Notes under the pieces: model-generated
Databases searched by the model: none
What the model was told of the DNA's origin: nothing
Seen by the model: only the letters and a program-made list of their open reading frames with translations
Position numbers and translations under genes: made by a program
From: Vairimorpha necatrix
Lineage: Eukaryota
Assembly (NCBI GenBank): GCA_036630325.1
Contig: CP142731.1
Coordinates: 682,001 to 746,000 of the forward strand
Length of the DNA: 64,000 nt
Reading direction: 5' to 3'
In this document: one piece after another, positions 1 to 64,000 of the stretch
Position numbering within the stretch: position 1 is the stretch's first letter
Layout: every line of letters starts with the position of its first letter

Positions 1-2854
1 ATTTTAAGAAAGGAGGGCATGATGAATTTAGGAAACAACCGTAATCAAAATAATAAATATAATAGTAATAAAAACATTAAAAATATTAAACATAAAAAAG
101 GCCTCATAGAGGCATATCTGAAAAATGGCCATGTCCCCATAGGACATCTCAAATACTTATATAAAAAAAATATGAAAATAACAAATTGAAAATTTATCCA
201 GGATATTTCAAATTTTTTAAAAGGATGCAAAGGTCTTATTGAAGATGATGAAAGTCGAGTTGTACAAAGGGAATTAAAATACTAGTAACGGGAGTGTCTT
301 ACACGATTATTGTTTTTATATGATGAATAATGACTACTCTATTCAAGAAAAACTTTATAATATGAGAAAATGCATAAATGTTATATGTAAATAGATATTG
401 GAAGTCCAACATAAGGTTTTATGTTTGTCTGAACAATACAATGTAAATTGATCCTGTTTCTAAAACAAATATTTTTTTAAAAATAATCGAATCGGCTCTT
501 TATGTCTAAAAAAAAATTAGATAAAAAAGATATTGCAGTTTTTTTTTTCGGAAAGATTTTTAACACGAACCACAAAAATCTGAACTCAAATAGGAAGTTT
601 AAGCATCCTATTAAATGCCCGAAACCGATAGGGTGTTTATACAAACAACTATGTACATTCTGTCATTGTTTTTTACTTCTTCGTATTTCAATGAATTGAT
701 ATGTTACACAAAAGCCAAATATCTATAATATAATTATCGACAATATAAAAATAATCCAGAAAAAAATTATAATTTATAATATAAAAATCCATACTTCATA
801 TTCTACTATAATGTAACATATTGACGTATAAATTAAGAAGAGCACGAAGTTTACACATTTTATATGACGTATAATAATTTCGCATAAATGAAATTAATTA
901 TAGTTTCAAATTAAGTATTAAATTTTTTTACGATAATAAAGACCTAAAAACATTTTGGATAGGGTTTAATCTAAATGAAAATAGAATCAGATTCTACTAG
1001 TGTTTTATTAGAAATCAAAACTCAGTTGTAAGTTCCGTATCTCATACATTGCGACAAAAAGATTAACGATACAATGATTTCTTTAAATATTGAAACCATA
1101 TTTAGTTGTCATTGTCTATAGCAAAATTAAATAAAGCTTATAGAAAACATATGAACTGTAAAATACGTAATATGTTATTGTTAAACACCACAGTATATAT
1201 GCTTTTGAACTGAAGCTAGAAGACTGCATTGAGACATGATACAGACAAGATACATAAAATGAATTTGGAACCCAGAGAAAATTTAGATAATAAAGTACGG
1301 AAGAAGAAATAAGCCATTGAGCCCGATTCTAGAGTTTTTTGGGTCGCTTCGCAAAAAACCCAAAGCCGTGAGACAATTCTCAATTGTATATTTTTTTATT
1401 TCACTAATCTAATGCAAAAATTATTTTCATATTTTTAATTTATAATCGTTATATTTATTTTATATTTATACGACTGTTTTTGATAAAAAATTTTTCTTTA
1501 TTAAATCAAGAGCCTATTTCTAAAAAAAATTATTGTTTTCTATTTTTAGACATAATAATGCATTTTGTTAATATTTTCTAAATTTTTTGTTAGAGACAAT
1601 ATATCTTGAGAGACACAAAGACGTTTGACAAATTCAGAAACATAATCTTAACAAGTTTTAAAGAAAGTTTTTACTAAACGAGGGGTACTTGTAAATATTG
1701 TTAATTACAGTCAAACTAAATAGATCCACAAGAGTTCAAATAATTGAATGTTATTTTTAAGTTTTTAAATAGTTTTAAAACATATATATCAATGAGAAAC
1801 TAAAAATTTTAGAAATATATGTTTTTTTATATATTCTTGCTGAAGTATACAATCAAATATCGACGAAACATATTTTTACAAGAAGAGATTTGTTTGCATG
1901 CATAAAGCATTAAAAACATTTTCAAAAAAGGATGAGATATCATAATAAAATATTTACAATTCCTGTAACAGCTACATCGATCTCCCATGTTAATATACAG
2001 TTACAACTCCTTCTCTAACTAAAGTTATATGTGTGAATGTCTAAAAATTACCCCTCAAAAAAAATATTAATCTTTTTGTCGCGGCCAAATAAGGGGCCTG
2101 GTCATGATGTTATGTTGCTTTATTTTTTTCTATGTGTTTCATCGTTTTATATTTTAATTTGTGGCTCAATGTTTATATTTAAGAAAATCCACTACTTTTG
2201 TTTGTATTTATCAAAAGCTAACAAAATAAACCTGTATAACTTTATATTTTTGTAGGTCTACTGTCATGTCATAATGACATCATATATATAAAAGAATTTT
2301 ATTTAATTTTTTACCCCTAAAATATAAAAAATGATAAAAAAATAAAATTGCCAATTTTGATCTAAAAATAATTTTGAATACTTGAATTGTATTTTATAGA
2401 CAATTTTCAACCACTTACATTAATTACACTTGATTTATAAATCATTTTCGAAATGCTTAGAAATATGATTTTCTCCTTTTTAATTTCTTCCTTTTAGAAA
2501 AAGAAAACAAAAACAATATGAAACAAAATGTTGAAAAAATTGGTTGCTAATGTGTGAAATTACCTTAATTGAATTTATATTTGTTTCTGATTTATTTACC
2601 ACTGCAATGTTGGTTCAATAATTTACTTACATTTTAAAAATCACATTTGCTCCTTTTTAATTCTTCCTACCAGAAATGAAAAATCAAAAACCAAACCAAG
2701 AAACAAACATTAAAAAGATGATTTACAAACATTAGAAATTTATCAACTGACTTACAAACTCAATTAAATAATATTTAGACTAATATCAATGCTATTTATA
2801 AAAATCATTTTCTCATTTTTGTTTTCTTTTTTTCCAAAATGGAATTTCAAAAAC

Positions 2855-2892
2855 TGTTAACCATTTATTTATTAAGGGTTCTAAACCCTACA
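2855..2892 (-). repeat. 3' LTR (38 bp)
   Basis: Minus strand TGTAGGGTTTAGAACCCTTAATAAATAAATGGTTAACA, identical to 5883-5920. Confidence 0.92.
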
Positions 2893-4184
2893 TCCCCCTC
2901 CAGACGGGTAGTCTCTCCATCTTCTAAACAACTCTTCCTTATCTCTTTCAAATCATAATGCCTCTTTTTAACAATTTTACCATCCAGTAGTCTCACAATA
3001 TATGAATCATTTTCACTTATAGCTACGATCCTTCCGCGACCCGTGAATCTTCCCTTGTCTGTTTTCGCACGTGTACCTAAATTTTCTCTCCTAGCGATTC
3101 TTACCTCTTGGCCTACTGTAAATGTCTCTCTGTGTCTTCTCTTGAACCGACCAGCATATTTTCCATTTTTATCATTTTCAATTATAACTTCAGCAGTTTG
3201 ATCTCTCCACGCTTCCATCGGCGTACATTTTATTGCTGTATGTAGTGTATTATTATATCCTTTGATTGCTCTTTCTATCTTTTCAGAAATATTCCCATCA
3301 TTTTGCTTTATCAATGTCTCTCTTATAGTTCTGATGCATCTCTCGATTCTACCATTACTCCTATGAGCTTCTAAGCCCACTTTCCTATGTTTAATATCAT
3401 TAATACTACACCATTCTTTAAATCTATTACTTACAAACTCTTTTCCGTTGTCTGTCACATATTCCTCTGGAAATCCATCTTCCCTTATCCACTTTTGTAA
3501 TACCTCTATAACTTCACTACTCTCTTTACATCTCAAATTCGAACCCCACAACCTTCTAGTAAAGTAATCAATACCCAGTAACACATACCTATTCTCTCCA
3601 CCTATGTCCATTAAATCCAACGCCACTTTCTCCAATTTCTTTCTAGTTACTACGAAATCACATCCTCCTGTGTTTTTCCTATTGTTAATCCCACATATTT
3701 CACAATTCTTAATTACCTTATTAATATGATCTTTCATACCAGGCCAATACCATCTTTGTTTAATGTTATAATAAGTGCCTTTGACACCTCTATGGTTTAA
3801 CTCCTCATGTACTCTTGTTATTTCATGTTCTCTACTATCTAGGCTCAATATCTCTTTCACCTCACCTGTGGAAAATTCCCAATACTGTTTACCGTCCTTT
3901 TCTTTAATATGTTTCTGCTTTTTTCCCAAAATTTGTTTTTCGATCACTTCTTTTCTCTTGTTGTCCTTTTCTTTTTGTTCATCCGAAACTTCTACCTGAT
4001 CATACTGCCTACTTAACGCATCTGCATCTGTCATCAACTCCCCTTTCACATACTCTATTGTAAAGTCAAACTCTTGTATCTGTTCTACCCATCTGTTTAT
4101 TCTGTTATTATTGAAGTATGGCTCATTTCTGATCTCTGCTAATGCTTTATGATCCGTCATCAAATGAAATTTCCTTCCTCTCAA
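2865..4184 (-). pseudogene. Pol fragment: RNase H C-terminus and integrase (HHCC + DDE)
   Basis: TDHKAL and ADALSR (RNase H end); HEELNHRG...CEIC zinc motif; IDYFTR, TDNGKEF, SNGRIER integrase core. Separated from RT by an apparent 1-nt deletion near 4193. Confidence 0.9.
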
Positions 4185-4192
4185 ATCACTTT

Positions 4193-5251
4193 CTACTTCT
4201 TTATTCCAAAAAACACCGCCAACATCTCCTTCTCACTTATCGTATATCTTCGCTCGGTAGGAGTCAACATTTTCGATGCCCATTGTATCGGAATCCACTC
4301 ACCCTCTTTATTTTCTTGTAATAGAATTGCTCCGATCCCCGTATCACACGCATCAGTTCTTACTCTAAATAGCTTTTTTCCGTCCGGAATCTTCAACTTT
4401 TTCATATCTCTCAAGCCTTGCTTCATATCCTCAAAAGCTCTTTCCATATCCTCCGTCCAATTCCACTTAACATCTTTCTTTAAAGCCTCAGTAAGCCTTA
4501 CTGTTCTATACGCATAGTTGGGAATAAAGTCTCTAAACCAACCAGTTAGTCCTAAAAATCTTCTTAACTCTCTAACATTCTCAGGTTTTCTATATTCCAA
4601 TGTCTCCTGCTTTTTAATCTCATTCGGTCCCATGACCTCCCCATTAATTGTTACTCCCAGCAACATCACCTCATCTTTTTTGTATTGTATCTTTGTTTGG
4701 TTTATTCTCAACCCACACTCTTTAAACTTTTTAATTACCCTCTCTAGTAACTCGTCATGCACTCTTACGTCTTTACCATGAATAACTATATCATCCATAT
4801 ATACTTCCACGCCTTTACCTCTGAATTCATCTAAAACTCTGTTCATTACTCTCTGCATTACATGAGGCGAATTCTTAAACCCCATAACCATACTATTCCA
4901 TTCGTATACTCGACCATTCACTTCAAATGCTGTTTTGTGCTTATGGTGCTCCTCAATCTCAATATGATAAACCCCTTCTTTTAAGTCGATAACCGTAAAT
5001 ACTTTTGACCCCTGTGTGGCTCTCATAATATCCTTAATTAACGGTAGTGAGTACGGGTCCTTGTCAACCAAATCGTTTAACGCCATCAAATTGCTTACCA
5101 ATCTTACGTCCCCATTTGGTTTTTCAAGTGCTCTTATTGGACTCCTCCACTCACTTTTGGAACGTCTTATAACCCCTCTATTTTCCAACTTATTCAAGTA
5201 CTCCTCAAATTTCACCCTAAGGTAGTATGGCACATTCTGCCCTCTTTTCAC
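4193..5251 (-). pseudogene. Pol fragment: reverse transcriptase and RNase H N-terminus
   Basis: IDLKEGVYHI, MVMGFKNSP, YMDD, FLGLTGWFRDFI, TDACDTGIGAIL, EKEMLAV motifs. Confidence 0.92.
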
Positions 5252-5274
5252 AACCTTTTCACCTTGCTTAGTAT

Positions 5275-5892
5275 TTATTGGACACTTCTCTTATCTGTGA
5301 GATATTTTATCTTTTCTTCTGATTCTTTAAAAACTTCCGGATACTTTTCAATTAAATTTTCTAACTTATTTACTGTTTTACATCTTTTCCCTTCATTGTT
5401 GATAATTGGTTCTTTCTGTAAAACTTGTTCCTTTTTAATTTTATATTTTTCCCTACCAGCTACACTTTCATGACATTCTCTAGCGTAATGCCCTTCTTTC
5501 TTACATATAAAACATTTTGTAGTTTCTCTGATTTCTCTTCTTTTCCTATACATCCTAAGATTTTCTTTTCTTTCTTCCCTAAACTCTTTCAACACTTTAT
5601 CCATAATCTCTTCAATCATTTCTTGTCTTTCTTCTAACTCTCTCTCAAATTCTGCTCCTTTTTGTAAGCCTTTATAAATTTCCTCCCAACTGCTCCTTCC
5701 GTCACAAAAATTTTCAAAAATATAATCCTGCAAGTTCGCAGATGCCAAATCCATAACATCTTTCCACTCAACTTTCAATATTAACTTTAGTCTCTTATCT
5801 ATCCTAATTGCCTCTTTCTCTAATGTTCTAGCCTCTTGACTACGGGACTCTCTTGTTTCCCTGTTCATCCTTGTGTTCGCCATGTTAACCAT
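5275..5892 (-). CDS. Short Gag-like protein with CCHC zinc knuckle, running into the pre-RT region
   Basis: CFICKKEGHYAREC, then LIEKYPEVF (pre-RT motif); frameshift near 5290 relative to RT. Confidence 0.75.
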   Translation of the reverse strand: MVNMANTRMNRETRESRSQEARTLEKEAIRIDKRLKLILKVEWKDVMDLASANLQDYIFENFCDGRSSWEEIYKGLQKGAEFERELEERQEMIEEIMDKVLKEFREERKENLRMYRKRREIRETTKCFICKKEGHYARECHESVAGREKYKIKKEQVLQKEPIINNEGKRCKTVNKLENLIEKYPEVFKESEEKIKYLTDKRSVQ

Positions 5893-5920
5893 TTATTTAT
5901 TAAGGGTTCTAAACCCTACA
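5883..5920 (-). repeat. 5' LTR (38 bp)
   Basis: Identical to 2855-2892; followed on the minus strand by TGG (PBS-like). Confidence 0.92.
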
Positions 5921-5956
5921 AAAACTATAAATAAATTTTTTTCTTTACCCCTCATT

Positions 5957-8900
5957 ATGTTTACGAAAAATCAAACAAATTGCGATTTTAGTGAACAACC
6001 AAAAGCAACTATCACTATCTCTCAGGAGATAAGTTATAATACTGAAAACAACAATGTTGTTTTCTATGAAGCCAATGCCTCTGTACATAACACAAAAAAT
6101 AAAAAAACAAATGTCGGAGAAACAAAAAAAAGGAATTTTATATTCAGTTTCTCTGGCGAAAACAAAACACCATCCAACCCAACAAACAGCACAGAAAAAA
6201 CAGCTAGATTAACAGATAACACAACAATGCAAACTTTGACAGAAAAACTAGATCTAGCTTGCAGAATTACTAGCAGAAACCATGCCGAACCTTATTGTGG
6301 AGATCTGAAAGAAGAATGTGCCTTTTGTGGGGCATTACATTTTGCTGGAGAAGCAAGCAGTAATGGATTATACAAAAGCTGCTGTCATTTTGGGAAAGTC
6401 AAATTACAAAGAACTAGAAACTTCCCAAATGAGATTAAGAATTTATTTATTGCAAAAGATAAAGATGGAAAGAACTTCAAAGAAAATATTAGATCTTACA
6501 ATGCTGCTCTTTCTTTTGCTTCTCTTGGTGCTCAAATAGAAACTGTATCCAATGGACCATATGTATTTAAAATACATGGACAAGTGTATCATAACACTTA
6601 TAATGTAAATAATATGGACTCTAATGCACCAAAGAAATATTCTCAACTATATGTAGTAGATAGTGATATGGCCAATGCTCAAAGAATGATGAATCTATCT
6701 AACAGAAACTGTGATATTAATATCATGAGCAAATTAGATGGATTCATAAGATCAGCAAACCCATATTCCGATGCATATAAAAATATGTCTGAAGTAATTA
6801 AGGAGCAAAAGGAGTTGGGAAAGGAAGTTAAAGACATTTATATGGTCTTTAATAAAAATTTAGAAAGAGATCAGAGAAGGTATAATGCTCCCTCTACAAG
6901 TGAAATCGCAATGATTTTCACCGATCCAAACGGAGAACCACCATTTGAAAGGGACATTAAAGTATATAGCAAGGGTCTTAATTCAGATAATTTACATTTG
7001 GATATTTTAAGTCCACATTTAGATCCAATGACATATACTTTGTTCTATCCACATGGCGAAGCTGGATGGAACGCAAATTTGAGGTTGGAGTCTTATCTTG
7101 GAGTGACACAGAAGATATCTCTGCTACAATATAAAGTAGCACAAATATCTATAAGGAAAGATAAGTTCAATCCTTTACTTTATGGAGGAAAGTTATTTTA
7201 ACAATGGATTGTAGATTCATATCTACAAGTTGAAGCAAATAACTTAAACTTCATAAAGTTAAATCAGAAGAAGTTGAGGGTAGATCTTTACAAAGGCTTA
7301 GTAGATTATGTAAATAATGGATCAGAAAGTTCTGCCAAGCCCGTGATCTTACCATCAAGTTTCCAAGGATCTCCGAGAAATATGAGAGAGAGATATCATG
7401 ATGCAATGTCAATTGTAAGAAGTTTCGGCAAGACCGATCTTTTTATTACTATGACTTGCAATCCAAACTGGAAGGAGATCAAGGAAAATCTTTTTGAAGG
7501 ACAAACAGCAGTTGATAGACCAGATTTGGTAGCAAAGGTCTTCAACGTGAAATTAAAAAGTATGATGGAGGAGATTTTGTCGGGGAGAGCATTTGGGGAA
7601 GTCGTAGCCCATGTCTATTCTATTGAGTTCCAAAAACGTCGACTTCCTCATGCTCACATATTGATAATGTTAAAGGATAAGATTCGGGATGAAGAAAGAA
7701 TAGATAAGTATGTGAGTGCAGAAATACCATCACCCATGGACAATGAGATGTTACACAACTGTGTAACAAAACATATGATTCATGGACCATGTGGACTAAG
7801 TAACTTGACAAGTCCATGCATGGAAAATGGTGTCTGCACGAAAGAATATCCCAAAGAATATAACTTTGAAACAAAGATAAATAATGACGGATATCCTGAA
7901 TACCGAAGAATAAGAGGGACCGAGTACAATGTAAGGGGAAACATTGTTACTAATGCTAACGTGGTCCCTTATAATGCTTATCTACTTCAAAAATATAATT
8001 GTCATATCAATGTAGAAGTTTGTACTTCTATTAAGTCAGTTAAGTATATTTTCAAGTATATTTACAAAGGATTTGATTGTGCTGAAATGAGAATAACAGA
8101 CAATAATGAAATTGATCATTTTGTGAATTCAAGATATGTTTCAGCCCAGAGGCTACCTGGAGATTAATGGAATACAAGATGCATGGGAGATCTCATAAGA
8201 TCCATAGGCTTCCTGTGCATCTTCCACAAGAACAATTGATCACTTTCGAAGAAGGCAGAGAAGAGGAAGCTGTTAGATTGTCTGATCTTAGACAGACTCC
8301 TCTTTTAGCCTACTTTAAATTGAATGAAGTTGATGAAGAGGCGCATCAGTTTTCGTATAGTGAGATACCCCCTCACTATACATATAAAAAAGGGGAATGG
8401 ATAAGGAGAAAGAATAAGTACAGCAAGATAATTACTAGACTTTATTCTGTATCTCCTACAGAGAAGGAAAGATTTAGCCTTAGAGTTCTATTGATCAATG
8501 TAAAGGGGGCTAAGTCATATGAGGATTTGAGAACTGTAAATGGTGTAGTTTACAGTTCTTTTGCAGAAGCGGTGGAAGAAAGAGGACTTCTTCAAGATGA
8601 TAAAGAATGGGAAAGGGCTTTGGATGAGGCTGTATCAACCGAGTCCCCATCAATAATAAGAGCATTGTTTGGATATATTTGTGCTTTCAATAAGCCTAAA
8701 AATACCAAGGAACTATTTGAGAAGTATATTGGAGATATGTCTGAAGATCTAGATCAGAATAGTAGAGACGAAATATTAAGTAGATTAAAAGATATAGTTA
8801 ATGCTCAGGGTTTAGATGAGCCGAATAACTATATCAAGTAGGAAAGAGCCGTCTTTGATAATGAACAAGATCTAGATCAGATGATATCCTCTTTGAATGA

Positions 8901-10239
8901 AAACCAGAAAAATGCGTTTAATATAATTACAGATAATATAGATAAAAGAGGCAATGTATTCTTTTTAGATGGACCAGCAGGATCGGGGAAGACATATTTA
9001 TATAATGTCCTGATCGAGTATCTAAGTAAGAGTAAAAAATCTTCAATACAGATGGCAACCACAGGTATTGCTTCAGATCTATTAAAGGATGGAAGAACAA
9101 TGCATAGCTGCATGAAACTTCCTGTTCCTTTGACTGAGACCAGCGTATCTAGATTAAAGCAAAATACTCCAGAAGCAGAGAGAATAATAAAGGCCTCTTT
9201 ATTGCTAATAGATGAAGTTTCGATGATGTCAAAACATGCATTGAACACAATAGATGAAGTGCTTAAAAGACTCTGTAACAATGATGATATCTTTGGGGGG
9301 AAAACTCTATTGTTGGGTGGTGACTTTAGACAGACATCAACCATTGTAATGAAGGGTACTCCAAATGATATCATCGAGAACTCATTAATTAGTTCAAGAC
9401 TTTGGGTACATGTCTGTGTACTAAAGCTTGAAACGAATATGAGATCTTATAATCAATTGGAGTTTAATAAATGGTTGTTAGATATAGGTGAGGGGCGTAC
9501 TAGAGATAGTAAAGGATGTGTGGAGATACCCAAAGAATATCTTGAAGAAGGGGACATAGTCGATAGCATTTTTGATACAATCAAAATTGAAGCAGGTGAT
9601 GATTCTTTGTTTGATAAGATTATCTTAACGAGCAAAAATGAACATGCAAATGAATTGAATGCCAAAGTGTTAAACCTTCTTAATGGATCTTCGAGGGTAT
9701 ATATGAGTTCTGATGCTATAGAATCAGAGGATATCGAAGAACAACTGAGATTTCCTCTTGAGTTCTTGAACATGCAACAGCCATCAGGACTACCTCCACA
9801 TAAGTTAGTATTGAAGATAGGGGCAATAGTGATGTTGTTACGCAATATTGATCCTAAGAATGGATTATTAAATGGGACAAGATTGAAGATAAGAGGTCTC
9901 AGAGATAATTACATCTTAGGTGAGATAATAACAGGAAGGGGAAGGGGCACCCTTGCCGTAATACCAAAGATTGATATGATGCCAAGTGACACTCTTCTTC
10001 CATTTATACTCAAAAGAAGACAGTTTCCTGTGGTATTGTCATATGCGATGACAATACATAAAGCACAGGGACAGTCTTTTGACAAAGTGGGAGTGTATTT
10101 GCCTGAGGATGTATTTTCTCATGGTCAATTATACGTAGCTTTGTCAAGAGTGAAGAAGAGTGAAAACTTGAGACTCAAGTTGGGGGGAAACAGGGCCAAT
10201 GTCAAAAATGTAGTTCTACGTAAACTAATTGGCCCATAA
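5957..10239 (+). pseudogene. Helitron RepHel protein (Zn finger + HUH Rep + PIF1 helicase) broken into four ORFs
   Basis: CAFCGALHF/CCHFGKV, RSYNAALSFASLG, LPSSFQGSPR, FITMTCNP, IEFQKRRLPHAH (HUH), GPAGSGKT, IDEVSM, GDFRQ, HKAQGQS, GQLYVALSR. Stops at 7199 and 8839, frameshift near 8150. Probable ATG at 5957 after a CCC motif. Confidence 0.92.
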
Positions 10240-10541
10240 GAGCCAAGAGATGGAGAAATGCGCCGTGAGCGTACAAGAACAATGCCATTTTTCTTCCAAT
10301 AAGGATGAGATAAAAGATGATAAAATGCGCCGTGAGCGTACAAAAACTATGCCATTTTTTTAATTGAGATTGTAATATAAAGAAACACGTACCAATGCAA
10401 ACACAAACAACCCGTTCTAAGAACAAGTCTGTATACACTAGTATCACATAAAATAAATCTGTCAAACATCTTATCACTGACCGGCAAAAGTCAATAAAAA
10501 ACTTTAGGAATATATTTATAATGTAAAATACAAACAATAAG

Positions 10542-12343
10542 TGTCAAGCGCCCAGGGCGCACGTGCGCCCAGCCCGCACAAAAACGAAGTTTTTGCCGGG
10601 TTCGAGCGCAGTGAGAACAATTTTTTTTTTCCGAAGGAAAATTAAGGAATAAAAAATAATAGATTTGTTTTACTTTAAAAAGATAATTAAATTGTTTAGA
10701 TTTACAGAAGTTTTTTTTTGCATGGGAATATTTTTGATATTGGAATCTTTTTAAACTCAAGATAATATGTTGGGTTCGGGAATCCTTATAAGTAAAAGTA
10801 CTGACAAAATATATAAACTAATTTTGTATTTTTTTAATCAAATTTAAATCTACTATAACTTTATTTCCTTCTAAATTTAACTTTACTCGATTGTTAGAAA
10901 AAATTTCTATTACTATAGACTCTTTATGATAGAAAGATTCAAGTTTTTTTTATTATTATCAAAATCTTTTTTCAATAAAACAGTATCACCTACTTCAAAA
11001 TCATAAATAGAATTGTGTACCGCGCGTCTATCCATTCGTGCAAAGTATTTTTTTGGTAACTCGAAAATACACAGTCTTCTTTAGATTTTTCTTCCTTTTT
11101 AACACAATCGATTTCATTATCAACAGACACAGGACATATTTCTCTATCTAACTCTAAAGACACTTTATTCTCAGGTTCTAAATTTTTACGAACTACTGTG
11201 TTGTAACCAGCTCTGTTAAACATTTTCTCAAATGGAGTAAAAGAAGTCGCAGAATGAACTGCTTGATTATAAACACTAGTAACCTTTTTTAGACAATCAA
11301 TCCACCTTTCACTTCGTTCTGATGTTTCTTCGTCCATTAATTTTTTTGATAATAACCTTGTGATTGTTTGGTTAAACCGTTCCACCTGACCCTGTGTCTG
11401 TGGATGTCTAGGTCTCCCGTTTATTAGAAGGATTTTATATTTTGATGCAAGATCATACATCAATTTAATCCTAAACTCCTTACCATTATCACTTTGAATG
11501 ATCCCAGGTACACAATAATGTTCAAATAAATCCTCCAAACACTCTATAACACACTCAGCTGTCTTACCTTTTAATGGATATGTTCTGGCAAATTTTGAAT
11601 ATACATCCAAAATAGATAATATCCAGCAATACCCATCGTTAAACTCCTTGTATGATCTCATATCAATAAGATCTATCATTAGGCGTTCCCATGGAAATTC
11701 TGCTGTAATATGTTTCATTTTTTCCTTTGTCTTCAAAGGCTGACATTGAGCGCAAATTTTACATTCACGTACAACATCACGTATCAATTCCCTTGGGATT
11801 GAAAAAATATAAACATTTACTTTTTAGGTATAGGGCATTCTGACCTAAATGCCCATCTACGTGAAGTTTTTGCATTTCTAACTTCATCGCACAAATATCC
11901 TTTTGTGCAAAAACCTTTAAATGTAGATTGTCGATACCTCTTAAGTAAAGATGATTATCTACAATTGTAAAGTGTTCAGCCTATTTCCTTAATCTCGCCA
12001 AAGAAAACCTCGAAATATCTTTTACGACTTTATTACAATAATATCTAGAATATTTTTATATTCTTCCGAGTTTTTCACAGGTAAGACCATTTGAGGGATG
12101 TTATGAAATATTTTTTAAAATGGTGTTGTTTTTAACTTATTTATATTTTTAAGGATTTTTTATAACTGTGTTTAGCTCAGCGGTCAGAAATTCTGAAACG
12201 AACTGGTCAAATTTTAAGAGGAAGGGTTCGATCCCCGCGCGAGCCATTTTTCATAAGCACCCTTAAAAAAATGAAAAATGGCTCAAAAAGCGGGAATTGG
12301 GCCGTGTGCGGGCTGGGCGCACGTGCGCCCCGCGCGCGCGACA
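10542..12343 (-). mobile_element. Ginger/TDD-like DNA transposon with retroviral-integrase-type transposase
   Basis: ~39-bp TIRs starting TGTC and containing the palindrome GGGCGCACGTGCGCCC; 5-bp TSD ATAAG (10537-10541, 12344-12348); integrase-only coding content, no RT or LTR. Confidence 0.85.
10990..12090 (-). pseudogene. Integrase-like DDE transposase (KRBA2/SCAND3/Ginger2-type), frameshifted
   Basis: ATG at 12090 (MVLPVKNSEEY); HVDGH...CKIC zinc motif; WERLMIDLIDM, LDVYSKF, SDNGKEF, GRPRHPQTQGQVER. Confidence 0.85.
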
Positions 12344-13104
12344 ATAAGTATTCTTGTTAAAACATACATTAAAAATAAAAAAAGAAGTGCATGTAATCAA
12401 ATAGGAACAAGGCCAATGAAGCTATCAGTAAGTGAAGAAATAAAAATATATTTTAAGAGCATATGTACTTTATACTACATAAATTAATATACAATTATAC
12501 ATGATGCATTTATTTGTATTATACATCACAAACTCACCATGGAAAAGATATAATATATTTTTATGTGAGTATCAAAGTCAAAGTGTCATCTCACATCTTA
12601 TAAATGTCAAGTTTCTTGTTTATTTGCTTGGGTCAACAAATAAACAAAACAAATGTGTATTAGACAAAATAATTTTATATCTGAGAATTAGATAATAGAT
12701 CATTTAATTATCAGAATTATCATGATTTAAGATAAATTGTCAGTATAAGTTGTGTTCATGTATAATACTGTAGTATCATGTAGATTCAACTCTTTATAAA
12801 GCATCATTTAGAATTCATGTTTTTTATACAATTTTTACACAATTATAAATGTTGCTAATCTCAGATCACAATTTTGATCAGTGAATCAGTGATTAATCAA
12901 TCATTTGCTGATTTATTAAAATAATTTTTTACCCTTGTAAAATTTTATTTCATCCAATCTGATATTATATCATTTATTAAGTATTTTTAAACAATTATAG
13001 TTTTCATATTTTATATTATAAGAATTTGTATTAAGAAATATATTTATTTCTAATATTTTCATAAATACTGATTAAAATCAAATATATTGATTTTTAATAC
13101 ACAA

Positions 13105-14350
13105 CACCAGGTTGATTCTGCCTGACGTAGACGCTATTCCCTAAGATTAACCCATGCATGTTTTTGATATGGAAAAATGGACTGCTCAGTAATACTCACT
13201 TTATTTAATGTATTAAATTAGTATAACTGCGTTAAAGTGTAGCATAAGACATATACAGTAAGAGTGAGACCTATCAGCTAGTTGTTAAGGTAATGGCTTA
13301 ACAAGGCAATGACGGGTAACGGTATTACTTTGTAATATTCCGGAGAAGGAGCCTGAGAGACGGCTACTAAGTCTAAGGATTGCAGCAGGGGCGAAACTTG
13401 ACCTATGGATTTTATCTGAGGCAGTTATGGGAAGTAATATTCTATTGTTTCATATTGTAAAAGTATATGAGGTGATTAATTGGAGGGCAAATCAAGTGCC
13501 AGCAGCCGCGGTAATACTTGTTCCAAGAGTGTGTATGATGATTGATGCAGTTAAAAAGTCCGTAGTTTATATTTAAGAAGCAATATGAGGTGTACTGTAT
13601 AGTTGGGAGAGAGATGAAATGTGACGACCCTGACTGGACGAACAGAAGCGAAAGCTGTACACTTGTATGTATTTTTTGAACAAGGACGTAAGCTGGAGGA
13701 GCGAAGATGATTAGATACCATTGTAGTTCCAGCAGTAAACTATGCCGACGATGTGATATGATATTAATTGTATTAGATGATAGAAATTTGAGTTTTTTGG
13801 CTCTGGGGATAGTATGATCGCAAGATTGAAAATTAAAGAAATTGACGGAAGAATACCACAAGGAGTGGATTGTGCGGCTTAATTTGACTCAACGCGAGGT
13901 AACTTACCAATATTTTATTATTCAGAGAAGATTTTCAATCTGAGAATGATAATAGTGGTGCATGGCCGTTTTCAATGGATGCTGTGAAGTTTTGATTAAT
14001 TTCAACAAGACGTGAGACCCTTTTATTAATAGACAGACATAATCAGTGTAGGAAGGAAAGGATTAAAACAGGTCCGTTATGCCCTCAGACATTTTGGGCT
14101 GCACGCGCAATACAATAGATATATAATCTTTATGGGATAATATTTTGTAAGAGTTATTTGAACTTGGAATTGCTAGTAAATTTTATTAAATAAGTAGAAT
14201 TGAATGTGTCCCTGTTCTTTGTACACACCGCCCGTCGCTATCTAAGATGATATGTGTTGTGAAATTAGTGAAAACTACTTGAACAATATGTATTAGATCT
14301 GATATAAGTCGTAACATGGTTGCTGTTGGAGAACCATTAGCAGGATCATA
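13105..14350 (+). rRNA. Microsporidian small-subunit (16S-like) rRNA, ~1245 nt
   Basis: Starts CACCAGGTTGATTCTGCCTGAC (microsporidian 5' end); universal GTGCCAGCAGCCGCGGTAA and GTACACACCGCCCGTC; ends ...GCAGGATCATA. Confidence 0.97.
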
Positions 14351-14388
14351 ATAAGTTAAATTTAAATTGATTAGTAATTATTAAATTT
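14351..14388 (+). other. Single short AT-rich ITS (~38 nt)
   Basis: Spacer between the SSU 3' end and ACCCACACATGGGATC. Confidence 0.8.
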
Positions 14389-15982
14389 ACCCACACATGG
14401 GATCAATAGGATACCATAACGATGAAGGTCGTAATAGAATACGAAAGTATATTTTTTGCCTAATTAATATATTTATAATGTATTGATAACCCTTTGAACT
14501 TAAGCATATCATTAAAAGGAGGAAAAGAAACTAACTAGGATTTCTTTAGTAGCAGCGAGTGAACAAGAAATAACCCTCCATTGTAATCCTTAATTGGAGT
14601 TGTAAATGGTTTATTCTATTAATTATATTTATAGAGAATATTATATTCGTTATTAATAGAATAGAATAATGTACTTGAGTAGAGCTGCTTGGTAGTGCAG
14701 TTTGAATAAAGGTAGAATGAAATATCTAAGGTTAAATATAATGGTATACCGATAGAAAATAAGTACTGCGAAGGAACTTGTGAAAATGTGTGGAGTTTAG
14801 CCTTATTTTTAAGGACCCGTCTTGAAACACGGACCAAGGAGATTATAATTATAGCAAGATAAAAATTAAATTTTTTAATCTTTATTAACTTGATTAGTTA
14901 TAATTATAAGACCCGAAACACAGTGAACTATACATGTTCTGGTTGAAGATAAGCAACAGTTTATTGGAAGACCATAATCATTCTGACGTGCAAATCGATG
15001 ATTTAAGATGTGTATAGTGGCGAAAGACCAATCGAACTGTGTGGTAGCTGGTTCACAGCGAAATGTCTCTCAGGACAGCAGTTATTATTATATAGGACAT
15101 AGATGTAGGACACTGTTATAGTTTTTTAACTATGAGAAATCTTTAATTCTATGGAATTATATAAATTAAATTTATATAATGAATCTATTGTATAACTAGT
15201 GGGCACATGATTGTAAGAATGATGTGCAAAAAGGAATGAACCTTATGAAACATTAAATATTCTAAATAGTAGATATTATACCATAAATATGATGAATACA
15301 TTGAGACAGTAGGGCGGTTGTTATGGAAGTAGAAATCCGCTAAGAAACGTGTTACAACGTACCTACCGAATGTATTATTGTATAAAATGGAAGAAGATTA
15401 CTACTTTTATGAGATGTTTCTAATGAATATTTAGGTAGCTGTGCAATTTGTTTGTATTGAAGTATATATGTGAGTATATATAGAAGAAACAAATGAGCCG
15501 ATCTTGGAGGCAGTAACAATATATTTGTATAGATATAGACTAGGGTTTTCAATTATTATTGAAGTGAATCGGTGTTATTTATAAAAACAAAAAAGATTAA
15601 TAATTCTTTATTAAATTATTATAAGGTAACTTGATAATGACAGTATATTTCAATAAATTTAAGATAAATGAATTAAATTTTATTTTAACTATGGATTGTC
15701 ATGATAAGAAATAGTTAATTATATATACTTGATAAAAATAAAATAATTTTAACCGTACCTATACCGCATCAGGTGTCTTTGTATCATAACAAATATTTTA
15801 AATTAAAGTAAGTAAGGGAATTCGGCAAATTAGATCTGTAACTTTGGGATAAAGATTGGCTCTAGCATGCTAGAACTTTTACTATGTAAGGAATCTGACT
15901 GTTTATTAAAAACATAGCTTTTTGTATTTACAAGAAGTGAATTCTGCCCAGTGCATTTATTGTTAAAGTTGTGTAAGCGAAT

Positions 15983-16035
<53 letters not shown>

Positions 16036-16134
16036 TTAATTGGTGACGCGCATGAATGGAGCAACGAGATTCCTACTGTCCCTACTTACAATTTTGTGAA
16101 ACCACGAGACAAGGGAACGGGCTTGTTATTTATC

Positions 16135-16166
<32 letters not shown>

Positions 16167-16601
16167 TTAGTATGTTTTAATAAATATTCGGTATATTGTA
16201 GAGAGGTGGGAGAAGTATTGTGAAACCACTAGTATGTTTGAATATTTATTTATTAGAATATATGGGGAGTTTGGCTGGGGCGGTACAGCTGTTAAAAAGT
16301 AACACAGCTGTCCTAAGGTAGATGAATGATGGATGGTAACCATCAGTTTATTATAAGGGAATAAATCTGCTTTACTTTATGCATATGACTGTATTTAGTA
16401 GGGAAACCTTGGCCTAGCGATCCCAATTACATTCATTATGTATTGGGTGATTGAAAAGTTACCACAGGGATAACTGGCTTGTAGCAGGCAAGCGATCATA
16501 GCGACTCTGCTTTTTGATTCTTCGATGTCGTCTCTTCTGATCATCGTAGTGTATATGTTACGAAGTGTTGGATTGTTCACCCGGTAATGAGGAACGTGAG
16601 A

Positions 16602-16643
<42 letters not shown>

Positions 16644-16870
16644 TAAGTATTTTTGAGTGAACTTTGATAGTACGAGAGGAACTCTAAGTGATGACCACTG
16701 GTAGTGCGATTAACTATTAAGTTATGTTGCTTAGCTACGTCGTTTCGATTAAGGCTGAAAGCCTCTTAAGCCTGAAGCGTAGCTCAAAGATACATTTAGG
16801 AGAATACTACTCTTTTAAGCAGAACTGTAAGAATGAAGGTGTATGCCGACATTTTGAGGTTACTGCTTTT
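14389..16870 (+). rRNA. Large-subunit rRNA with fused 5.8S-like 5' domain; 3' end approximate
   Basis: AACGATGAAG (5.8S-like), GAACTTAAGCATATC, GACCCGTCTTGAAACACGGACC, AACTATGACTCTCTTAAGGTAGCCAAATGCCTCGTC, sarcin-ricin loop AGTACGAGAGGAAC at ~16670. Confidence 0.95.
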
Positions 16871-16929
16871 TTTGTATGTATAGTAGGTGTTGTGTTGTAT
16901 TGAGAGCGTACTTTATGTCTAGATTTGGT

Positions 16930-17185
16930 ACCCTTACAAGAGAGCGTCCACGTCGCGGAGAGTGGGACCGATGTTTTTTAACTACCCTCTACAAGAGAGC
17001 GTCCACGTCGCAGAGGGCGGGACCGATGTTTTTTAACTAGGTGCAGATCTCTAAGTCTTACCAACCTTCGGCTGCTGGTTGGTAAGTAGGGCCAGCTATA
17101 CTCTAGGGGTGGGAGACCCATTGCTGGTGAGAAGGACACCGTTAACTTTCGAGTAATTCTTCATATTTTTAACCTGGGAGAGGTT
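16930..17185 (+). mobile_element. Two 3'-truncated ribozyme-SINE units (16930-16983 and 16984-17185)
   Basis: Both start ACCCT...ACAAGAGAGCGTCCACGTCGC like the full-length unit; the first stops at TTTTTTAACT, the second at ACCTGGGAGAGGTT. Confidence 0.85.
16984..17052 (+). ncRNA. HDV-like ribozyme fold (copy with a compensatory U-A pair in P1)
   Basis: P1 ACCCUCU/AGAGGGC, P2 AGAGA/UCUCU, P3 GCG/CGC, L3 UCCACGU, P1.1 CC/GG, P4 ACC/GGU, J4/2 G-C-A-G-A. Confidence 0.82.
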
Positions 17186-17255
17186 ACCCTCCACAAGGGA
17201 GCGTCCGCGTCGCGGAGGGTGGGACCGATGTTTTTTTAACTAGGTGCAGATCTCT
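17186..17255 (+). ncRNA. HDV-like ribozyme fold
   Basis: P1 ACCCUCC/GGAGGGU, P2 AGGGA/UCUCU (G.U wobble), P3 GCG/CGC, L3 UCCGCGU, predicted catalytic C at 17247. Confidence 0.87.
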
Positions 17256-17664
17256 AAGTCTTACCAACCTTCGGCTGCTGGTTGGTAAGTAGGGTCAGCT
17301 ATACTCTAGGGTTGTAGACCCATTGCTGGTGAGAAGAACGCCTTTAACTTTCGAGTAATTCTTCATATTTTTAACCTGGGAGAGGTTGGGCATGATACTG
17401 AAGCTGTATTGTTCCGCTGAACTGAGTCGTGTTCTTAAATGGTGTATTGAACCAGGCGTTGTGTTTTCGTCAGGTCCGCGAAATATGTAGTCAGAGATGA
17501 CTAAGGATCTGTTACCTATAGGAACAAATTTTTCTCCTACAAGCGAGGCCGTTGAGGTATGCTGGCGTGTAATCGCAATTATTGATGTTTTTCTGGTTGG
17601 TGGAGTTTTTGGTGGCTTGGTGGCTTTTCTTCGTTTTGCTGATTCTGTCTTTTTTACAATAAAC
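17186..17664 (+). mobile_element. Full-length ribozyme-headed non-autonomous retroelement (~0.5 kb); its T-rich tail continues at 24748-24776 after the Merlin insertion
   Basis: Ribozyme, then a 10-bp hairpin CTTACCAACC/GGTTGGTAAG, then a ~300-nt segment shared with the LINE A 3'UTR (from ACCTGGGAGAGG to TTTACAATAAAC). No meaningful ORF. Confidence 0.85.
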
Positions 17665-17863
17665 GGTTAAGTTCTCGACTTACCCCCCCCCCCCCCACCC
17701 CTAAAAAAAATAAAAAAAGGGGAAAAAATAAAAAAAAATAAAAAAAAATAAAAAAAGGGGAAAAAATAAAAAAAAATAAAAAAAGGGGAAAAAATAAAAA
17801 AAAATAAAAAAACGTTTAATTCTCGACTTAACCCCCCTTACCCCCCAAAAAAAACAAAAAAAA

Positions 17864-18553
17864 TTATTCCACAATTGTAAAGTCTATTTCAGGAATAATA
17901 TCATAAGCTACAATACTAAAATTACCTATTTGAAAAAATTCTAACATTTTATCCAATAGATTTTCACGATATATTAATTTGAATCTGTTAATGTAAATCT
18001 TTCTTACAAGATTCATAATAGTACCATGACTAGTTCCTCCTTTTCTTAGTTCTCTTTTAATAACCGACCACATTCCCTCTATAGTCTGAGTATGCGCACC
18101 AGTTATATTATCAACAAAATTTTGGCTGTGATTCACAGTCAAATGTAGATACTCATATTCTACACAGATTGTTTGAATATCACAATATCCACGCCAACAA
18201 TCTGTCACAATTGTGGTCCCCGGAGCAATTTTTCTTGTAATTAATTCAACAAGAGTAGCTCTTGTTCTATTTTCTACGATCTCAAAGAAAAAAGAATTTG
18301 CATCCCCTCTCACAACGCCTCCAACTGCCCATACTTGATATTGAAGAACCCTTCCCGCATGGTTTTTACTTTTTACAAGTAAAGTTTCATCAATTTCAAC
18401 AATACAACCGACGCCGCCAATCGTTTGATTGTTTATATATGTTGAATAAGAGACGTACACGGCGTTATTAAAACGCGTAAACCATCTTGATACCGTACAT
18501 TTACCTATATCAAGTTCTAACGTGGCGGCCAAATTACTTGAACCCTTTACCCA
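17864..18553 (-). pseudogene. Merlin transposase, C-terminal part (DDE)
   Basis: VEIDET, WAVGGV, IVTDCWRGY, HLTVNHSQNFVD...HTQTIEGMWS. Confidence 0.92.
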
Positions 18554-20227
18554 ATGAAGGGTAAAGCAAGAGAAAGCAGGAGCGAGCTCAGTAGAGCAAA
18601 AAGTGACCACTTTGGTGGTCCAAACAACAATTTAGATATAGAAATGTATTTAAAACAACAAACTAAGCATGTATATGCTAATAAAAGTTTCCCAAGTGTT
18701 ACTTTCAAAAATGATGGAGAAATGAAATATTTTCTCAAGAAAATAAAAATTCTCTCGGAAAGAATTAATAAAAATGATATTTTTGACACATCAAAAAAAG
18801 AAAACAATAAAGATCTTAGTGATCTTAAAAGATACATAGCTAGCACTACTGAATTATTACTGATTCAGCAGACATATCTGGAGCTCTTCCATGACAAGCT
18901 AGAAAAACAAAATATCAAATTAAAAAATTTGATTAAAAATAATCTGATGGATGACAGTAATCAATTTACAGAATCAACAAAAAATAAAATTGAGATGATG
19001 ATTGAGAATCACTCAAAAGAATGTGTAGAACAAAAGGATAATAACTCCGATGTTCCAAATGATACCAGTAGCGAAACCCTTCAGTTAGCTACTGGAAACA
19101 ATGATATTTCTAAATTAGAAATCATAAATGAAGATGTTTTAATTAATGTCAAAAATATCGTGTCTGCTGTCAAAGTAGAAGAAGAAGATCGATTGTCAGA
19201 TGATGGCAAAAGAAAATGTATAGGTGTCTCAAATGCGTCTACAAATATTATAATTAATAAAAATATTAAAACAAAAGATGTTAAGCTAGACTTAGCTTTC
19301 ATTAATAAAAAAGCAGTAGTTAGACATCTGTCAACTATCTCTGCTATTATAGCTGGTAAAAGAAAAGCTCCTAAGAATGGAGTCAAGCTTTTCCATATAA
19401 ACGAAGACGGATGGACATCTGTCAAACACACATTCAAGCCTAAAGTCCAGATAGACTTGAAGAAAAACAGAAGTGGTAAAACCACAGATAAAACCAACTT
19501 TAATAGATTTAAATCACTTAAAGTAGAAACTAGTGGCAATGTAAAAGTGCCCAAAAAGATTAATCATGAAGCTGTAAAGAGAAAGAATATCATTCCTAAA
19601 AAAGATCATGAAAAGGAAAGATTACAAAATCAGAGAATAAATTTTACAAAAAAAACGAAGGACAGAAAAAATGAGAAATGTCAACAAAAAAGAGTTCCAG
19701 TTTTACCAAAGAAAAACTGGGCCAAAGAGCTATCTGAAGAAGCTCTTATGAAAATTATTAAGGATGGTAGAATTATTTCCAAGTGTAAGTTTAGGATAGC
19801 TCTTGTGTCTGGACTCGGATTGAAAGGGAAACCTCAATCTAGAGACGCTTGGGCAGCCTTAGCTGATGTGGAAAATAAAGATATACCACTTATAAAACAA
19901 TTTAAAGATTCGGAAGTAGTACTTCTGATGATTAGAGAACACGTGGGCCAAAAGGTACTAAGCAAAATTAAAGAAAAGTTCGGAGGTTCTAATATCTGCG
20001 ATGAAGTTAATTTCTTCACCGACTTTATGTCTTTAACAAAAACAACTGTTCTAGGAGAGCTGCAAAGACTCTCTGGAACGCATAAAAATTTTGTACCGCT
20101 TGTAAAAGCATGTTGGTACATAACTAAAGAATTAAATAAAGAAAACCCAAACCATGGTTCTTTCATTATTTTAGAAAATATGATGGGTGAGCCTGCCCGA
20201 GAATCTAAGGACTTTAACAATGAATAA
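18554..20227 (+). CDS. LINE A ORF1 (Lys/Asn-rich, coiled-coil-like N-terminus, no recognisable domain); start uncertain
   Basis: 557-aa ORF directly upstream of, and overlapping, the ORF2 start; conserved in copy 2. Confidence 0.8.
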   Translation: MKGKARESRSELSRAKSDHFGGPNNNLDIEMYLKQQTKHVYANKSFPSVTFKNDGEMKYFLKKIKILSERINKNDIFDTSKKENNKDLSDLKRYIASTTELLLIQQTYLELFHDKLEKQNIKLKNLIKNNLMDDSNQFTESTKNKIEMMIENHSKECVEQKDNNSDVPNDTSSETLQLATGNNDISKLEIINEDVLINVKNIVSAVKVEEEDRLSDDGKRKCIGVSNASTNIIINKNIKTKDVKLDLAFINKKAVVRHLSTISAIIAGKRKAPKNGVKLFHINEDGWTSVKHTFKPKVQIDLKKNRSGKTTDKTNFNRFKSLKVETSGNVKVPKKINHEAVKRKNIIPKKDHEKERLQNQRINFTKKTKDRKNEKCQQKRVPVLPKKNWAKELSEEALMKIIKDGRIISKCKFRIALVSGLGLKGKPQSRDAWAALADVENKDIPLIKQFKDSEVVLLMIREHVGQKVLSKIKEKFGGSNICDEVNFFTDFMSLTKTTVLGELQRLSGTHKNFVPLVKACWYITKELNKENPNHGSFIILENMMGEPARESKDFNNE

Positions 20228-23200
20228 AGTATCTTTGTTAAAGTCCTGTTATTATAGGAAATTATTTTCCTATAACAAGAGTGATATTTTCAAATCTCTA
20301 AATAAAAAAACGCATAATCCAATTGGATTTACTCAGATTAAAAATACTTTCCAAACGACAACGAGATTGAATAGTCTCAAATATTTTTCTATTAGAAAGA
20401 ATATGTGGTGGAAGAAAGTACAAGAACAATATTGTATTGTCAAGATACAAAGAATTCCTTATGGAGTGAAAGATCTCCTCAAAGACTTATGTAAGAAGAA
20501 CTCTCTTTTGGAGAATTCCATCATTACAGCAAGAAAGTATAGACGAAGAGACACGTCTTTTACAAAAATAATAGTTGAAAAACTATACGCAAATTTATTG
20601 ATTAAGACAGTTAAAGCTAAAGGCTTTAAAGTTTTAAATGATAATAGAAAAGAACTAGAGAAATCTAGTAAAGTAAATAAAAAGACCAAAGAGAACATAA
20701 AACTCTTAAGTCTAAACATTAATCATCTCTCTAATAAGAGAGAAGAACTTGAGTTTCTTCTTAAGAAGGAGAAACCAGAAATTATGTGTTTACAAGAAAC
20801 TTGGAGACAATCTACAAGACCTTTAAAACTTGAAAAATACACTACAGTTGAAACACCTAGTGGTGGAAAAAATAAACCAGGATTAATAACTCTGGTTAGA
20901 AATAATGGAGCGATCAGATGTTCCAAAAAAGGAACCGACTCAAACATTCTGCAAACTGTAGTTGAGTTTAGTTCAGCAGGCAAATGGATTAAGTATTTAG
21001 TCTTAAATGTCTACATACCACAAAACAAGGATCTCAAAAGGGAGACCTTGGCTAGATTATTTTCTCTTTTAGAAAAAGAGAATTTCAGAAATAACTATAG
21101 TGAGATCATAGTGATGGGAGATATGAATATGCAGAGTTCTAGTCTCAAGAAAAAATTAAATGTAGTTGGTTTGCCAGTTACAATAAAATATAACAGCAAC
21201 GATGGTACAAGGATCCTCAAAGATGGTAAAAGATCTAAGAGGAAAATTGATACCATCTTTCGACTAAAAAGTAATGATAATGAGAAGATCATTATATCCA
21301 AGTCTTGGGTATTAAGTGATCACTTAGTGCTCAAAAGAAGTATTAAACTTGCCGTTGATAAGATCTCCGATCAACTAGTTTATGATAAGAAAATGCTGGA
21401 AAATCCAAAAGTGATTAAAAAGCTAAAAAAGAAGTTGTGTAATCAACAATTAAACATGAATAATCTCCCCGAGATTATTCAGAAAGTTTGTACATCTTTG
21501 AAGATTTACAAAAAGAGAAGAGTCCATACTGGACTTACAATGAGATGGAGATATTTAAAAGTCTTCAAAGAAAAACGTCTAGCAGCAAGAGCTGTTATGA
21601 AAAATTACAATGAAATCAACTCAATTAGATTCGAATATCTCAAAAAGAGAGTAGACGAAACTAAAAAGTTGATTCGCAAAGATAGATCGAAACTTTGGGC
21701 TTTAAGAGGAATAAAGCTCTTTAAAAGTAACAGATCCCGAGAATTCTGGCAATGGCTGAAAAATAGAAGTGTTTCCATTCGTTTGGATCAAGTGGCTCTA
21801 ATTGACCACAATAAGCTTCTTCAGACTTGCCGAGCAAAGAAGCTAGAAATAGCAAATAATTTTTACGCTGATTTGGCGTCAGAGAATGATATAGATGTCA
21901 ATGTCTATGATAAAGTAGATCTTGTTGATCTTCCCCCAGAGATAACAGATGAAGAATTTCTATCCGCACTGAAGAAATGTGGAAATAACAAAGCTGCCGG
22001 TCCTGATGAGATTCCAACCGAGCTATACAAATACTTACTGACTAGAGCAGTAGAAGATAAATTCTTTAAATTCATGCTACATGAATTTAATAAATATATT
22101 TGTGGAAATAGTACTCCTGAATATTGGAGCATGGCAAACATGATTTGCCTTCACAAAAAAGGAGATGAGACAGATCTGAATAATTATAGGGGAATCTCCT
22201 TAATTAACACAATTAGTAAGATCTATCTCAAGATAATAAATGACAGGTTAACTCAATTTGTCGAAGAACAAGATATACTCTCTAGATACCAAGCAGGATT
22301 CCGAGCAGGTGAAGAGTGTATGAATCAGATTACATCTCTACTAGAAATAGTGAGAAGAAGAGAATTCAGAGGCTTGAACACAATAATGTGTTTCATTGAC
22401 TTTGAAAAAGCTTATGATAATGTAAGTCATGACTTATTATTTGAAAAGCTTACAAAACTTAATATCCCATTGTATTTAATCAATACAATAAAGGATATTT
22501 ATAAATATACCACCATGCGTGTGAAAATTGGTGGTGACACGTCAAGTGGTTATAGCTACAGAAAAGGAGTGAGACAAGGGTGCCCTTGTTCTCCAATGCT
22601 GTTCAATATATTCATCAATGATATTTTTGACGGCATAGAAGGAGTTTTGATCCCAAGATCAAATACGAGAGTTCCGGGACTGATGTTCGCAGATGATATT
22701 GTTGTCTTCGGAAACAACATTGATGATCTTAATAATAAGATCAATAGAATTTCAAAGTGGGCAGTTAATAACAGAATGAAGATTAACTGCACAAAAAGCG
22801 GAGTATTAGAATGGAATGCTCATTCTAACATACAAGAATTCCGAAGTTTATATTCTCTCAGTACAGACTTTGGTGTGATTGAAGAAGTCACTGAATACAG
22901 ATATCTAGGTGTCTTAATTAAAAGAAACACGCTAGAAGAACACTTGGTTAAAGACGCAGCAATGCGTGGCAAGAAAGCCTTGGACGCCTTGATGCCCAAG
23001 TTGATGAATAGCAGCATCAATCTCTACTTCAAGGCGATCTTAATAAAATGTGTACTAGTACCCACACTAATGTATGGCAGTGAATTGTGGGGAATGTCAA
23101 GTACAAGAGCAGGTAAGATTAACAGGATCTTAAGAAAATCTATCAGAATGATATTCAAAAGAGTATTAGTTCCACTAGATAGAGTAATGGACGAGTTCAG

Positions 23201-23912
23201 TATCGAACGAATTCATATACAAGCAGCTTTGAGTAGATTCAGAGCATACAACAAGTGGAAACACAATAAGACAATCATATCGGATATAATCTCAATTAAT
23301 CCGAAAGAAAGAAAAACTACCTGGTGTTCAAGAACACAAAGATGGTTAAAACGATTTGTTGGCAACGAATACGAATCAAGTGATAGTAGATTTATCACTA
23401 CAAAAATAATTGATGTACTAAGAAGTCGAAGAACTCTAAATACTTCTTTAGCTGCATCAATAGCAAACCAATATGACATAAGAAATTCACAAATAAAATA
23501 TGTCATGAACAAAATAAACAATAGAAAAATTAGAACATATACTAGATTGAGATGTAATCTAGTAAAGTGGTCCTCAGCAATAGCATATTCAAAAAGAATA
23601 CCAATGAGTTATAGAAACAAATGCTTTTTGTGTGATGGACCACAAGAAAATTTAGAACACTTTCTGTTGGAGTGCGTCTGTTTTACTGACATTAGAACAT
23701 CTTTTGAAAATAAACTGCCTCTACTGACTTGTTCAAAAACAAATATCCGAGAAAAAACCAAACAACTCCTTGGTAATAAAATCGGACTAAAAAATAACCC
23801 AGATAAGATAAAAGAACTTTGTTGGACTATAGAGTTCTTAGATAGAATGGTTGTCTCTAGAAGAATTATATTTGAAAAGAAACTTAAAGAGATAACAAAA
23901 CAGGATAATTAA
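20220..23912 (+). CDS. LINE A ORF2: AP endonuclease + reverse transcriptase + C-terminal CCHC (RTE/RTEX/L2-group-like; clade inferred)
   Basis: LSLNIN, CLQET, GDMN, SDH (APE); NYRGISL, FIDFEKAYD, GVRQGCPCSP, FADD, YRYLGV, YGSELWG; CFLC...HFLLEC. ATG at 20220 overlaps the ORF1 stop (ATGAATAA). Confidence 0.95.
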   Translation: MNKVSLLKSCYYRKLFSYNKSDIFKSLNKKTHNPIGFTQIKNTFQTTTRLNSLKYFSIRKNMWWKKVQEQYCIVKIQRIPYGVKDLLKDLCKKNSLLENSIITARKYRRRDTSFTKIIVEKLYANLLIKTVKAKGFKVLNDNRKELEKSSKVNKKTKENIKLLSLNINHLSNKREELEFLLKKEKPEIMCLQETWRQSTRPLKLEKYTTVETPSGGKNKPGLITLVRNNGAIRCSKKGTDSNILQTVVEFSSAGKWIKYLVLNVYIPQNKDLKRETLARLFSLLEKENFRNNYSEIIVMGDMNMQSSSLKKKLNVVGLPVTIKYNSNDGTRILKDGKRSKRKIDTIFRLKSNDNEKIIISKSWVLSDHLVLKRSIKLAVDKISDQLVYDKKMLENPKVIKKLKKKLCNQQLNMNNLPEIIQKVCTSLKIYKKRRVHTGLTMRWRYLKVFKEKRLAARAVMKNYNEINSIRFEYLKKRVDETKKLIRKDRSKLWALRGIKLFKSNRSREFWQWLKNRSVSIRLDQVALIDHNKLLQTCRAKKLEIANNFYADLASENDIDVNVYDKVDLVDLPPEITDEEFLSALKKCGNNKAAGPDEIPTELYKYLLTRAVEDKFFKFMLHEFNKYICGNSTPEYWSMANMICLHKKGDETDLNNYRGISLINTISKIYLKIINDRLTQFVEEQDILSRYQAGFRAGEECMNQITSLLEIVRRREFRGLNTIMCFIDFEKAYDNVSHDLLFEKLTKLNIPLYLINTIKDIYKYTTMRVKIGGDTSSGYSYRKGVRQGCPCSPMLFNIFINDIFDGIEGVLIPRSNTRVPGLMFADDIVVFGNNIDDLNNKINRISKWAVNNRMKINCTKSGVLEWNAHSNIQEFRSLYSLSTDFGVIEEVTEYRYLGVLIKRNTLEEHLVKDAAMRGKKALDALMPKLMNSSINLYFKAILIKCVLVPTLMYGSELWGMSSTRAGKINRILRKSIRMIFKRVLVPLDRVMDEFSIERIHIQAALSRFRAYNKWKHNKTIISDIISINPKERKTTWCSRTQRWLKRFVGNEYESSDSRFITTKIIDVLRSRRTLNTSLAASIANQYDIRNSQIKYVMNKINNRKIRTYTRLRCNLVKWSSAIAYSKRIPMSYRNKCFLCDGPQENLEHFLLECVCFTDIRTSFENKLPLLTCSKTNIREKTKQLLGNKIGLKNNPDKIKELCWTIEFLDRMVVSRRIIFEKKLKEITKQDN

Positions 23913-24324
23913 TATGAATAATTAAAAACAATAAAATCTAGAAATGGAAGAAAGAGATGTTATTTTACTAACAAGAAAACTTATATTTAATTATATTTGA
24001 CCTGGGAGAGGTCGGGCATGATACTGATGCTGTATTGTTCCGCTGAACTGAGTCGTGTTCTTAAATGGTGTATTGAGCCAGGCGTTTTCGTTTTTCATCA
24101 GACTCATGAAAGTGGGTCTCTAGTCATATTATGACTAAGGATGTATCCTATGGGAACAAACTTTTCTCCTACAAGCGAGGCCGTTAAGGTATGCTGGCGT
24201 GTAAACGCACTTATTGATGATTTTTTCTTTATTAGTGGAGTTTTTGGTGGCTTGGAGGCTTTTCTTCGTTTTGCTGATTCTGTCTTTTTTTTACAATAAA
24301 CAATTTTATTTTTTTTTTTTTTTT

Positions 24325-24601
24325 TTGAACCCTTTACCCATTCGCAAAGCAATATTAAAAGATCCTCAATAGGCAATTTTGAGTTCTTAAAAACGCTTTG
24401 TTTCATTATGGTTCCTTTGTTAGAACATTTTTTACCATCACGCCTTGAATAACAACGATAGTTTTCAGTGTTGGTCCGATTTTGAGTCATTGGTATATTG
24501 CATTTATTGCACATAGGGACCCTCAAAATGTTTTTTGCAATTAAAAATTGCATTAACTCATTTTTTTTATAGATGAGTTTTCTAAATTCTTTAATTCTCA
24601 T
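24325..24601 (-). pseudogene. Merlin transposase, N-terminal part (Zn ribbon)
   Basis: CNKC...YRC...C, SVFKNSKLP, ends at WVKGS, which is duplicated as the TSD; joins 17864-18537 in frame to give 316 aa. Confidence 0.9.
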
Positions 24602-24776
24602 TATGGGTCAAATTTTTTATTTCTTTTATTTTTTCCCCTTTTTTTATTTTTTCCCCTTTTTTTTATTTTTCCCCCCTTTTTTATTTTTTTTTATTTTTTT
24701 TAGGGGTGGGGGGGGGGGGGGTAAGTCGAGAACTTAACCCAATAAACAATTTTATTTTTTTTTTTTATTTTATTTT

Positions 24777-25610
24777 AGTAGGGTCAGCTATACTCTAGGG
24801 GTGGGAGACCCATTGCTGGTGAGAAGGACACCGTTAACTTTCGAGTAATTCTTCATATTTTTAACCTGGGAGAGGTTGGGCATGATACTGAAGCTGTATT
24901 GTTCCGCTGAACTGAGTCGTGTTCTTAAATGGTGTATTGAACCAGGCGTTGTGTTTTCGTCAGGTCCGCGAAATATGTAGTCAGAGATGACTAAGGATCT
25001 GTTACCTACGGGAACAAATTTTTCTCCTACAAGCGAGGCCGTTGAGGTATGCTGGCGTGTAATCGCAATTATTGATGTTTTTCTGGTTGGTGGAGTTTTT
25101 GGTGGCTTGGTGGCTTTTCTTCGTTTTGCTGATTCTGTTTTTTTACAATAAACAATTTTATTTTTTATTTAGGTGCAGATCTCTAAGTCTTACCAACCTT
25201 TGGCTGCTGGTTGGTAAGTAGGGTCAGCTATACTCTAGGGGTGGGAGACCCATTGCTGGTGAGAAGGACACCGTTAACTTTCGAGTAATTCTTCATATTT
25301 TTAACCTGGGAGAGGTTGGGCATGATTCTGAAGCTGTATTGTTCCGCTGAACTGAATCGTGTTCTTAAATGGTGTATTGAACCAGGCGTTGTGTTTTCGT
25401 CAGGTCCGCGAAATATGTAGTCAGAGATGACTAAGGATCTGTTACCTACGGGAACAAATTTTTCTCCTACAAGCGAGGACGTTGAGGTATGCTGGCGTGT
25501 AATCGCAATTATTGATGTTTTTCTGGTTGGTGGAGTTTTTGGTGGCTTGGTGGCTTTTCTTCGTTTTGCTGATTCTGTCTTTTTTTACAATAAACAATTT
25601 TAAATTTTTT
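24777..25610 (+). mobile_element. Two 5'-truncated ribozyme-SINE units in tandem (24777-25170, 25171-25610)
   Basis: Near-identical to the unit at 17186-17664 minus its 5' end; each ends in AATAAAC plus a T-rich tail. Confidence 0.9.
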
Positions 25611-25709
25611 AATGCAGTTGGAACAGTCGGGATTTAGAAAATGTACACGACAACAATTAATTTATTTAATGAAATTAAATGCGTATAGCAATAAGCAGAT
25701 AATAATCAT

Positions 25710-27422
25710 GTGTTGAAACAATCTTACGACCGAAAACAAGCGCAACAAACCAGGAGCAAGCTCAGTAGAGCAAAAAGTGACCACTTTGGTGGTCCAAACA
25801 ACAATTTAGATACAGAAATGTATTTAAAACAACAAACTAAGCATGTATATGCTAATAAAAGTTTCCCAAGTGTTACTTTCAAAAATGATGGAGAAATGAA
25901 ATATTTTCTCAAGAAAATCAAAATTCTCTCAGAAAGAATTAATAAAAACGACATTTTTGACACGTCAAAAAAAGAAAATAACAAAGATCTTCTTGATATT
26001 AAAAGATACATATCTAGCACTACTGAATTAGTATTGATTCAGCAGACATATTTGGAGCTCTTCCATGATAAGCTAGAAAAACAAAATATCAAATTAAAAA
26101 ATTTGAAAAAAAATAATCTGATGGATGACAGTAATCAAATTACAGAATCAACAAAAAATAAAATTGAGATGATGATAGAGAATCACTCAAAAGAATGTGT
26201 AGAACAAAAGGATAATAACTCCGATGTTCCAAATGATACCAGTAGCGAAACCCTTCAGTTAGCTACTGGAAACAATGATATTTCTAAATTAGAAATCATC
26301 AATGAAGATGTTTTAATTAATGTCAAAAATCTCCCATCTGCTGTCATAAATCTCGTCACTGCTGTCAAAGTAGAAGAACAAGATAAATTGTCAGAAGATG
26401 GCAAAAGAAAATGTATAGATGTTTCAAAGGCATCTACAGATATTATAATTAATAAAAATATTAAACCAAAAGATGGTAAGCTAGATATAGCTTCCATTAA
26501 CAAAAAAGCAGTAGTTAGACATCTGTCAACTATCTCTGCTATTATAGCTGGTAAAAGAAAAGCTCCTAAGAATGGAGTCAAGCTTTTCCATATAAACGAA
26601 GACGGATGGACATCTGTCAAACACACATTCAAGCCTAAAGTCCAGATAGACTTGAAGAAAAACAGAAGTGGTAAAACCACAGATAAAACCAACTTTAATA
26701 GATTTAAATCACTTAAAGTAGAAACTGGTGGCAATGTAAAAGTGCCTAAAAAGATTAATCATGAAGCTGTAAAGAGAAAAGATATCATTCCTAAAAGAGA
26801 TCATGAAAAAAGAAGATTACTAAATCAGAAAATAAATTTTACAAAAAAAACGAAGGACAGAAAAAATGAGAAATGTCAACAAAAAAGAAGGCCAGTTTTA
26901 CCAAAGAAAAACTGGGCCAAAGAGCTAACTGAAGAAGCTCTTATGAAAATTATAAAGGATGGTAGAATTATTTCCAAATGTAAGTTTAGGCTAGCTCTTG
27001 CTTCTGGACTCGGATTGAAAGGGAAACCTCAATCTAGAGACGCTTGGGCAGCCTTAGCTGATGTGGAAAATAAAGATATACCACTTATAAAACAATTTAA
27101 AGACTCGGAAGTAGTACTTCTGATGATTAGAGAACACGTGTGCCAAAAGGTACTAAGCAAGATTAAAGAAAAGTTCGGAGGTTCTAATATCTGCGATGAA
27201 GTTAATTTCTTCATCGACTTTTTGTCTTTAACAAAAACAACTGTTCTAGGAGAGCTGCAAAGACTCTCTGGAACGCATAAAAATTTTGTACCGCTTGTAA
27301 AAGCATGTTGGTACATAACTAAAGAATTAAATAAAGAAAAGCCAAACCATGGTTCTTTCATTTATTTAGAAAATATGATGGGTGAGCCTGCCCGAGAATC
27401 TAAGGACTTTAACAATGAATAA
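25710..27422 (+). CDS. LINE A ORF1 (open frame from GTG; first ATG at 25818)
   Basis: Closely similar to 18554-20227. Confidence 0.78.
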   Translation: MLKQSYDRKQAQQTRSKLSRAKSDHFGGPNNNLDTEMYLKQQTKHVYANKSFPSVTFKNDGEMKYFLKKIKILSERINKNDIFDTSKKENNKDLLDIKRYISSTTELVLIQQTYLELFHDKLEKQNIKLKNLKKNNLMDDSNQITESTKNKIEMMIENHSKECVEQKDNNSDVPNDTSSETLQLATGNNDISKLEIINEDVLINVKNLPSAVINLVTAVKVEEQDKLSEDGKRKCIDVSKASTDIIINKNIKPKDGKLDIASINKKAVVRHLSTISAIIAGKRKAPKNGVKLFHINEDGWTSVKHTFKPKVQIDLKKNRSGKTTDKTNFNRFKSLKVETGGNVKVPKKINHEAVKRKDIIPKRDHEKRRLLNQKINFTKKTKDRKNEKCQQKRRPVLPKKNWAKELTEEALMKIIKDGRIISKCKFRLALASGLGLKGKPQSRDAWAALADVENKDIPLIKQFKDSEVVLLMIREHVCQKVLSKIKEKFGGSNICDEVNFFIDFLSLTKTTVLGELQRLSGTHKNFVPLVKACWYITKELNKEKPNHGSFIYLENMMGEPARESKDFNNE

Positions 27423-30400
27423 AGTATCTTTGTTAAAGTCCTGTTATTATAGGAAATTATTTTCCTATAACAAGAGTGATATTTTCAAATCTCTAAATAA
27501 AAAAACGCATAATCCAATTGGATTTACTCAGATTAAAAATACTTTCCAAACGACAACGAGATTGAATAGTCTCAAGTATTTTTTCATTAGAAAGAATATG
27601 TGGTGGAAGAAAGTACAAGAACAATATTGTATTGTCAAGATACAAAGAATTCCTTATGGAGTGAAAGATCTCCTCAAAGACTTATGTAAGAAGAACTCTC
27701 CTTTGGAGAATTCCATCATTACAGCAAAAAAGTATAGACGAAGAGACACGTCTTTTACAAAAATAATAGTTGAAAAACTATACGCAAATTTATTGATTAA
27801 GACAGTTAAAGCTAAAGGCTTTAAAGTTTTAAATGATAATAGAAAAAAACTAGAGAAATCTAGTAAAGTAAATAAAAAGACCAAAGAGAACATAAAACTC
27901 TTAAGTCTAAACATTAATCATCTCTCTAATAAGAGATTAGAACTTGAGTTTCTTCTTAAGAAGGAGAAACCAGAAATTATGTGTTTACAAGAAACTTGGA
28001 GACAATCTACAAGACCTTTGAAACTTGAAAAATACACTGCAGTTGAAACACCTAGTGGTGGAAAAAATAAACCAGGACTAATAACTCTGATTAGAAATAA
28101 TGGAGCGATCAGATGTTCCAAAAAAGGAACCGACTCAAACATTCTGCAAACTGTAGTTGAGTTTAGTTCCGCAGGCAAATGGATTAAGTATTTAGTCTTA
28201 AATGTCTACATACCACAAGACAAGGATCTCAAGAGGGAGACCTTGGCCAGATTACTTTCTCTTTTAGAAAAAGAGAATTTCAGAAATAACTATAGTGAGA
28301 TCATAGTGATGGGAGATATGAATATGCAGAGTTCTAGTCTCAAGAAAAAATTAAATGTAGTTGGTTTGCCAGTTACAATAAAATATAACAGCAACGATGG
28401 TACAAGGATCCTCAAAGATGGTAAAAGATCTAAGAGGAGAATTGATACCATCTTTCGACTAAAAAGTAATGATAATGAGAAGATCATTATATCCAAGTCT
28501 TGGGTATTAAGTGATCACTTAGTGCTCAAAAGAAAAATTAAACTTGCCGTTGATAAGATCTCAGATCAACTAGTTTATGATAAGAAAATGCTGGAAAATC
28601 CAAAAGTGATTAAAAAGCTTAAAAGGAAGTTGAGTAATCAACAATTAAACATGAATAATCTTCCTGAGATTATTCAAAAAGTTTGTACATCTTTGAAGAT
28701 TTACAAAAAGAGAAGAGTCCATACTGGACTTACAATGAGATGGAGATATTTAAAAGTCTTCAAAGAAAAACGTCTAGCAGCAAGAGCTGTTATGAAAAAT
28801 TACAACGAAATCAACTCAATTAGATTCGAATATCTCAAAAAGAGAGTAGACGAAACTAAAAAGTTGATTCGCAAAGATAGATCGAAACTTTGGGCTTTAA
28901 GAGGAATAAGGCTCTTTAAAAGTAATAGATCCCGAGAATTCTGGCAATGGTGGAAAAATAGAAGTGTCTCCATTCGTTTGGATCAAGTGGCTCTAATTGA
29001 CCACAATAAGATTCTTCAGACTTGCCGAGCAAAGAAGCTAGAAATAGCGAATAAATTTTACGCTGATTTGGCGTCAGAGAATGATATAGATGTCAATGTC
29101 TATGATAAAGTAGATCTTGTTGATCTTCCCCCAGAGATAACAGATGAAGAATTTCTATCCGCACTGAAGAAATGTGGAAATAACAAAGCAGCCGGTCCTG
29201 ATGAGATTCCAACCGAGCTATACAAACACTTACTGACTAGAGCAGTAGAAGATAAATTCTTTAAATTCATGCTACATGAATTTAATAAATATATTTGTGG
29301 AAATAGTCCTCCTGAATACTGGAGCATGGCAAACATGATTTGCCTCCACAAAAAAGGAGATGAGACAGATCTAAATAACTATAGGGGAATATCCTTAATT
29401 AACACAATTAGTAAGATCTATCTCAAGATAATAAATGACAGGTTAACTCAATTTGTCGAAGAACAAGATATACTCTCTAGATACCAAGCAGGATTCCGAG
29501 CAGGTGAAGAGTGTATGAATCAGATTACATCTCTACTAGAAATAGTGAGAAGAAGAGAATTCAGAGGCCTGAACACAATAATGTGTTTCATTGACTTTGA
29601 AAAAGCTTATGATAATGTAAGTCATGACTTATTATTTGAGAAGCTTACAAAACTTAATATCCCATTGTATTTAATCAATACAATAAAGGATATTTATAAA
29701 TATACCACCATGCGTGTGAAAATTGGTGGTGACACGTCAAGTGGCTATAGCTACAGAAAAGGAGTGAGACAAGGGTGCCCTTGTTCTCCAATGCTGTTCA
29801 ATATATTCATCAATGATATTTTTGACGGCATAGAAGGAGTTTTGATCCCAAGGTCAAATACGAGAGTTCCGGGACTGATGTTCGCAGATGATATTGTTGT
29901 CTTCGGAAACAACATTGATGATCTTAATAATAAGATCAATAGAATTTCTAATTGGGCAGTTAATAACAGAATGAAGATTAACTGCTCAAAAAGCGGAGTA
30001 TTAGAATGGGCTGCTCATTCTAACATACAAGAATTCCGAAGTTTGTATTCTCTCAGTACAGACTTTGGTGTGATTGAAGAAGTCACTGAATACAGATATC
30101 TAGGTGTCTTAATTAAAAGAAACACGCTAGAAGAACATTTGGTCAAAGACGCAGCAATGCGTGGCAAGAAAGCCTTAGACGCCTTGATGCCCAAGTTGAT
30201 GAATAATAGCATCAACCTTTACTTCAAGGCGATCTTAATCAAATGTGTACTAGTACCCACACTAATGTATGGTAGTGAACTGTGGGGAATGTCAAGTACA
30301 AGAGCAGGTAAGATTAACAGGATCTTGAGAAAATCTATCAGAATGATATTCAAAAGAGTATTAGTTCCACTAGATAGAGTAATGGACGAGTTCAGTATCG

Positions 30401-31107
30401 AACGAATTCATATACAAGCAGCTCTAAGTAGATTTAGAGCATACAACAAGTGGAAACACAATAAGACAATCATATCGGATATAATCTCAATCAATCCGAA
30501 AGAAAGAAAAACTACCTGGTGTTCAAGAACACAAAGATGGTTAAAACGATTTGTTGGCAACGAATATGAATCAAGTGATAGTAGACTTATCACTACAAAA
30601 ATAATTGATGTACTAAGAAGTCGAAGAACTCTAAATACTTCTTTAGCTGCATCAATAGCAAACCAATATGACATAAGAAATTCACAAATAAAATATGTCA
30701 TGAACAAAATAAACAATAGAAAAATTAGAACATATACTAGATTGAGATGTAATCTAGTAAAGTGGTCCTCAGCAATAGCACATTCAAAAAGAATACCAAT
30801 GAGTTATAGAAACAAATGCTTTTTGTGTGATGGACTACAAGAAAATTTAGAACACTTTCTGCTGGAGTGCGTCTGTTTAACTGACATTAGATCATCTTTT
30901 GAAAATAAACTGCCTCTACTGACTTGTTCAAAAACAAATATCCGAGAAAAAACCAAGCAACTCCTTGGTAATAAAATCGGATTAAGAAACAACCCAGATA
31001 AGATTAAAGAACTCTGTTTTATTATAGATTACTTAGACAAGATGGTTGTCTCTAGAAGAATTATGATTAATAACAAACTGAAGGAGATAACGAAACAAAA
31101 TAATTAA
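27415..31107 (+). CDS. LINE A ORF2 (APE-RT-CCHC)
   Basis: Same motifs and length as copy 1, uninterrupted. Confidence 0.95.
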   Translation: MNKVSLLKSCYYRKLFSYNKSDIFKSLNKKTHNPIGFTQIKNTFQTTTRLNSLKYFFIRKNMWWKKVQEQYCIVKIQRIPYGVKDLLKDLCKKNSPLENSIITAKKYRRRDTSFTKIIVEKLYANLLIKTVKAKGFKVLNDNRKKLEKSSKVNKKTKENIKLLSLNINHLSNKRLELEFLLKKEKPEIMCLQETWRQSTRPLKLEKYTAVETPSGGKNKPGLITLIRNNGAIRCSKKGTDSNILQTVVEFSSAGKWIKYLVLNVYIPQDKDLKRETLARLLSLLEKENFRNNYSEIIVMGDMNMQSSSLKKKLNVVGLPVTIKYNSNDGTRILKDGKRSKRRIDTIFRLKSNDNEKIIISKSWVLSDHLVLKRKIKLAVDKISDQLVYDKKMLENPKVIKKLKRKLSNQQLNMNNLPEIIQKVCTSLKIYKKRRVHTGLTMRWRYLKVFKEKRLAARAVMKNYNEINSIRFEYLKKRVDETKKLIRKDRSKLWALRGIRLFKSNRSREFWQWWKNRSVSIRLDQVALIDHNKILQTCRAKKLEIANKFYADLASENDIDVNVYDKVDLVDLPPEITDEEFLSALKKCGNNKAAGPDEIPTELYKHLLTRAVEDKFFKFMLHEFNKYICGNSPPEYWSMANMICLHKKGDETDLNNYRGISLINTISKIYLKIINDRLTQFVEEQDILSRYQAGFRAGEECMNQITSLLEIVRRREFRGLNTIMCFIDFEKAYDNVSHDLLFEKLTKLNIPLYLINTIKDIYKYTTMRVKIGGDTSSGYSYRKGVRQGCPCSPMLFNIFINDIFDGIEGVLIPRSNTRVPGLMFADDIVVFGNNIDDLNNKINRISNWAVNNRMKINCSKSGVLEWAAHSNIQEFRSLYSLSTDFGVIEEVTEYRYLGVLIKRNTLEEHLVKDAAMRGKKALDALMPKLMNNSINLYFKAILIKCVLVPTLMYGSELWGMSSTRAGKINRILRKSIRMIFKRVLVPLDRVMDEFSIERIHIQAALSRFRAYNKWKHNKTIISDIISINPKERKTTWCSRTQRWLKRFVGNEYESSDSRLITTKIIDVLRSRRTLNTSLAASIANQYDIRNSQIKYVMNKINNRKIRTYTRLRCNLVKWSSAIAHSKRIPMSYRNKCFLCDGLQENLEHFLLECVCLTDIRSSFENKLPLLTCSKTNIREKTKQLLGNKIGLRNNPDKIKELCFIIDYLDKMVVSRRIMINNKLKEITKQNN

Positions 31108-31533
31108 TATAGCTTAATTAAAAAAAATGAAAATCTAGAATTAGAAGAAAGAAGTGTTATATTATTAACAAAAAGACTTATATTTAATTATATTTGACCT
31201 GGGAGAGGTCGGGCATGATACTGATGCTGTATTGTTCCGCTGAACTGAGTCGTGTTCTTAAATGGTGTATTGAGCCAGGCGTTTTCGTTTTTCGTTTTTC
31301 GTTTTTCATTAGACCCGTGAAAGTGGGTCTCTAGTCATATTATGACTAAGGATGTGTCCTATGGGAACAAACTTTTCTCCTACAAGCGAGGCCGTTAAGG
31401 TATGCTGGCGTGTAAACGCAATTATTGATGATTTTTTCTTTATTAGTGGAGTTTTTGGTGGCTTGGAGGCTTTTCTTCGTTTTGCTGATTCTGTCTTTTT
31501 TACAATAAACAATTTTATTTTATTTTTTTTTTT

Positions 31534-34500
31534 ATTTCAGAAATAACTATAGTGAGATCATAGTGATGGGAGATATGAATATGCAGAGTTCTAGTCTCAA
31601 GAAAAAACTAAATGTAGTTGGTTTGCCAGTTACAATAAAATATAACAGCAACGATGGTACAAGGATCCTCAAAGATGGTAAAAGATCTAAGAGGAAAATT
31701 GATACCATCTTTCGACTAAAAAGTAATGATAATGAGAAGATCATTATATCCAAGTCTTGGGTATTAAGTGATCACTTAGTGCTCAAAAGAAAAATTAAAC
31801 TTGCCGTTGATAAGATCTCAGATCAACTAGTTTATGATAAGAAGATGCTGGAAAATCTAAAAGTGATTAAAAAGCTTAAAAGGAAGTTGAGTAATCAACA
31901 ATTAAACATGAATAATCTTCCTGAGATTATTCAAAAAGTTTGTACATCGTTAAAGATTTACAGAAAGAAAAAAGTCCATACTGGACTTACAATGAGATGG
32001 AGATATTTAAAAGTCTTCAAAGAAAGACGTCTAGCAGCAAGAGCTGTTATGAAAAATTACAACGAAATCAACTCAATTAGATTCGAATATCTCAAAAAGA
32101 GAGTAGACGAAACTAAAAAGTTGATTCGCAAAGATAGATCGAAACTTTGGGCTTTAAGAGGAATAAGGCTCTTTAAAAGTAATAGATCCCGAGAATTCTG
32201 GCAATGGTGGAAAAATAGAAGTGTCTCCATTCGTTTGGATCAAGTGGCTCTAATTGACCACAATAAGATTCTTCAGACTTGCCGAGCAAAGAAGCTAGAA
32301 ATAGCGAATAAATTTTACGCTGATTTGGCGTCAGAGAATGATATAGATGTCAATGTCTATGATAAAGTAGATCTTGTTGATCTTCCCCCAGAGATAACAG
32401 ATGAAGAATTTCTATCCGCACTGAAGAAATGTGGAAATAACAAAGCAGCCGGTCCTGATGAGATTCCAACCGAGCTATACAAACACTTACTGACTAGAGC
32501 AGTAGAAGATAAATTCTTTAAATTCATGCTACATGAATTTAATAAATATATTTGTGGAAATAGTCCTCCTGAATACTGGAGCATGGCAAACATGATTTGC
32601 CTCCACAAAAAAGGAGATGAGACAGATCTAAATAACTATAGGGGAATCTCCTTAATTAACACAATTAGTAAGATCTATCTCAAGATAATAAATGACAGGT
32701 TAACTCAATTTGTCGAAGAACAAGATATACTCTCTAGATACCAAGCAGGATTCCGAGCAGGTGAAGAGTGTATGAATCAGATTACATCTCTACTAGAAAT
32801 AGTGAGAAGAAGAGAATTCAGAGGCCTGAACACAATAATGTGTTTTATTGACTTTGAAAAAGCTTATGATAATGTAAGTCATGACTTATTATTTGAGAAG
32901 CTTACAAAACTTAATATCCCATTGTATTTAATCAATACAATAAAGGATATTTATAAATATACCACCATGCGTGTGAAAATTGGTGGTGACACGTCAAGTG
33001 GCTATAGCTACAGAAAAGGAGTGAGACAAGGGTGCCCTTGTTCTCCAATGCTGTTCAATATATTCATCAATGATATTTTTGACGGCATAGAAGGAGTTTT
33101 GATCCCAAGATCAAATACGAGAGTTCCGGGACTGATGTTCGCAGATGATATTGTTGTCTTCGGAAACAACATTGATGATCTTAATAATAAGATCAATAGA
33201 ATTTCTAATTGGGCAGTTAATAACAGAATGAAGATTAACTGCTCAAAAAGCGGAGTATTAGAATGGGCTGCTCATTCTAACATACAAGAATTCCGAAGTT
33301 TGTATTCTCTCAGTACAGACTTTGGTGTGATTGAAGAAGTCACTGAATACAGATATCTAGGTGTCTTAATTAAAAGAAACACGCTAGAAGAACATTTGGT
33401 CAAAGACGCAGCAATGCGTGGCAAGAAAGCCTTAGACGCCTTGATGCCCAAGTTGATGAATAATAGCATCAACCTTTACTTCAAGGCGATCTTAATCAAA
33501 TGTGTACTAGTACCCACACTAATGTATGGTAGTGAACTGTGGGGAATGTCAAGTACAAGAGCAGGTAAGATTAACAGGATCTTGAGAAAATCTATCAGAA
33601 TGATATTCAAAAGAGTATTAGTTCCACTAGATAGAGTAATGGACGAGTTCAGTATCGAACGAATTCATATACAAGCAGCTTTAAGTAGATTTAGAGCATA
33701 CAACAAGTGGAAACACAATAAGACAATCATATCGGATATAATTGCAATAAATCCGAAAGAAAGAAAAACTACCTGGTGTTCAAGAACACAAAGATGGTTA
33801 AAACGATTTGTCGGCGACGAATACGAATCAAGTGATAGTAAATTTATCACTTCAAAAATAATTGATGTACTAAGAAGTCGAAGAACTCTAAATACTTCCT
33901 TAGCTGCATCAATAGCAAACCAATATGACATAAGAAATTCACAAATAAAATATGTCATGAACAAAATAAATAATAGAAAAATTAGAACATATACTAGATT
34001 GAGATGTAATCTAGTAAAGTGGTCCTCAGCAATAGCATATTCAAAAAGAATACCAATGAGTTATAGAAACAAATGCTTTTTGTGTGATGGACCACAAGAA
34101 AATTTAGAACACTTTCTGCTGGAGTGCGTCTGTTTAACTGACATTAGATCATCTTTTGAAAATAAACTGCCTCTACTGACTTGTTCAAAAACAAATATCC
34201 GAGATAAAACCAAGCAACTCCTTGGTAATAAAATCGGACTAAAAAATAACCCAGATAAGATAAAAGAACTTTGTTGCACTATAGAGTTCTTAGATAGAAT
34301 GGTTGTCTCTAGAAGAATTATGATTAATAACAAACTGAAGGAGATAACGAAACAAAATAATTAATATAGCTTAATTAAAAAAAATGAAGATCTAGAATTA
34401 GAAGAAAGAAGTGTTATATTATTAACAAAAAGACTTATATTTATTTATATTTGACCTGGGAGAGGTCGGGCATGATACTGATGCTGTATTGTTCCGCTGA

Positions 34501-34769
34501 ACTGAGTCGTGTTCTTAAATGGTGTATTGAGCCAGGCGTTTTCGTTTTTCATCAGACCCATGAAAGTGGGTCTCTAGTCATATTATGACTAAGGATGTAT
34601 CCTATGGGAACAAACTTTTCTCCTACAAGCGAGGCCGTTAAGGTATGCTGGCGTGTAAACGCAATTATTGATGATTTTCTGGTTGGTGGAGTTTTTGGTG
34701 GCTTGGTGGCTTTTCTTCGTTTTGCTGATTCTGTCTTTTTACAATAAACATTTTTATTTTTATTTATTT
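31534..34769 (+). mobile_element. LINE family A, copy 3, 5'-truncated inside the endonuclease (ORF 31563-34364)
   Basis: Starts at ATTTCAGAAATAAC directly after the copy 2 tail; RT and CCHC intact; T-rich tail. Confidence 0.93.
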
Positions 34770-37700
34770 TTTAACAAAAACAACTGTTCTAGGAGAACTA
34801 CAAAGACTCTCTCGAACGCATAAAAACTTTGTACCACTTGTTAAAGCATGTTGGTACATAACTAAAGAATTAAATAAAGAAAAGCCAAACCATGGTTCTT
34901 TCATTTATTTAGAAAATATGATGGGTGAGCCTGCCCGAGAATCTAAGGACTTTAACAATGAATAAAGTATCTTTGTTAAAGTCCTGTTATTATAGGAAAC
35001 TATTTTCTTATAAAAGAAAATCTATTTTTAAATCTTTAAAACAAAAATGCATAATCCAATTGGTTATAACAAATTAAAAAATACTTTCAAAACGCCAAGG
35101 AGACTGAATAGTCTCAAATATTTTTCTATTAGAAAGAATATGTGGTGGAAGAAAGTACAAGAACAATATTGTATTGTCAAGATACAAAGAATTCCTTATG
35201 GAGTGAAAGATCTTCTCAAAGACTTATGTAAGAAGAACTTTCCTTTGGAGAATTCCATCATTACAGCAAGAAAGTATAGACGAAGAGACACTTCTTTTAC
35301 AAAAATAATAGTTGAAAAACTATAAGCAAATTTATTGATTAAGACAGATAAAGCTAAAGGCTTTAAAGTTTTAAATGATAATAGAAAAGAACTAGAGAAA
35401 TCTAGTAAAGCAAATAAAAAGACCAAAGAGAACATAAAACTCTTAAGTCTAAACATTAATCATCTCTCTAATAAGAGAGAAGAACTTGAGTTTCTTCTTA
35501 AGAAGGAGAAACCAGAAATTATGTGTTTACAAGAAACTTGGAGACAATCTACAAGACCTTTAAAACTTGAAAAATACACTACAGTTGAAACACCTAGTGG
35601 TGGAAAAAATAAACCAGGATTAATAACTCTGGTTAGAAATAATGGAGCGATTAGATGTTCCAAAAAGGCACCGACTCAAATATTCTGCAAACTGTAGTTG
35701 AGTTTAGTTCCGCAGGCAAATGGATTAAGTATTTAGTCTTAAATGTCTACATACCACAAGACAAGGATCTCAAGAGAGAAGTCTTGGCCAGATTACTTTC
35801 TCTTTTAGAAAAAGAGAATTTCAGAAATAACTATAGTGAGATCATAGTGATGGGAGATATGAATATGCAGAGTTCTAGTCTCAAGAAAAAATTAAATGTA
35901 GTTGGTTTGCCAGTTACAATAAAATATAACAGCAAAGATGGTACAAGGATTCTCAAAGATGGTAAAAGATCTAAGAGGAAAATTGATACCATCTTTCGAC
36001 TAAAAATTAATGATAATGAGAAGATCGTCATTCTAAAGTCTTGGGTATTAAGTGACCACTTAGTGCTCAAAAGAAATATTAAACTTGCCGTTGATAAGAT
36101 CTCAGATCAACTAGTTTATGATAAGAAGATGCTGGAAAATGCAAAAGTGATTAAAAAGCTAAAAAGGAAGTTGAGTAATCAACAATTAAACATGATTAAT
36201 CTTCCTGAGATTATTCAAAAAGTTCGCACATCTTTGAAGATTTACAAAAAGAGAAGAGTCCATACTCGACTTACAATGAGATGGAGATATTTAAAAGTCT
36301 TCAAAGAAAAACGTCTATCAGCAAGAACTGTTATGAAAAATTACAATGAAATCAACTCAATTAGATTCGAATATCTCAAAAAGAGAGTTGACGAAATAAA
36401 AAGTTGATTCGCAAAGATAGATCGAAACTTTGGGCTTTACGAGGAATAAAGCTCTTTAAAAGCAATAGATCCCGAGAATTCTGGCAATGGCTGAAAAATA
36501 GAAGTGTTTCCATTCGTTTGAATCAAGTGGCTCTAATCGACCACAATAAGCTTCTTCAGACTTGCCGAGCAAAGAAGCTAGAAATAGCGAATAAATTTTA
36601 CGCCGAATTAGCGTCAGAGAATGATATAGATGTCAATGTCTATGATAAAGAAGATTTTGTTGATCATCCCTCAGAGATAACAGATGAAGAATTTCTATCC
36701 GCACTATAGAAATGCGTAAATAACAAAGCTTCCGGTCCTGATGAGATTCCAACCGAGCTATACAAACACTTACTGACTAGAGCAGTAATAGATAAATTCT
36801 TTAAATTCATGCTAAATGAATTTAATAAATATATTTGTGGAAATAGTCCTCCTGGATACTGGAGCATGGCAAACATGATTTGCCTTCACAAAAAAGGAGA
36901 TGAGACAGATCTGAATAATTATAGGGAGATCTCCTTAATTAACACAATTAGTAAGATCTATCTCAAGATAATAAATGACAGATTAACTCAATTTGTCGAA
37001 GAACAAGATATACTCTCTAGATACCAAGCAGGATTCCGAGCAGGTGAAGAGTGTATGAATCAGATTACATCTCTATTAGAAATAGTGAGAAGAAGAGAAT
37101 TCAGAGCCTTGAACACAATAATGTGTTTCATTGACTTTGAAAAAGCTTATGATAATGTAAGTCACGACTTATTTTTTGAAAAGCTTGCAAAACATAATAT
37201 CCCATTGTATTTAATCATTTCAATAAAGGATATTTATAAATATACCACCATGCGTGTAAAAAATTGGTGGTGACACGTCAAGTGGCTATAGCTACAGAAA
37301 AGGAGTGAGACAAGGGTGCCCTTGTTCTACAATGCTGTTCAATTTATTCATCAATGATATTTTTGACGGCATAGATGGAGTTTTGATCCCAAGGTCAAAT
37401 AAGAGAGTTCCGGGACTGATGTTCGCAGATGATATTGTTGTCTTCGGAAACAACATTGATGATCTTAATAATAAGATCAATAGAATTTCTAATTGGGCAG
37501 TTAATAACAGAATGAAGATTAACTGCTCAAAAAGCGGAGTATTAGAATGGGCTGCTCATTCTAACATACAAGAATTCCGAAGTTTGTATTCTCTCAGTAC
37601 AGACTTTGGTGTGATTGAGGAAGTTACTGAATACAGATATCTAGGTGTCTTAATTAAAAGAAACACGCTAGAAGAACACTTGGTCAAAGACGCAGCAATG

Positions 37701-39056
37701 CGTGGCAAGAAAGCCTTAGACGCCTCGATGCCCAAGTTGATGAATAGCAGCATCAATCTCTACTTCAAGGCGATCTTAATGAAATGTGTACTAGTACCCA
37801 CACTAATGTATGGCAGTGAATTGTGGGGAATGTCAAGTACAAGAGCAGGTAAGATTAACAGGATCTTAAGAAAATCTATCAGAATGATATTCAAAAGAGT
37901 ATTAGTTCCACTAGATAGAGTAATGGACGAGTTCAGTATCGAACGAATTCATATACAAGCAGCTCTAAGTAGATTTAGAGCATACAACAAGTGGAAACAC
38001 AATAAGACAATCATATCGGATATAATCTCAATCAATCCGAAAGAAAGAAAAACTACCTGGTGTTCAAGAACACAAAGATGGTTAAAACGATTTGTTGGCA
38101 ACGAATATGAATTAAGTGATAGTAGATTTATCACTACAAAAATAATTGATGTACTAAGAAGTCGAAGAACTTTAAATACTTCTTTAGCTGCATCAATAGC
38201 AAACCAATATGACATAAAAAATTCACAAATAAAATATGTCATGAACAAAATAAATAATAGAAAAATTAGAACATATACTAGATTGAGATGTAATCTAGTA
38301 AAGTGGTCCTCAGCAATAACCAATTCAAAAAGAATATCTATGAGTTATAGAAATAAATGCTTTTTGTGTGATGGACCACAAGAAAATTTAGAACACTTTC
38401 TGCTAGAGTGCGTCTGTTTAACTGACATTAGAACATCTTTTGAAAATAAACTGCCTCTACTGACTTGTTCAAAAACAAATAACCAAGAAAAAACCAAATT
38501 ACTTCTTGGTAATAAAATCGGATTAAGAAACAACCCAGATAAGATAAAAGAACTTTGTTGGACTATAGAGTTCTTAGATAGAATGGTTGTCTCTAGAAGA
38601 ATTATATTTGAAAAGAAACTTAAGGAGATAACGAAACAAGGTAATTAATATGAATAATTAAAAAAATGAAGATCTAGAAATAGAAGAAAGAGACGTTGAT
38701 TTATTAACAAGAAGACTTATATTTAATTATATTTGACCTGGGAGAGGTCGGGCATGATACTGATGCTGTATTGTTCCGCTGAACTGAGTCGTGTTCTTAA
38801 ATGGTGTATTGAGCCAGGGGTTTTCGTTTTTCATTAGACCCATGAAAGTGGGTCTCTAGTCATATTATGACTAAGGATGTGTCCTATGGGAACAAACTTT
38901 TCTCCTACAAGCGAGGCCGTTAAGGTATGCTGGCGTGTAAGCGCACTTATTGATGATTTTTTTCTTTATTAGTGGAGTTTTTGGTGGCTTGGAGGCTTTT
39001 CTTCGTTTTGCTGATTCTGTCTTTTTTTACAATAAACAATTTTATTTTATTTTTTT
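34770..39056 (+). mobile_element. LINE family A, copy 4, 5'-truncated in ORF1, ORF2 broken by stops and frameshifts
   Basis: ORF2 fragments at 35047, 35335, 35655, 36404, 36809 and 37305; shared 3'UTR and tail. Confidence 0.93.
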
Positions 39057-42000
39057 AACCGAGGATTGGCTCTTGCAGTAAAGAGAGACTCTGGTCTCTC
39101 TCTCACGTACTATGCGCAACATGATTGGCTCCTGGCGGGAAGTATCGAAGGAACATTCGAGATGCATAAGACACCTATCCAGATATTAGCAGTATCGGTC
39201 TACATCCCATGTAGAGGAGAAGCTAACAGGCAGGTGGCAAAGCAATGTTTGACTGCGTTCTTGCGAGAGAAAGCATCGAGACCCACGTGGACTCGCGTGG
39301 TAATTGGTGGTGATTTCAATATGAACGAAGGAGAACTTGCTGTCCTTCTAAGCCAGAGCAAATCTGGCATAGAAGTCTTACCCAACCCATTGATGAAGAC
39401 AAGATGGAGCTGGACGACCAACTGGTCGTCAATAGACCATATTGCAGCGAAAGGGTTCAGAGAAAGGCCGTTTGTATGGCCCATACAACACTATGACATC
39501 TCTGATCACTTTCCAGTGTATGTGAAAATCAAGTTTGAGAAGACCTTTATACCTGAAAGGAAGTCTATCATCTCTCGTGCTAAAGTGAAGGATGTCCGCC
39601 CAATCTTTGTGGCGGATGAAAAGTGGAATGCTGTGACAGAGAAGACAGACTCAAATCTGTCAACTCTGGCTAAAGCTTTCATTGATAGTGTCTGGGAAGT
39701 GGCTAATGGTTGCAACGTGACCTCTAAGCCGCACCCAAAAGAATGGCGAGTATACATCTCAAAAGAAACTCGGACCCTAATTGCGAAGAGGCGCAATGTG
39801 TTTAAACACCGAAAGGATCCTGACTTCGACCGTACTGTGTACGATAAGCTCATGATGAGAGTACAAAAGTCCAAAAAGAAGGACGCATGTGAGGCTCGCA
39901 CGCGAAAAACACATGCGATCGCTAAAATGGTAGTGGAGAACCGTTACAAAGATCTATTCTTAGAGATAAGATCTTCAACAGGTGACGGTGTCTCGGACAA
40001 ACCAGTACTCGACGAATCTACTGGCAGTGTCATTCATGATAAGAAAGGAAAGGAAGAACTTTGGGCCAGATACTTTGGAGACCTTGCTTCAGATAAAACT
40101 GGACACTCAAGAGACCCGAATTTCTGGATCGACAAGTTTCCTATAAAGCACAATGTCTACCCTGAGTGCAACAGTCCCTTGTATTACGAGGAACTGTGGG
40201 GCGCATTAAAATCTACTCCATGGGGGAAAGCTCCAGGACTCGACGGCATTCCGGCCGATGTCTTAAAGGTAATAGCCATGGAGGAGGAACCTGTTTCCGC
40301 GGCGGCAAAAGCTCTCTGGAAAACGGTAAGTTCCATTTGGAACAAAGCCGAAATTCCGAATGAGATCAATGTTGGCGAGGTGGTACCAATTCCTAAGAAA
40401 ACCATGTCCGTAGTGACTATGAGTGACACTAGGGGTATTGTTCTACTTCCCTCGCTGACCAAAGTTATCGCAAAGATTGCTGCTCGCAGGATTAACTGTA
40501 TCGCTGAGGAGCACGGGCTCCTGGCTAAAGAACAAGCTGGGTTTAGAACGTTGGAGGAGTGTACGGCTCAAGTAGCATCCTTGTATGAGGTAGTGAAAAG
40601 GCGAAGTATTAGAGGACAACCGACTTACCTGGCTTTTATCGATTATGCAAAAGCATACGACAAGGTTCCTCATAAAGCGCTTTTAAGGAAACTGGAGTGT
40701 ATAGGAATAGGAGGACATCTTCTTGATGTCATTAGGTCCCTATACAAAGACCCACGGATGTGTGTTAGAGTTGGCTCATCTACATCACCCATTGTCAATT
40801 ACCATTGTGGTGTAAGACAGGGATGTCCCGTCTCACCCATCCTTTTCGACCTATTCATTAATGACCTACTTCTGGGCATGGAAGGAGTTACTATTCCTGG
40901 TGTTGATAGCACCATCAGCGGACTACTGTTTGCAGATGACGCGGTTATACTGGCAGAAAGTGAATCTGCGCTGCGGAGGAACTTAAAAATCCTGTCAAGC
41001 TGGAGTGAGAAACATGAGATGAGTGTAAACGCATCGAAATGCGGTATCATGGCGATAAGCACAACCGAGCAAATCGAAGCAGGTGGTCCCGAGTCAATTC
41101 TACTCAATAAGAAAGCCAAGAGGGAACCTAATGAACCGGAATCTTTCGAGATAATGGGGAATGAAGTTCCAATAATAACAGAGTATGTCTACCTAGGTAT
41201 CCGATTTACACCAGACCTTTGCCTTAACTCTATGATGAAACATTGTGAATCTAAGGGGAAAAAAGCATTTGGAGCTATGTACTATCTTTTATCTAGGAAA
41301 GACATGCCCGTGTTCGTAAAGACACTAGCACTGAAAGTCAAGCTACAAGCTATTCTTACCTACGGAGCTGAAGTATGGGGAATGTCGACCGCCAGGTGTA
41401 AAGGAATTCAGAGAATAATGAATGCAGCATGCAGAATCATCGTTGGTGGGGGTAAAAATGCATCAATGGATAGAATTCGATCCGAGTTAGGAGTGAAATC
41501 TGTTGCGAATATTGCGGCTGTCAAGCGAGCTAGAGCTGTAGCGAAATGGCCGGGCTGTAAGACATGGATTTCTACCTTGTCAAACAGCCACTTTCGGTCG
41601 CGAGAGTGGACATGGGTAAGTGGTAACATCAAATGGCTTAAACGTTACGCTGGATGGGAAATTGGGCGGGCGCTGACAACTACCATAATCGATGATGTTT
41701 TCGCTTCGAGAGAAGTGGAATCAAGAACCAAGATTGGCACTTGGGCTGCAGAATATAGATTGTCAACTAAACCCGTCTGGATCAAGTTGGGTAGCTTGTA
41801 TCCAGAACTCCAAAGGGGGTGCTTAGGAATTGGACGAATGCGAAGTGGAACCTTCAATTTCGTTAGAAACCTTGTCAATAAGCGCATCCTGGGGAACCAA
41901 TACCGATCCTTCTGCCCATTTTGTAACAATTCGGATGAAGAGACGATAGAACACCTATTCTTTTACTGCCAGAGATGGGAAGAGTATCGGGGCCATTATT

Positions 42001-42438
42001 TTCCATGGTGGTCTACTGGGGCTAGTCAGTACATAAAAAAAATAAATAGCATGTCGATGGTGTTGCAAGCACTGTTGCGCATACTCCTGGGAGAGGAGGC
42101 TGGAAGTGATGAACTCGTATGTCTATATACGAATTTCGGAAACTCTGCGATTATCGAGCAATCTAGTACTGACTCTTTTGTAGTACCGGCTGCGAGATTT
42201 CTGCAGAGAATTATTCCTCTAAGGGAAGGTATTATCCGCAGGATAATATCTGTTGACCGAAGAGTCTCCTGGAGCCAAAGCTCAATGAGTACGGCGGAGC
42301 TTGTTGCACCATAGTCTAAGAGGGTGGGGTTTTAGTGAGTTCGAGTCTCACAGTATCAACCAATCTTTCAGTCTCACTGATTGATGTTGTTCTGCGCGGG
42401 CATTTCCCCATCCTTTGACACAAAAAAAAAAAAAAAAA
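39057..42438 (+). mobile_element. LINE family B, 5'-truncated, GC-richer, ending in A17
   Basis: Single ORF, ~110-nt 3'UTR, poly(A) at 42422-42438. Confidence 0.9.
39066..42314 (+). CDS. LINE B ORF2 (partial APE + RT + CCHC), N-terminally truncated
   Basis: SVYIP, GDFN, IDHI, SDH; FIDYAKAYD, GVRQGCPVSP, FADD, YVYLGI, YGAEVWG; CPFC...HLFFYC. Confidence 0.92.
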   Translation: MALAVKRDSGLSLTYYAQHDWLLAGSIEGTFEMHKTPIQILAVSVYIPCRGEANRQVAKQCLTAFLREKASRPTWTRVVIGGDFNMNEGELAVLLSQSKSGIEVLPNPLMKTRWSWTTNWSSIDHIAAKGFRERPFVWPIQHYDISDHFPVYVKIKFEKTFIPERKSIISRAKVKDVRPIFVADEKWNAVTEKTDSNLSTLAKAFIDSVWEVANGCNVTSKPHPKEWRVYISKETRTLIAKRRNVFKHRKDPDFDRTVYDKLMMRVQKSKKKDACEARTRKTHAIAKMVVENRYKDLFLEIRSSTGDGVSDKPVLDESTGSVIHDKKGKEELWARYFGDLASDKTGHSRDPNFWIDKFPIKHNVYPECNSPLYYEELWGALKSTPWGKAPGLDGIPADVLKVIAMEEEPVSAAAKALWKTVSSIWNKAEIPNEINVGEVVPIPKKTMSVVTMSDTRGIVLLPSLTKVIAKIAARRINCIAEEHGLLAKEQAGFRTLEECTAQVASLYEVVKRRSIRGQPTYLAFIDYAKAYDKVPHKALLRKLECIGIGGHLLDVIRSLYKDPRMCVRVGSSTSPIVNYHCGVRQGCPVSPILFDLFINDLLLGMEGVTIPGVDSTISGLLFADDAVILAESESALRRNLKILSSWSEKHEMSVNASKCGIMAISTTEQIEAGGPESILLNKKAKREPNEPESFEIMGNEVPIITEYVYLGIRFTPDLCLNSMMKHCESKGKKAFGAMYYLLSRKDMPVFVKTLALKVKLQAILTYGAEVWGMSTARCKGIQRIMNAACRIIVGGGKNASMDRIRSELGVKSVANIAAVKRARAVAKWPGCKTWISTLSNSHFRSREWTWVSGNIKWLKRYAGWEIGRALTTTIIDDVFASREVESRTKIGTWAAEYRLSTKPVWIKLGSLYPELQRGCLGIGRMRSGTFNFVRNLVNKRILGNQYRSFCPFCNNSDEETIEHLFFYCQRWEEYRGHYFPWWSTGASQYIKKINSMSMVLQALLRILLGEEAGSDELVCLYTNFGNSAIIEQSSTDSFVVPAARFLQRIIPLREGIIRRIISVDRRVSWSQSSMSTAELVAP

Positions 42439-43385
42439 TGTGTTTTCGTCAGGTCCGCGAAATATGTAGTTAGAGATGACTAAGGATCTGTTACCTACGG
42501 GAACAAATTTTTCTCCTACAAGCGAGGCCGTTGAGGTATGCTGGCGTGTAATCGCAATTATTGATGTTTTTCTGGTTGGTGGAGTTTTTGGTGGCTTGGT
42601 GGCTTTTCTTCGTTTTGCTGATTCTGTCTTTTTTACAATAAACAATTTTATTTATTTTTTATTAGGTGCAGATCTCTAAGTCTTACCAACCTTCGGCTGT
42701 TGGTTGGTAAGTAGGGTCAGCTATACTCTAGGGGTGGGAGACCCATTGCTGGTGAGAAGAACGCCGTTAACTTTCGAGTAATTCTTCATATTTTTAACCT
42801 GGGAGAGGTTGGGCATGATACTGAAGCTGTATTGTTCCGCTGAACTGAGTCGTGTTCTTAAATGGTGTATTGAACCAGGCGTTGTGTTTTCGTCAGGTCC
42901 GCGAAATATGTAGTCAGAGATGACTAAGGATCTGTTACCTACGGGAACAAATTTTTCTCCTACAAGCGAGGCCGTCAAGGTATGCTGGCGTGTAAACGCA
43001 ATTATTGATGTTTTTCTGGTTGGTGGAGTTTTTGGTGGCTTGGTGGCTTTTCTTCGTTTTGCTGATTCTGTCTTTTTACAATAAACAATTTTTTTTTTAT
43101 TTTTTTTATTGCTGGTGAGAAGGACACCGTTAACTTTCGAGTAATTCTTCATATTTTTAACCTGGGAGAGGACCCCCCACAAGAGAGCGTCCACGTCGCG
43201 GAGGGTGGGACCGATGTTTTTTAACTAGGTGCAGATCTCTAAGTCTTACCAACCTTCGGCTGCTGGTTGGTAAGTAGGGTCAGCTATACTCTAGGGGTGG
43301 GAGACCCATTGCTGGTGAGAAGGACACCGTTAACTTTCGAGTAATTCTTCATATTTTTAACCTGGGAGAAATTGGGCATGATACT
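42439..43385 (+). mobile_element. Four partial ribozyme-SINE units (42439-42663, 42664-43107, 43108-43171, 43172-43385)
   Basis: Each matches part of 17186-17664; junctions fall at T-rich tails or at ACCTGGGAGAGG. Confidence 0.88.
43172..43240 (+). ncRNA. HDV-like ribozyme fold with one C.A mismatch in P1
   Basis: ACCCCCC/GGAGGGU; all other elements match the consensus. Confidence 0.75.
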
Positions 43386-43439
43386 TGTGGTATTATAAAT
43401 ACCACAAATTATTTATTTTTATTTATTTTTATTTTTCCC

Positions 43440-43508
43440 ACCCTCCACAAGAGAGCGTCCACGTCGCGGAGGGTGGGACCGATGTTTTTTAACTAGGTGC
43501 AGATCTCT
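43440..43508 (+). ncRNA. HDV-like ribozyme fold (consensus copy)
   Basis: ACCCUCC-ACA-AGAGA-GCG-UCCACGU-CGC-GGAGGGU-GG-G-ACC...GGU-G-CAGA-UCUCU; predicted catalytic C at 43500. Confidence 0.88.
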
Positions 43509-44072
43509 AAGTCTTACCAACCTTCGGCTGCTGGTTGGTAAGTAGGGTCAGCTATACTCTAGGGGTAGGAGACCCATTGCTGGTGAGAAGAACACCGTAA
43601 ACTTTCGAGTAATTCTTCATATTTTTAACCTGGGAGAGGTTGGGCATGATACTGATGCTGCATTTGTTCCGCTGAACTGAGTCGTGTTCTTAAATGGTGT
43701 ATTGAGCCAGGCGATGTCGTTTCACACACACCACCTCTGGTGGGTCTAGTCATCGTTGACTAGAATTTGTTGTCCCATGGGAACGAGTTTTTCTCCTACA
43801 AGCGAGGCCGTAAAGGTATGCTGGCGTCAAAGCGCGATTATTGATGATTTTTTCTTTGCAGTGGAGTTTTTTGTGGCTTGGTGGCTTTTCTTCGTTTTTG
43901 CTGATTTTTCCTATCATTCTGTATTGCCTATATCTGTTTTTTTTTATTTTAATGTATTTTTCCTTACGCGGACTTGATTTTTATTTTATATGGAACTTAT
44001 TATGATGAGTTAGGAACGTTTGTTTTGATGCTGAATGTCTTTTTTACAATAAACATTTTATTTTATTTATAA
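43440..44072 (+). mobile_element. Full-length ribozyme-SINE, divergent and longer 3' variant
   Basis: Same 5' ~200 nt; diverged shared tail with ~130 extra nt before TGTCTTTTTTACAATAAAC and the T-rich tail. Confidence 0.82.
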
Positions 44073-44589
44073 CTAGCGTATGCTTTCCCGTTTTGAAAAC
44101 GGGATTTAAATGTTTTGATTTATTATATGTCCCGCCTCGGTAAATTTTGGTAAGTTTCCATTTTGGGATGATTGAATTTGACAGGATGAAGACATCTTTT
44201 CAAAATACTTTTTAGTGACATAAAATGATTAAGTTGAGACCAAAAATTTAATAATTATAATGAGATAATTTTGGGAACTTCTAAGCTCAAGTTTTGACAC
44301 TTATATTCAACTTTTTTTTGGTACATGTTTTTGTGAATTTTTTCTAGAAGGGTCAAATAAATTCTAAAAAACGATTCGGACGATATTTTGGAACTGAGTT
44401 TTACAAAAATAATAATCGAAATACAAAGGTATTAACATAAAGTATACGCACCCATGATATTCAATTTAAAGCATTAAATTTATTTTTAAAATTATTATAA
44501 CATATTAAGTTCAAAATATATAGTGTAAAATTTAAAAATCACAAAAAAAGAGGGGTAAAAAATTAAATAAAAATCTTTTATATATATGA
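44073..44589 (-). mobile_element. Non-autonomous mini-Helitron (517 bp)
   Basis: Minus strand: A|TCATATATATAAAAG (matches 2280) ... hairpin CCCGTTTTCAAAACGGG, 9 nt, CTAG|T; no TSD. Confidence 0.85.
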
Positions 44590-44642
44590 TAAACAATTTT
44601 AATTTTAATTTTTAATAAAACATTTTGTTTTTTTAAAATAAA

Positions 44643-44713
44643 AGGCTCCTGCGGGAATCGAACCCGCACCTGCTCATTACGAGTGAGCAATTCTACCACT
44701 AAACTAAAGAGCC
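44643..44713 (-). tRNA. tRNA-Thr(CGT)
   Basis: Cloverleaf: acceptor GGCTCTT/AGGAGCC, anticodon arm GCTCA-CTCGTAA-TGAGC, T arm GCGGG-TTCGATT-CCCGC; T-run terminator follows. Confidence 0.93.
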
Positions 44714-44957
44714 ATAAATTTTTTAAAATTTAAAATATATTACCGCATCATCAATAATAAATCATAGGGTTACTGTCGTGTATAGACGGGACTTTGCTAT
44801 ATTTAAAATTGCTTTCTAAAATGTTGTTAATATAAATGTATTTATTGATGGTGTTCTTGCCTCTTTGATATTTCATACCCTTTAAAGACAAACTTTTTTT
44901 CATATTTTATTTTTAATATAAAATTGTTTAGCAATTTTACTAAAGGTTAATGCTTTT

Positions 44958-47900
44958 TGTGGTATTAACCACATGATATAAATAAAAATAATTCGTTTAA
45001 GGGCAAGTATTTTAGAAAGAATGAACAACAACAAAAATAACAATAAATATATTAACAACAATAAAAATTATATCAAACAAAACAATAAAACTAAAACAAA
45101 TTTAGTAGAGAGTTTTCTCAGTACGGAGAAGGTCATACTGAGAAATACCAAATTGAATTCAAAAAGAAAATCTCAGGAGAAACAATCTACATATGAGATA
45201 CATCAAGATAGATATTGTGAATTTGAATATACGATTAAAGGCACTAATGTTAATATTAAAGAAAAAATTTACAAAATAAAAAATATAAAAAAAGAATGTA
45301 ACTTTCAGCATTTGGAAAAATTCGAAAAAATTGCAAAAAGCAATAGTTGGACAGACCAACAGATGGCCTTAGAATATAAATGTCTACTTGACGATGATAC
45401 AAAACATTATTTATTCGATGAAAATTATATAAAATTGAGAAAGGAATTAATTGAAATCATCTACCCGAAATATGAAATAAAATTATTATGTAAAAGATTG
45501 GAAACCATCAAACAGGAAAATTTTGTAACCATTGAAGAATATTACAATGAAATTTTTCAAAAGATTACCAGTTTAAGTAACGTTAACAATTATAGTAGTA
45601 AAGAGGGGGAAAGAAAAATGAATGAGATCTTCGAAAAAGGATTTGGGCAATATATTAGCTTAGAATTGCAGAAACAGAATTTAGAAGGAGAACCATTAAA
45701 AAATATTATAGGGTATTTAAAAAAATAGAAGAAGGAATCTTAATCCAAACCGAGATAAAGAATCTAAAAATTTATGAAAACCCGAGGGAAGGTAATCACA
45801 AAAATGTATATAATGAAGGAAATATCAATTATAACAAGTGGTGTTCGATACATAAATCTCGATCACACAGCACTCGAGAATATTTTTTAAATCTTAAACA
45901 AAATATTAAAAATAACAGAGAGGATAATAGTAAACAAAAATATAATGAAACAAGAAATCTTATTATTAACGAAGAAAAATATAAAACCTTAGAGAATATT
46001 GGGATTGAAGGAGAGTTCGAGAACAACAAAATCGATTTAATTATTGATACTGGTTCGAATTACAATTACGTCAATGAAGAAAGTGTTAATAAATATAAAT
46101 TAACAGTTGAAGAAACTAAACCATACTATTAACATTCAGGGGAGGAAAGAACGAAACTAGCAAAAAGAAAATTACACTTAATGTTAAAATTGCAAAAGGT
46201 CATTTTTTAGTAGATTTTTATGTTCTTCAAGAATTGCCCGTACTTTTTATTTTAGGTAATGAATTTTTAGTGAATAATAGTTGCATGATCAATTATAAAA
46301 AAAGAATAGTGAGTATTAATGAGGATAACATAGTAGCAATGAAGGGAAGTGAAAGAACTACAGAAGAGCTATTGAATGATTAACTTAGTGAAAAGGTTTG
46401 TCTGTCAATTATTCGGAATTATCCGGAGTTAAATAAAGTCTTAAAGTTTTACATAACCTAAAATTGTAAATTCTCAAGTATAAAAGCACCATGTGCAAAT
46501 TTTTTCATCAAGAATAATATTAAAGTAATACAATCTAAAGGATATCCTGTACCTGATAAATATGTACAACAAATTCGTGAAGAAATAAACAGATTACTTG
46601 GGGAAGGTATAATCGAGAAAAGTAATTCGATATTTGCTAGATCGGAATTCTTTATAAAAAAGAAAAATAATGACTTACGACTAGTTGTAGATGATAAAAA
46701 GATAAATGAATTTTTTGGAAGATGATCCTTTTTTTCCCTTGCAAGTAAGAGGTGGGGCGAAACCTTACATAGGAACCAGAGGGATTTGGGTGTGATCCTC
46801 ATCCAACTGGTACTGTGAGATCTTACTCACTAAAACTCCCTCCATACAACTTGCCGGTGCAGCGAGCTCCGCCGTATCCATTGAACTTTGGCTCCAGGAG
46901 AACACTTTCCATTCATATCTCAAATCGCGTCCAGAGTGACCTCACAGCGAATATACTTAACGGTCATGGTTATTTATAACCCGAGGAGAGACATCATCGT
47001 ACTGACTCAAAGTCCCTACAATCATTAGTATTGCACACACGGCTCCTTACACGACCACATCACCAGCCCGGCGTTTTTATTGGGCTGCGTTGACCACCAG
47101 TCTCCACTAGTTTCGGCCGCCGTGTTACAGAATCATGTAGAATAGGGTCCAAGAGACCTTCTATTGCCCTACTTCGTTTAGTCTCTTAGTTAGCTCTAGT
47201 ACCCCACTCTAGAGTGCACCAGTCATGGGCTCCAACTAGGCCGTACCCATTAGATACTTTATGTATATTAAAGCAATACAAGGGTGATACTGTTTTTTGG
47301 TTTTGAGGTGCGTTTCTACACTAGATGCCAATCCCATTGTGGCTGAACACACACAACTTTCATTGAATCAACTTAATAATTATCGTGGACATTTTCATTA
47401 TCTGAGTTGTTCCAACTGCATCATAGAAAGTAGAAAGAATTTTGGTGCCCCTGGGAATCGAACCCAGCCATTACTCAATGGAAGCATTGCATTCTACCAC
47501 CGTGCTAAGGGCACCTGAAGACGATCCTTACGTGATGCCTAAAATAGATGAATGTTTATTTGAAATGGGGAAAATTCAATATTTTTCGCAGTTGGACCTA
47601 CAAAACGGCTTCAACCAAATAAAAATTGAAGAACCGAGTCAAAAATACACCGCTTTTAAGTTACTAGGACAGCAATATGTTTACAAAAGAAATCCCTTCG
47701 GTATTAAGCCCGGACTTAAATTATTTCAACGATATATTTCAACCATACTTTCAGAGATACCAAATTTATTCGTATACATTGATGATATTGTTATATTTAG
47801 CAATACAAAAGAAGAACATCATAAATATTGCTTAGAACATTACAAAAAAGTGAAGTCAAAATAAATTTTAAAAAGTCAAAGTTTTTTGTTCAAGAAATAG

Positions 47901-49828
47901 ACGTATTAGGATTTAAGGTAAACGAAAATGGAATATTTCCTAATACTAATTGTCTCGACAATAAAATCTTCAGTCAAGAAATAAGAACTAAAAGAGATAA
48001 CAAAGGTTGATAGGAATAATAAATTGGTTTCGCAGATTTATTCCAAGCCTGTCTACAAGAGTAAAGGATATTACCAACTTATTAAAAAACGATAAAAAAA
48101 TTGTTTTCTCAACACAAGTGAAAGAAATAATTGAAAAAATAAAAAATGAGATTAAAACAAATGCAAAAATTGAATACCTGATTATTAATAAAAGTTAATA
48201 TCAGAGACAGATGCTTCTGACACAGGAATTGGAAGCGTGTTGAGTGGGGAAGAAAGAGTTATAAGTTATTACTCGAAAAGGCTTCATGCCGCAGAATTGA
48301 ACTATAGTATAGTAGAAAAGGAATATTTTGCTATGCAACTGTCCATGATTCATTTTAAGAAAATAATACAAGGGAATTACGTAGAAATATACACCGATAG
48401 TCATAACTGTACATTTGATAACAAGAGTTCTGCATCAAGAATAAACAGATGGAAACTCTAATGAACGAATACAATTATTAAACATACCACATAAAAGGAG
48501 AAAGAAATGTTGTTGCAAATGTTTTATCCAGATGTTTATATTCAAGTATAGATGATATAAAAATAATATGAGCAAGAAGTAAATAATGCTAGACTTTAAA
48601 GTTGACAATAAAATACAATTTGACAACAAAGGAAAGATAATTATAGACAATACAAATCCGAAGAATTTTTAAAAACAATACATGAGTTGGGAGGACATAG
48701 AGGAATTACCTGTATGTATTATAATATATAGAATTATTTATATATAAAAAACATTGTTAAGAAAATACATCAAGTTGTTAAAAATTGCACAACATGTACT
48801 AGAGTAAAGATAAAAAATTATAAAACTGACAAAAACAATAACATCGAAAGTAGGAAAGCAATAGAACGGATTTCAACAGACATATATGGTCCATTTAATG
48901 TTAAAGATTATAAGTCGGATTTTTAGGAGAGACAGGATACATATTGTCCATAACAGACTTATATACGAGATGTACGAATTTATACGTGTTTGAAAAGGTT
49001 AATACGAGGAAAGTCATTAGAGCTATTGATGAATGGATTGAAAGATTTGAAAGCCCAAAGTACATTATATCCGATAATGGCAAACAGTACGACAACCAAG
49101 AATTAAGAAACTACCTTATGAATAAAAAAATAAAGCAAATATTAGTACCTGAATACACGCCATCATCAAACGGCATTTCAGAAAGATTAAATAAATACAT
49201 ATCGTTTTCGCTAACTATAAACAAAGGAAAGAGTTTAAAACAAGTAGTGAATAAAACTGAGAATAATATTAATGCCAATTATAACAGGACAATAAAAGCT
49301 TCTCCAGTAGCCTTAGCCAAAGGATATGATTTCTATGACGTCCTAGGAATATATGAACCAAGAAAAATAATATATAAAAAGAAAAAATTAAAAAAAAAAA
49401 TTAATGTTGGAGTCTTGGTATATAAGCGAAATTTAAGAGCCCGAAAATTGAACCCACAATTAAACCGCAAATACAAAAAGTGATTAAAGTCGGAGCAAAG
49501 GGATTTTGGATCAAACTATCAGATGATTATGGATGGACTCACGTCAAAAATGTTAAGCTGGTTAGGAAGGGTAGTATAGGTATTAACCACATGAGATTAT
49601 TGACATGTTGAAATGTCAATAATCTCAACGATTTTTCTAGAAATTATTTTTGTATAAATAAAAATAATTCGTTTAGGGGCAAGTATTTTAGAAAAAATGA
49701 AAAACAACAGTACGAAAAATAAATGTATTAACAGTAATCACAAATATATTAAACACAATAATAAAACTATACCATGTATAGTAGAGAGTTTTCTCAGTAC
49801 GGGGAAGGTCCCATTGAGTAATACCACA
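44958..49828 (+). mobile_element. Decayed Ty3/gypsy LTR retrotransposon with a SINE insertion
   Basis: Diverged LTRs ~44958-45152 and ~49575-49828 (TGTGGTATTA...TAATACCACA); PPT AGGAAGGG; flanks CTTTT/CTTTG; fragments of Gag (45021), protease IDTGS (~46040), RT YIDD, RNase H TDAS, integrase SDNG/SNGISER; many frameshifts. Confidence 0.88.
46731..47516 (-). mobile_element. tRNA-headed SINE (~785 bp) with a LINE B-related 3' tail
   Basis: 13-bp TSD GAAGA(T/C)GATCCTT (46718-46730, 47517-47529); tRNA-like head 47443-47515 with A box TAGCACGGTGG and B box GGTTCGATTCC; short A-tail; 46810-46905 matches 42265-42356. Confidence 0.88.
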
Positions 49829-50791
49829 CTTTGATTATCAATGGTGAGAAAATAACGTCCTTTCCGTCAATTTCAAATTTCAAATCTTTCACATAGTCTT
49901 CTTTTTTAATATTTCCTTACATATACCTCTTACAACACTACTATATCTAATAATCTTATTTCGTTCTTTCAGCGGAATGTCTTTGTAGCTTAAAACGAAA
50001 ACATACTGTCATGCGGTAAACCTACGCTGACCATCAGAATTCCCAGTCATAATGAATTCTGCATTTGTTTAACACAAATGAGATAGTTGACACTTCAAGT
50101 AATTTAAACAATTATGTTACAAATATGCCTTCTACACATATTTGTACAACTTTTGTTCTATATTTATTTCCCGCCCAAAAAGGTACATTTTGAGGGGAAA
50201 AGTTTACAAAAAGTTGTTAAACAATTTGCCCTTAGAAGGGGACATTGAGTAATAAACAGTTAATTAAAAAACACCTTCTTCTAAAAAGCCCACTATTCCT
50301 TGTCTCGAGACTAACTCGACAACAAATGGGCTTCGGTATCTAGTAGTACTTTCATATTTTTATTAAATAAGCGGATTTGGACAAAAAATGAATTATGACT
50401 ATCTTGTATGTGATGCAAATAAAATATTCCCTTTATTAGTAGTAGACTCTTTGTCCATTTTACAGTTCTTTAGCGATTTATATATTTTTGATAATATTAT
50501 TTCTTCTCTAGTAAATATTATTGTTAATGCTTTGCACTCTCAGGTGGAATGATGACATTCCCCGTTTAATGTACAACGTTTATTGTTATATCTTGGAGGT
50601 TTCTCATAGGGAGTCTTTTTTTTGAATCCTCCCTCATAGTTATCAGTGCTGGGACCTTTGATCATGTTGTCATGCGGCTTAGTCTTCGCTAACATTTTAT
50701 CGGGATACGGAATCCACGATATGTCCTCTACCTTTTGAATTAATTCTTGCAAAGTCTGAACTGTAGTGGCAGTCTAGTATAGGAAGAGACT

Positions 50792-51972
50792 GGCGCTACT
50801 AGGAAAATCGCCCCCCCCAAAAAAAAAAAATTATTTAAAAATTATGGAATTTTTATTAGATAACTATGCATTTTTGTAAAAGTAGAGCAAATGCATGAGG
50901 AATTGAATATTTTTTTTATATTGGCAATGTCTCTTACGCCAAGAAAATTCTTCTAAAAATTTAATGATACGGTCATGATTTAATCCACTTCTTTTTCTAT
51001 AATCGTGTTTTAAGTGGGACCATAAATTTTCAATCTGATTTGTATGTCCTCTCTCGTTGTTTACAAACCATATGCTATGATTTACTATCTCATGCTCAGA
51101 TCCAAAATTGGCCACTGCTCGGGGGTATGATGGGTATCCATCTGTAACAATAATAGTTCAAGAAAGTAAATGTTTTTTAAACGCTTCTATTAAAGTTTCA
51201 TGCTTTCTGTTAGGAATTAATGAAACAAAAAAATTAGTTCCATTACCTTCTACAACTCCTCCAAGTATCCAATGTATATTAGGAGTATCGTCGTGTAGAG
51301 ATGGCGGAATTTCAATCACTAAGCCATTGCATATTGCAGTTTTATCGACTTGTACCCTTGTGTTTTCTCCTCCTATCTGTTCTATATTGGAAGGAGTCTC
51401 GCTTATAATGTCAATTAGAATGTTTTTAAATTCAATGTACGTGGACTCGGCTATTTTACAAAAATTGATAGCTTGATGTTTTGAGTAAGAAAAGATCCAA
51501 CAATATAAACACCTCAGAATCTTTTTGAATTCGATAGTTAATTTATTAAATTTTGTGCTTTTTTTTCAAACTACATTTTCTTTTGCACTTTTGATGATAC
51601 ATCTGTACCCCTCATCTATAAGGGAAGAAACTCTAGCGATAGACATGTTTTCATGGCATGACTTTGAGACACATGAAATGATAGGCTTAGTTACACCCAA
51701 GTCTAACAAAAGTGTAATTGCGAGATCATTATCTTGAAATATAAGATTTCAAGGATCAAGTTCTCCTACCTTTTCCAATATTCTTGCTAGCATAGGGGTA
51801 TGAAAAATGTGAAAGAAAAGCCGAAAGGGGCCATAGCTTGGAAAATCGCCCATCCCCCCCTAGAAAAAAAAATATCCAAGAAAGGCGAAAATCGAGAGAT
51901 TTTTTGATTTTAAAGAAGTGATGTTTTTTTTTTGATACGCCTTTGAGGAGGGGGGATTTTCGTAGTAGCGCC
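50792..51972 (-). mobile_element. Second Merlin-family transposon, decayed
   Basis: TIRs GGCGCTACTA(G/C)GAAAATC...CCCC; transposase fragments GGENTRVQVD, WILGGV, IVTDGYPSY, VNHSIWFV...HTNQIENLWS; no matching TSD seen. Confidence 0.8.
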
Positions 51973-52546
51973 AACTTCATCATATTACTCATGAATTCAG
52001 AGACTTTCGTAAATTAGATTGATCCGTATCCTCATATATACATAATATTTGCATCTTTCGCATTAAAAGTTTTTAAATTCTCGGCCTTTTTTATGTTATA
52101 ATTTCAGGTTGCCGTATATGGGTTTTTTTTCGAAGGCTTTACAACCCTTTACCATCCTGCTTCTTTGTATAATTACATAAAACTTTCGAAAGTTGCCTGC
52201 AATTGAAAGAGTTAATTTGTTTACTTTTCATTAAAAAACTATTTCGAAATTTTTGTGATCTTTCCTTATTACTAAAGGTTGACAAATTTGCCATTTAATT
52301 AGCCATAAAATTTCAACCCAGAGAAGTCTTATTTACAACTTTTAGGTGCTAATAAAAACCAATTTATTTGGCAGCCTTTCTCGGAATATATCAATTATTT
52401 TATTTTATTTTTTTTCATCCTTTTTTTGGAAATGCTTTTAGATACTTTTTGTAGTCATTCAATCCGTCCATTGGTGCCGGAGTTGGAGTTGTGGGGCCCC
52501 CAAAAGTCGAATTTTACGACTTTTTAATGGGAATTTTTATACTAGT

Positions 52547-52836
52547 AAGAGATCCATCCATAGCCAAATGGTAAAAAATTTAATTCTAAAAAAGGAAACC
52601 TTTAATATAATGACCCTTTAAATTTCCTTGTAAATTGCAACTCGAAAGCAGTCATACTTATGTTGGCATTGTTTTCACGCAATTTTTGCAATCCTTTTAA
52701 TTTTTCTTTTAGCGATTAAGATTTTTTTTCATATGAAAATTTTCAAAAAAATCTAAAAGAAAATTCAATATTTTATATCAATAGAAAAGATCCACCCACA
52801 GAAGAGATCCATGGTCTTTTCTATGGGTGGATCTCT
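52547..52836. mobile_element. Candidate MITE (290 bp)
   Basis: 16-bp TIR AGAGATCCA(T/C)CCATAG flanked by TA on both sides; extra TIR-like copies at 52788-52811. Confidence 0.55.
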
Positions 52837-53699
52837 TAACCCCGAAACCCTAGTAAGAACATGATTGGTCAGTGTTTGATCGGCTATGATAGAAAAATTT
52901 CACAAAAAAATAGACATTAATATTTTATATTATATCTCTATATTTAATATCTTCTTAACATTTATCTAAGGCCATTAGGAATATGTTTTAATTTATGATT
53001 TAAGCAATAATTAATACCATTTCTTTAAAAATGTAGCCCTGCTTCGGATTAGTGTTTTTAAATTTTTTATAAAATATTGTCTTAATTACAATTATTCACT
53101 TCTAAAAAATAATGTTCAATTATGTAATTGCTTTGAAATTTCGGATTTTTACAAGGAAATAAATAATTATATAAGATCTTGGTATTGGATTTGACAGTAA
53201 AGATTACAATATCTTGACATTCTGTCTTACAGCAATTTGCTTATAGTTGTAGTCGGCCCTCGGAACTCAAAGTAAAAAACTTGATTTTTACTAAAGGTAA
53301 TTGTTTACAATAGACAATATTAAACGACAACGTCGGAGTGTTATTAAGGAAAATGCATACTTTAGATAGGTCATAAATAAAAAGTCTGCCCGAGAGATTT
53401 CCAAGAAAAAGCTTATTTAAGAGGGGTAAAACAATTTATCAAAAAATATCGTTGATATTTATTTGTAATTTTTGTGTTAAATATTTTTAAAATGTTATGT
53501 TACGATATAAAAACACATATTATGAAAGACAAGAAGTTTTTGTTTTTTAACAGATAATTTTCGATCTAGCAAGGTTGGTGAGACAATAAATAATTGCTTT
53601 TAAGCACAAAAAAAAGAAAATATTACCATTTAAAAAAATAATTAATGAAACTATAGACTCATGGTAGAATTTGAAAAATGTCTATATAAATCATTATGG

Positions 53700-54650
53700 A
53701 CTTTTAACATAACGAGCAAGATTTAAATATTGATGCACGTAATAATGAGCAAGCGTGGGGGACAGATTGTTTTCAATATACAAATAAAAGTCTCCGGGCA
53801 CTTAAATTGATATTTAGAGAGTTTTGCATAGTTGTAATATATGTCAATCAAAGAGAAATCTCGTAATTAGACAGTTATTTGCCAAATTAAAGTATATTAT
53901 CTATGGGAAATATATGTTGCAGACTTGATCGATCTCCGACTATGCCACAACTCAAGAAAAGGAATAAAATGGGGGGTTTGAATATTGTGGATTCATTTAC
54001 CAAATTTTATTGTTAGATGTCACTGTGTGATAAAACAGGTATTAATGTGTAGAATGCCTCTAAACTTTATTTGGAACGGTTAATTATTTGTTAAATAATT
54101 CAATTACAAAGAAACGGTCTTTTATATTTAGTACTCACCAATTTCAGCCGGAAATATAAAATAAAACAATTAAGAGCGGAACCATATGTTAATGAACACA
54201 AGGACAGATAAAATGATGCAACCAAACACTAGAAAAGATGATTTTAAGATTTCTGGAACAAAATAAAAATATTTGAAGAAGCAATGCAGTGTATTGAAAG
54301 AATCCCCTGTTTATATAGCTATCTGAGACACTCTATTACTGGAAAACAGCCAACTCTAATATGTTTGATAGTTATTAGAAAACAATGGATGATTCTAGAA
54401 ACACTGGTATTCTAGATTTGATTATGAATGAAAATGATGAACGAGAATGTGATTACAAAGAATAATCGACATTGTAGATGCAAATAATTTGAAAGAATAA
54501 AACACTTACAAGCTTTTGAAACCAAAACTATTTTTGTATGAAATTTATCATGATGCAATTAGAATTCATACACAAACTGCAGCAGATAGAATGATAAAAA
54601 GAAGATGCGAGGAAATGGTTCAATAGATTTTAAAATAAAAAATTAAGTCT
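53700..54650 (+). pseudogene. Highly decayed Ginger-like integrase/transposase relic; boundaries approximate
   Basis: Translatable fragments SCNICQS, LWEIYVADLIDLR and NIVDSFTKF are collinear with the motifs of 10990-11787. Confidence 0.55.
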
Positions 54651-57364
54651 TTATATAACCTTATTTGGCAACGACATAAATATCAGATAACAATTTCATA
54701 TGAACATTTAATAAAGAAGTCGATATTGTAAAAGACATAACACAATTCAACAAAATCAAATTCTACAAAGATGATAAAAATACAATTATTATATAAGAAA
54801 TACGCACCAAATATCTAAAATTGAATGGTAATAAATAAAGTATTAAAAAATTATAGATTTTTTCTCCTTTTTTCCTGATTTCCCCAAAATATTTAAATAT
54901 AACAAAAATATACCCGCAAGAAAGAGATCAAATATTGGCTTTATATAAACGACCCATCTTTTTTGTTTTTATTTTTGTTAGACTCTCGACAAGGAGTTTT
55001 TACTTTTTTTTTTGCCTCTTGAAATTGCTTCTAACGGGGATTTTCTCCAGACTGTGACAAAAATTATTTTGCCGTATTCGTAAAAAAATATCGACGGATT
55101 TTCAAGAAATCAAATGTTTTAATTTTTTTTTACTCAATGCCATTTTTAAAGAAAAACATCAAAAAGTTATAATACCATCAAATTACACAAAGACCTTCTT
55201 GGGCAGACGACAAAAGTATATACACGAGCTTATTAGCGAATCACATTAAGACAAGTAAAAACCAGCGAATCGTGCCAATTGCATCACGTAAAAGAGACAA
55301 TCTTTTTCCGCAGACGCTGTCTTCAGCTACACCTTGTAATATCACTTAACTAAATAATAGCCCCGTTAATATCTAGTACATCATTCATTGACTTATTGCG
55401 TAGTATTACATACTCAATTTGTTGTCATTTGTTTTAGTCTTGATTTTTTTATTGATTTGCTAATAAAAAAGTGTTTTGTATGTTTTCTGAGAAATGATAA
55501 ATATTGTAAAAAACAACCACAAACGCTTTAAAATATTGCTAGACAAGGTTTAAGCATACTTTGTTTTACAATAAACCTCAACAATATTTATTGCAGCGCA
55601 AAAATAATGTAACAAAATTATAAAAATATCATCCCTTTGGGATGAGTTTTTATACGTCTCTTTCGTTCATATCGATTTGATATCATCAGTGATTTTTTTT
55701 TAAAATAATGAATCAAATACTTCATATATTATATGTATTGTCAAAACTATTTTTATGTTTACTTGTTGTGTACACTTTCATCATATCAATTTTTTACATT
55801 CTTATTACTATTGCATTGCAAAAAACAACAGGTACTAAGAATTGTATGTTTTTGTTTTCATTTTGCTTCAAATGCTTATACAATTTGTCATTCCTTTTTT
55901 TACACATGTTCGAATCTGTAAAGAATACTAATTAGACATGCTTTGTATAAGTATTCTGTATTTCAACACATAATATTTACAATAGTTTTTCTTTCTATGT
56001 TAAATTATACATATCTTTTTTTAACATGATTTTTACAAAGATTTCTAAGAAGTCATGTCGATATTAACCTTACAGTAGTATCATATGTTATAAATGATTT
56101 TATCTAATTAGTTTCTTATATGCCAATAAATATCACTGTAGTGCAAAATATTAATAAAATTTTTTTCAGAATTAAAAGATCGTAGGCTATAAAACTTTTT
56201 TAAATAAACTTCACTGTAGTTAGACAAAGACAGCTGTATGTGCTAAGTTGTATATTTATGTTCACATTTTACTGAAAAACTGTATATATGAATTTTTGAA
56301 ATTCGCAATAATCTAACGATTTTATTTGTTTCTTTGTTTTTATCATAATACCTAAAACATGTTCCTTACTATGTCTGTTTAGCACTTTTAGTCCGCACAA
56401 AGTTTTATTTGTGTTGTCTTACTCCGAGAATAGCAAAACTTGACTCCAATTTTTATCTTTGCAGATCAAAAAAAGGTTTATTTTGCAGAGTTAAAACTAG
56501 TATTAATTTTTACGTAGTGTATTAAAATATTAACATTCTCACGCATAATGCATGTATATTTAACTCTTAATTTTGGCTCATATGTAAATAAATCTTTCCG
56601 GCTTCAACGGCAAATCAACATAGTATATATTGTACTAACACATCCACTGACATACCTTGTTCATTTGAACTCGCTGAATCTAGTATTATTAACTCATCTG
56701 TATCACCAGAAACATTGTTTTAATAATGCTTCTTATACATTAAGATTTTCTTTGTAATAGCAAAAACGAAAAGACAAAAGCCTTAAAATTGACAACATCC
56801 CGACAATTGCATATATTCTTGCCTTGATTTCTTTACAAACAGATGAAAAACTACTAGATACAGCAGGATAAACGAAAAAAAAACAAATGATACCTGCATA
56901 TAAAATAAAAGCATTTTATAATGGTCTACGCCTTTTAGACCCTTTTGATTGTTGTTTTAATTATAAATTCTATCAAAATATTGATTTAACAGTAACATAA
57001 ATATATATTTAGACGCGTTGTATTTCTCGCTCTAAAGAAGCTATGATATTTGAATACACTTTACACTCTGAATAGAAAGTTTTCAGTGCTAATGTTAATA
57101 AATTCGATTTTTATGTTCAAAATTTTGTTATATATTCATTTAGCGGGCAAAGCAAAGCAGTCAATTTTTTTTAAATATTTCCGTTATAGTCGAATTACAT
57201 ACATCAACAGATTTAAAATACAATATTTATAAATTTAAACTCTTTTAAGAGTCTTAAATTAAAAGCATTATGAATAATTAAAGTTCAAAGATGTCATCGA
57301 GGGGTTTATGAATAATTTTAAATTTATCACATAATTAAAAAAATTTACAAAAAGGAATACAACT

Positions 57365-59617
57365 TTAATAGTTTTTAAATATGCTTACGAGTTTATCAAA
57401 TAATTCAATTCCAGGGGCTTCTTGTATAATCTGAAGTAATTCTAACTTGCACAATAACAATTTTATAAATTCCAATTCAGTTTCGCTCTTCTCTTTTTCA
57501 TATGGATTAGTTATAAAATTGCTTCCAAATAGTTTTATTATCGTTTTTGGCAATTCTTCCATTGCTTTTTTTTTGAAATTTTCCAAAACTGACATTGTTA
57601 TAATTTTTTTTATGTGTTTTTTTGAGTCATTTTTATACTCAAGTACTAATTCTTTATTTATGTTCGTCGTTATAATTTCATCCTCGTTTTCGTTAAAAGT
57701 TTCCTCAATATCTTTATTTGCTTTAGTTATTAATTCGTTTTCAAACATTATCCTTCCCCGTTCGTCAAAATTATTATTAAGATCTCGATTATGTCCCTCT
57801 AATATAATGTTTTTTAAATTTTCAGACAGAAGAGTGACCAAAATATTTTCCATCGGTTTCATTTCTTCTATTTTTCTAATTCTTGTTTCCTTGAATTTAA
57901 TATCCATGACAGTATTTTCTGCAAGTCTTTTCTGTATTATCTTAGTAGTTTCATAAATTTGAACTTTATCAAATCCTAGATCTTGTATAAAACCATCTTT
58001 ATTATTTTTTATTTGGTCGTATTTGTGACCAAAAAAATCATCCAGTCCTGTAAATAGTAAACCGATTTTGCAGAAATGCAAAATTATCGAAGATTTAAAA
58101 TTGTAAATATTTTCAATATGTGTATTTACTATTTCTTGCATTATTTGTCCCAGACTAATACATGCTCTGTTATGATCATTATTATCTTTTTTAGTATCAG
58201 TTTTTTCAATAATAAATGTTTGTATATCTTTCAAGGTTGAAACTAATTCGTCATTCTTATGATGGCTTTCATTAATAAATCTTTCCGCTTCTATTAATAA
58301 ACAAATTTTAATCAAATAACAATATGCATGCCCAGCTTCTGCGGCTTTAAACATTAAAATATTTATAATATCGGGGATAAATGTGTCATAATCTAGACCT
58401 TCTCCTATTCCCAATATCGCTCTAAAATGGTGTTGATTAATTATATTTCCAGAAACCAATAAATGTGCACATATTATATTTAAAGGCGATTTTTTGTTTT
58501 TTATTATTTTAGCCATTATTGATTCAATTTTGTTGTGACTTCTAAACATTCTAAAAAATAGCTCAATTCCTCTACAATCGTATTCTACATTTTTTATTTC
58601 TGAGATTTTATTTAAAATTTCTCTAAATTTAATGTAAAATTTTTCTTCAATAAAGAGGTTGTTATCTTTTTCAGCTGTATTGGCTTTAGGATAATAAAAA
58701 TACTTACCATTATTATGATTAAAACTTATTTTATCAGGCAACATCTCAAGTTTGAAGTTTGATTTAGGAATTTCTATTTCATTAGACGTAATTTTCAAGT
58801 GATGTGGCAGATAATATGTTTCTATCAATTGAAAATGAAATAACTCACATATTTTTAGCAATTTCTGCAGAATACATGTGTCAAAATTATTATTTAGAAT
58901 TATATTGGTATCACTTAGAGTATAAAAGTTCCCAACTCCTAGTTCTTCAACATTTATTTCAAATAAATAGCACATATCTTCTCTTTTTATGTAAAATCTT
59001 AAGTTTCTGTCCTGGTGATTTCCATTTTCCCAAACATGAACCATAGACATAAGGAGTTTATCTTCGTTGTCTATTGTGGCCGGCTTCAAAGCATTTAACA
59101 TCCCGTTTAAGTATGAATCATCTTCACATATATGTTCATAGTATATTTCCCAAGCTTTTATATTCATTCTCCTTTTTTCATTAATGTTTTTTATACTTTC
59201 TACTACATCTTTCATGATAGAGGAACTCGCAAAATTAGATGAATCATACACTAAGATAAAAGATAGACTAATTTCTGATTTCAAACGTAGTGCTAAATGG
59301 CATTCAATATCCTCTCTAATTTCATTTGCAGATTTATTACCATAATAGTATGGAAGTTTCTCTGTGTTTTGATCTGCATCACTTAAATTTTTTTTTTCAA
59401 TTTCAAGAAAAAAAAACTTTCTGCCTTCGTCAAAAGAAAGAGTAATTTTATTATATTGTTCTAAATAATTAAAACGAATATATTCTCTATTTTCAATTTG
59501 TTTTAATATCTTATCTTTAGTTAATTCATATAGTTGCTGATTATTTTTTATTTTGTCAAACACTATCTCTGTTGTCTGACTTTTTAGAAAAGAAAAAACT
59601 AATATAAATGCATTCAT
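57365..59617 (-). CDS. Hypothetical protein, 750 aa, probable host gene with short hydrophobic N-terminus
   Basis: Long uninterrupted ORF; T-rich leader with TCC just before ATG; no transposon or other motif recognised. Confidence 0.8.
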   Translation of the reverse strand: MNAFILVFSFLKSQTTEIVFDKIKNNQQLYELTKDKILKQIENREYIRFNYLEQYNKITLSFDEGRKFFFLEIEKKNLSDADQNTEKLPYYYGNKSANEIREDIECHLALRLKSEISLSFILVYDSSNFASSSIMKDVVESIKNINEKRRMNIKAWEIYYEHICEDDSYLNGMLNALKPATIDNEDKLLMSMVHVWENGNHQDRNLRFYIKREDMCYLFEINVEELGVGNFYTLSDTNIILNNNFDTCILQKLLKICELFHFQLIETYYLPHHLKITSNEIEIPKSNFKLEMLPDKISFNHNNGKYFYYPKANTAEKDNNLFIEEKFYIKFREILNKISEIKNVEYDCRGIELFFRMFRSHNKIESIMAKIIKNKKSPLNIICAHLLVSGNIINQHHFRAILGIGEGLDYDTFIPDIINILMFKAAEAGHAYCYLIKICLLIEAERFINESHHKNDELVSTLKDIQTFIIEKTDTKKDNNDHNRACISLGQIMQEIVNTHIENIYNFKSSIILHFCKIGLLFTGLDDFFGHKYDQIKNNKDGFIQDLGFDKVQIYETTKIIQKRLAENTVMDIKFKETRIRKIEEMKPMENILVTLLSENLKNIILEGHNRDLNNNFDERGRIMFENELITKANKDIEETFNENEDEIITTNINKELVLEYKNDSKKHIKKIITMSVLENFKKKAMEELPKTIIKLFGSNFITNPYEKEKSETELEFIKLLLCKLELLQIIQEAPGIELFDKLVSIFKNY

Positions 59618-60901
59618 ATGGAATAAAAAAAAAACGAAAATTTATATGTAAAAAAACAACACGTAATTTACTAATGCTACAGCATTAGATTGACCAAAAA
59701 TATGAGTTTAATGTAAATTGCATCCTAAAAGTAAGACATAAAATATATTTATTTGTTTTTTTTCGACAGGCATTTAGAAATTTATGGCTTTGACAGCTGT
59801 CTTGAACAGAAGAAAACATTCTTAAAAATTTTAGAAAAATATTAGATAATATACATTGTTTTTTTTAATGCAACGAATGTAATTCGGTGTGAGAAAATGT
59901 CAAAATAAATTGACATTTGATTTTAAGAAAAGTTATTTGCGTCAAATAAAATGTAAGCACTTCAAGTAAAATAAAAATTCAAAAGCATACAATAGCTGTC
60001 AAATCACCCTATACCATGTGCAATTAAAATTTTCATATGTCATTATAATTTAAAATTTAAAGTTTTGATGTGATTTTCTTTCAACGCAAACTTCACAACC
60101 TCATACAAAATTAAACGTATTGAAGTTCCGTACATATAAAGATTTTTTAAAAGAAATAAAGCTTAATTATTTTTAAATATAATTGTAAAAAGTTATATTT
60201 ATTGTATATATATGCTCAACATCCCGCGCTAAATTTATAACTGAGTGATGTAATCGTCTTTACTGCTTCCTACGCCTTCAACTTGGTTCTCAAAATAAAA
60301 GTATATTTTTATGATAACTGACCATTGACTGCGCTTTACTCTTTTTGCTTCTTACTAACTTTTCTTATATTGGTCTTTACGGAATCTCCTTCTCTGTTAT
60401 AATACATATAGTCTATGGGCATGGGATTTTTTACACATGTCTTCTCAACAATGGAACCAGATTTTATCCGTCTATCTCATTCTTGAAATACAACTCAGTC
60501 TTTTTTTTTTATTTCTTTTCTTTTTAAATCTCTCTGGATCAATGAACACTGGTGGTTAACTATCTTGCCACGATAGCCTTAAATATAAATATTGGGATTA
60601 TCACTACACTCAATCTGGGTATCCCTTATGTCAGATCTTATACAGTCAATACTGTTTTTTCATAGCTCTTCTAAGTCTTCACATATCCGGGCCCTCAACT
60701 GATGCAAGTTATCACCTTCTCTTCTGTTAAACATCCAACAATTCCAATTCTAGCATATACTGCATTTTTCTACGTCTTATGCCTTGACGGAACTTAAAAC
60801 CTCTTCTTTTGTTTTTTATTTTAGTTTGATAACTTTTTTTTCCCAACATGTTAAAGATAATTTAAGTTAAGAGTTAAATTAATCAATTTTATATTCTAAA
60901 C

Positions 60902-60906
<5 letters not shown>

Positions 60907-60934
<28 letters not shown>
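60907..60934. repeat. (AT)n microsatellite
   Basis: Direct reading of the sequence. Confidence 0.9.
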
Positions 60935-60936
<2 letters not shown>

Positions 60937-61284
60937 CTTCAAGGAGCAACTATGTTAGATCATAAGACTTTCCTGCTAATAGAGTAATCGTAGGCTGCCA
61001 GGTTGTTTGAGAGGACATAGAGTGTTTGATACCTGTCAATAAATTAGAACGAAAAAGTGCAAAGCTATCTAAATGATCATAATTTATTTAGAAAATGCAC
61101 CAAAACAAAATTTATTTTTATCTTGTAGTGATCAAGAATGATAAAAAATATTATGAAGCAAGTACAGAGCGAACTTAAAACGGACAGCAATCAAAACATA
61201 AACTAATATATATGTACTATTTATGAGAGTGACATTATGAAGTCAATTTTCTATGTATTTAAAAATTAGGAGCTGGGATACTTA

Positions 61285-62088
61285 CAGCCCCCGCATTTGA
61301 GGCGCTACGATTTTTTTTTCCGAACCCCAAAAATGAAGTGTAAAAAAAGGAGGAGCAAAGAAGAGACGAAAATTACTAGGCACTTATGATATTAAAAATA
61401 CTAAATAAATATATATATATATACACAATTATATTTTACTACAAGTTTTTACAATAATATAAACCAATAAGCATTTTTTGCCCTTCTGATTTTTTAGAAT
61501 TGGGGACAAAAACGCTTCCCTCTGAGATGGTTCACTTTATTATTTTGAAAACCCAAAACGAAGTGCAAAATAAAGGATAAGCAACCATTAGTACTCAAAT
61601 TACTTGCATCTTCAAACAGTAAAAATACCAAATAAATATATATTCTTATACGAAATTTAATTTAAAAAAAGAATATAACCATAAAACTATATAATTCAAA
61701 ATAACTTAACATATTTAAATTAAATTTTTTGATTTAACAATCTGTATAGATCGTTGAACATTTATTTAAATTTTCTTATATAAATAATATTTACAATTAA
61801 AATTGTTGGTTTATTAATAAAGTAGATTTTCGAAGAAAATCTACTTTCATAATAAACCAACAATTAAAAAAAATTGAAAAAATAAGAAGGGTGAAAACAG
61901 ACACAATACTTAAAATGATTATTATAACTAAATCTAAAATTAATTTTTGTATAAAAGCATATATTTATTTAGTATTTTTAATATCATAAGTGCCTAGTAA
62001 TTTTCGTCTCTTCTTTGCTCCTCCTTTTTTTACACTTCATTTTTGGGGTTCGGAAAAAAAAATCGTAGCGCCTCAAATGCGGGGGCTG
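61285..62088. mobile_element. MITE/foldback element with ~130-bp near-perfect TIRs
   Basis: CAGCCCCCGCATTTGAGGCGC... at 61285-61412 is mirrored at ~61960-62088; TA on both flanks; non-coding interior. Confidence 0.85.
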
Positions 62089-62814
62089 TAAGTTCTCTTT
62101 AGCCAAAAATTATTTTACTTGGAAGTTTTTTTTTTACAAAAAATTTAAACATATATCTTTAAATCTTTTTATTATAATACCGAAAATAAAATGTTACAAT
62201 TTGATAATTTAAAACTTCTATATAAACTTATTATTAATTTATTATTTAATTGTGTCCATTATATATTTACAAAAAATTACCCTATATGATTTTTTATATT
62301 ATCTTGTTATTGGCTTCAAATATTGAGAATTCACATACTATAGATACTGTACTCGAAATGTCCCCGATTAGTTTCTCAAATAATGTTTCTGAAGCCCCAA
62401 TTAAAGTTATTAAACATAAACGCGCACTAGGTGGAAAGCAGTGTGAAAAAAGTTGTCATATACTTCTTTCTTCGCTTTTCATAGTATCGATAATATTATT
62501 GGTTTTGGGCTTTAAAAATGGAACTTATTATATATTTGCAATGATATGATTATTAATGTGGATTTTAATAGCAGGGTTGGTTGCGTGTTCGGTACGTCTA
62601 GGAATATTTTCATAGAAATCGTAAGTATTTTAAATTAAACAATTTTATACAAATCAAAAACAGTTATAATGCATTATAGTAAATATACCACATGTTGATT
62701 CGGAATATATGTCTAAATTTTATCTTTAAAATTGTCTTTCACACAACCAAATTATGACATAATTAGTACATGTATTTATTTATCATATTTGGGGTTCAGA
62801 AATATAAGAATATA

Positions 62815-64000
62815 CAGTCCATTTCATTTTTATAGACACCTTGTTTCATAATTATAGACACCTTGTTCCATTTTTATAGACACTTTGTTTCATTTTTATA
62901 GAACCCTCATTTCATTATTATAGATACCTTGTTTCATTTTTATAGAACCCTCATTTCATTATTATAGACACCTTGTTTTATTTTTATAGACATCTTGTTA
63001 TAAAATCTATTTTTATTTTTTTCATAATTTATTTATATAGTTGAATCGTAAAGAAGAGATAACGATATAGATATAAACATCAATATTTACATGGCAAACA
63101 ATTAAAACATCTTAGAAGTTTTTAATTAAAATGTTTAATATTAATTCAAAAAAAATTCGCATTGACAAGAGCTTTCTCGATAAATTCTCTCATATGAGAA
63201 AAGTAACCATCCATGACGAATACTTCTGTGTTCAACACGTCCTCAATACAATCAAATAACAAAGGAGTGGTTGTTGGTCTAGGTCTCTGTTTTACTCGAA
63301 ACTTGAAACTGTTTAAAAACTCCTCGATGGGGTTTAGTTGTGGAGAATATGGAGGGAGAAGTTTTAGACTGTGTCATTTGTTTCTAGCTGCAGCAACTAC
63401 TTCGGATGTTCTGTGTATAGATGTGTTATCCAATATTATAGATCTGTTTTCCTCTTGCTCACAAATAGGTAAATAGTTGTTAATGAATTGACAAAATCTG
63501 TAGATTTAAAATTCCGACTTTAGTTTTATGCGCTTATAATCCAATAACGCTTATAGCACACATTAAAGAAATATTAGTCCCTTTCGAATTCAAAGCCGTT
63601 ACACAACACTTAGTATTTCTTAAAGAATAACCAAAAGTATTGTTAAGGTGCAGATTTAAACCAGTTTTATCGAGAAATATTAAATTATCATTTGATATGA
63701 TATCTATTACCCTCGCATATTGACACCTTAACAGCTTGTTCTGAGGACTGTTTCTACTTAGTGGAATCAAAGTCTGGGTTTAGAACTATACCCTATTTTT
63801 TTTAACAAGTCTGCAAACAGTTGACTTAGAGTAATGTCCCGTGGAATTTAAATTTTGCAATTTATCGGATAAATTATATAGACCTAGACAAGGATTACGG
63901 GCCATTTCCGTTGCAATAATATTTGAAACCATAGAAATATCTTTTAAAGATTCACTCTTTTTTTGTCCTGCCGTTTTAAAGTTAAAGGTCGGTAAATTCT
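62815..64000 (-). mobile_element. Tc1/mariner (IS630-type) transposon, decayed, running off the window
   Basis: TA|CAGTCC terminus at 62815; fragments IFLDKTGLNL, KGTNISLMCAIS, LDNTSIH, LPPYSPQLNPIEE on the minus strand. Confidence 0.82.
62820..62998. repeat. Subterminal tandem repeat, ~21-bp unit (GACACCTTGTTTCATTTTTATA-like), about 8 copies
   Basis: Direct reading; begins within the putative Tc1 terminus. Confidence 0.88.

Follow-up and report, generated by a model that had tools for sequence, protein, structure and literature searches.

The rRNA unit and the array behind it

The window, by which we mean the whole 64,000-nt stretch of Vairimorpha necatrix DNA analysed here (contig CP142731.1, positions 682,001 to 746,000), carries an SSU and an LSU rRNA gene and, close behind the latter on the same strand, a train of retroelements. 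The features are given below in window coordinates.

13105..14351, + strand: SSU rRNA gene, microsporidian type (Rfam RF02542, 1051 bits)
14467..16891, + strand: LSU rRNA gene, 3' end at ~16875-16891 (Rfam RF02543; archaeal LSU model; X3 contigs)
16011..16020, + strand: canonical R2 target TTAAGG/TAGC, uninterrupted (sole exact match in the window)
16892..16929, + strand: spacer of ~40 nt from the LSU to the first motif copy, without a long T run and without SINE similarity (sequence)
16930..16984, + strand: Rz1, degenerate ribozyme copy (P1 with 5/7 pairs; no CRRA or P2 3' half of its own)
16984..17052, + strand: Rz2, predicted descriptor-complete HDV-like ribozyme (P1 with 6/7 pairs, A1.C35)
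17039..17185, + strand: B segment, 147 nt (Tandem Repeats Finder; BLAST)
17186..17255, + strand: Rz3, predicted descriptor-complete HDV-like ribozyme (P1 with 7/7 pairs)
17256..17664, + strand: rest of the non-autonomous element, B segment and C tail (BLAST)
17665..24739, - strand: Merlin/IS1595-type DNA transposon in the SINE tail (Pfam PF12762, 3.2e-13; inverted BLAST hits)
18573..24326, + strand: LINE-A copy 1 (LINE1), inside Merlin, ~150 nt missing at the 5' end (BLAST, 96.2% identity to LINE2)
24740..25160, + strand: remainder of the interrupted tail, then a 5'-truncated SINE (24777-25153)
25161..25595, + strand: SINE copy from the B start, without the first ~52 nt of the ribozyme
25596..31540, + strand: LINE-A copy 2, the longest (ORF1 25710-27422; ORF2 27382-31107, APE+RT)
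31534..34772, + strand: LINE-A copy 3, 5'-truncated (BLAST, 97.8% identity)
34770..39056, + strand: LINE-A copy 4, 5'-truncated (BLAST, 95.2% identity)
39060..42438, + strand: LINE-B, a second LINE family, RT and zf-RVT (Pfam; sequence)
42439..43086, + strand: tail fragment (42439-42664), then a SINE from the B start (42655-43086)
43108..43385, + strand: 5'-truncated unit in the order B'-Rz4-B-C' (Rz4 at 43172-43240, predicted from a descriptor match, P1 with 6/7 pairs)
43440..44076, + strand: last unit, Rz5-B-C*, of a diverged subfamily at ~88% identity (BLAST; sequence)
44643..44713, - strand: tRNA-Thr(CGU), the first non-repeat landmark past the array (Rfam, ARAGORN)

The eukaryotic LSU model of Rfam extends to 17020; the archaeal LSU model stops at 16891, and the contig match of a relative (run X3) to the window breaks off at 16872-16877. 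Because of the last two, we place the LSU 3' end at ~16875-16891. The sequence TTAAGGTAGC occurs once in the 64-kb window, at 16011-16020, where it is intact.

The array spans 16930-44076 (27.1 kb) and comprises 12 LINE/SINE units. All BLAST matches of LINE or SINE sequence in this interval are plus/plus, and BLAST finds no LINE or SINE copies elsewhere in the 64-kb window. The sole minus-strand item inside the array is the nested Merlin DNA transposon (17665-24739), which is neither LINE nor SINE. Three expectations from an original prediction can be judged at this point: that the R2 site is empty and that every LINE and SINE unit over 27 kb lies on the plus strand are both borne out, and the array, predicted to begin with a ribozyme ~60 nt past the LSU, is indeed co-oriented with it, but the distance is ~40-55 nt and the first copy, at 16930, is degenerate. 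One should bear in mind that, because insertion of the head of one unit into the tail of another makes units co-oriented, their common orientation with respect to the LSU should be counted roughly once and not twelve times.

Transposon-rich DNA flanks the rDNA unit on both sides, with an integrase and a PIF1 helicase among the upstream genes, and V. necatrix is described as having 18-20 dispersed rDNA loci per haplotype (PMC10759460). Two accounts of the immediate surroundings can be discarded. The spacer (16892-16929) is not a decayed SINE, since its local alignment score with the SINE was reached by 150/300 and 242/300 shuffles; it also shows no similarity to the other junctions of the array. 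Nor was the rDNA unit retrotransposed whole together with the array, as neither a LINE tail nor a T-rich junction occurs in the DNA that precedes the SSU (11750-13105).

A candidate HDV-like ribozyme

A 55-nt motif is found five times in the window, always on the plus strand, at 16930, 16984/5, 17186/7, 43172, and 43440. Its first copy (16930, degenerate) begins ~40-55 nt past the LSU end, and the first descriptor-complete ribozyme past the LSU is that at 16984-17052. The published descriptor of HDV-like ribozymes pairs positions 1-7 with 29-35 in P1, C20 with G37 and C21 with G36 in P1.1, and G1 with Y35; it fixes U19, C23, and G24 in L3 and has CRRA as J4/2, followed by the 3' strand of P2 (PMC6326823). 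The consensus of R2 ribozymes is given as a P1 of 6-7 bp, a P2 of at least 5 bp, and a P4 that is weak or absent (PMC3774820).

Scanning with the published descriptor returned four complete copies in the window, all on the plus strand and none on the minus strand, and no matches in 300 shuffles of window composition and 300 of SINE composition (64-kb sequences, both strands). A relaxed descriptor found the same cores only in the window and none in 100 shuffles; Rz1 fails the scan, even in the relaxed version. Taken together with the next 15 bases, the motif fits the descriptor at all fixed positions bar nucleotide 1, where it has A in place of G.

The helices are as follows. P1 (ACCCUCC/GGAGGGU, positions 1-7 with 29-35) has 7/7 pairs in two copies and 6/7 in the other two, with one mismatch each in Rz2 and Rz4. 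P3 (GCG/CGC) closes the L3 loop UCCACGU in all four complete copies and in the degenerate Rz1, and the loop varies only at the free position 22. In 4/4 complete copies, CC stands at 20-21 and GG at 36-37, as P1.1 demands, and J4/2 reads CAGA directly before UCUCU, so that P2 (AGAGA/UCUCU) can form in each (AGGGA in Rz3, with a G.U pair). Nucleotide 1 is A in all copies, giving A-U in three and A.C in Rz2 where the descriptor has G1-Y35. There are six variable positions in the alignment, four of which either keep the fold or are free in the descriptor (7-29, C-G to U-A; 13, A-U to G.U; 22; and the length of the U run), while at each of the other two (5 and 35) one copy loses a P1 pair. The P3-L3 core may resemble that of the mammalian CPEB3 ribozyme.

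Other tests gave no signal. A gathering scan of the whole window against Rfam reports only the SSU, the LSU, and a tRNA; at E<=1, the extra matches in 16700-46000 are just two chance ones to CRISPR-DR17, none of them a ribozyme family, and at E<=10 no Rfam ribozyme family matches 16880-17400. Since only five nucleotides are conserved in the HDV-like class (PMC4870747), a missing Rfam match is a weak test. Nested folding energy (RNAfold, five copies) is no better than that of shuffles (z from -0.40 to +0.84), and covariation among the four copies amounts to one compensatory pair, a score equalled in 129/500 shuffles. The ribozyme core pattern has no match in collections of metagenome contigs and viral contigs. 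On the strength of the descriptor fit, the 55-nt motif with the next 15 bases is probably a credible HDV-like self-cleaving ribozyme, co-oriented with the LSU, and it offers biochemists a compact natural candidate with A at position 1.

The element with the predicted ribozyme and its probable LINE partner

The 55-nt motif and B together form a 202-nt monomer that occurs twice at 16983-17387 (Tandem Repeats Finder: period 202, 2.0 copies, 93% matches). Behind it lies the C tail (17366-17664, ~300 nt), which terminates in ACAATAAAC, is common to the LINE-A 3' UTR, and has 85-89% identity to four LINE-A 3' ends (BLAST). With a 3' end common to an autonomous LINE of the same array, the ribozyme-headed unit is, as far as its sequence tells, a LINE-dependent non-autonomous, SINE-like element. 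The first 69-70 nt of this element are the candidate HDV-like ribozyme; Rfam and ARAGORN give no tRNA, 5S, or 7SL match in its head, and eight T runs of at least 5 lie within 16984-17664. Judged by this head and these internal T runs, it is not a classical Pol III SINE. In the B'-Rz4-B unit at 43108, an internal ribozyme sequence was not removed before copying.

LINE-A has two ORFs, and in ORF2 an Exo_endo_phos domain lies N-terminal to RVT_1 (Pfam). Among proteins of solved structure, human L1 ORF2p is the closest to ORF2, and the two align over 169-915 (2.8e-32); the best R2 protein aligns in the RT region only (9.6e-23). In a protein search with ORF2, 7998 candidates were scored, of which 57 reached E<=1e-3, the two best at 55-56% identity; a V. 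necatrix protein labelled RNA helicase has 89% identity over 14% of the query, and viral contigs hold no relative. By its domain order and best matches, LINE-A is an APE+RT element of L1-like architecture and not an R2-like one. With the relaxed descriptor, no HDV-like ribozyme is found at the 5' ends of LINE-A and LINE-B, including the sole apparently full-length LINE 5' end in the window (LINE-A, 25596 onward). Among the elements in the window, the predicted ribozyme thus belongs to the non-autonomous element only.

How the array grew

The sense-strand tails are T-rich (ACAATAAAC followed by AATTTTATTTT...), and each of the nine unit junctions other than that of LINE1 follows the T-rich tail of the preceding unit (ACAATAAAC and a T-rich run). 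The LINE copies differ in their 5' truncation points, and LINE-B is truncated within the APE domain and has an A run of ~18 at its end. The last ribozyme, Rz5 (43440-43508), has 7/7 pairs in P1; a T-rich stretch precedes it, and its first base is precisely where cleavage is predicted. Two SINE copies instead start precisely at the B start (25161 and 42655); as the P4 loop has its U run at this boundary, adjoining the T-rich target tails, microhomology joining explains them. Most likely, then, the array grew by insertion into T-rich tails, which explains the single orientation.

LINE1 is the exception among the junctions. It lies within the Merlin element, which has an 8-bp TSD (CAATAAAC) and TIRs at 17665-17783 and 24739-24613, and its own target there is neither rDNA nor T-rich; a 14-bp TSD (GAACCCTTTACCCA) stands at 18540-18553 and 24327-24340. 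Insertion is therefore not rDNA-specific, and recognition of a target in the 3' spacer is not supported. For the array as a whole, comparison of its flanks gave no TSD. The window has one LSU junction, and that in run X1 (see below) is the same one, so independent insertions at one target were not found. The idea in the original prediction that the system uses the 3' external spacer finds no support as far as targeting goes, in view of LINE1 in Merlin and the nine other junctions in T-rich tails; neither does an R2-like system, in view of the L1-like APE+RT LINEs and an apparently full-length LINE 5' end that lacks the ribozyme.

The LSU-ribozyme junction in other runs

Runs X1-X4 were searched as assembled contigs, not as raw RNA reads. 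In X1, an independent run, a single unbranched 429-nt contig at depth 53.1 joins 16740-16933 to 17185-17311, that is, the LSU 3' end, one intact ribozyme, and the downstream B segment. No other X1 contig covers the LSU end, and other contexts of the ribozyme are present at depth ~3 only, which suggests that the LSU-ribozyme junction is the main form in this run. Because the X1 contig holds it, the junction is not peculiar to the assembly locus of the window; it could be shared by descent or through rDNA units duplicated with their flanks. X1 may also be the very sample from which the window was assembled.

In X2, the joint between a tail fragment and the ribozyme start has a depth of 550, versus 160 for the LSU-linked contig, so that sample may well contain many ribozyme copies that are not next to rDNA. 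Depth in X2 goes from ~350,000 in the LSU (16773-16805) to 603 in the spacer and 16,000-700,000 over the element, figures that are summed over 1116 contigs from a library of unknown type and are not taken here as a measure of expression or cleavage. Contigs of X3 and X4 match hardly any part of the window, and the X3 relative departs past ~16875 into an unrelated AT-rich flank. A 22-mer from the LSU 3' end has no match in metagenome contigs; its sole match in genome contigs, in a Lewinellaceae bacterium, is a chance one in ordinary coding-like DNA without Rfam rRNA.

Interpretation

The reading that we favour, and to which we would give an even chance, is that a ribozyme-headed SINE-like element is transcribed from upstream, freed by its ribozyme, copied by the LINE, and placed behind the LSU as a favourable site for a master copy. 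Because a Pol III-type head is missing from the element and several T5-T7 runs lie within it, it would probably depend on transcription entering from upstream, for the rDNA-adjacent copy on transcripts that run on past the rRNA operon; it is plausible that Pol I reads through and that the element RNA then cleaves itself. Judging by how it fits the fold, the ribozyme should cut immediately 5' of its first base (ACCCUCC...), giving an RNA with a defined 5' end and leaving a short 3' spacer on the pre-rRNA. LINE proteins would then recognise the tail that both elements have and copy the SINE-like RNA into DNA, and new LINE and SINE copies would land mostly in resident T-rich tails, for which the junctions suggest a preference. 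Such tail insertion would line up copies head to tail and in one direction past the rRNA gene, the place behind the LSU being a favourable site for the master copy and not the result of any recognition of rDNA sequence.

A stronger form, which we think quite improbable, would have Pol I read through the LSU and one ribozyme cut both set the 3' spacer end of the pre-rRNA and launch the retroelement RNA, with rDNA-linked copies as the only sources. If true, such a partnership between operon and ribozyme would also account for the LINEs that gather behind rRNA operons in distantly related clades of microsporidia, and the cut that defines the 3' spacer end would help to end Pol I transcription.

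How far the rDNA itself matters is where the alternatives divide. The element may have landed behind the rRNA unit by chance, its T-rich tail gathering further insertions and its ribozyme serving any read-through, be it from upstream LINEs or Pol II genes; rDNA units would then carry the flank along by segmental duplication or gene conversion, and rDNA would give no special advantage. We regard this as possible though rather unlikely. It accords with the insertion of LINE1 into a Merlin transposon, with its own TSD and no rDNA target; with two intact ribozymes (43172 and 43440) 26 kb from the LSU, behind other elements; with the ribozyme starts in X2 that are joined to tail fragments at greater depth than the LSU-linked contig; and with an rDNA unit embedded in transposon-rich DNA on both sides in a genome of 18-20 dispersed rDNA loci per haplotype (PMC10759460). 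However, the chance for one of three ribozyme loci per 64 kb to lie co-oriented with the LSU and no more than 100 nt past its end is estimated at ~0.002, and in X1 the ribozyme and the LSU end, joined in one unbranched contig, are equally deep, against ~3 for other contexts. At the other extreme, the LINE endonuclease might recognise sequence just behind the LSU and insert there repeatedly, as R1 and R2 do in 28S. A co-oriented array that begins ~40 nt past the LSU, the same junction in X1, and LINEs reported between rRNA operon tails in other microsporidia (PMC12449221) would suit such a site-specific element, which is nevertheless unlikely, given that the sole LSU junction in the window and the identical one in X1 show no repeated independent insertion, that LINE1 has a clean TSD at an unrelated site, that all other units follow T-rich tails, that comparing flanks gave no TSD for the whole array, and that the spacer is unlike the other junctions.

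The remaining alternatives concern what the ribozyme is for, or whether it is one. In yeast, an RNase III cut in the 3' spacer of the pre-rRNA provides the kind of cleavage signal, an entry for exonuclease trimming and for Pol I termination, that a ribozyme serving the host would supply here, the mobile copies being by-products or the source of that signal. A distance of 40-95 nt from the LSU without an intervening long T run, the LSU-ribozyme junction as the main form in X1, and the short 3' extension that cleavage at the HDV-like site would leave on the LSU precursor (PMC3774820) all fit. Still, the ribozyme also occurs at two loci remote from any rRNA gene, the LSU-proximal copy in this very rDNA unit is degenerate, and the X3 relative has an unrelated AT-rich flank past the LSU; we think a host function very improbable. 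It is more improbable still, in our view, that the HDV fit is fortuitous and that the 202-nt monomers are tandem promoter repeats starting at the B start, of the kind that the 5' monomers of mouse L1 represent. The tandem repetition of the 202-nt unit, the two SINE copies that begin precisely at the B start, and the want of an Rfam match, an energy signal, or more than weak covariation could be read in this way, and in L1Tc the same 77 nt are described as both promoter and ribozyme (PMC3383444). A promoter role would be compatible with ribozyme activity; moreover, microhomology joining accounts for the B-start boundary, and the descriptor was matched 0 times in 600 shuffles.

Comparison with known systems

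R2 is the textbook retroelement that borrows Pol I, frees itself by an HDV-like ribozyme, and destroys the rRNA unit that it enters; its protein is not known to be of the type with an N-terminal APE endonuclease. The array resembles it in being co-oriented with the LSU and, by prediction, in having its ribozyme first. It differs in that R2 sits in the 28S gene at TTAAGG/TAGC and inactivates the unit, while here that site is empty and the element lies behind the gene; in that the protein is APE+RT, with human L1 ORF2p as its best solved relative; and in that the ribozyme is on the non-autonomous partner and not on the LINE. If our reading is true, a ribozyme-headed element behind the LSU gains the advantage of R2 at no cost to the host. 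For R2 of animal 28S genes, the 5' HDV-like ribozyme is described as freeing the element RNA from the rRNA co-transcript, the element having no promoter of its own (PMC3774820).

Closer in build are the R2 SIDEs and R2/R1 hybrids of Drosophila, which are likewise short and non-coding, with a 5' ribozyme, a LINE-derived 3' end, and the use of LINE machinery; these are presented as internal deletions of R2 kept in 28S target sites (PMC3414825). Here, by contrast, the head (ribozyme and B) has no counterpart in the partner LINE of the window, and the element sits in the 3' flank. L1Tc/NARTc of Trypanosoma cruzi (Pr77/L1TcRz) also combines an APE-type LINE with a short non-autonomous partner, and their RNA is released from co-transcripts by an HDV-like ribozyme that lies within the first ~77 nt (PMC3185411, PMC3383444). 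There, LINE and short element alike carry the ribozyme, and their copies are scattered through Pol II polycistrons. In the present array it is predicted on the short element only, and the lead copy lies behind an rRNA gene.

Among microsporidia, LINE repeats of Hamiltosporidium tvaerminnensis and Gurleya vavrai are reported predominantly between tail-to-tail rRNA operons, and the authors suggest that TEs benefit from adjoining highly expressed rRNA genes (PMC12449221). These are likewise microsporidian LINEs that adjoin the 3' ends of rRNA operons, but they belong to other clades and are compared here by description, which in its account of these LINEs mentions no ribozyme, SINE partner, or mechanism. 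If true, our reading would give the unexplained gathering of LINEs at microsporidian rRNA operon tails (PMC12449221) a testable mechanism. It would also extend HDV-like ribozymes to microsporidia, a subject on which our literature search found no paper.

Zepp of Chlorella and the telomeric HeT-A/TART elements form one-way, head-to-tail trains by tail insertion, with variable 5' truncation and poly(A) tails. The array shares the one-way train and the variable truncation and differs in its T-rich sense-strand tail, which is unusual. Overall, the array may be a variant of a known strategy, ribozyme release from an rRNA co-transcript, moved behind the rRNA gene without breaking it.

Organization of the rRNA Unit and the Array

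The window holds one microsporidian rRNA unit, with a train of retroelement units behind it. The eukaryotic LSU model of Rfam is drawn out to 17020, but the archaeal model ends at 16891, and the contigs of a related organism (X3, a sequencing run) lose their match to the window at 16872–16877; from the last two we set the real LSU 3' end at ~16875–16891. The array does start directly behind the LSU and co-oriented with it, as originally predicted, although the spacer, at close to 40 nt, is shorter than the ~60 nt first given.

Features of the rRNA unit and the array (window positions)
Block A: recurrent 55-nt motif
Block B: recurrent, 147 nt; A + B form a 202-nt monomer
Block C: tail of ~300 nt, 85–89% identity with the array LINE in its 3' UTR
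13105–14351, +: SSU rRNA (Rfam microsporidian model, 1051 bits)
14467 to ~16875–16891, +: LSU rRNA (Rfam)
16892–16929: spacer of ~40 nt, LSU to first A
16930–17664, +: A A B A B C, first short-element unit
17665–24739, −: Merlin/IS1595-type DNA transposon (Pfam PF12762, 3.2e-13), 8-bp target site duplication (TSD) CAATAAAC, long inverted ends
18573–24326, +: LINE-A copy 1, within Merlin; TSD GAACCCTTTACCCA at 18540–18553 and 24327–24340
24740–24776, +: remainder of the interrupted tail
24777–25153, +: SINE, 5'-truncated
25161–25595, +: SINE from B start
25596–31540, +: LINE-A copy 2, longest
31534–34772, +: LINE-A copy 3, 5'-truncated
34770–39056, +: LINE-A copy 4, 5'-truncated
39060–42438, +: LINE-B, second family; A run of ~18 at end
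42439–42664, +: tail fragment
42655–43086, +: SINE from B start
43108–43385, +: 5'-truncated unit, B'-A-B-C'
43440–44076, +: diverged A-B-C* unit
44643–44713, −: tRNA-Thr, after unique DNA, beyond the array

All LINE and SINE BLAST matches are plus/plus and lie within 16930–44076, which bears out the single orientation claimed for these units; the nested minus-strand DNA transposon is a detail to be added to that one-way picture. Just past the array is a near-perfect palindrome, CCCGTTTTGAAAACGGG (44086–44102). The target of R2, the retrotransposon of animal 28S rRNA genes, was said to be empty, and indeed TTAAGGTAGC occurs once in the window (16011–16020), uninterrupted.

Over the 64-kb window, Rfam finds no 5S rRNA gene at its gathering score, so the unit is without a linked 5S gene for at least 13 kb on its upstream side and 47 kb on its downstream side. 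Upstream of the rDNA are a PIF1-type helicase ORF (8881–10239, Pfam 6.8e-56) and a minus-strand integrase-core ORF (10990–11787, 1.5e-11); mobile-element genes therefore lie on both sides of the rRNA unit. A tRNA-like 3' half (…GGTTCGATCCCCGCGCGAGCCA), without an ARAGORN call, is found ~800–900 nt upstream of the SSU within 12170–12345, followed by a 45-nt, very GC-rich stretch (12297–12341) amid AT-rich DNA; the region could descend from a tRNA-derived element, now decayed, or belong to the rDNA upstream region.

Fit of Block A to the HDV-Like Fold

HDV-like ribozymes have a fold in common rather than a sequence, with only five conserved nucleotides (PMC4870747), and for this reason a published descriptor was used as the test. 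It fixes P1 (positions 1–7 with 29–35, G1–Y35), P1.1 (C20–G37 and C21–G36), U19, C23 and G24 in L3, and C-R-R-A in J4/2 with the P2 3' strand directly after it (PMC6326823). Block A, extended by 15 bases into B, follows the identical numbering: ACCCUCC (1–7) and GGAGGGU (29–35) form P1, ACA follows the former and GG (36–37) the latter, the P2 5' strand is AGAGA, GCG/CGC forms P3 around an L3 of UCCACGU, P4 is weak with a U run as its loop, and J4/2 is CAGA, followed by UCUCU. The sole fixed feature that differs is G1, the motif having A at nucleotide 1. In the R2 ribozyme consensus, P1 has 6–7 bp, P2 at least 5 bp, and P4 is sometimes unstructured (PMC3774820), features with which the motif agrees.

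Our script, which dropped the G1 requirement and allowed one P1 mismatch, returned four plus-strand matches in the window (16984–17052, 17186–17255, 43172–43240, and 43440–43508), none on the minus strand, and none in 600 shuffles (300 each of window and SINE composition). Loosening the descriptor added no further cores and gave no match in 100 shuffles. Among the copies, pair 7–29 changes from C–G to U–A and position 13 from A–U to G·U, both keeping the fold; position 22, which is unconstrained, and the length of the U run also vary, and one P1 cell is unpaired in each of the copies at 16984 (C at position 35) and 43172 (C at position 5). This variation is mostly compatible with the fold. The copy nearest the LSU (16930–16984) is degenerate, with five of seven P1 pairs and no 3' half of its own.

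Other measures lent the assignment no support: Rfam gave no ribozyme match on 16880–17400 even at E ≤ 10, the nested folding energy of the copies is at shuffle level (z −0.40 to +0.84), and the one compensatory pair among four copies is equaled in 129 of 500 shuffles. No account of HDV-like ribozymes in microsporidia came up in a literature search. Judged from sequence, block A is nonetheless quite likely an HDV-like ribozyme, and the original call is probably right.

The Element That Carries the Ribozyme

The putative ribozyme belongs only to the short non-autonomous element. LINE-A encodes ORF1 and ORF2, the latter with an N-terminal APE endonuclease and a reverse transcriptase (RT); among proteins with solved structures, human L1 ORF2p is the best match to ORF2 (2.8e-32 over residues 169–915), and the match to R2 proteins is confined to the RT region. 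With the looser descriptor, no HDV-like fold was found at the 5' end of the longest LINE copy; close to that end, the ORF1 frame contains stop codons. A protein search with ORF2 gave one named match, from V. necatrix (P0004, 89% identical along 14% of ORF2), labeled "ATP-dependent RNA helicase"; part of a LINE has probably been taken into this gene model.

Since its head matches no tRNA, 5S, or 7SL sequence and it contains eight T runs of at least 5, the short element is not a Pol III SINE, and it plausibly depends on transcription that enters from upstream. In the unit at 43440, the 5' boundary falls precisely on the predicted cleavage site. The SINE copies at 25161 and 42655 begin exactly at the B start, where the U run of the P4 loop abuts the T-rich target, and we infer microhomology at the 5' junction as the simplest account.

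Growth of the Array

The original prediction held that the system uses the rDNA 3' spacer as its site, and for this we find no support: LINE-A copy 1 has a clean 14-bp TSD inside Merlin, and nine other unit junctions come after the T-rich tail of the preceding unit. The four LINE-A copies are 95–98% identical with distinct 5' truncation points, which marks them as separate insertions and rules out unequal crossover. Insertion directed to tails accounts for the train as well as for its single orientation. LINE-B (RT and zf-RVT, truncated in the APE domain, plus strand), whose tail is an ordinary A run, belongs to the same train; T-rich tails thus attract more than one LINE family.

Block C ends in ACAATAAAC and then a T-rich run (AATTTTATTTT...). 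The sense-strand 3' ends of LINE-A and the SINEs are thus T-rich over 15–27 nt, not poly(A) (e.g., 24293–24326, 31502–31533, and 39029–39058), and AATAAA is present in the tail. The T run of LINE-A copy 1 abuts the TSD directly and so belongs to the insert. It is unusual for the RNA of an APE-type LINE to have a U-rich 3' end.

Merlin lies in a SINE tail, and its minus-strand transposase gene (~24601–24327 plus 18553–17864) is interrupted by LINE-A copy 1, which gives the order SINE, Merlin, LINE. The inverted ends of Merlin (~120 nt) combine C/G runs with A/T-rich 18–38-nt repeats. Between the upstream TSD and the truncated 5' end of LINE-A copy 1 are 19 extra bases (18554–18572), among them 8 nt that repeat part of the target in inverted form (GGGTAAAG vs. 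CTTTACCC), a small 5'-junction rearrangement.

Is the Place Behind the LSU Special?

Several points speak for a special position. With three ribozyme loci in 64 kb, we estimate at ~0.002 the chance that one comes to lie on the LSU strand no more than 100 nt behind the gene. In X1, another sequencing run, a single 429-nt contig (depth 53.1) starts in the LSU interior, crosses the spacer and enters one intact ribozyme plus B, joining 16933 to 17185, with six differences from the window at 16867–16901 (four substitutions and two single-letter indels). It is the only X1 contig over the LSU end, and ribozymes in other contexts there have a depth of ~3, so the junction is dominant there; the ribozyme is about as abundant as the LSU end. 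In other microsporidia, LINE repeats are reported to be "predominantly found" in the interval that separates the tails of paired rRNA operons (PMC12449221). Against a special position, X1 may itself be the sample from which the window comes, and common descent may account for the junction. In a further run, X2, the joint from tail fragment to ribozyme start reaches depth 550, versus 160 for the LSU-linked contig. Two intact putative ribozymes lie 26 kb from the LSU in the window, and in X3 an unrelated AT-rich flank follows the LSU.

Comparison with R2

The reading we judge most likely, at about an even chance, is that an L1-like LINE has a non-autonomous partner headed by a ribozyme, whose lead copy stands behind the LSU, is expressed by read-through and then freed by self-cleavage, the array being built up by tail-directed insertion. 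A literature search found nothing on ribozyme-headed SINEs behind rRNA genes. Of the proposed analogy with R2, what survives is the strategy, self-cleavage from a host co-transcript, here predicted; family membership does not, the LINEs being L1-like (APE plus RT) and outside the R2 family, nor does site-specific targeting.

Follow-up and report, generated by a model that had tools for sequence, protein, structure and literature searches.

A probable short retroelement with an HDV-like ribozyme head and a LINE tail downstream of an rRNA gene in Vairimorpha necatrix

A short, apparently non-coding repeat beside an rRNA gene of Vairimorpha necatrix, a Nosema/Vairimorpha-group microsporidian, raises the question of what kind of element it is and how its constant 5' end is set. 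The locus was examined in a window of 64 kb, the whole stretch of DNA that was analysed (GCA_036630325.1 CP142731.1:682001-746000), and the coordinates obtained are given in Table 1. We conclude, at a probability of roughly 0.6, that the repeat is a SIDE/SINE-like non-autonomous non-LTR retroelement, with an HDV-like ribozyme that cuts it free from read-through transcripts.

The short element is 0.5–0.6 kb long and consists of its own ~180-nt head and a ~290-nt tail in common with an APE-type LINE, LINE A. Heads were found at 16930, 16984, 17186, 43172 and 43440, and all five start with the same A (position 1), confirming the coordinates and common first base in an earlier note on this DNA. 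The same note had described all five as 5'-complete copies; those at 17186 and 43440 are the only complete elements, the head at 16930 being a 54-nt fragment and those at 16984 and 43172 head units. The T-rich tail of the 17186 element continues at 24748-24776, beyond a DNA transposon insertion. An AT-rich 54-nt spacer (43386-43439) separates the 43172 head unit from the 43440 element, in which the head runs to ~43620 and is followed by the LINE-type tail, the terminal ACAATAAAC and the T-rich end. The tail of this copy includes a stretch of ~130 nt (43907-44035) without counterpart in any other copy. The two complete elements represent two subfamilies that are 95% identical in the head and 81% identical in the tail. 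The longest stop-to-stop frames were 123 aa in the 17186 copy and 76 aa in the 43440 copy, so that no long frame is common to both. Copies of the short element that are 5'-truncated start at 24777, 25161, 42439, 42655 and 43108.

Table 1. Features of the rRNA gene, short-element and LINE A locus, in window coordinates.
Feature	Coordinates	Strand	Remarks
LSU rRNA gene	14467..16875	+	covariance model, heads excluded
Head fragment, element positions 1-54	16930..16983	+	degraded P1 (one C lost, G33A); lacks J4/2 and P2 3' strand
Head unit, 202 nt, positions 1-202	16984..17185	+	ribozyme motif 16984-17052; relaxed descriptor match
Complete element, subfamily a	17186..17664	+	ribozyme motif 17186-17255, putative catalytic C 17247; strict match
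Merlin-type DNA transposon	17665..24739	-	terminal inverted repeats of ~35 nt; remnant of an IS1595-type DDE transposase
LINE A copy 1	18553..24326	+	ORF1 18554-20227, ORF2 20220-23912, tail 23992-24316
Short element, 5'-truncated, from position ~102	24777..25153	+	
Short element, 5'-truncated, from position ~55	25161..25595	+	
LINE A copy 2	25612..31540 (start approximate)	+	ORF1 25818-27422, ORF2 27415-31107, tail 31189-31525
LINE A, two 5'-truncated copies (31534-34773; 34770-39056)	31534..39056	+	each ends in common tail
Two 5'-truncated short elements, 42439-42654 (from ~275) and 42655-43086 (from ~55)	42439..43086	+	
Head fragment, positions 137-200, abutting next head	43108..43171	+	
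Head unit, 214 nt, positions 1-214	43172..43385	+	ribozyme motif 43172-43240
Complete element, subfamily b	43440..44072	+	motif 43440-43508, putative catalytic C 43500; strict match

Comparison of the short element with LINE A confirmed the common 3' tail proposed earlier. Against the 3' UTRs of all LINE A copies, element positions ~181-467 showed 82-89% identity. The final ~30 nt and the T-rich end were nearly identical between the two, with conservation of the terminal ACAATAAAC. LINE A contains two ORFs with APE and RT domains. A 13-bp target-site duplication flanks copy 1 (18540-18552 and 24327-24339), and its sequence, GAACCCTTTACCC, is present only twice in the window; judged from this duplication LINE A is demonstrably mobile. 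Copy 2 alone among the LINE A copies extends further in the 5' direction, and no head-like or HDV-like motif was found at its 5' end. Assignment of LINE A to the R2 clade was rejected on the basis of its two ORFs, its APE-type endonuclease and its position beyond the 3' end of the LSU. The Merlin-type transposon, which split the tail of the 17186 element, has a transposase remnant matching DDE_Tnp_IS1595 with an E value of 2.5e-13, and LINE A copy 1 lies inside this transposon.

The first 69 nt of the head correspond to an HDV/CPEB3-type double pseudoknot, with P1 formed by positions 1-7/29-35, P2 by 11-15/65-69, P3 by 16-18/26-28, P1.1 by 20-21/36-37 and P4 by 39-41/57-59. L3 comprises positions 19-25 and J4/2 positions 60-64, with C61 at the catalytic position (43500 and 17247). 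All 20 pairs are formed in the copies at 17186 and 43440, where the earlier hand-drawn fold with its catalytic C proved exact, and 19 of the 20 in those at 16984 and 43172. J4/2 reads GCAGA in each of the four heads that reach it, so that C61 precedes an A, as is conserved in HDV-like ribozymes. L3 is UCCACGU (UCCGCGU in the 17186 copy) and P1.1 results from pairing of its two C's with the GG that follows P1. The U and G of the reverse-wobble pair, which are conserved in L3 of HDV-like ribozymes (PMC3774820), are retained in the element heads. The pair at the predicted cleavage site is A1-U35 (A.C in the 16984 copy) in place of the G.U wobble of HDV and CPEB3, which was rated typical rather than defining because the active L1Tc ribozyme cleaves before C1 (PMC3185411). 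P2 has only 5 bp and P4 consists of 3+3 bp around a U-rich loop; a weak or missing P4 has a precedent in active R2 ribozymes (PMC3774820). The unconstrained MFE and centroid folds of 43440-43510 were exactly P1+P3+P4, P2 and P1.1 being pairings that the folding tools cannot score.

The occurrence of the motif was examined using a descriptor that was composed after the motif had been seen. The strict form gave two matches in 128 kb, at 17186 and 43440 and nowhere else, both at element position 1; the relaxed form, with one P1 mismatch, added 16984 and 43172. Outside the elements the relaxed form matched three times (1746, 8016, 61947) against ~8.5 expected from shuffles, and the strict form matched 13 times in 30 shuffled 64-kb strands, equivalent to ~0.4 per strand or 6.8e-6 per position. 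The fold exceeds chance by its position, rather than by its occurrence alone. A search of Rfam aligned 43445-43469 with model positions 17-42 of 78 of the CPEB3_ribozyme (RF00622), with 21/26 identities across the J1/2-P2-P3-L3 core. The score was 13.8 bits against a threshold of 35, with E = 0.18 for 4227 families and 101 nt, or roughly 4e-5 by our own arithmetic for one pre-named family. The same partial match was obtained at 43177-43201, giving two of the five heads; no CPEB3 match at E<=10 was obtained for the three heads in 16500-17700, nor any other HDV-type family at E<=10 in 16500-17700 or 43000-44100. Membership of the mammalian CPEB3 family was rejected, the score being far below the gathering threshold.

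The LSU rRNA model scored 244.2 bits when ending at 16875, compared to 243.4 bits when the alignment was forced through the heads to 17020. Positions 16876-16929 are a unique 54-nt LSU 3' flank, and the whole of 16700-16929 is unique in the window. The first short-element copy therefore lies outside the LSU rRNA gene and begins 0-54 nt past its 3' end, on the gene's own strand. That the first copies lie directly downstream of this gene in the same orientation had been overlooked previously. In other microsporidia LINEs have been reported specifically beside the 3' ends of rRNA operons (PMC12449221).

The junctions at A1 were of two kinds. Two of the five heads are preceded by non-element DNA, the rDNA 3' flank and the AT-rich spacer, and the other three by an internal position of another copy, position 54, 202 or 200 being joined directly to position 1. 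The five heads thus have one 5' end in four differing upstream contexts; the earlier description of the upstream sequence as largely different needs qualifying for the three heads that follow internal copy positions, two of their upstream sequences being the same. Junctions of 54, 202 and 200 to 1 would be expected if reverse transcription proceeded to the very end of an RNA that starts with A1 and then switched to another template, and such template jumps have been described for R2 (PMC3414825). All element copies lie in one 27-kb nest of the window in the same orientation. No target-site duplication of the short element was visible among these copies at a single locus, as they are inserted in one another's T-rich tails.

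These observations suggest the following cycle. The element, without Pol III features of its own, would be transcribed within a longer transcript, which for the copies in 16930-17664 could be one that runs on past the end of the LSU rRNA gene, 0-54 nt before them and in the same orientation. The HDV/CPEB3-type ribozyme in the first 69 nt would cut 5' of A1, making the element's first base the 5' end of its RNA. The LINE A ORF2 protein may then recognise in trans the common 3' end of the short-element RNA, which would be carried to new sites by target-primed reverse transcription. The lack of tRNA, 5S and 7SL matches at E<=10 in 16500-17700 and 43000-44100 agrees with an absence of Pol III-type features, the earlier note having seen no tRNA-type A/B box. 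A T6 run at head positions 46-51, which would stop Pol III, also counts against Pol III transcription. Every part of the earlier interpretation that could be tested on the sequence held, and its functional steps, namely self-cleavage, read-through transcription, absence of a promoter and mobilisation by LINE A, are ones that we infer.

A1 could also be a transcription start that is fixed by a promoter within the conserved 180-nt head, with the HDV-like fold inactive or secondary to this promoter, in the manner of the dual promoter/ribozyme Pr77 of L1Tc. The entire head, positions 1-180 and not only 1-69, is 95% conserved between the subfamilies; positions 70-186 are modestly structured (fold-energy z -2.15), and a conserved structured region spans 70-180. 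Conservation of the ribozyme part does not exceed that of the remaining head, with 7 variable columns in 69 (positions 1-69) against 11 in 133 (positions 70-202). The ribozyme is present in only four near-identical copies with one compensatory pair. On the side of the ribozyme, the seven columns comprise two in that pair (C7-G29 to U7-A29), one that keeps a wobble, two in loops and two mismatches. The 16984 copy has an A1.C35 mismatch together with the compensatory U7-A29 pair, and the 43172 copy a C5.A31 mismatch, so that both mismatch columns occur in partial copies. The nested fold energy of the ribozyme is likewise ordinary (z -0.23), 69 of 200 shuffles folding equally well or better. The conservation and structure of the whole head and the ordinary fold energy would suit a promoter, but it would leave unexplained the complete set of HDV-type constraints in the first 69 nt and the CPEB3 core alignment, and the T6 run argues against Pol III; this origin of A1 is considered unlikely.

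Position 54/55 is a recurring breakpoint, where the 16930 fragment ends and the copies at 25161 and 42655 begin, and it is not explained by the ribozyme model. It would be accommodated if positions 1-54 were native rDNA 3' external spacer, a hairpin with a T-run terminator, in which an element starting near position 55 had landed. Processing of read-through transcripts by the machinery that forms rRNA 3' ends would then have given a composite that spread, and the HDV match would be coincidental. Copy 1 is exactly 54 nt long and is separated from the LSU by 0-54 nt; J4/2 and the P2 3' strand fall outside positions 1-54, and the probability of meeting them by chance within 120 nt is estimated at roughly 5%; and rRNA-derived SINEs such as SINE28 have been described. 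However, copy 1 itself has a degraded hairpin, which is unexpected for a functional spacer signal, and the CPEB3-like core and P1.1 within positions 1-37 are not accounted for. The heads at 43172 and 43440 moreover end at A1 with no LSU or spacer sequence upstream, and a single dimer may be the source of the copies at 25161 and 42655; a spacer origin is considered very unlikely. Local amplification of an rDNA-flanking repeat that unequal recombination and segmental duplication assembled from LINE tails, with no mobile short element, is the least probable explanation: all 26 element and LINE BLAST segments are on the + strand within 27 kb, head units are in tandem, the pairs at 24777-25595 and 42439-43086 look duplicated and no short-element duplication is visible, but random unequal exchange does not predict three junctions beginning exactly at position 1 from end points 54, 200 and 202, the copies are 5'-truncated at differing points with complete 3' ends as in target-primed reverse transcription, the tails of the two subfamilies are only 81% identical and LINE A is mobile according to its target-site duplication.

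When the ribozyme-released element was compared with known systems, the closest analogue appeared to be the R2/R1 hybrid SIDEs of Drosophila, a very close published parallel that the earlier note had not mentioned. As described in PMC3414825, these are short and non-coding with a 5' HDV-like ribozyme fused to the 3' UTR of a ribozyme-less APE-type LINE, are rDNA-associated and presumed to be cut from an rRNA co-transcript, and are interspersed with their LINE partner in head-to-tail arrays. The same source derives their ribozymes clearly from a resident R2, while no R2-like donor was seen in the window; it places them at the R1 site inside 28S with a 14-bp duplication, while the present element lies downstream of the LSU; and it reports cleavage in vitro, while that of the present element is predicted from its sequence. 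At least one LINE A insertion, in addition, is at a site outside rDNA, and the present element belongs to a microsporidian. R2 and R2 SIDEs resemble the element as proposed here in a 5' HDV-like ribozyme that sets where the element RNA begins within a Pol I co-transcript, and in template jumps with variable 5' junctions, but R2 has a single ORF, a restriction-like endonuclease and one 28S site, compared to the two ORFs, APE and position outside the rRNA gene of LINE A. L1Tc and NARTc of Trypanosoma cruzi also combine an APE-type LINE with a non-autonomous partner; both carry the ribozyme, which also serves as a promoter (PMC3185411, PMC3383444, PMC4035085), whereas in the window only the short element has a ribozyme motif. 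In the partner an active HDV-like ribozyme takes up the first ~77 nt and cuts at +1, where the base is not G (PMC3185411). The mammalian CPEB3 ribozyme (RF00622) has the 21/26 core identity and a P1 register that puts the cleavage site at A1; it differs in its P1, P2 and P4 sequences and in lying in an intron rather than a retroelement. The microsporidian LINEs at rRNA operon tails resemble the present locus in their position by operon 3' ends, and the available part of PMC12449221 reports LINE co-location only, with no short element or ribozyme described.

A ribozyme-headed SINE with a LINE tail is a known parasitic strategy that is apparently unreported in microsporidia; a literature search found no description of a microsporidian system of this kind, in line with the earlier note. 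A further reading, quite improbable at present, makes the element a parasite specialised on the rDNA tail, or a module domesticated there, which would lie just downstream of the LSU at many dispersed rDNA loci of this genome and be transcribed by Pol I read-through. Its self-cleavage would both free the element RNA and make the cut that ends the pre-rRNA. If this were true, it would represent an R2-like lifestyle that spares the rRNA gene, and possibly a case in which a ribozyme helps to form the 3' ends of Pol I transcripts or to terminate them.

The short element, a non-coding repeat of about 0.5–0.6 kb, carries an HDV-like ribozyme motif at its 5′ end and a tail resembling that of LINE A, the neighbouring APE-type LINE, and is best read as a SIDE-like retroelement (probability roughly 0.6). 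An earlier note had mapped the ribozyme fold by hand, and this mapping was exact when checked pair by pair across the heads, the 5′ parts of the element starting at 16930, 16984, 17186, 43172 and 43440. P1 is formed by positions 1–7 and 29–35, J1/2 is ACA, P2 is formed by 11–15 and 65–69, and P3 by GCG/CGC. L3 is UCCACGU, P1.1 pairs C20 and C21 with G37 and G36, P4 comprises 39–41 and 57–59 plus an inner GUU/AAC, and J4/2 is GCAGA with C61 as the putative catalytic cytosine. All 20 of the 20 pairs are formed in each complete copy (17186 and 43440); in the former, A13 is changed to G with retention of a G·U pair, and there is a loop change in L3. The 16984 head has an A1·C35 mismatch and a compensatory change of C7-G29 to U7-A29, the 43172 head has one mismatch (C5·A31), and P1 is broken in the 54-nt fragment at 16930. 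Passages of PMC3774820 list the U and G of L3, the catalytic C and the following A as conserved in HDV-like ribozymes, all of which are present here, and describe active R2 ribozymes that have no P4. The minimum free energy and centroid folds of 43440–43510 were exactly P1+P3+P4, with a nested fold energy that was ordinary compared with shuffled sequences (z −0.23). Positions 1–69 were not better conserved than positions 70–202, with 7 and 11 variable columns respectively. The whole evidence base consists of four near-identical ribozyme copies at one 27-kb locus.

The frequency of the fold was examined using a descriptor of our own design, written after the motif had been seen. Over 128 kb the strict descriptor matched only at 17186 and 43440, while allowing one P1 mismatch added 16984 and 43172 together with three unrelated sites at 1746, 8016 and 61947. 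In thirty dinucleotide shuffles of the window the strict form matched at 13 start sites and the relaxed form at 127, or ~0.4 and ~4.2 per 64-kb strand, so that a match somewhere is unremarkable and the three unrelated sites are noise. What would be improbable is a match that falls on the very first base of a repeat whose start was defined independently (6.8e-6 per position). The Rfam CPEB3_ribozyme family aligned to 43445–43469 over model positions 17–42 with 21 of 26 identical, spanning the end of P1, J1/2, the 5′ strand of P2, P3, L3 and the start of the 3′ strand of P1, and the same match was obtained at 43177–43201. The score of 13.8 bits falls short of the threshold of 35, with an E-value of 0.18 for 4227 families and 101 nt, which by our own arithmetic becomes ~4e-5 for one family named beforehand; this partial alignment adds sequence-level support for a putative HDV-type ribozyme. 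The CPEB3_ribozyme match was not reported for the three heads in 16500–17700, no HDV-type family reached threshold in the window, and the gathering scan contained no ribozyme family. A scan of the metagenome collection with the P3-L3-P1′-P1.1 core and a scan of viral contigs each gave 0 matches. The sole metagenome match to the J1/2-P2-P3-L3 core (L001) was on a contig of 58–68% GC with no P1 complement and was rejected as chance.

The head of the element (~1–180) is absent elsewhere in the window, and its tail (~181–467) matches every LINE A 3′ UTR with 82–89% identity. In all copies a T-rich repeat comes after the terminal ...CTTTTTTACAATAAAC. The two complete copies represent two subfamilies, with 95% identity in the head and 81% in the tail. 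Outside the ribozyme motif, head positions 70–186 (43509–43625 in one copy) are ~95% conserved between the subfamilies. Their fold has three hairpins, one of them with a 10-bp stem, and its stability (z −2.15) was matched by 3 of 200 shuffles. A 123-aa stop-to-stop open frame at 17186–17680 is absent from the 43440 copy, where the longest is 76 aa. Short elements have complete 3′ ends and varied 5′ truncations, starting at ~55, ~55, ~102, 137 and ~275. All 26 BLAST segments of the short element and LINE are on the + strand, and the LINE A and short-element pieces are arranged head to tail, mostly within the T-rich tail of the preceding piece, which suggests that the tail repeat is a preferred target or that cDNA was synthesised from multiple templates. 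No target-site duplication of short elements was readable at the nest copies, because these sit in each other's T-rich tails. The pairs 24777–25595 and 42439–43086 resemble a dimeric element that inserted twice and was truncated each time. Two heads are separated by a 54-nt AT-rich spacer (43386–43439) that begins with the palindrome TGTGGTATTATAAATACCACA (43386–43406) and finishes with T-rich repeats and CCC, and this spacer may be the alternative 3′ end of a mini-element containing only head positions 1–214.

Coordinates of the rRNA genes, mobile elements and tRNA gene in the window
Feature	Position	Strand	Remarks
SSU rRNA	13105–14351		Rfam scan
LSU rRNA	from 14467		Rfam scan
Complete short element	17186–17664	+	
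Merlin-type DNA transposon	17665–24739	-	~35-nt terminal inverted repeats (GGTTAAGTTCTCGACTTACCCC...)
LINE A copy	18553–24326	+	
LINE A copy	~25612–31540	+	
LINE A, 5′-truncated	31534–34773	+	
LINE A, 5′-truncated	34770–39056	+	
LINE B	39162–42438		unrelated to LINE A
Complete short element	43440–44072	+	
tRNA gene	44643–44713	-	66.8 bits; immediately past the nest

LINE A contains two ORFs, and ORF2 carries Exo_endo_phos (AP-type endonuclease, E 1.9e-5) and RVT_1 (E 7.5e-39) domains and a weak zf-RVT match. For a LINE fragment, the closest named protein match was annotated in Vairimorpha necatrix (93% identical across 14% of the query), which places the organism in the Nosema/Vairimorpha group. 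The sequence GAACCCTTTACCC brackets LINE A copy 1 at 18540–18552 and 24327–24339, its only two occurrences in the window, and is a 13-bp target-site duplication such as APE-type target-primed reverse transcription typically leaves. A ribozyme was looked for at the 5′ end of LINE A and none was found. The Merlin-type transposon interrupts the tail of the 17186 element and is itself disrupted by LINE A copy 1; it retains a remnant of an IS1595-type DDE transposase at 17864–18538 (DDE_Tnp_IS1595, E 2.5e-13) and internal poly-C and A-rich repeats. It is flanked on both sides by CAATAAAC, likely an 8-bp duplication. LINE B has a partial APE domain, RT and zf-RVT in a 1050-aa ORF, shows no nucleotide similarity to LINE A, and ends in a 17-nt poly(A) (42422–42438), whereas LINE A ends are T-rich.

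The retroelement nest (16930–44072) lies directly downstream of the one microsporidian rDNA unit in the window. In the first Rfam scan the LSU match reached 17020, overrunning two heads with a terminal alignment full of mismatched pairs. With the heads excluded the LSU model ended at 16875 and scored 244.2 bits, compared to 243.4 through the heads. The heads are therefore not rRNA, and a location inside the LSU was rejected for them on the poor alignment through the heads and the slightly higher score of the match ending at 16875. The first head lies 54 nt from the modelled LSU end, on the same strand and with no long T-run between. The LSU terminus is ambiguous: ...AGAUUUGGU / ...UCUAGAUUUGGU at 16929 resembles the terminal consensus of the model, and a true terminus at this ...AGAUUUGGU would reduce the distance to 0 nt. 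Exact abutment of the first head copy on the mature LSU terminus was not supported by the LSU model run that excluded the heads.

The first base is the same A in all five heads. The sequence before them is the unique rDNA 3′ flank at 16930 and the AT-rich spacer at 43440, and the element itself upstream of 16984 (after position 54), 17186 (after 202) and 43172 (after 200). The earlier claim of different upstream sequence thus holds for four contexts, but three of these are the element itself. Duplications that always restart at position 1 from different internal points fit template jumping at the end of an RNA beginning at A1, the predicted cleavage site, and are not the pattern expected of random unequal exchange. 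As a SIDE-like retroelement, the short element would be transcribed within a longer RNA (by Pol I read-through for rDNA-proximal copies) and would self-cleave 5′ of A1. The LINE A ORF2 protein would then recognise the shared 3′ end and reverse transcribe the RNA where the target is nicked, and template jumps now and then would produce the stacked heads. We infer these transcription, self-cleavage and mobilisation steps from the anatomy observed on the sequence. A T6 run at positions 46–51 argues against Pol III, and Rfam found no similarity to tRNA, 5S or 7SL in the head regions. Alternatively, the 5′ end could be set by a promoter within the conserved head, a situation like that of L1Tc, whose transcription start and cleavage sites coincide. 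Positions 1–54 could also have originated as native rDNA 3′ spacer that was picked up through read-through. The recurrent breakpoint at position 54/55 (the rDNA-proximal fragment end at 16983/16984 and the truncated-copy starts at 25161 and 42655) would then be accounted for, but neither the degraded hairpin of copy 1 nor the CPEB3-like core in positions 1–37 would be. A third, less likely reading invokes local recombination alone.

Among published systems the nearest is the R2/R1 hybrid SIDE of Drosophila, described in passages of PMC3414825 as joining an HDV-like ribozyme to the 3′ UTR of R1, an APE-type LINE. That element lies in rDNA, occurs among R1 copies in tandem arrays and has been shown to cleave in vitro (PMC3414825, same passages). 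L1Tc/NARTc is the other close case. Passages of a review, PMC6765202, report HDV-like or hammerhead ribozymes in LINEs and SINEs of diverse metazoans, those of PMC12449221 place LINEs of other microsporidia specifically at rRNA operon tails and make no mention of ribozymes, and those of PMC10759460 give 18–20 dispersed rDNA loci per haplotype in V. necatrix. No on-topic report of an HDV-like ribozyme in microsporidia or Nosema was found in the literature searched, which was covered mostly by title and start of abstract and in which subscription papers are under-represented; likewise, none was among the matches listed for microsporidian SINEs and LINEs or for HDV-like ribozymes of fungal retrotransposons. 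We rate the element as of a known kind, new in its lineage and in its position relative to the rRNA gene.

Microsporidia are a fungal-related group with highly reduced RNA-processing machinery. Should the ribozyme prove active, no self-cleaving ribozyme and no ribozyme-processed retroelement would have been reported earlier in this group, going by the literature searched. The strategy of travelling in host transcripts and self-excising, which is known in animals and trypanosomatids, would then reach a fungal-related lineage, and the element would be a second, independent case of a ribozyme joined to the tail of an APE-type LINE without one of its own. Activity would also offer a mechanism behind the published finding that LINEs lie at microsporidian rRNA operon tails.
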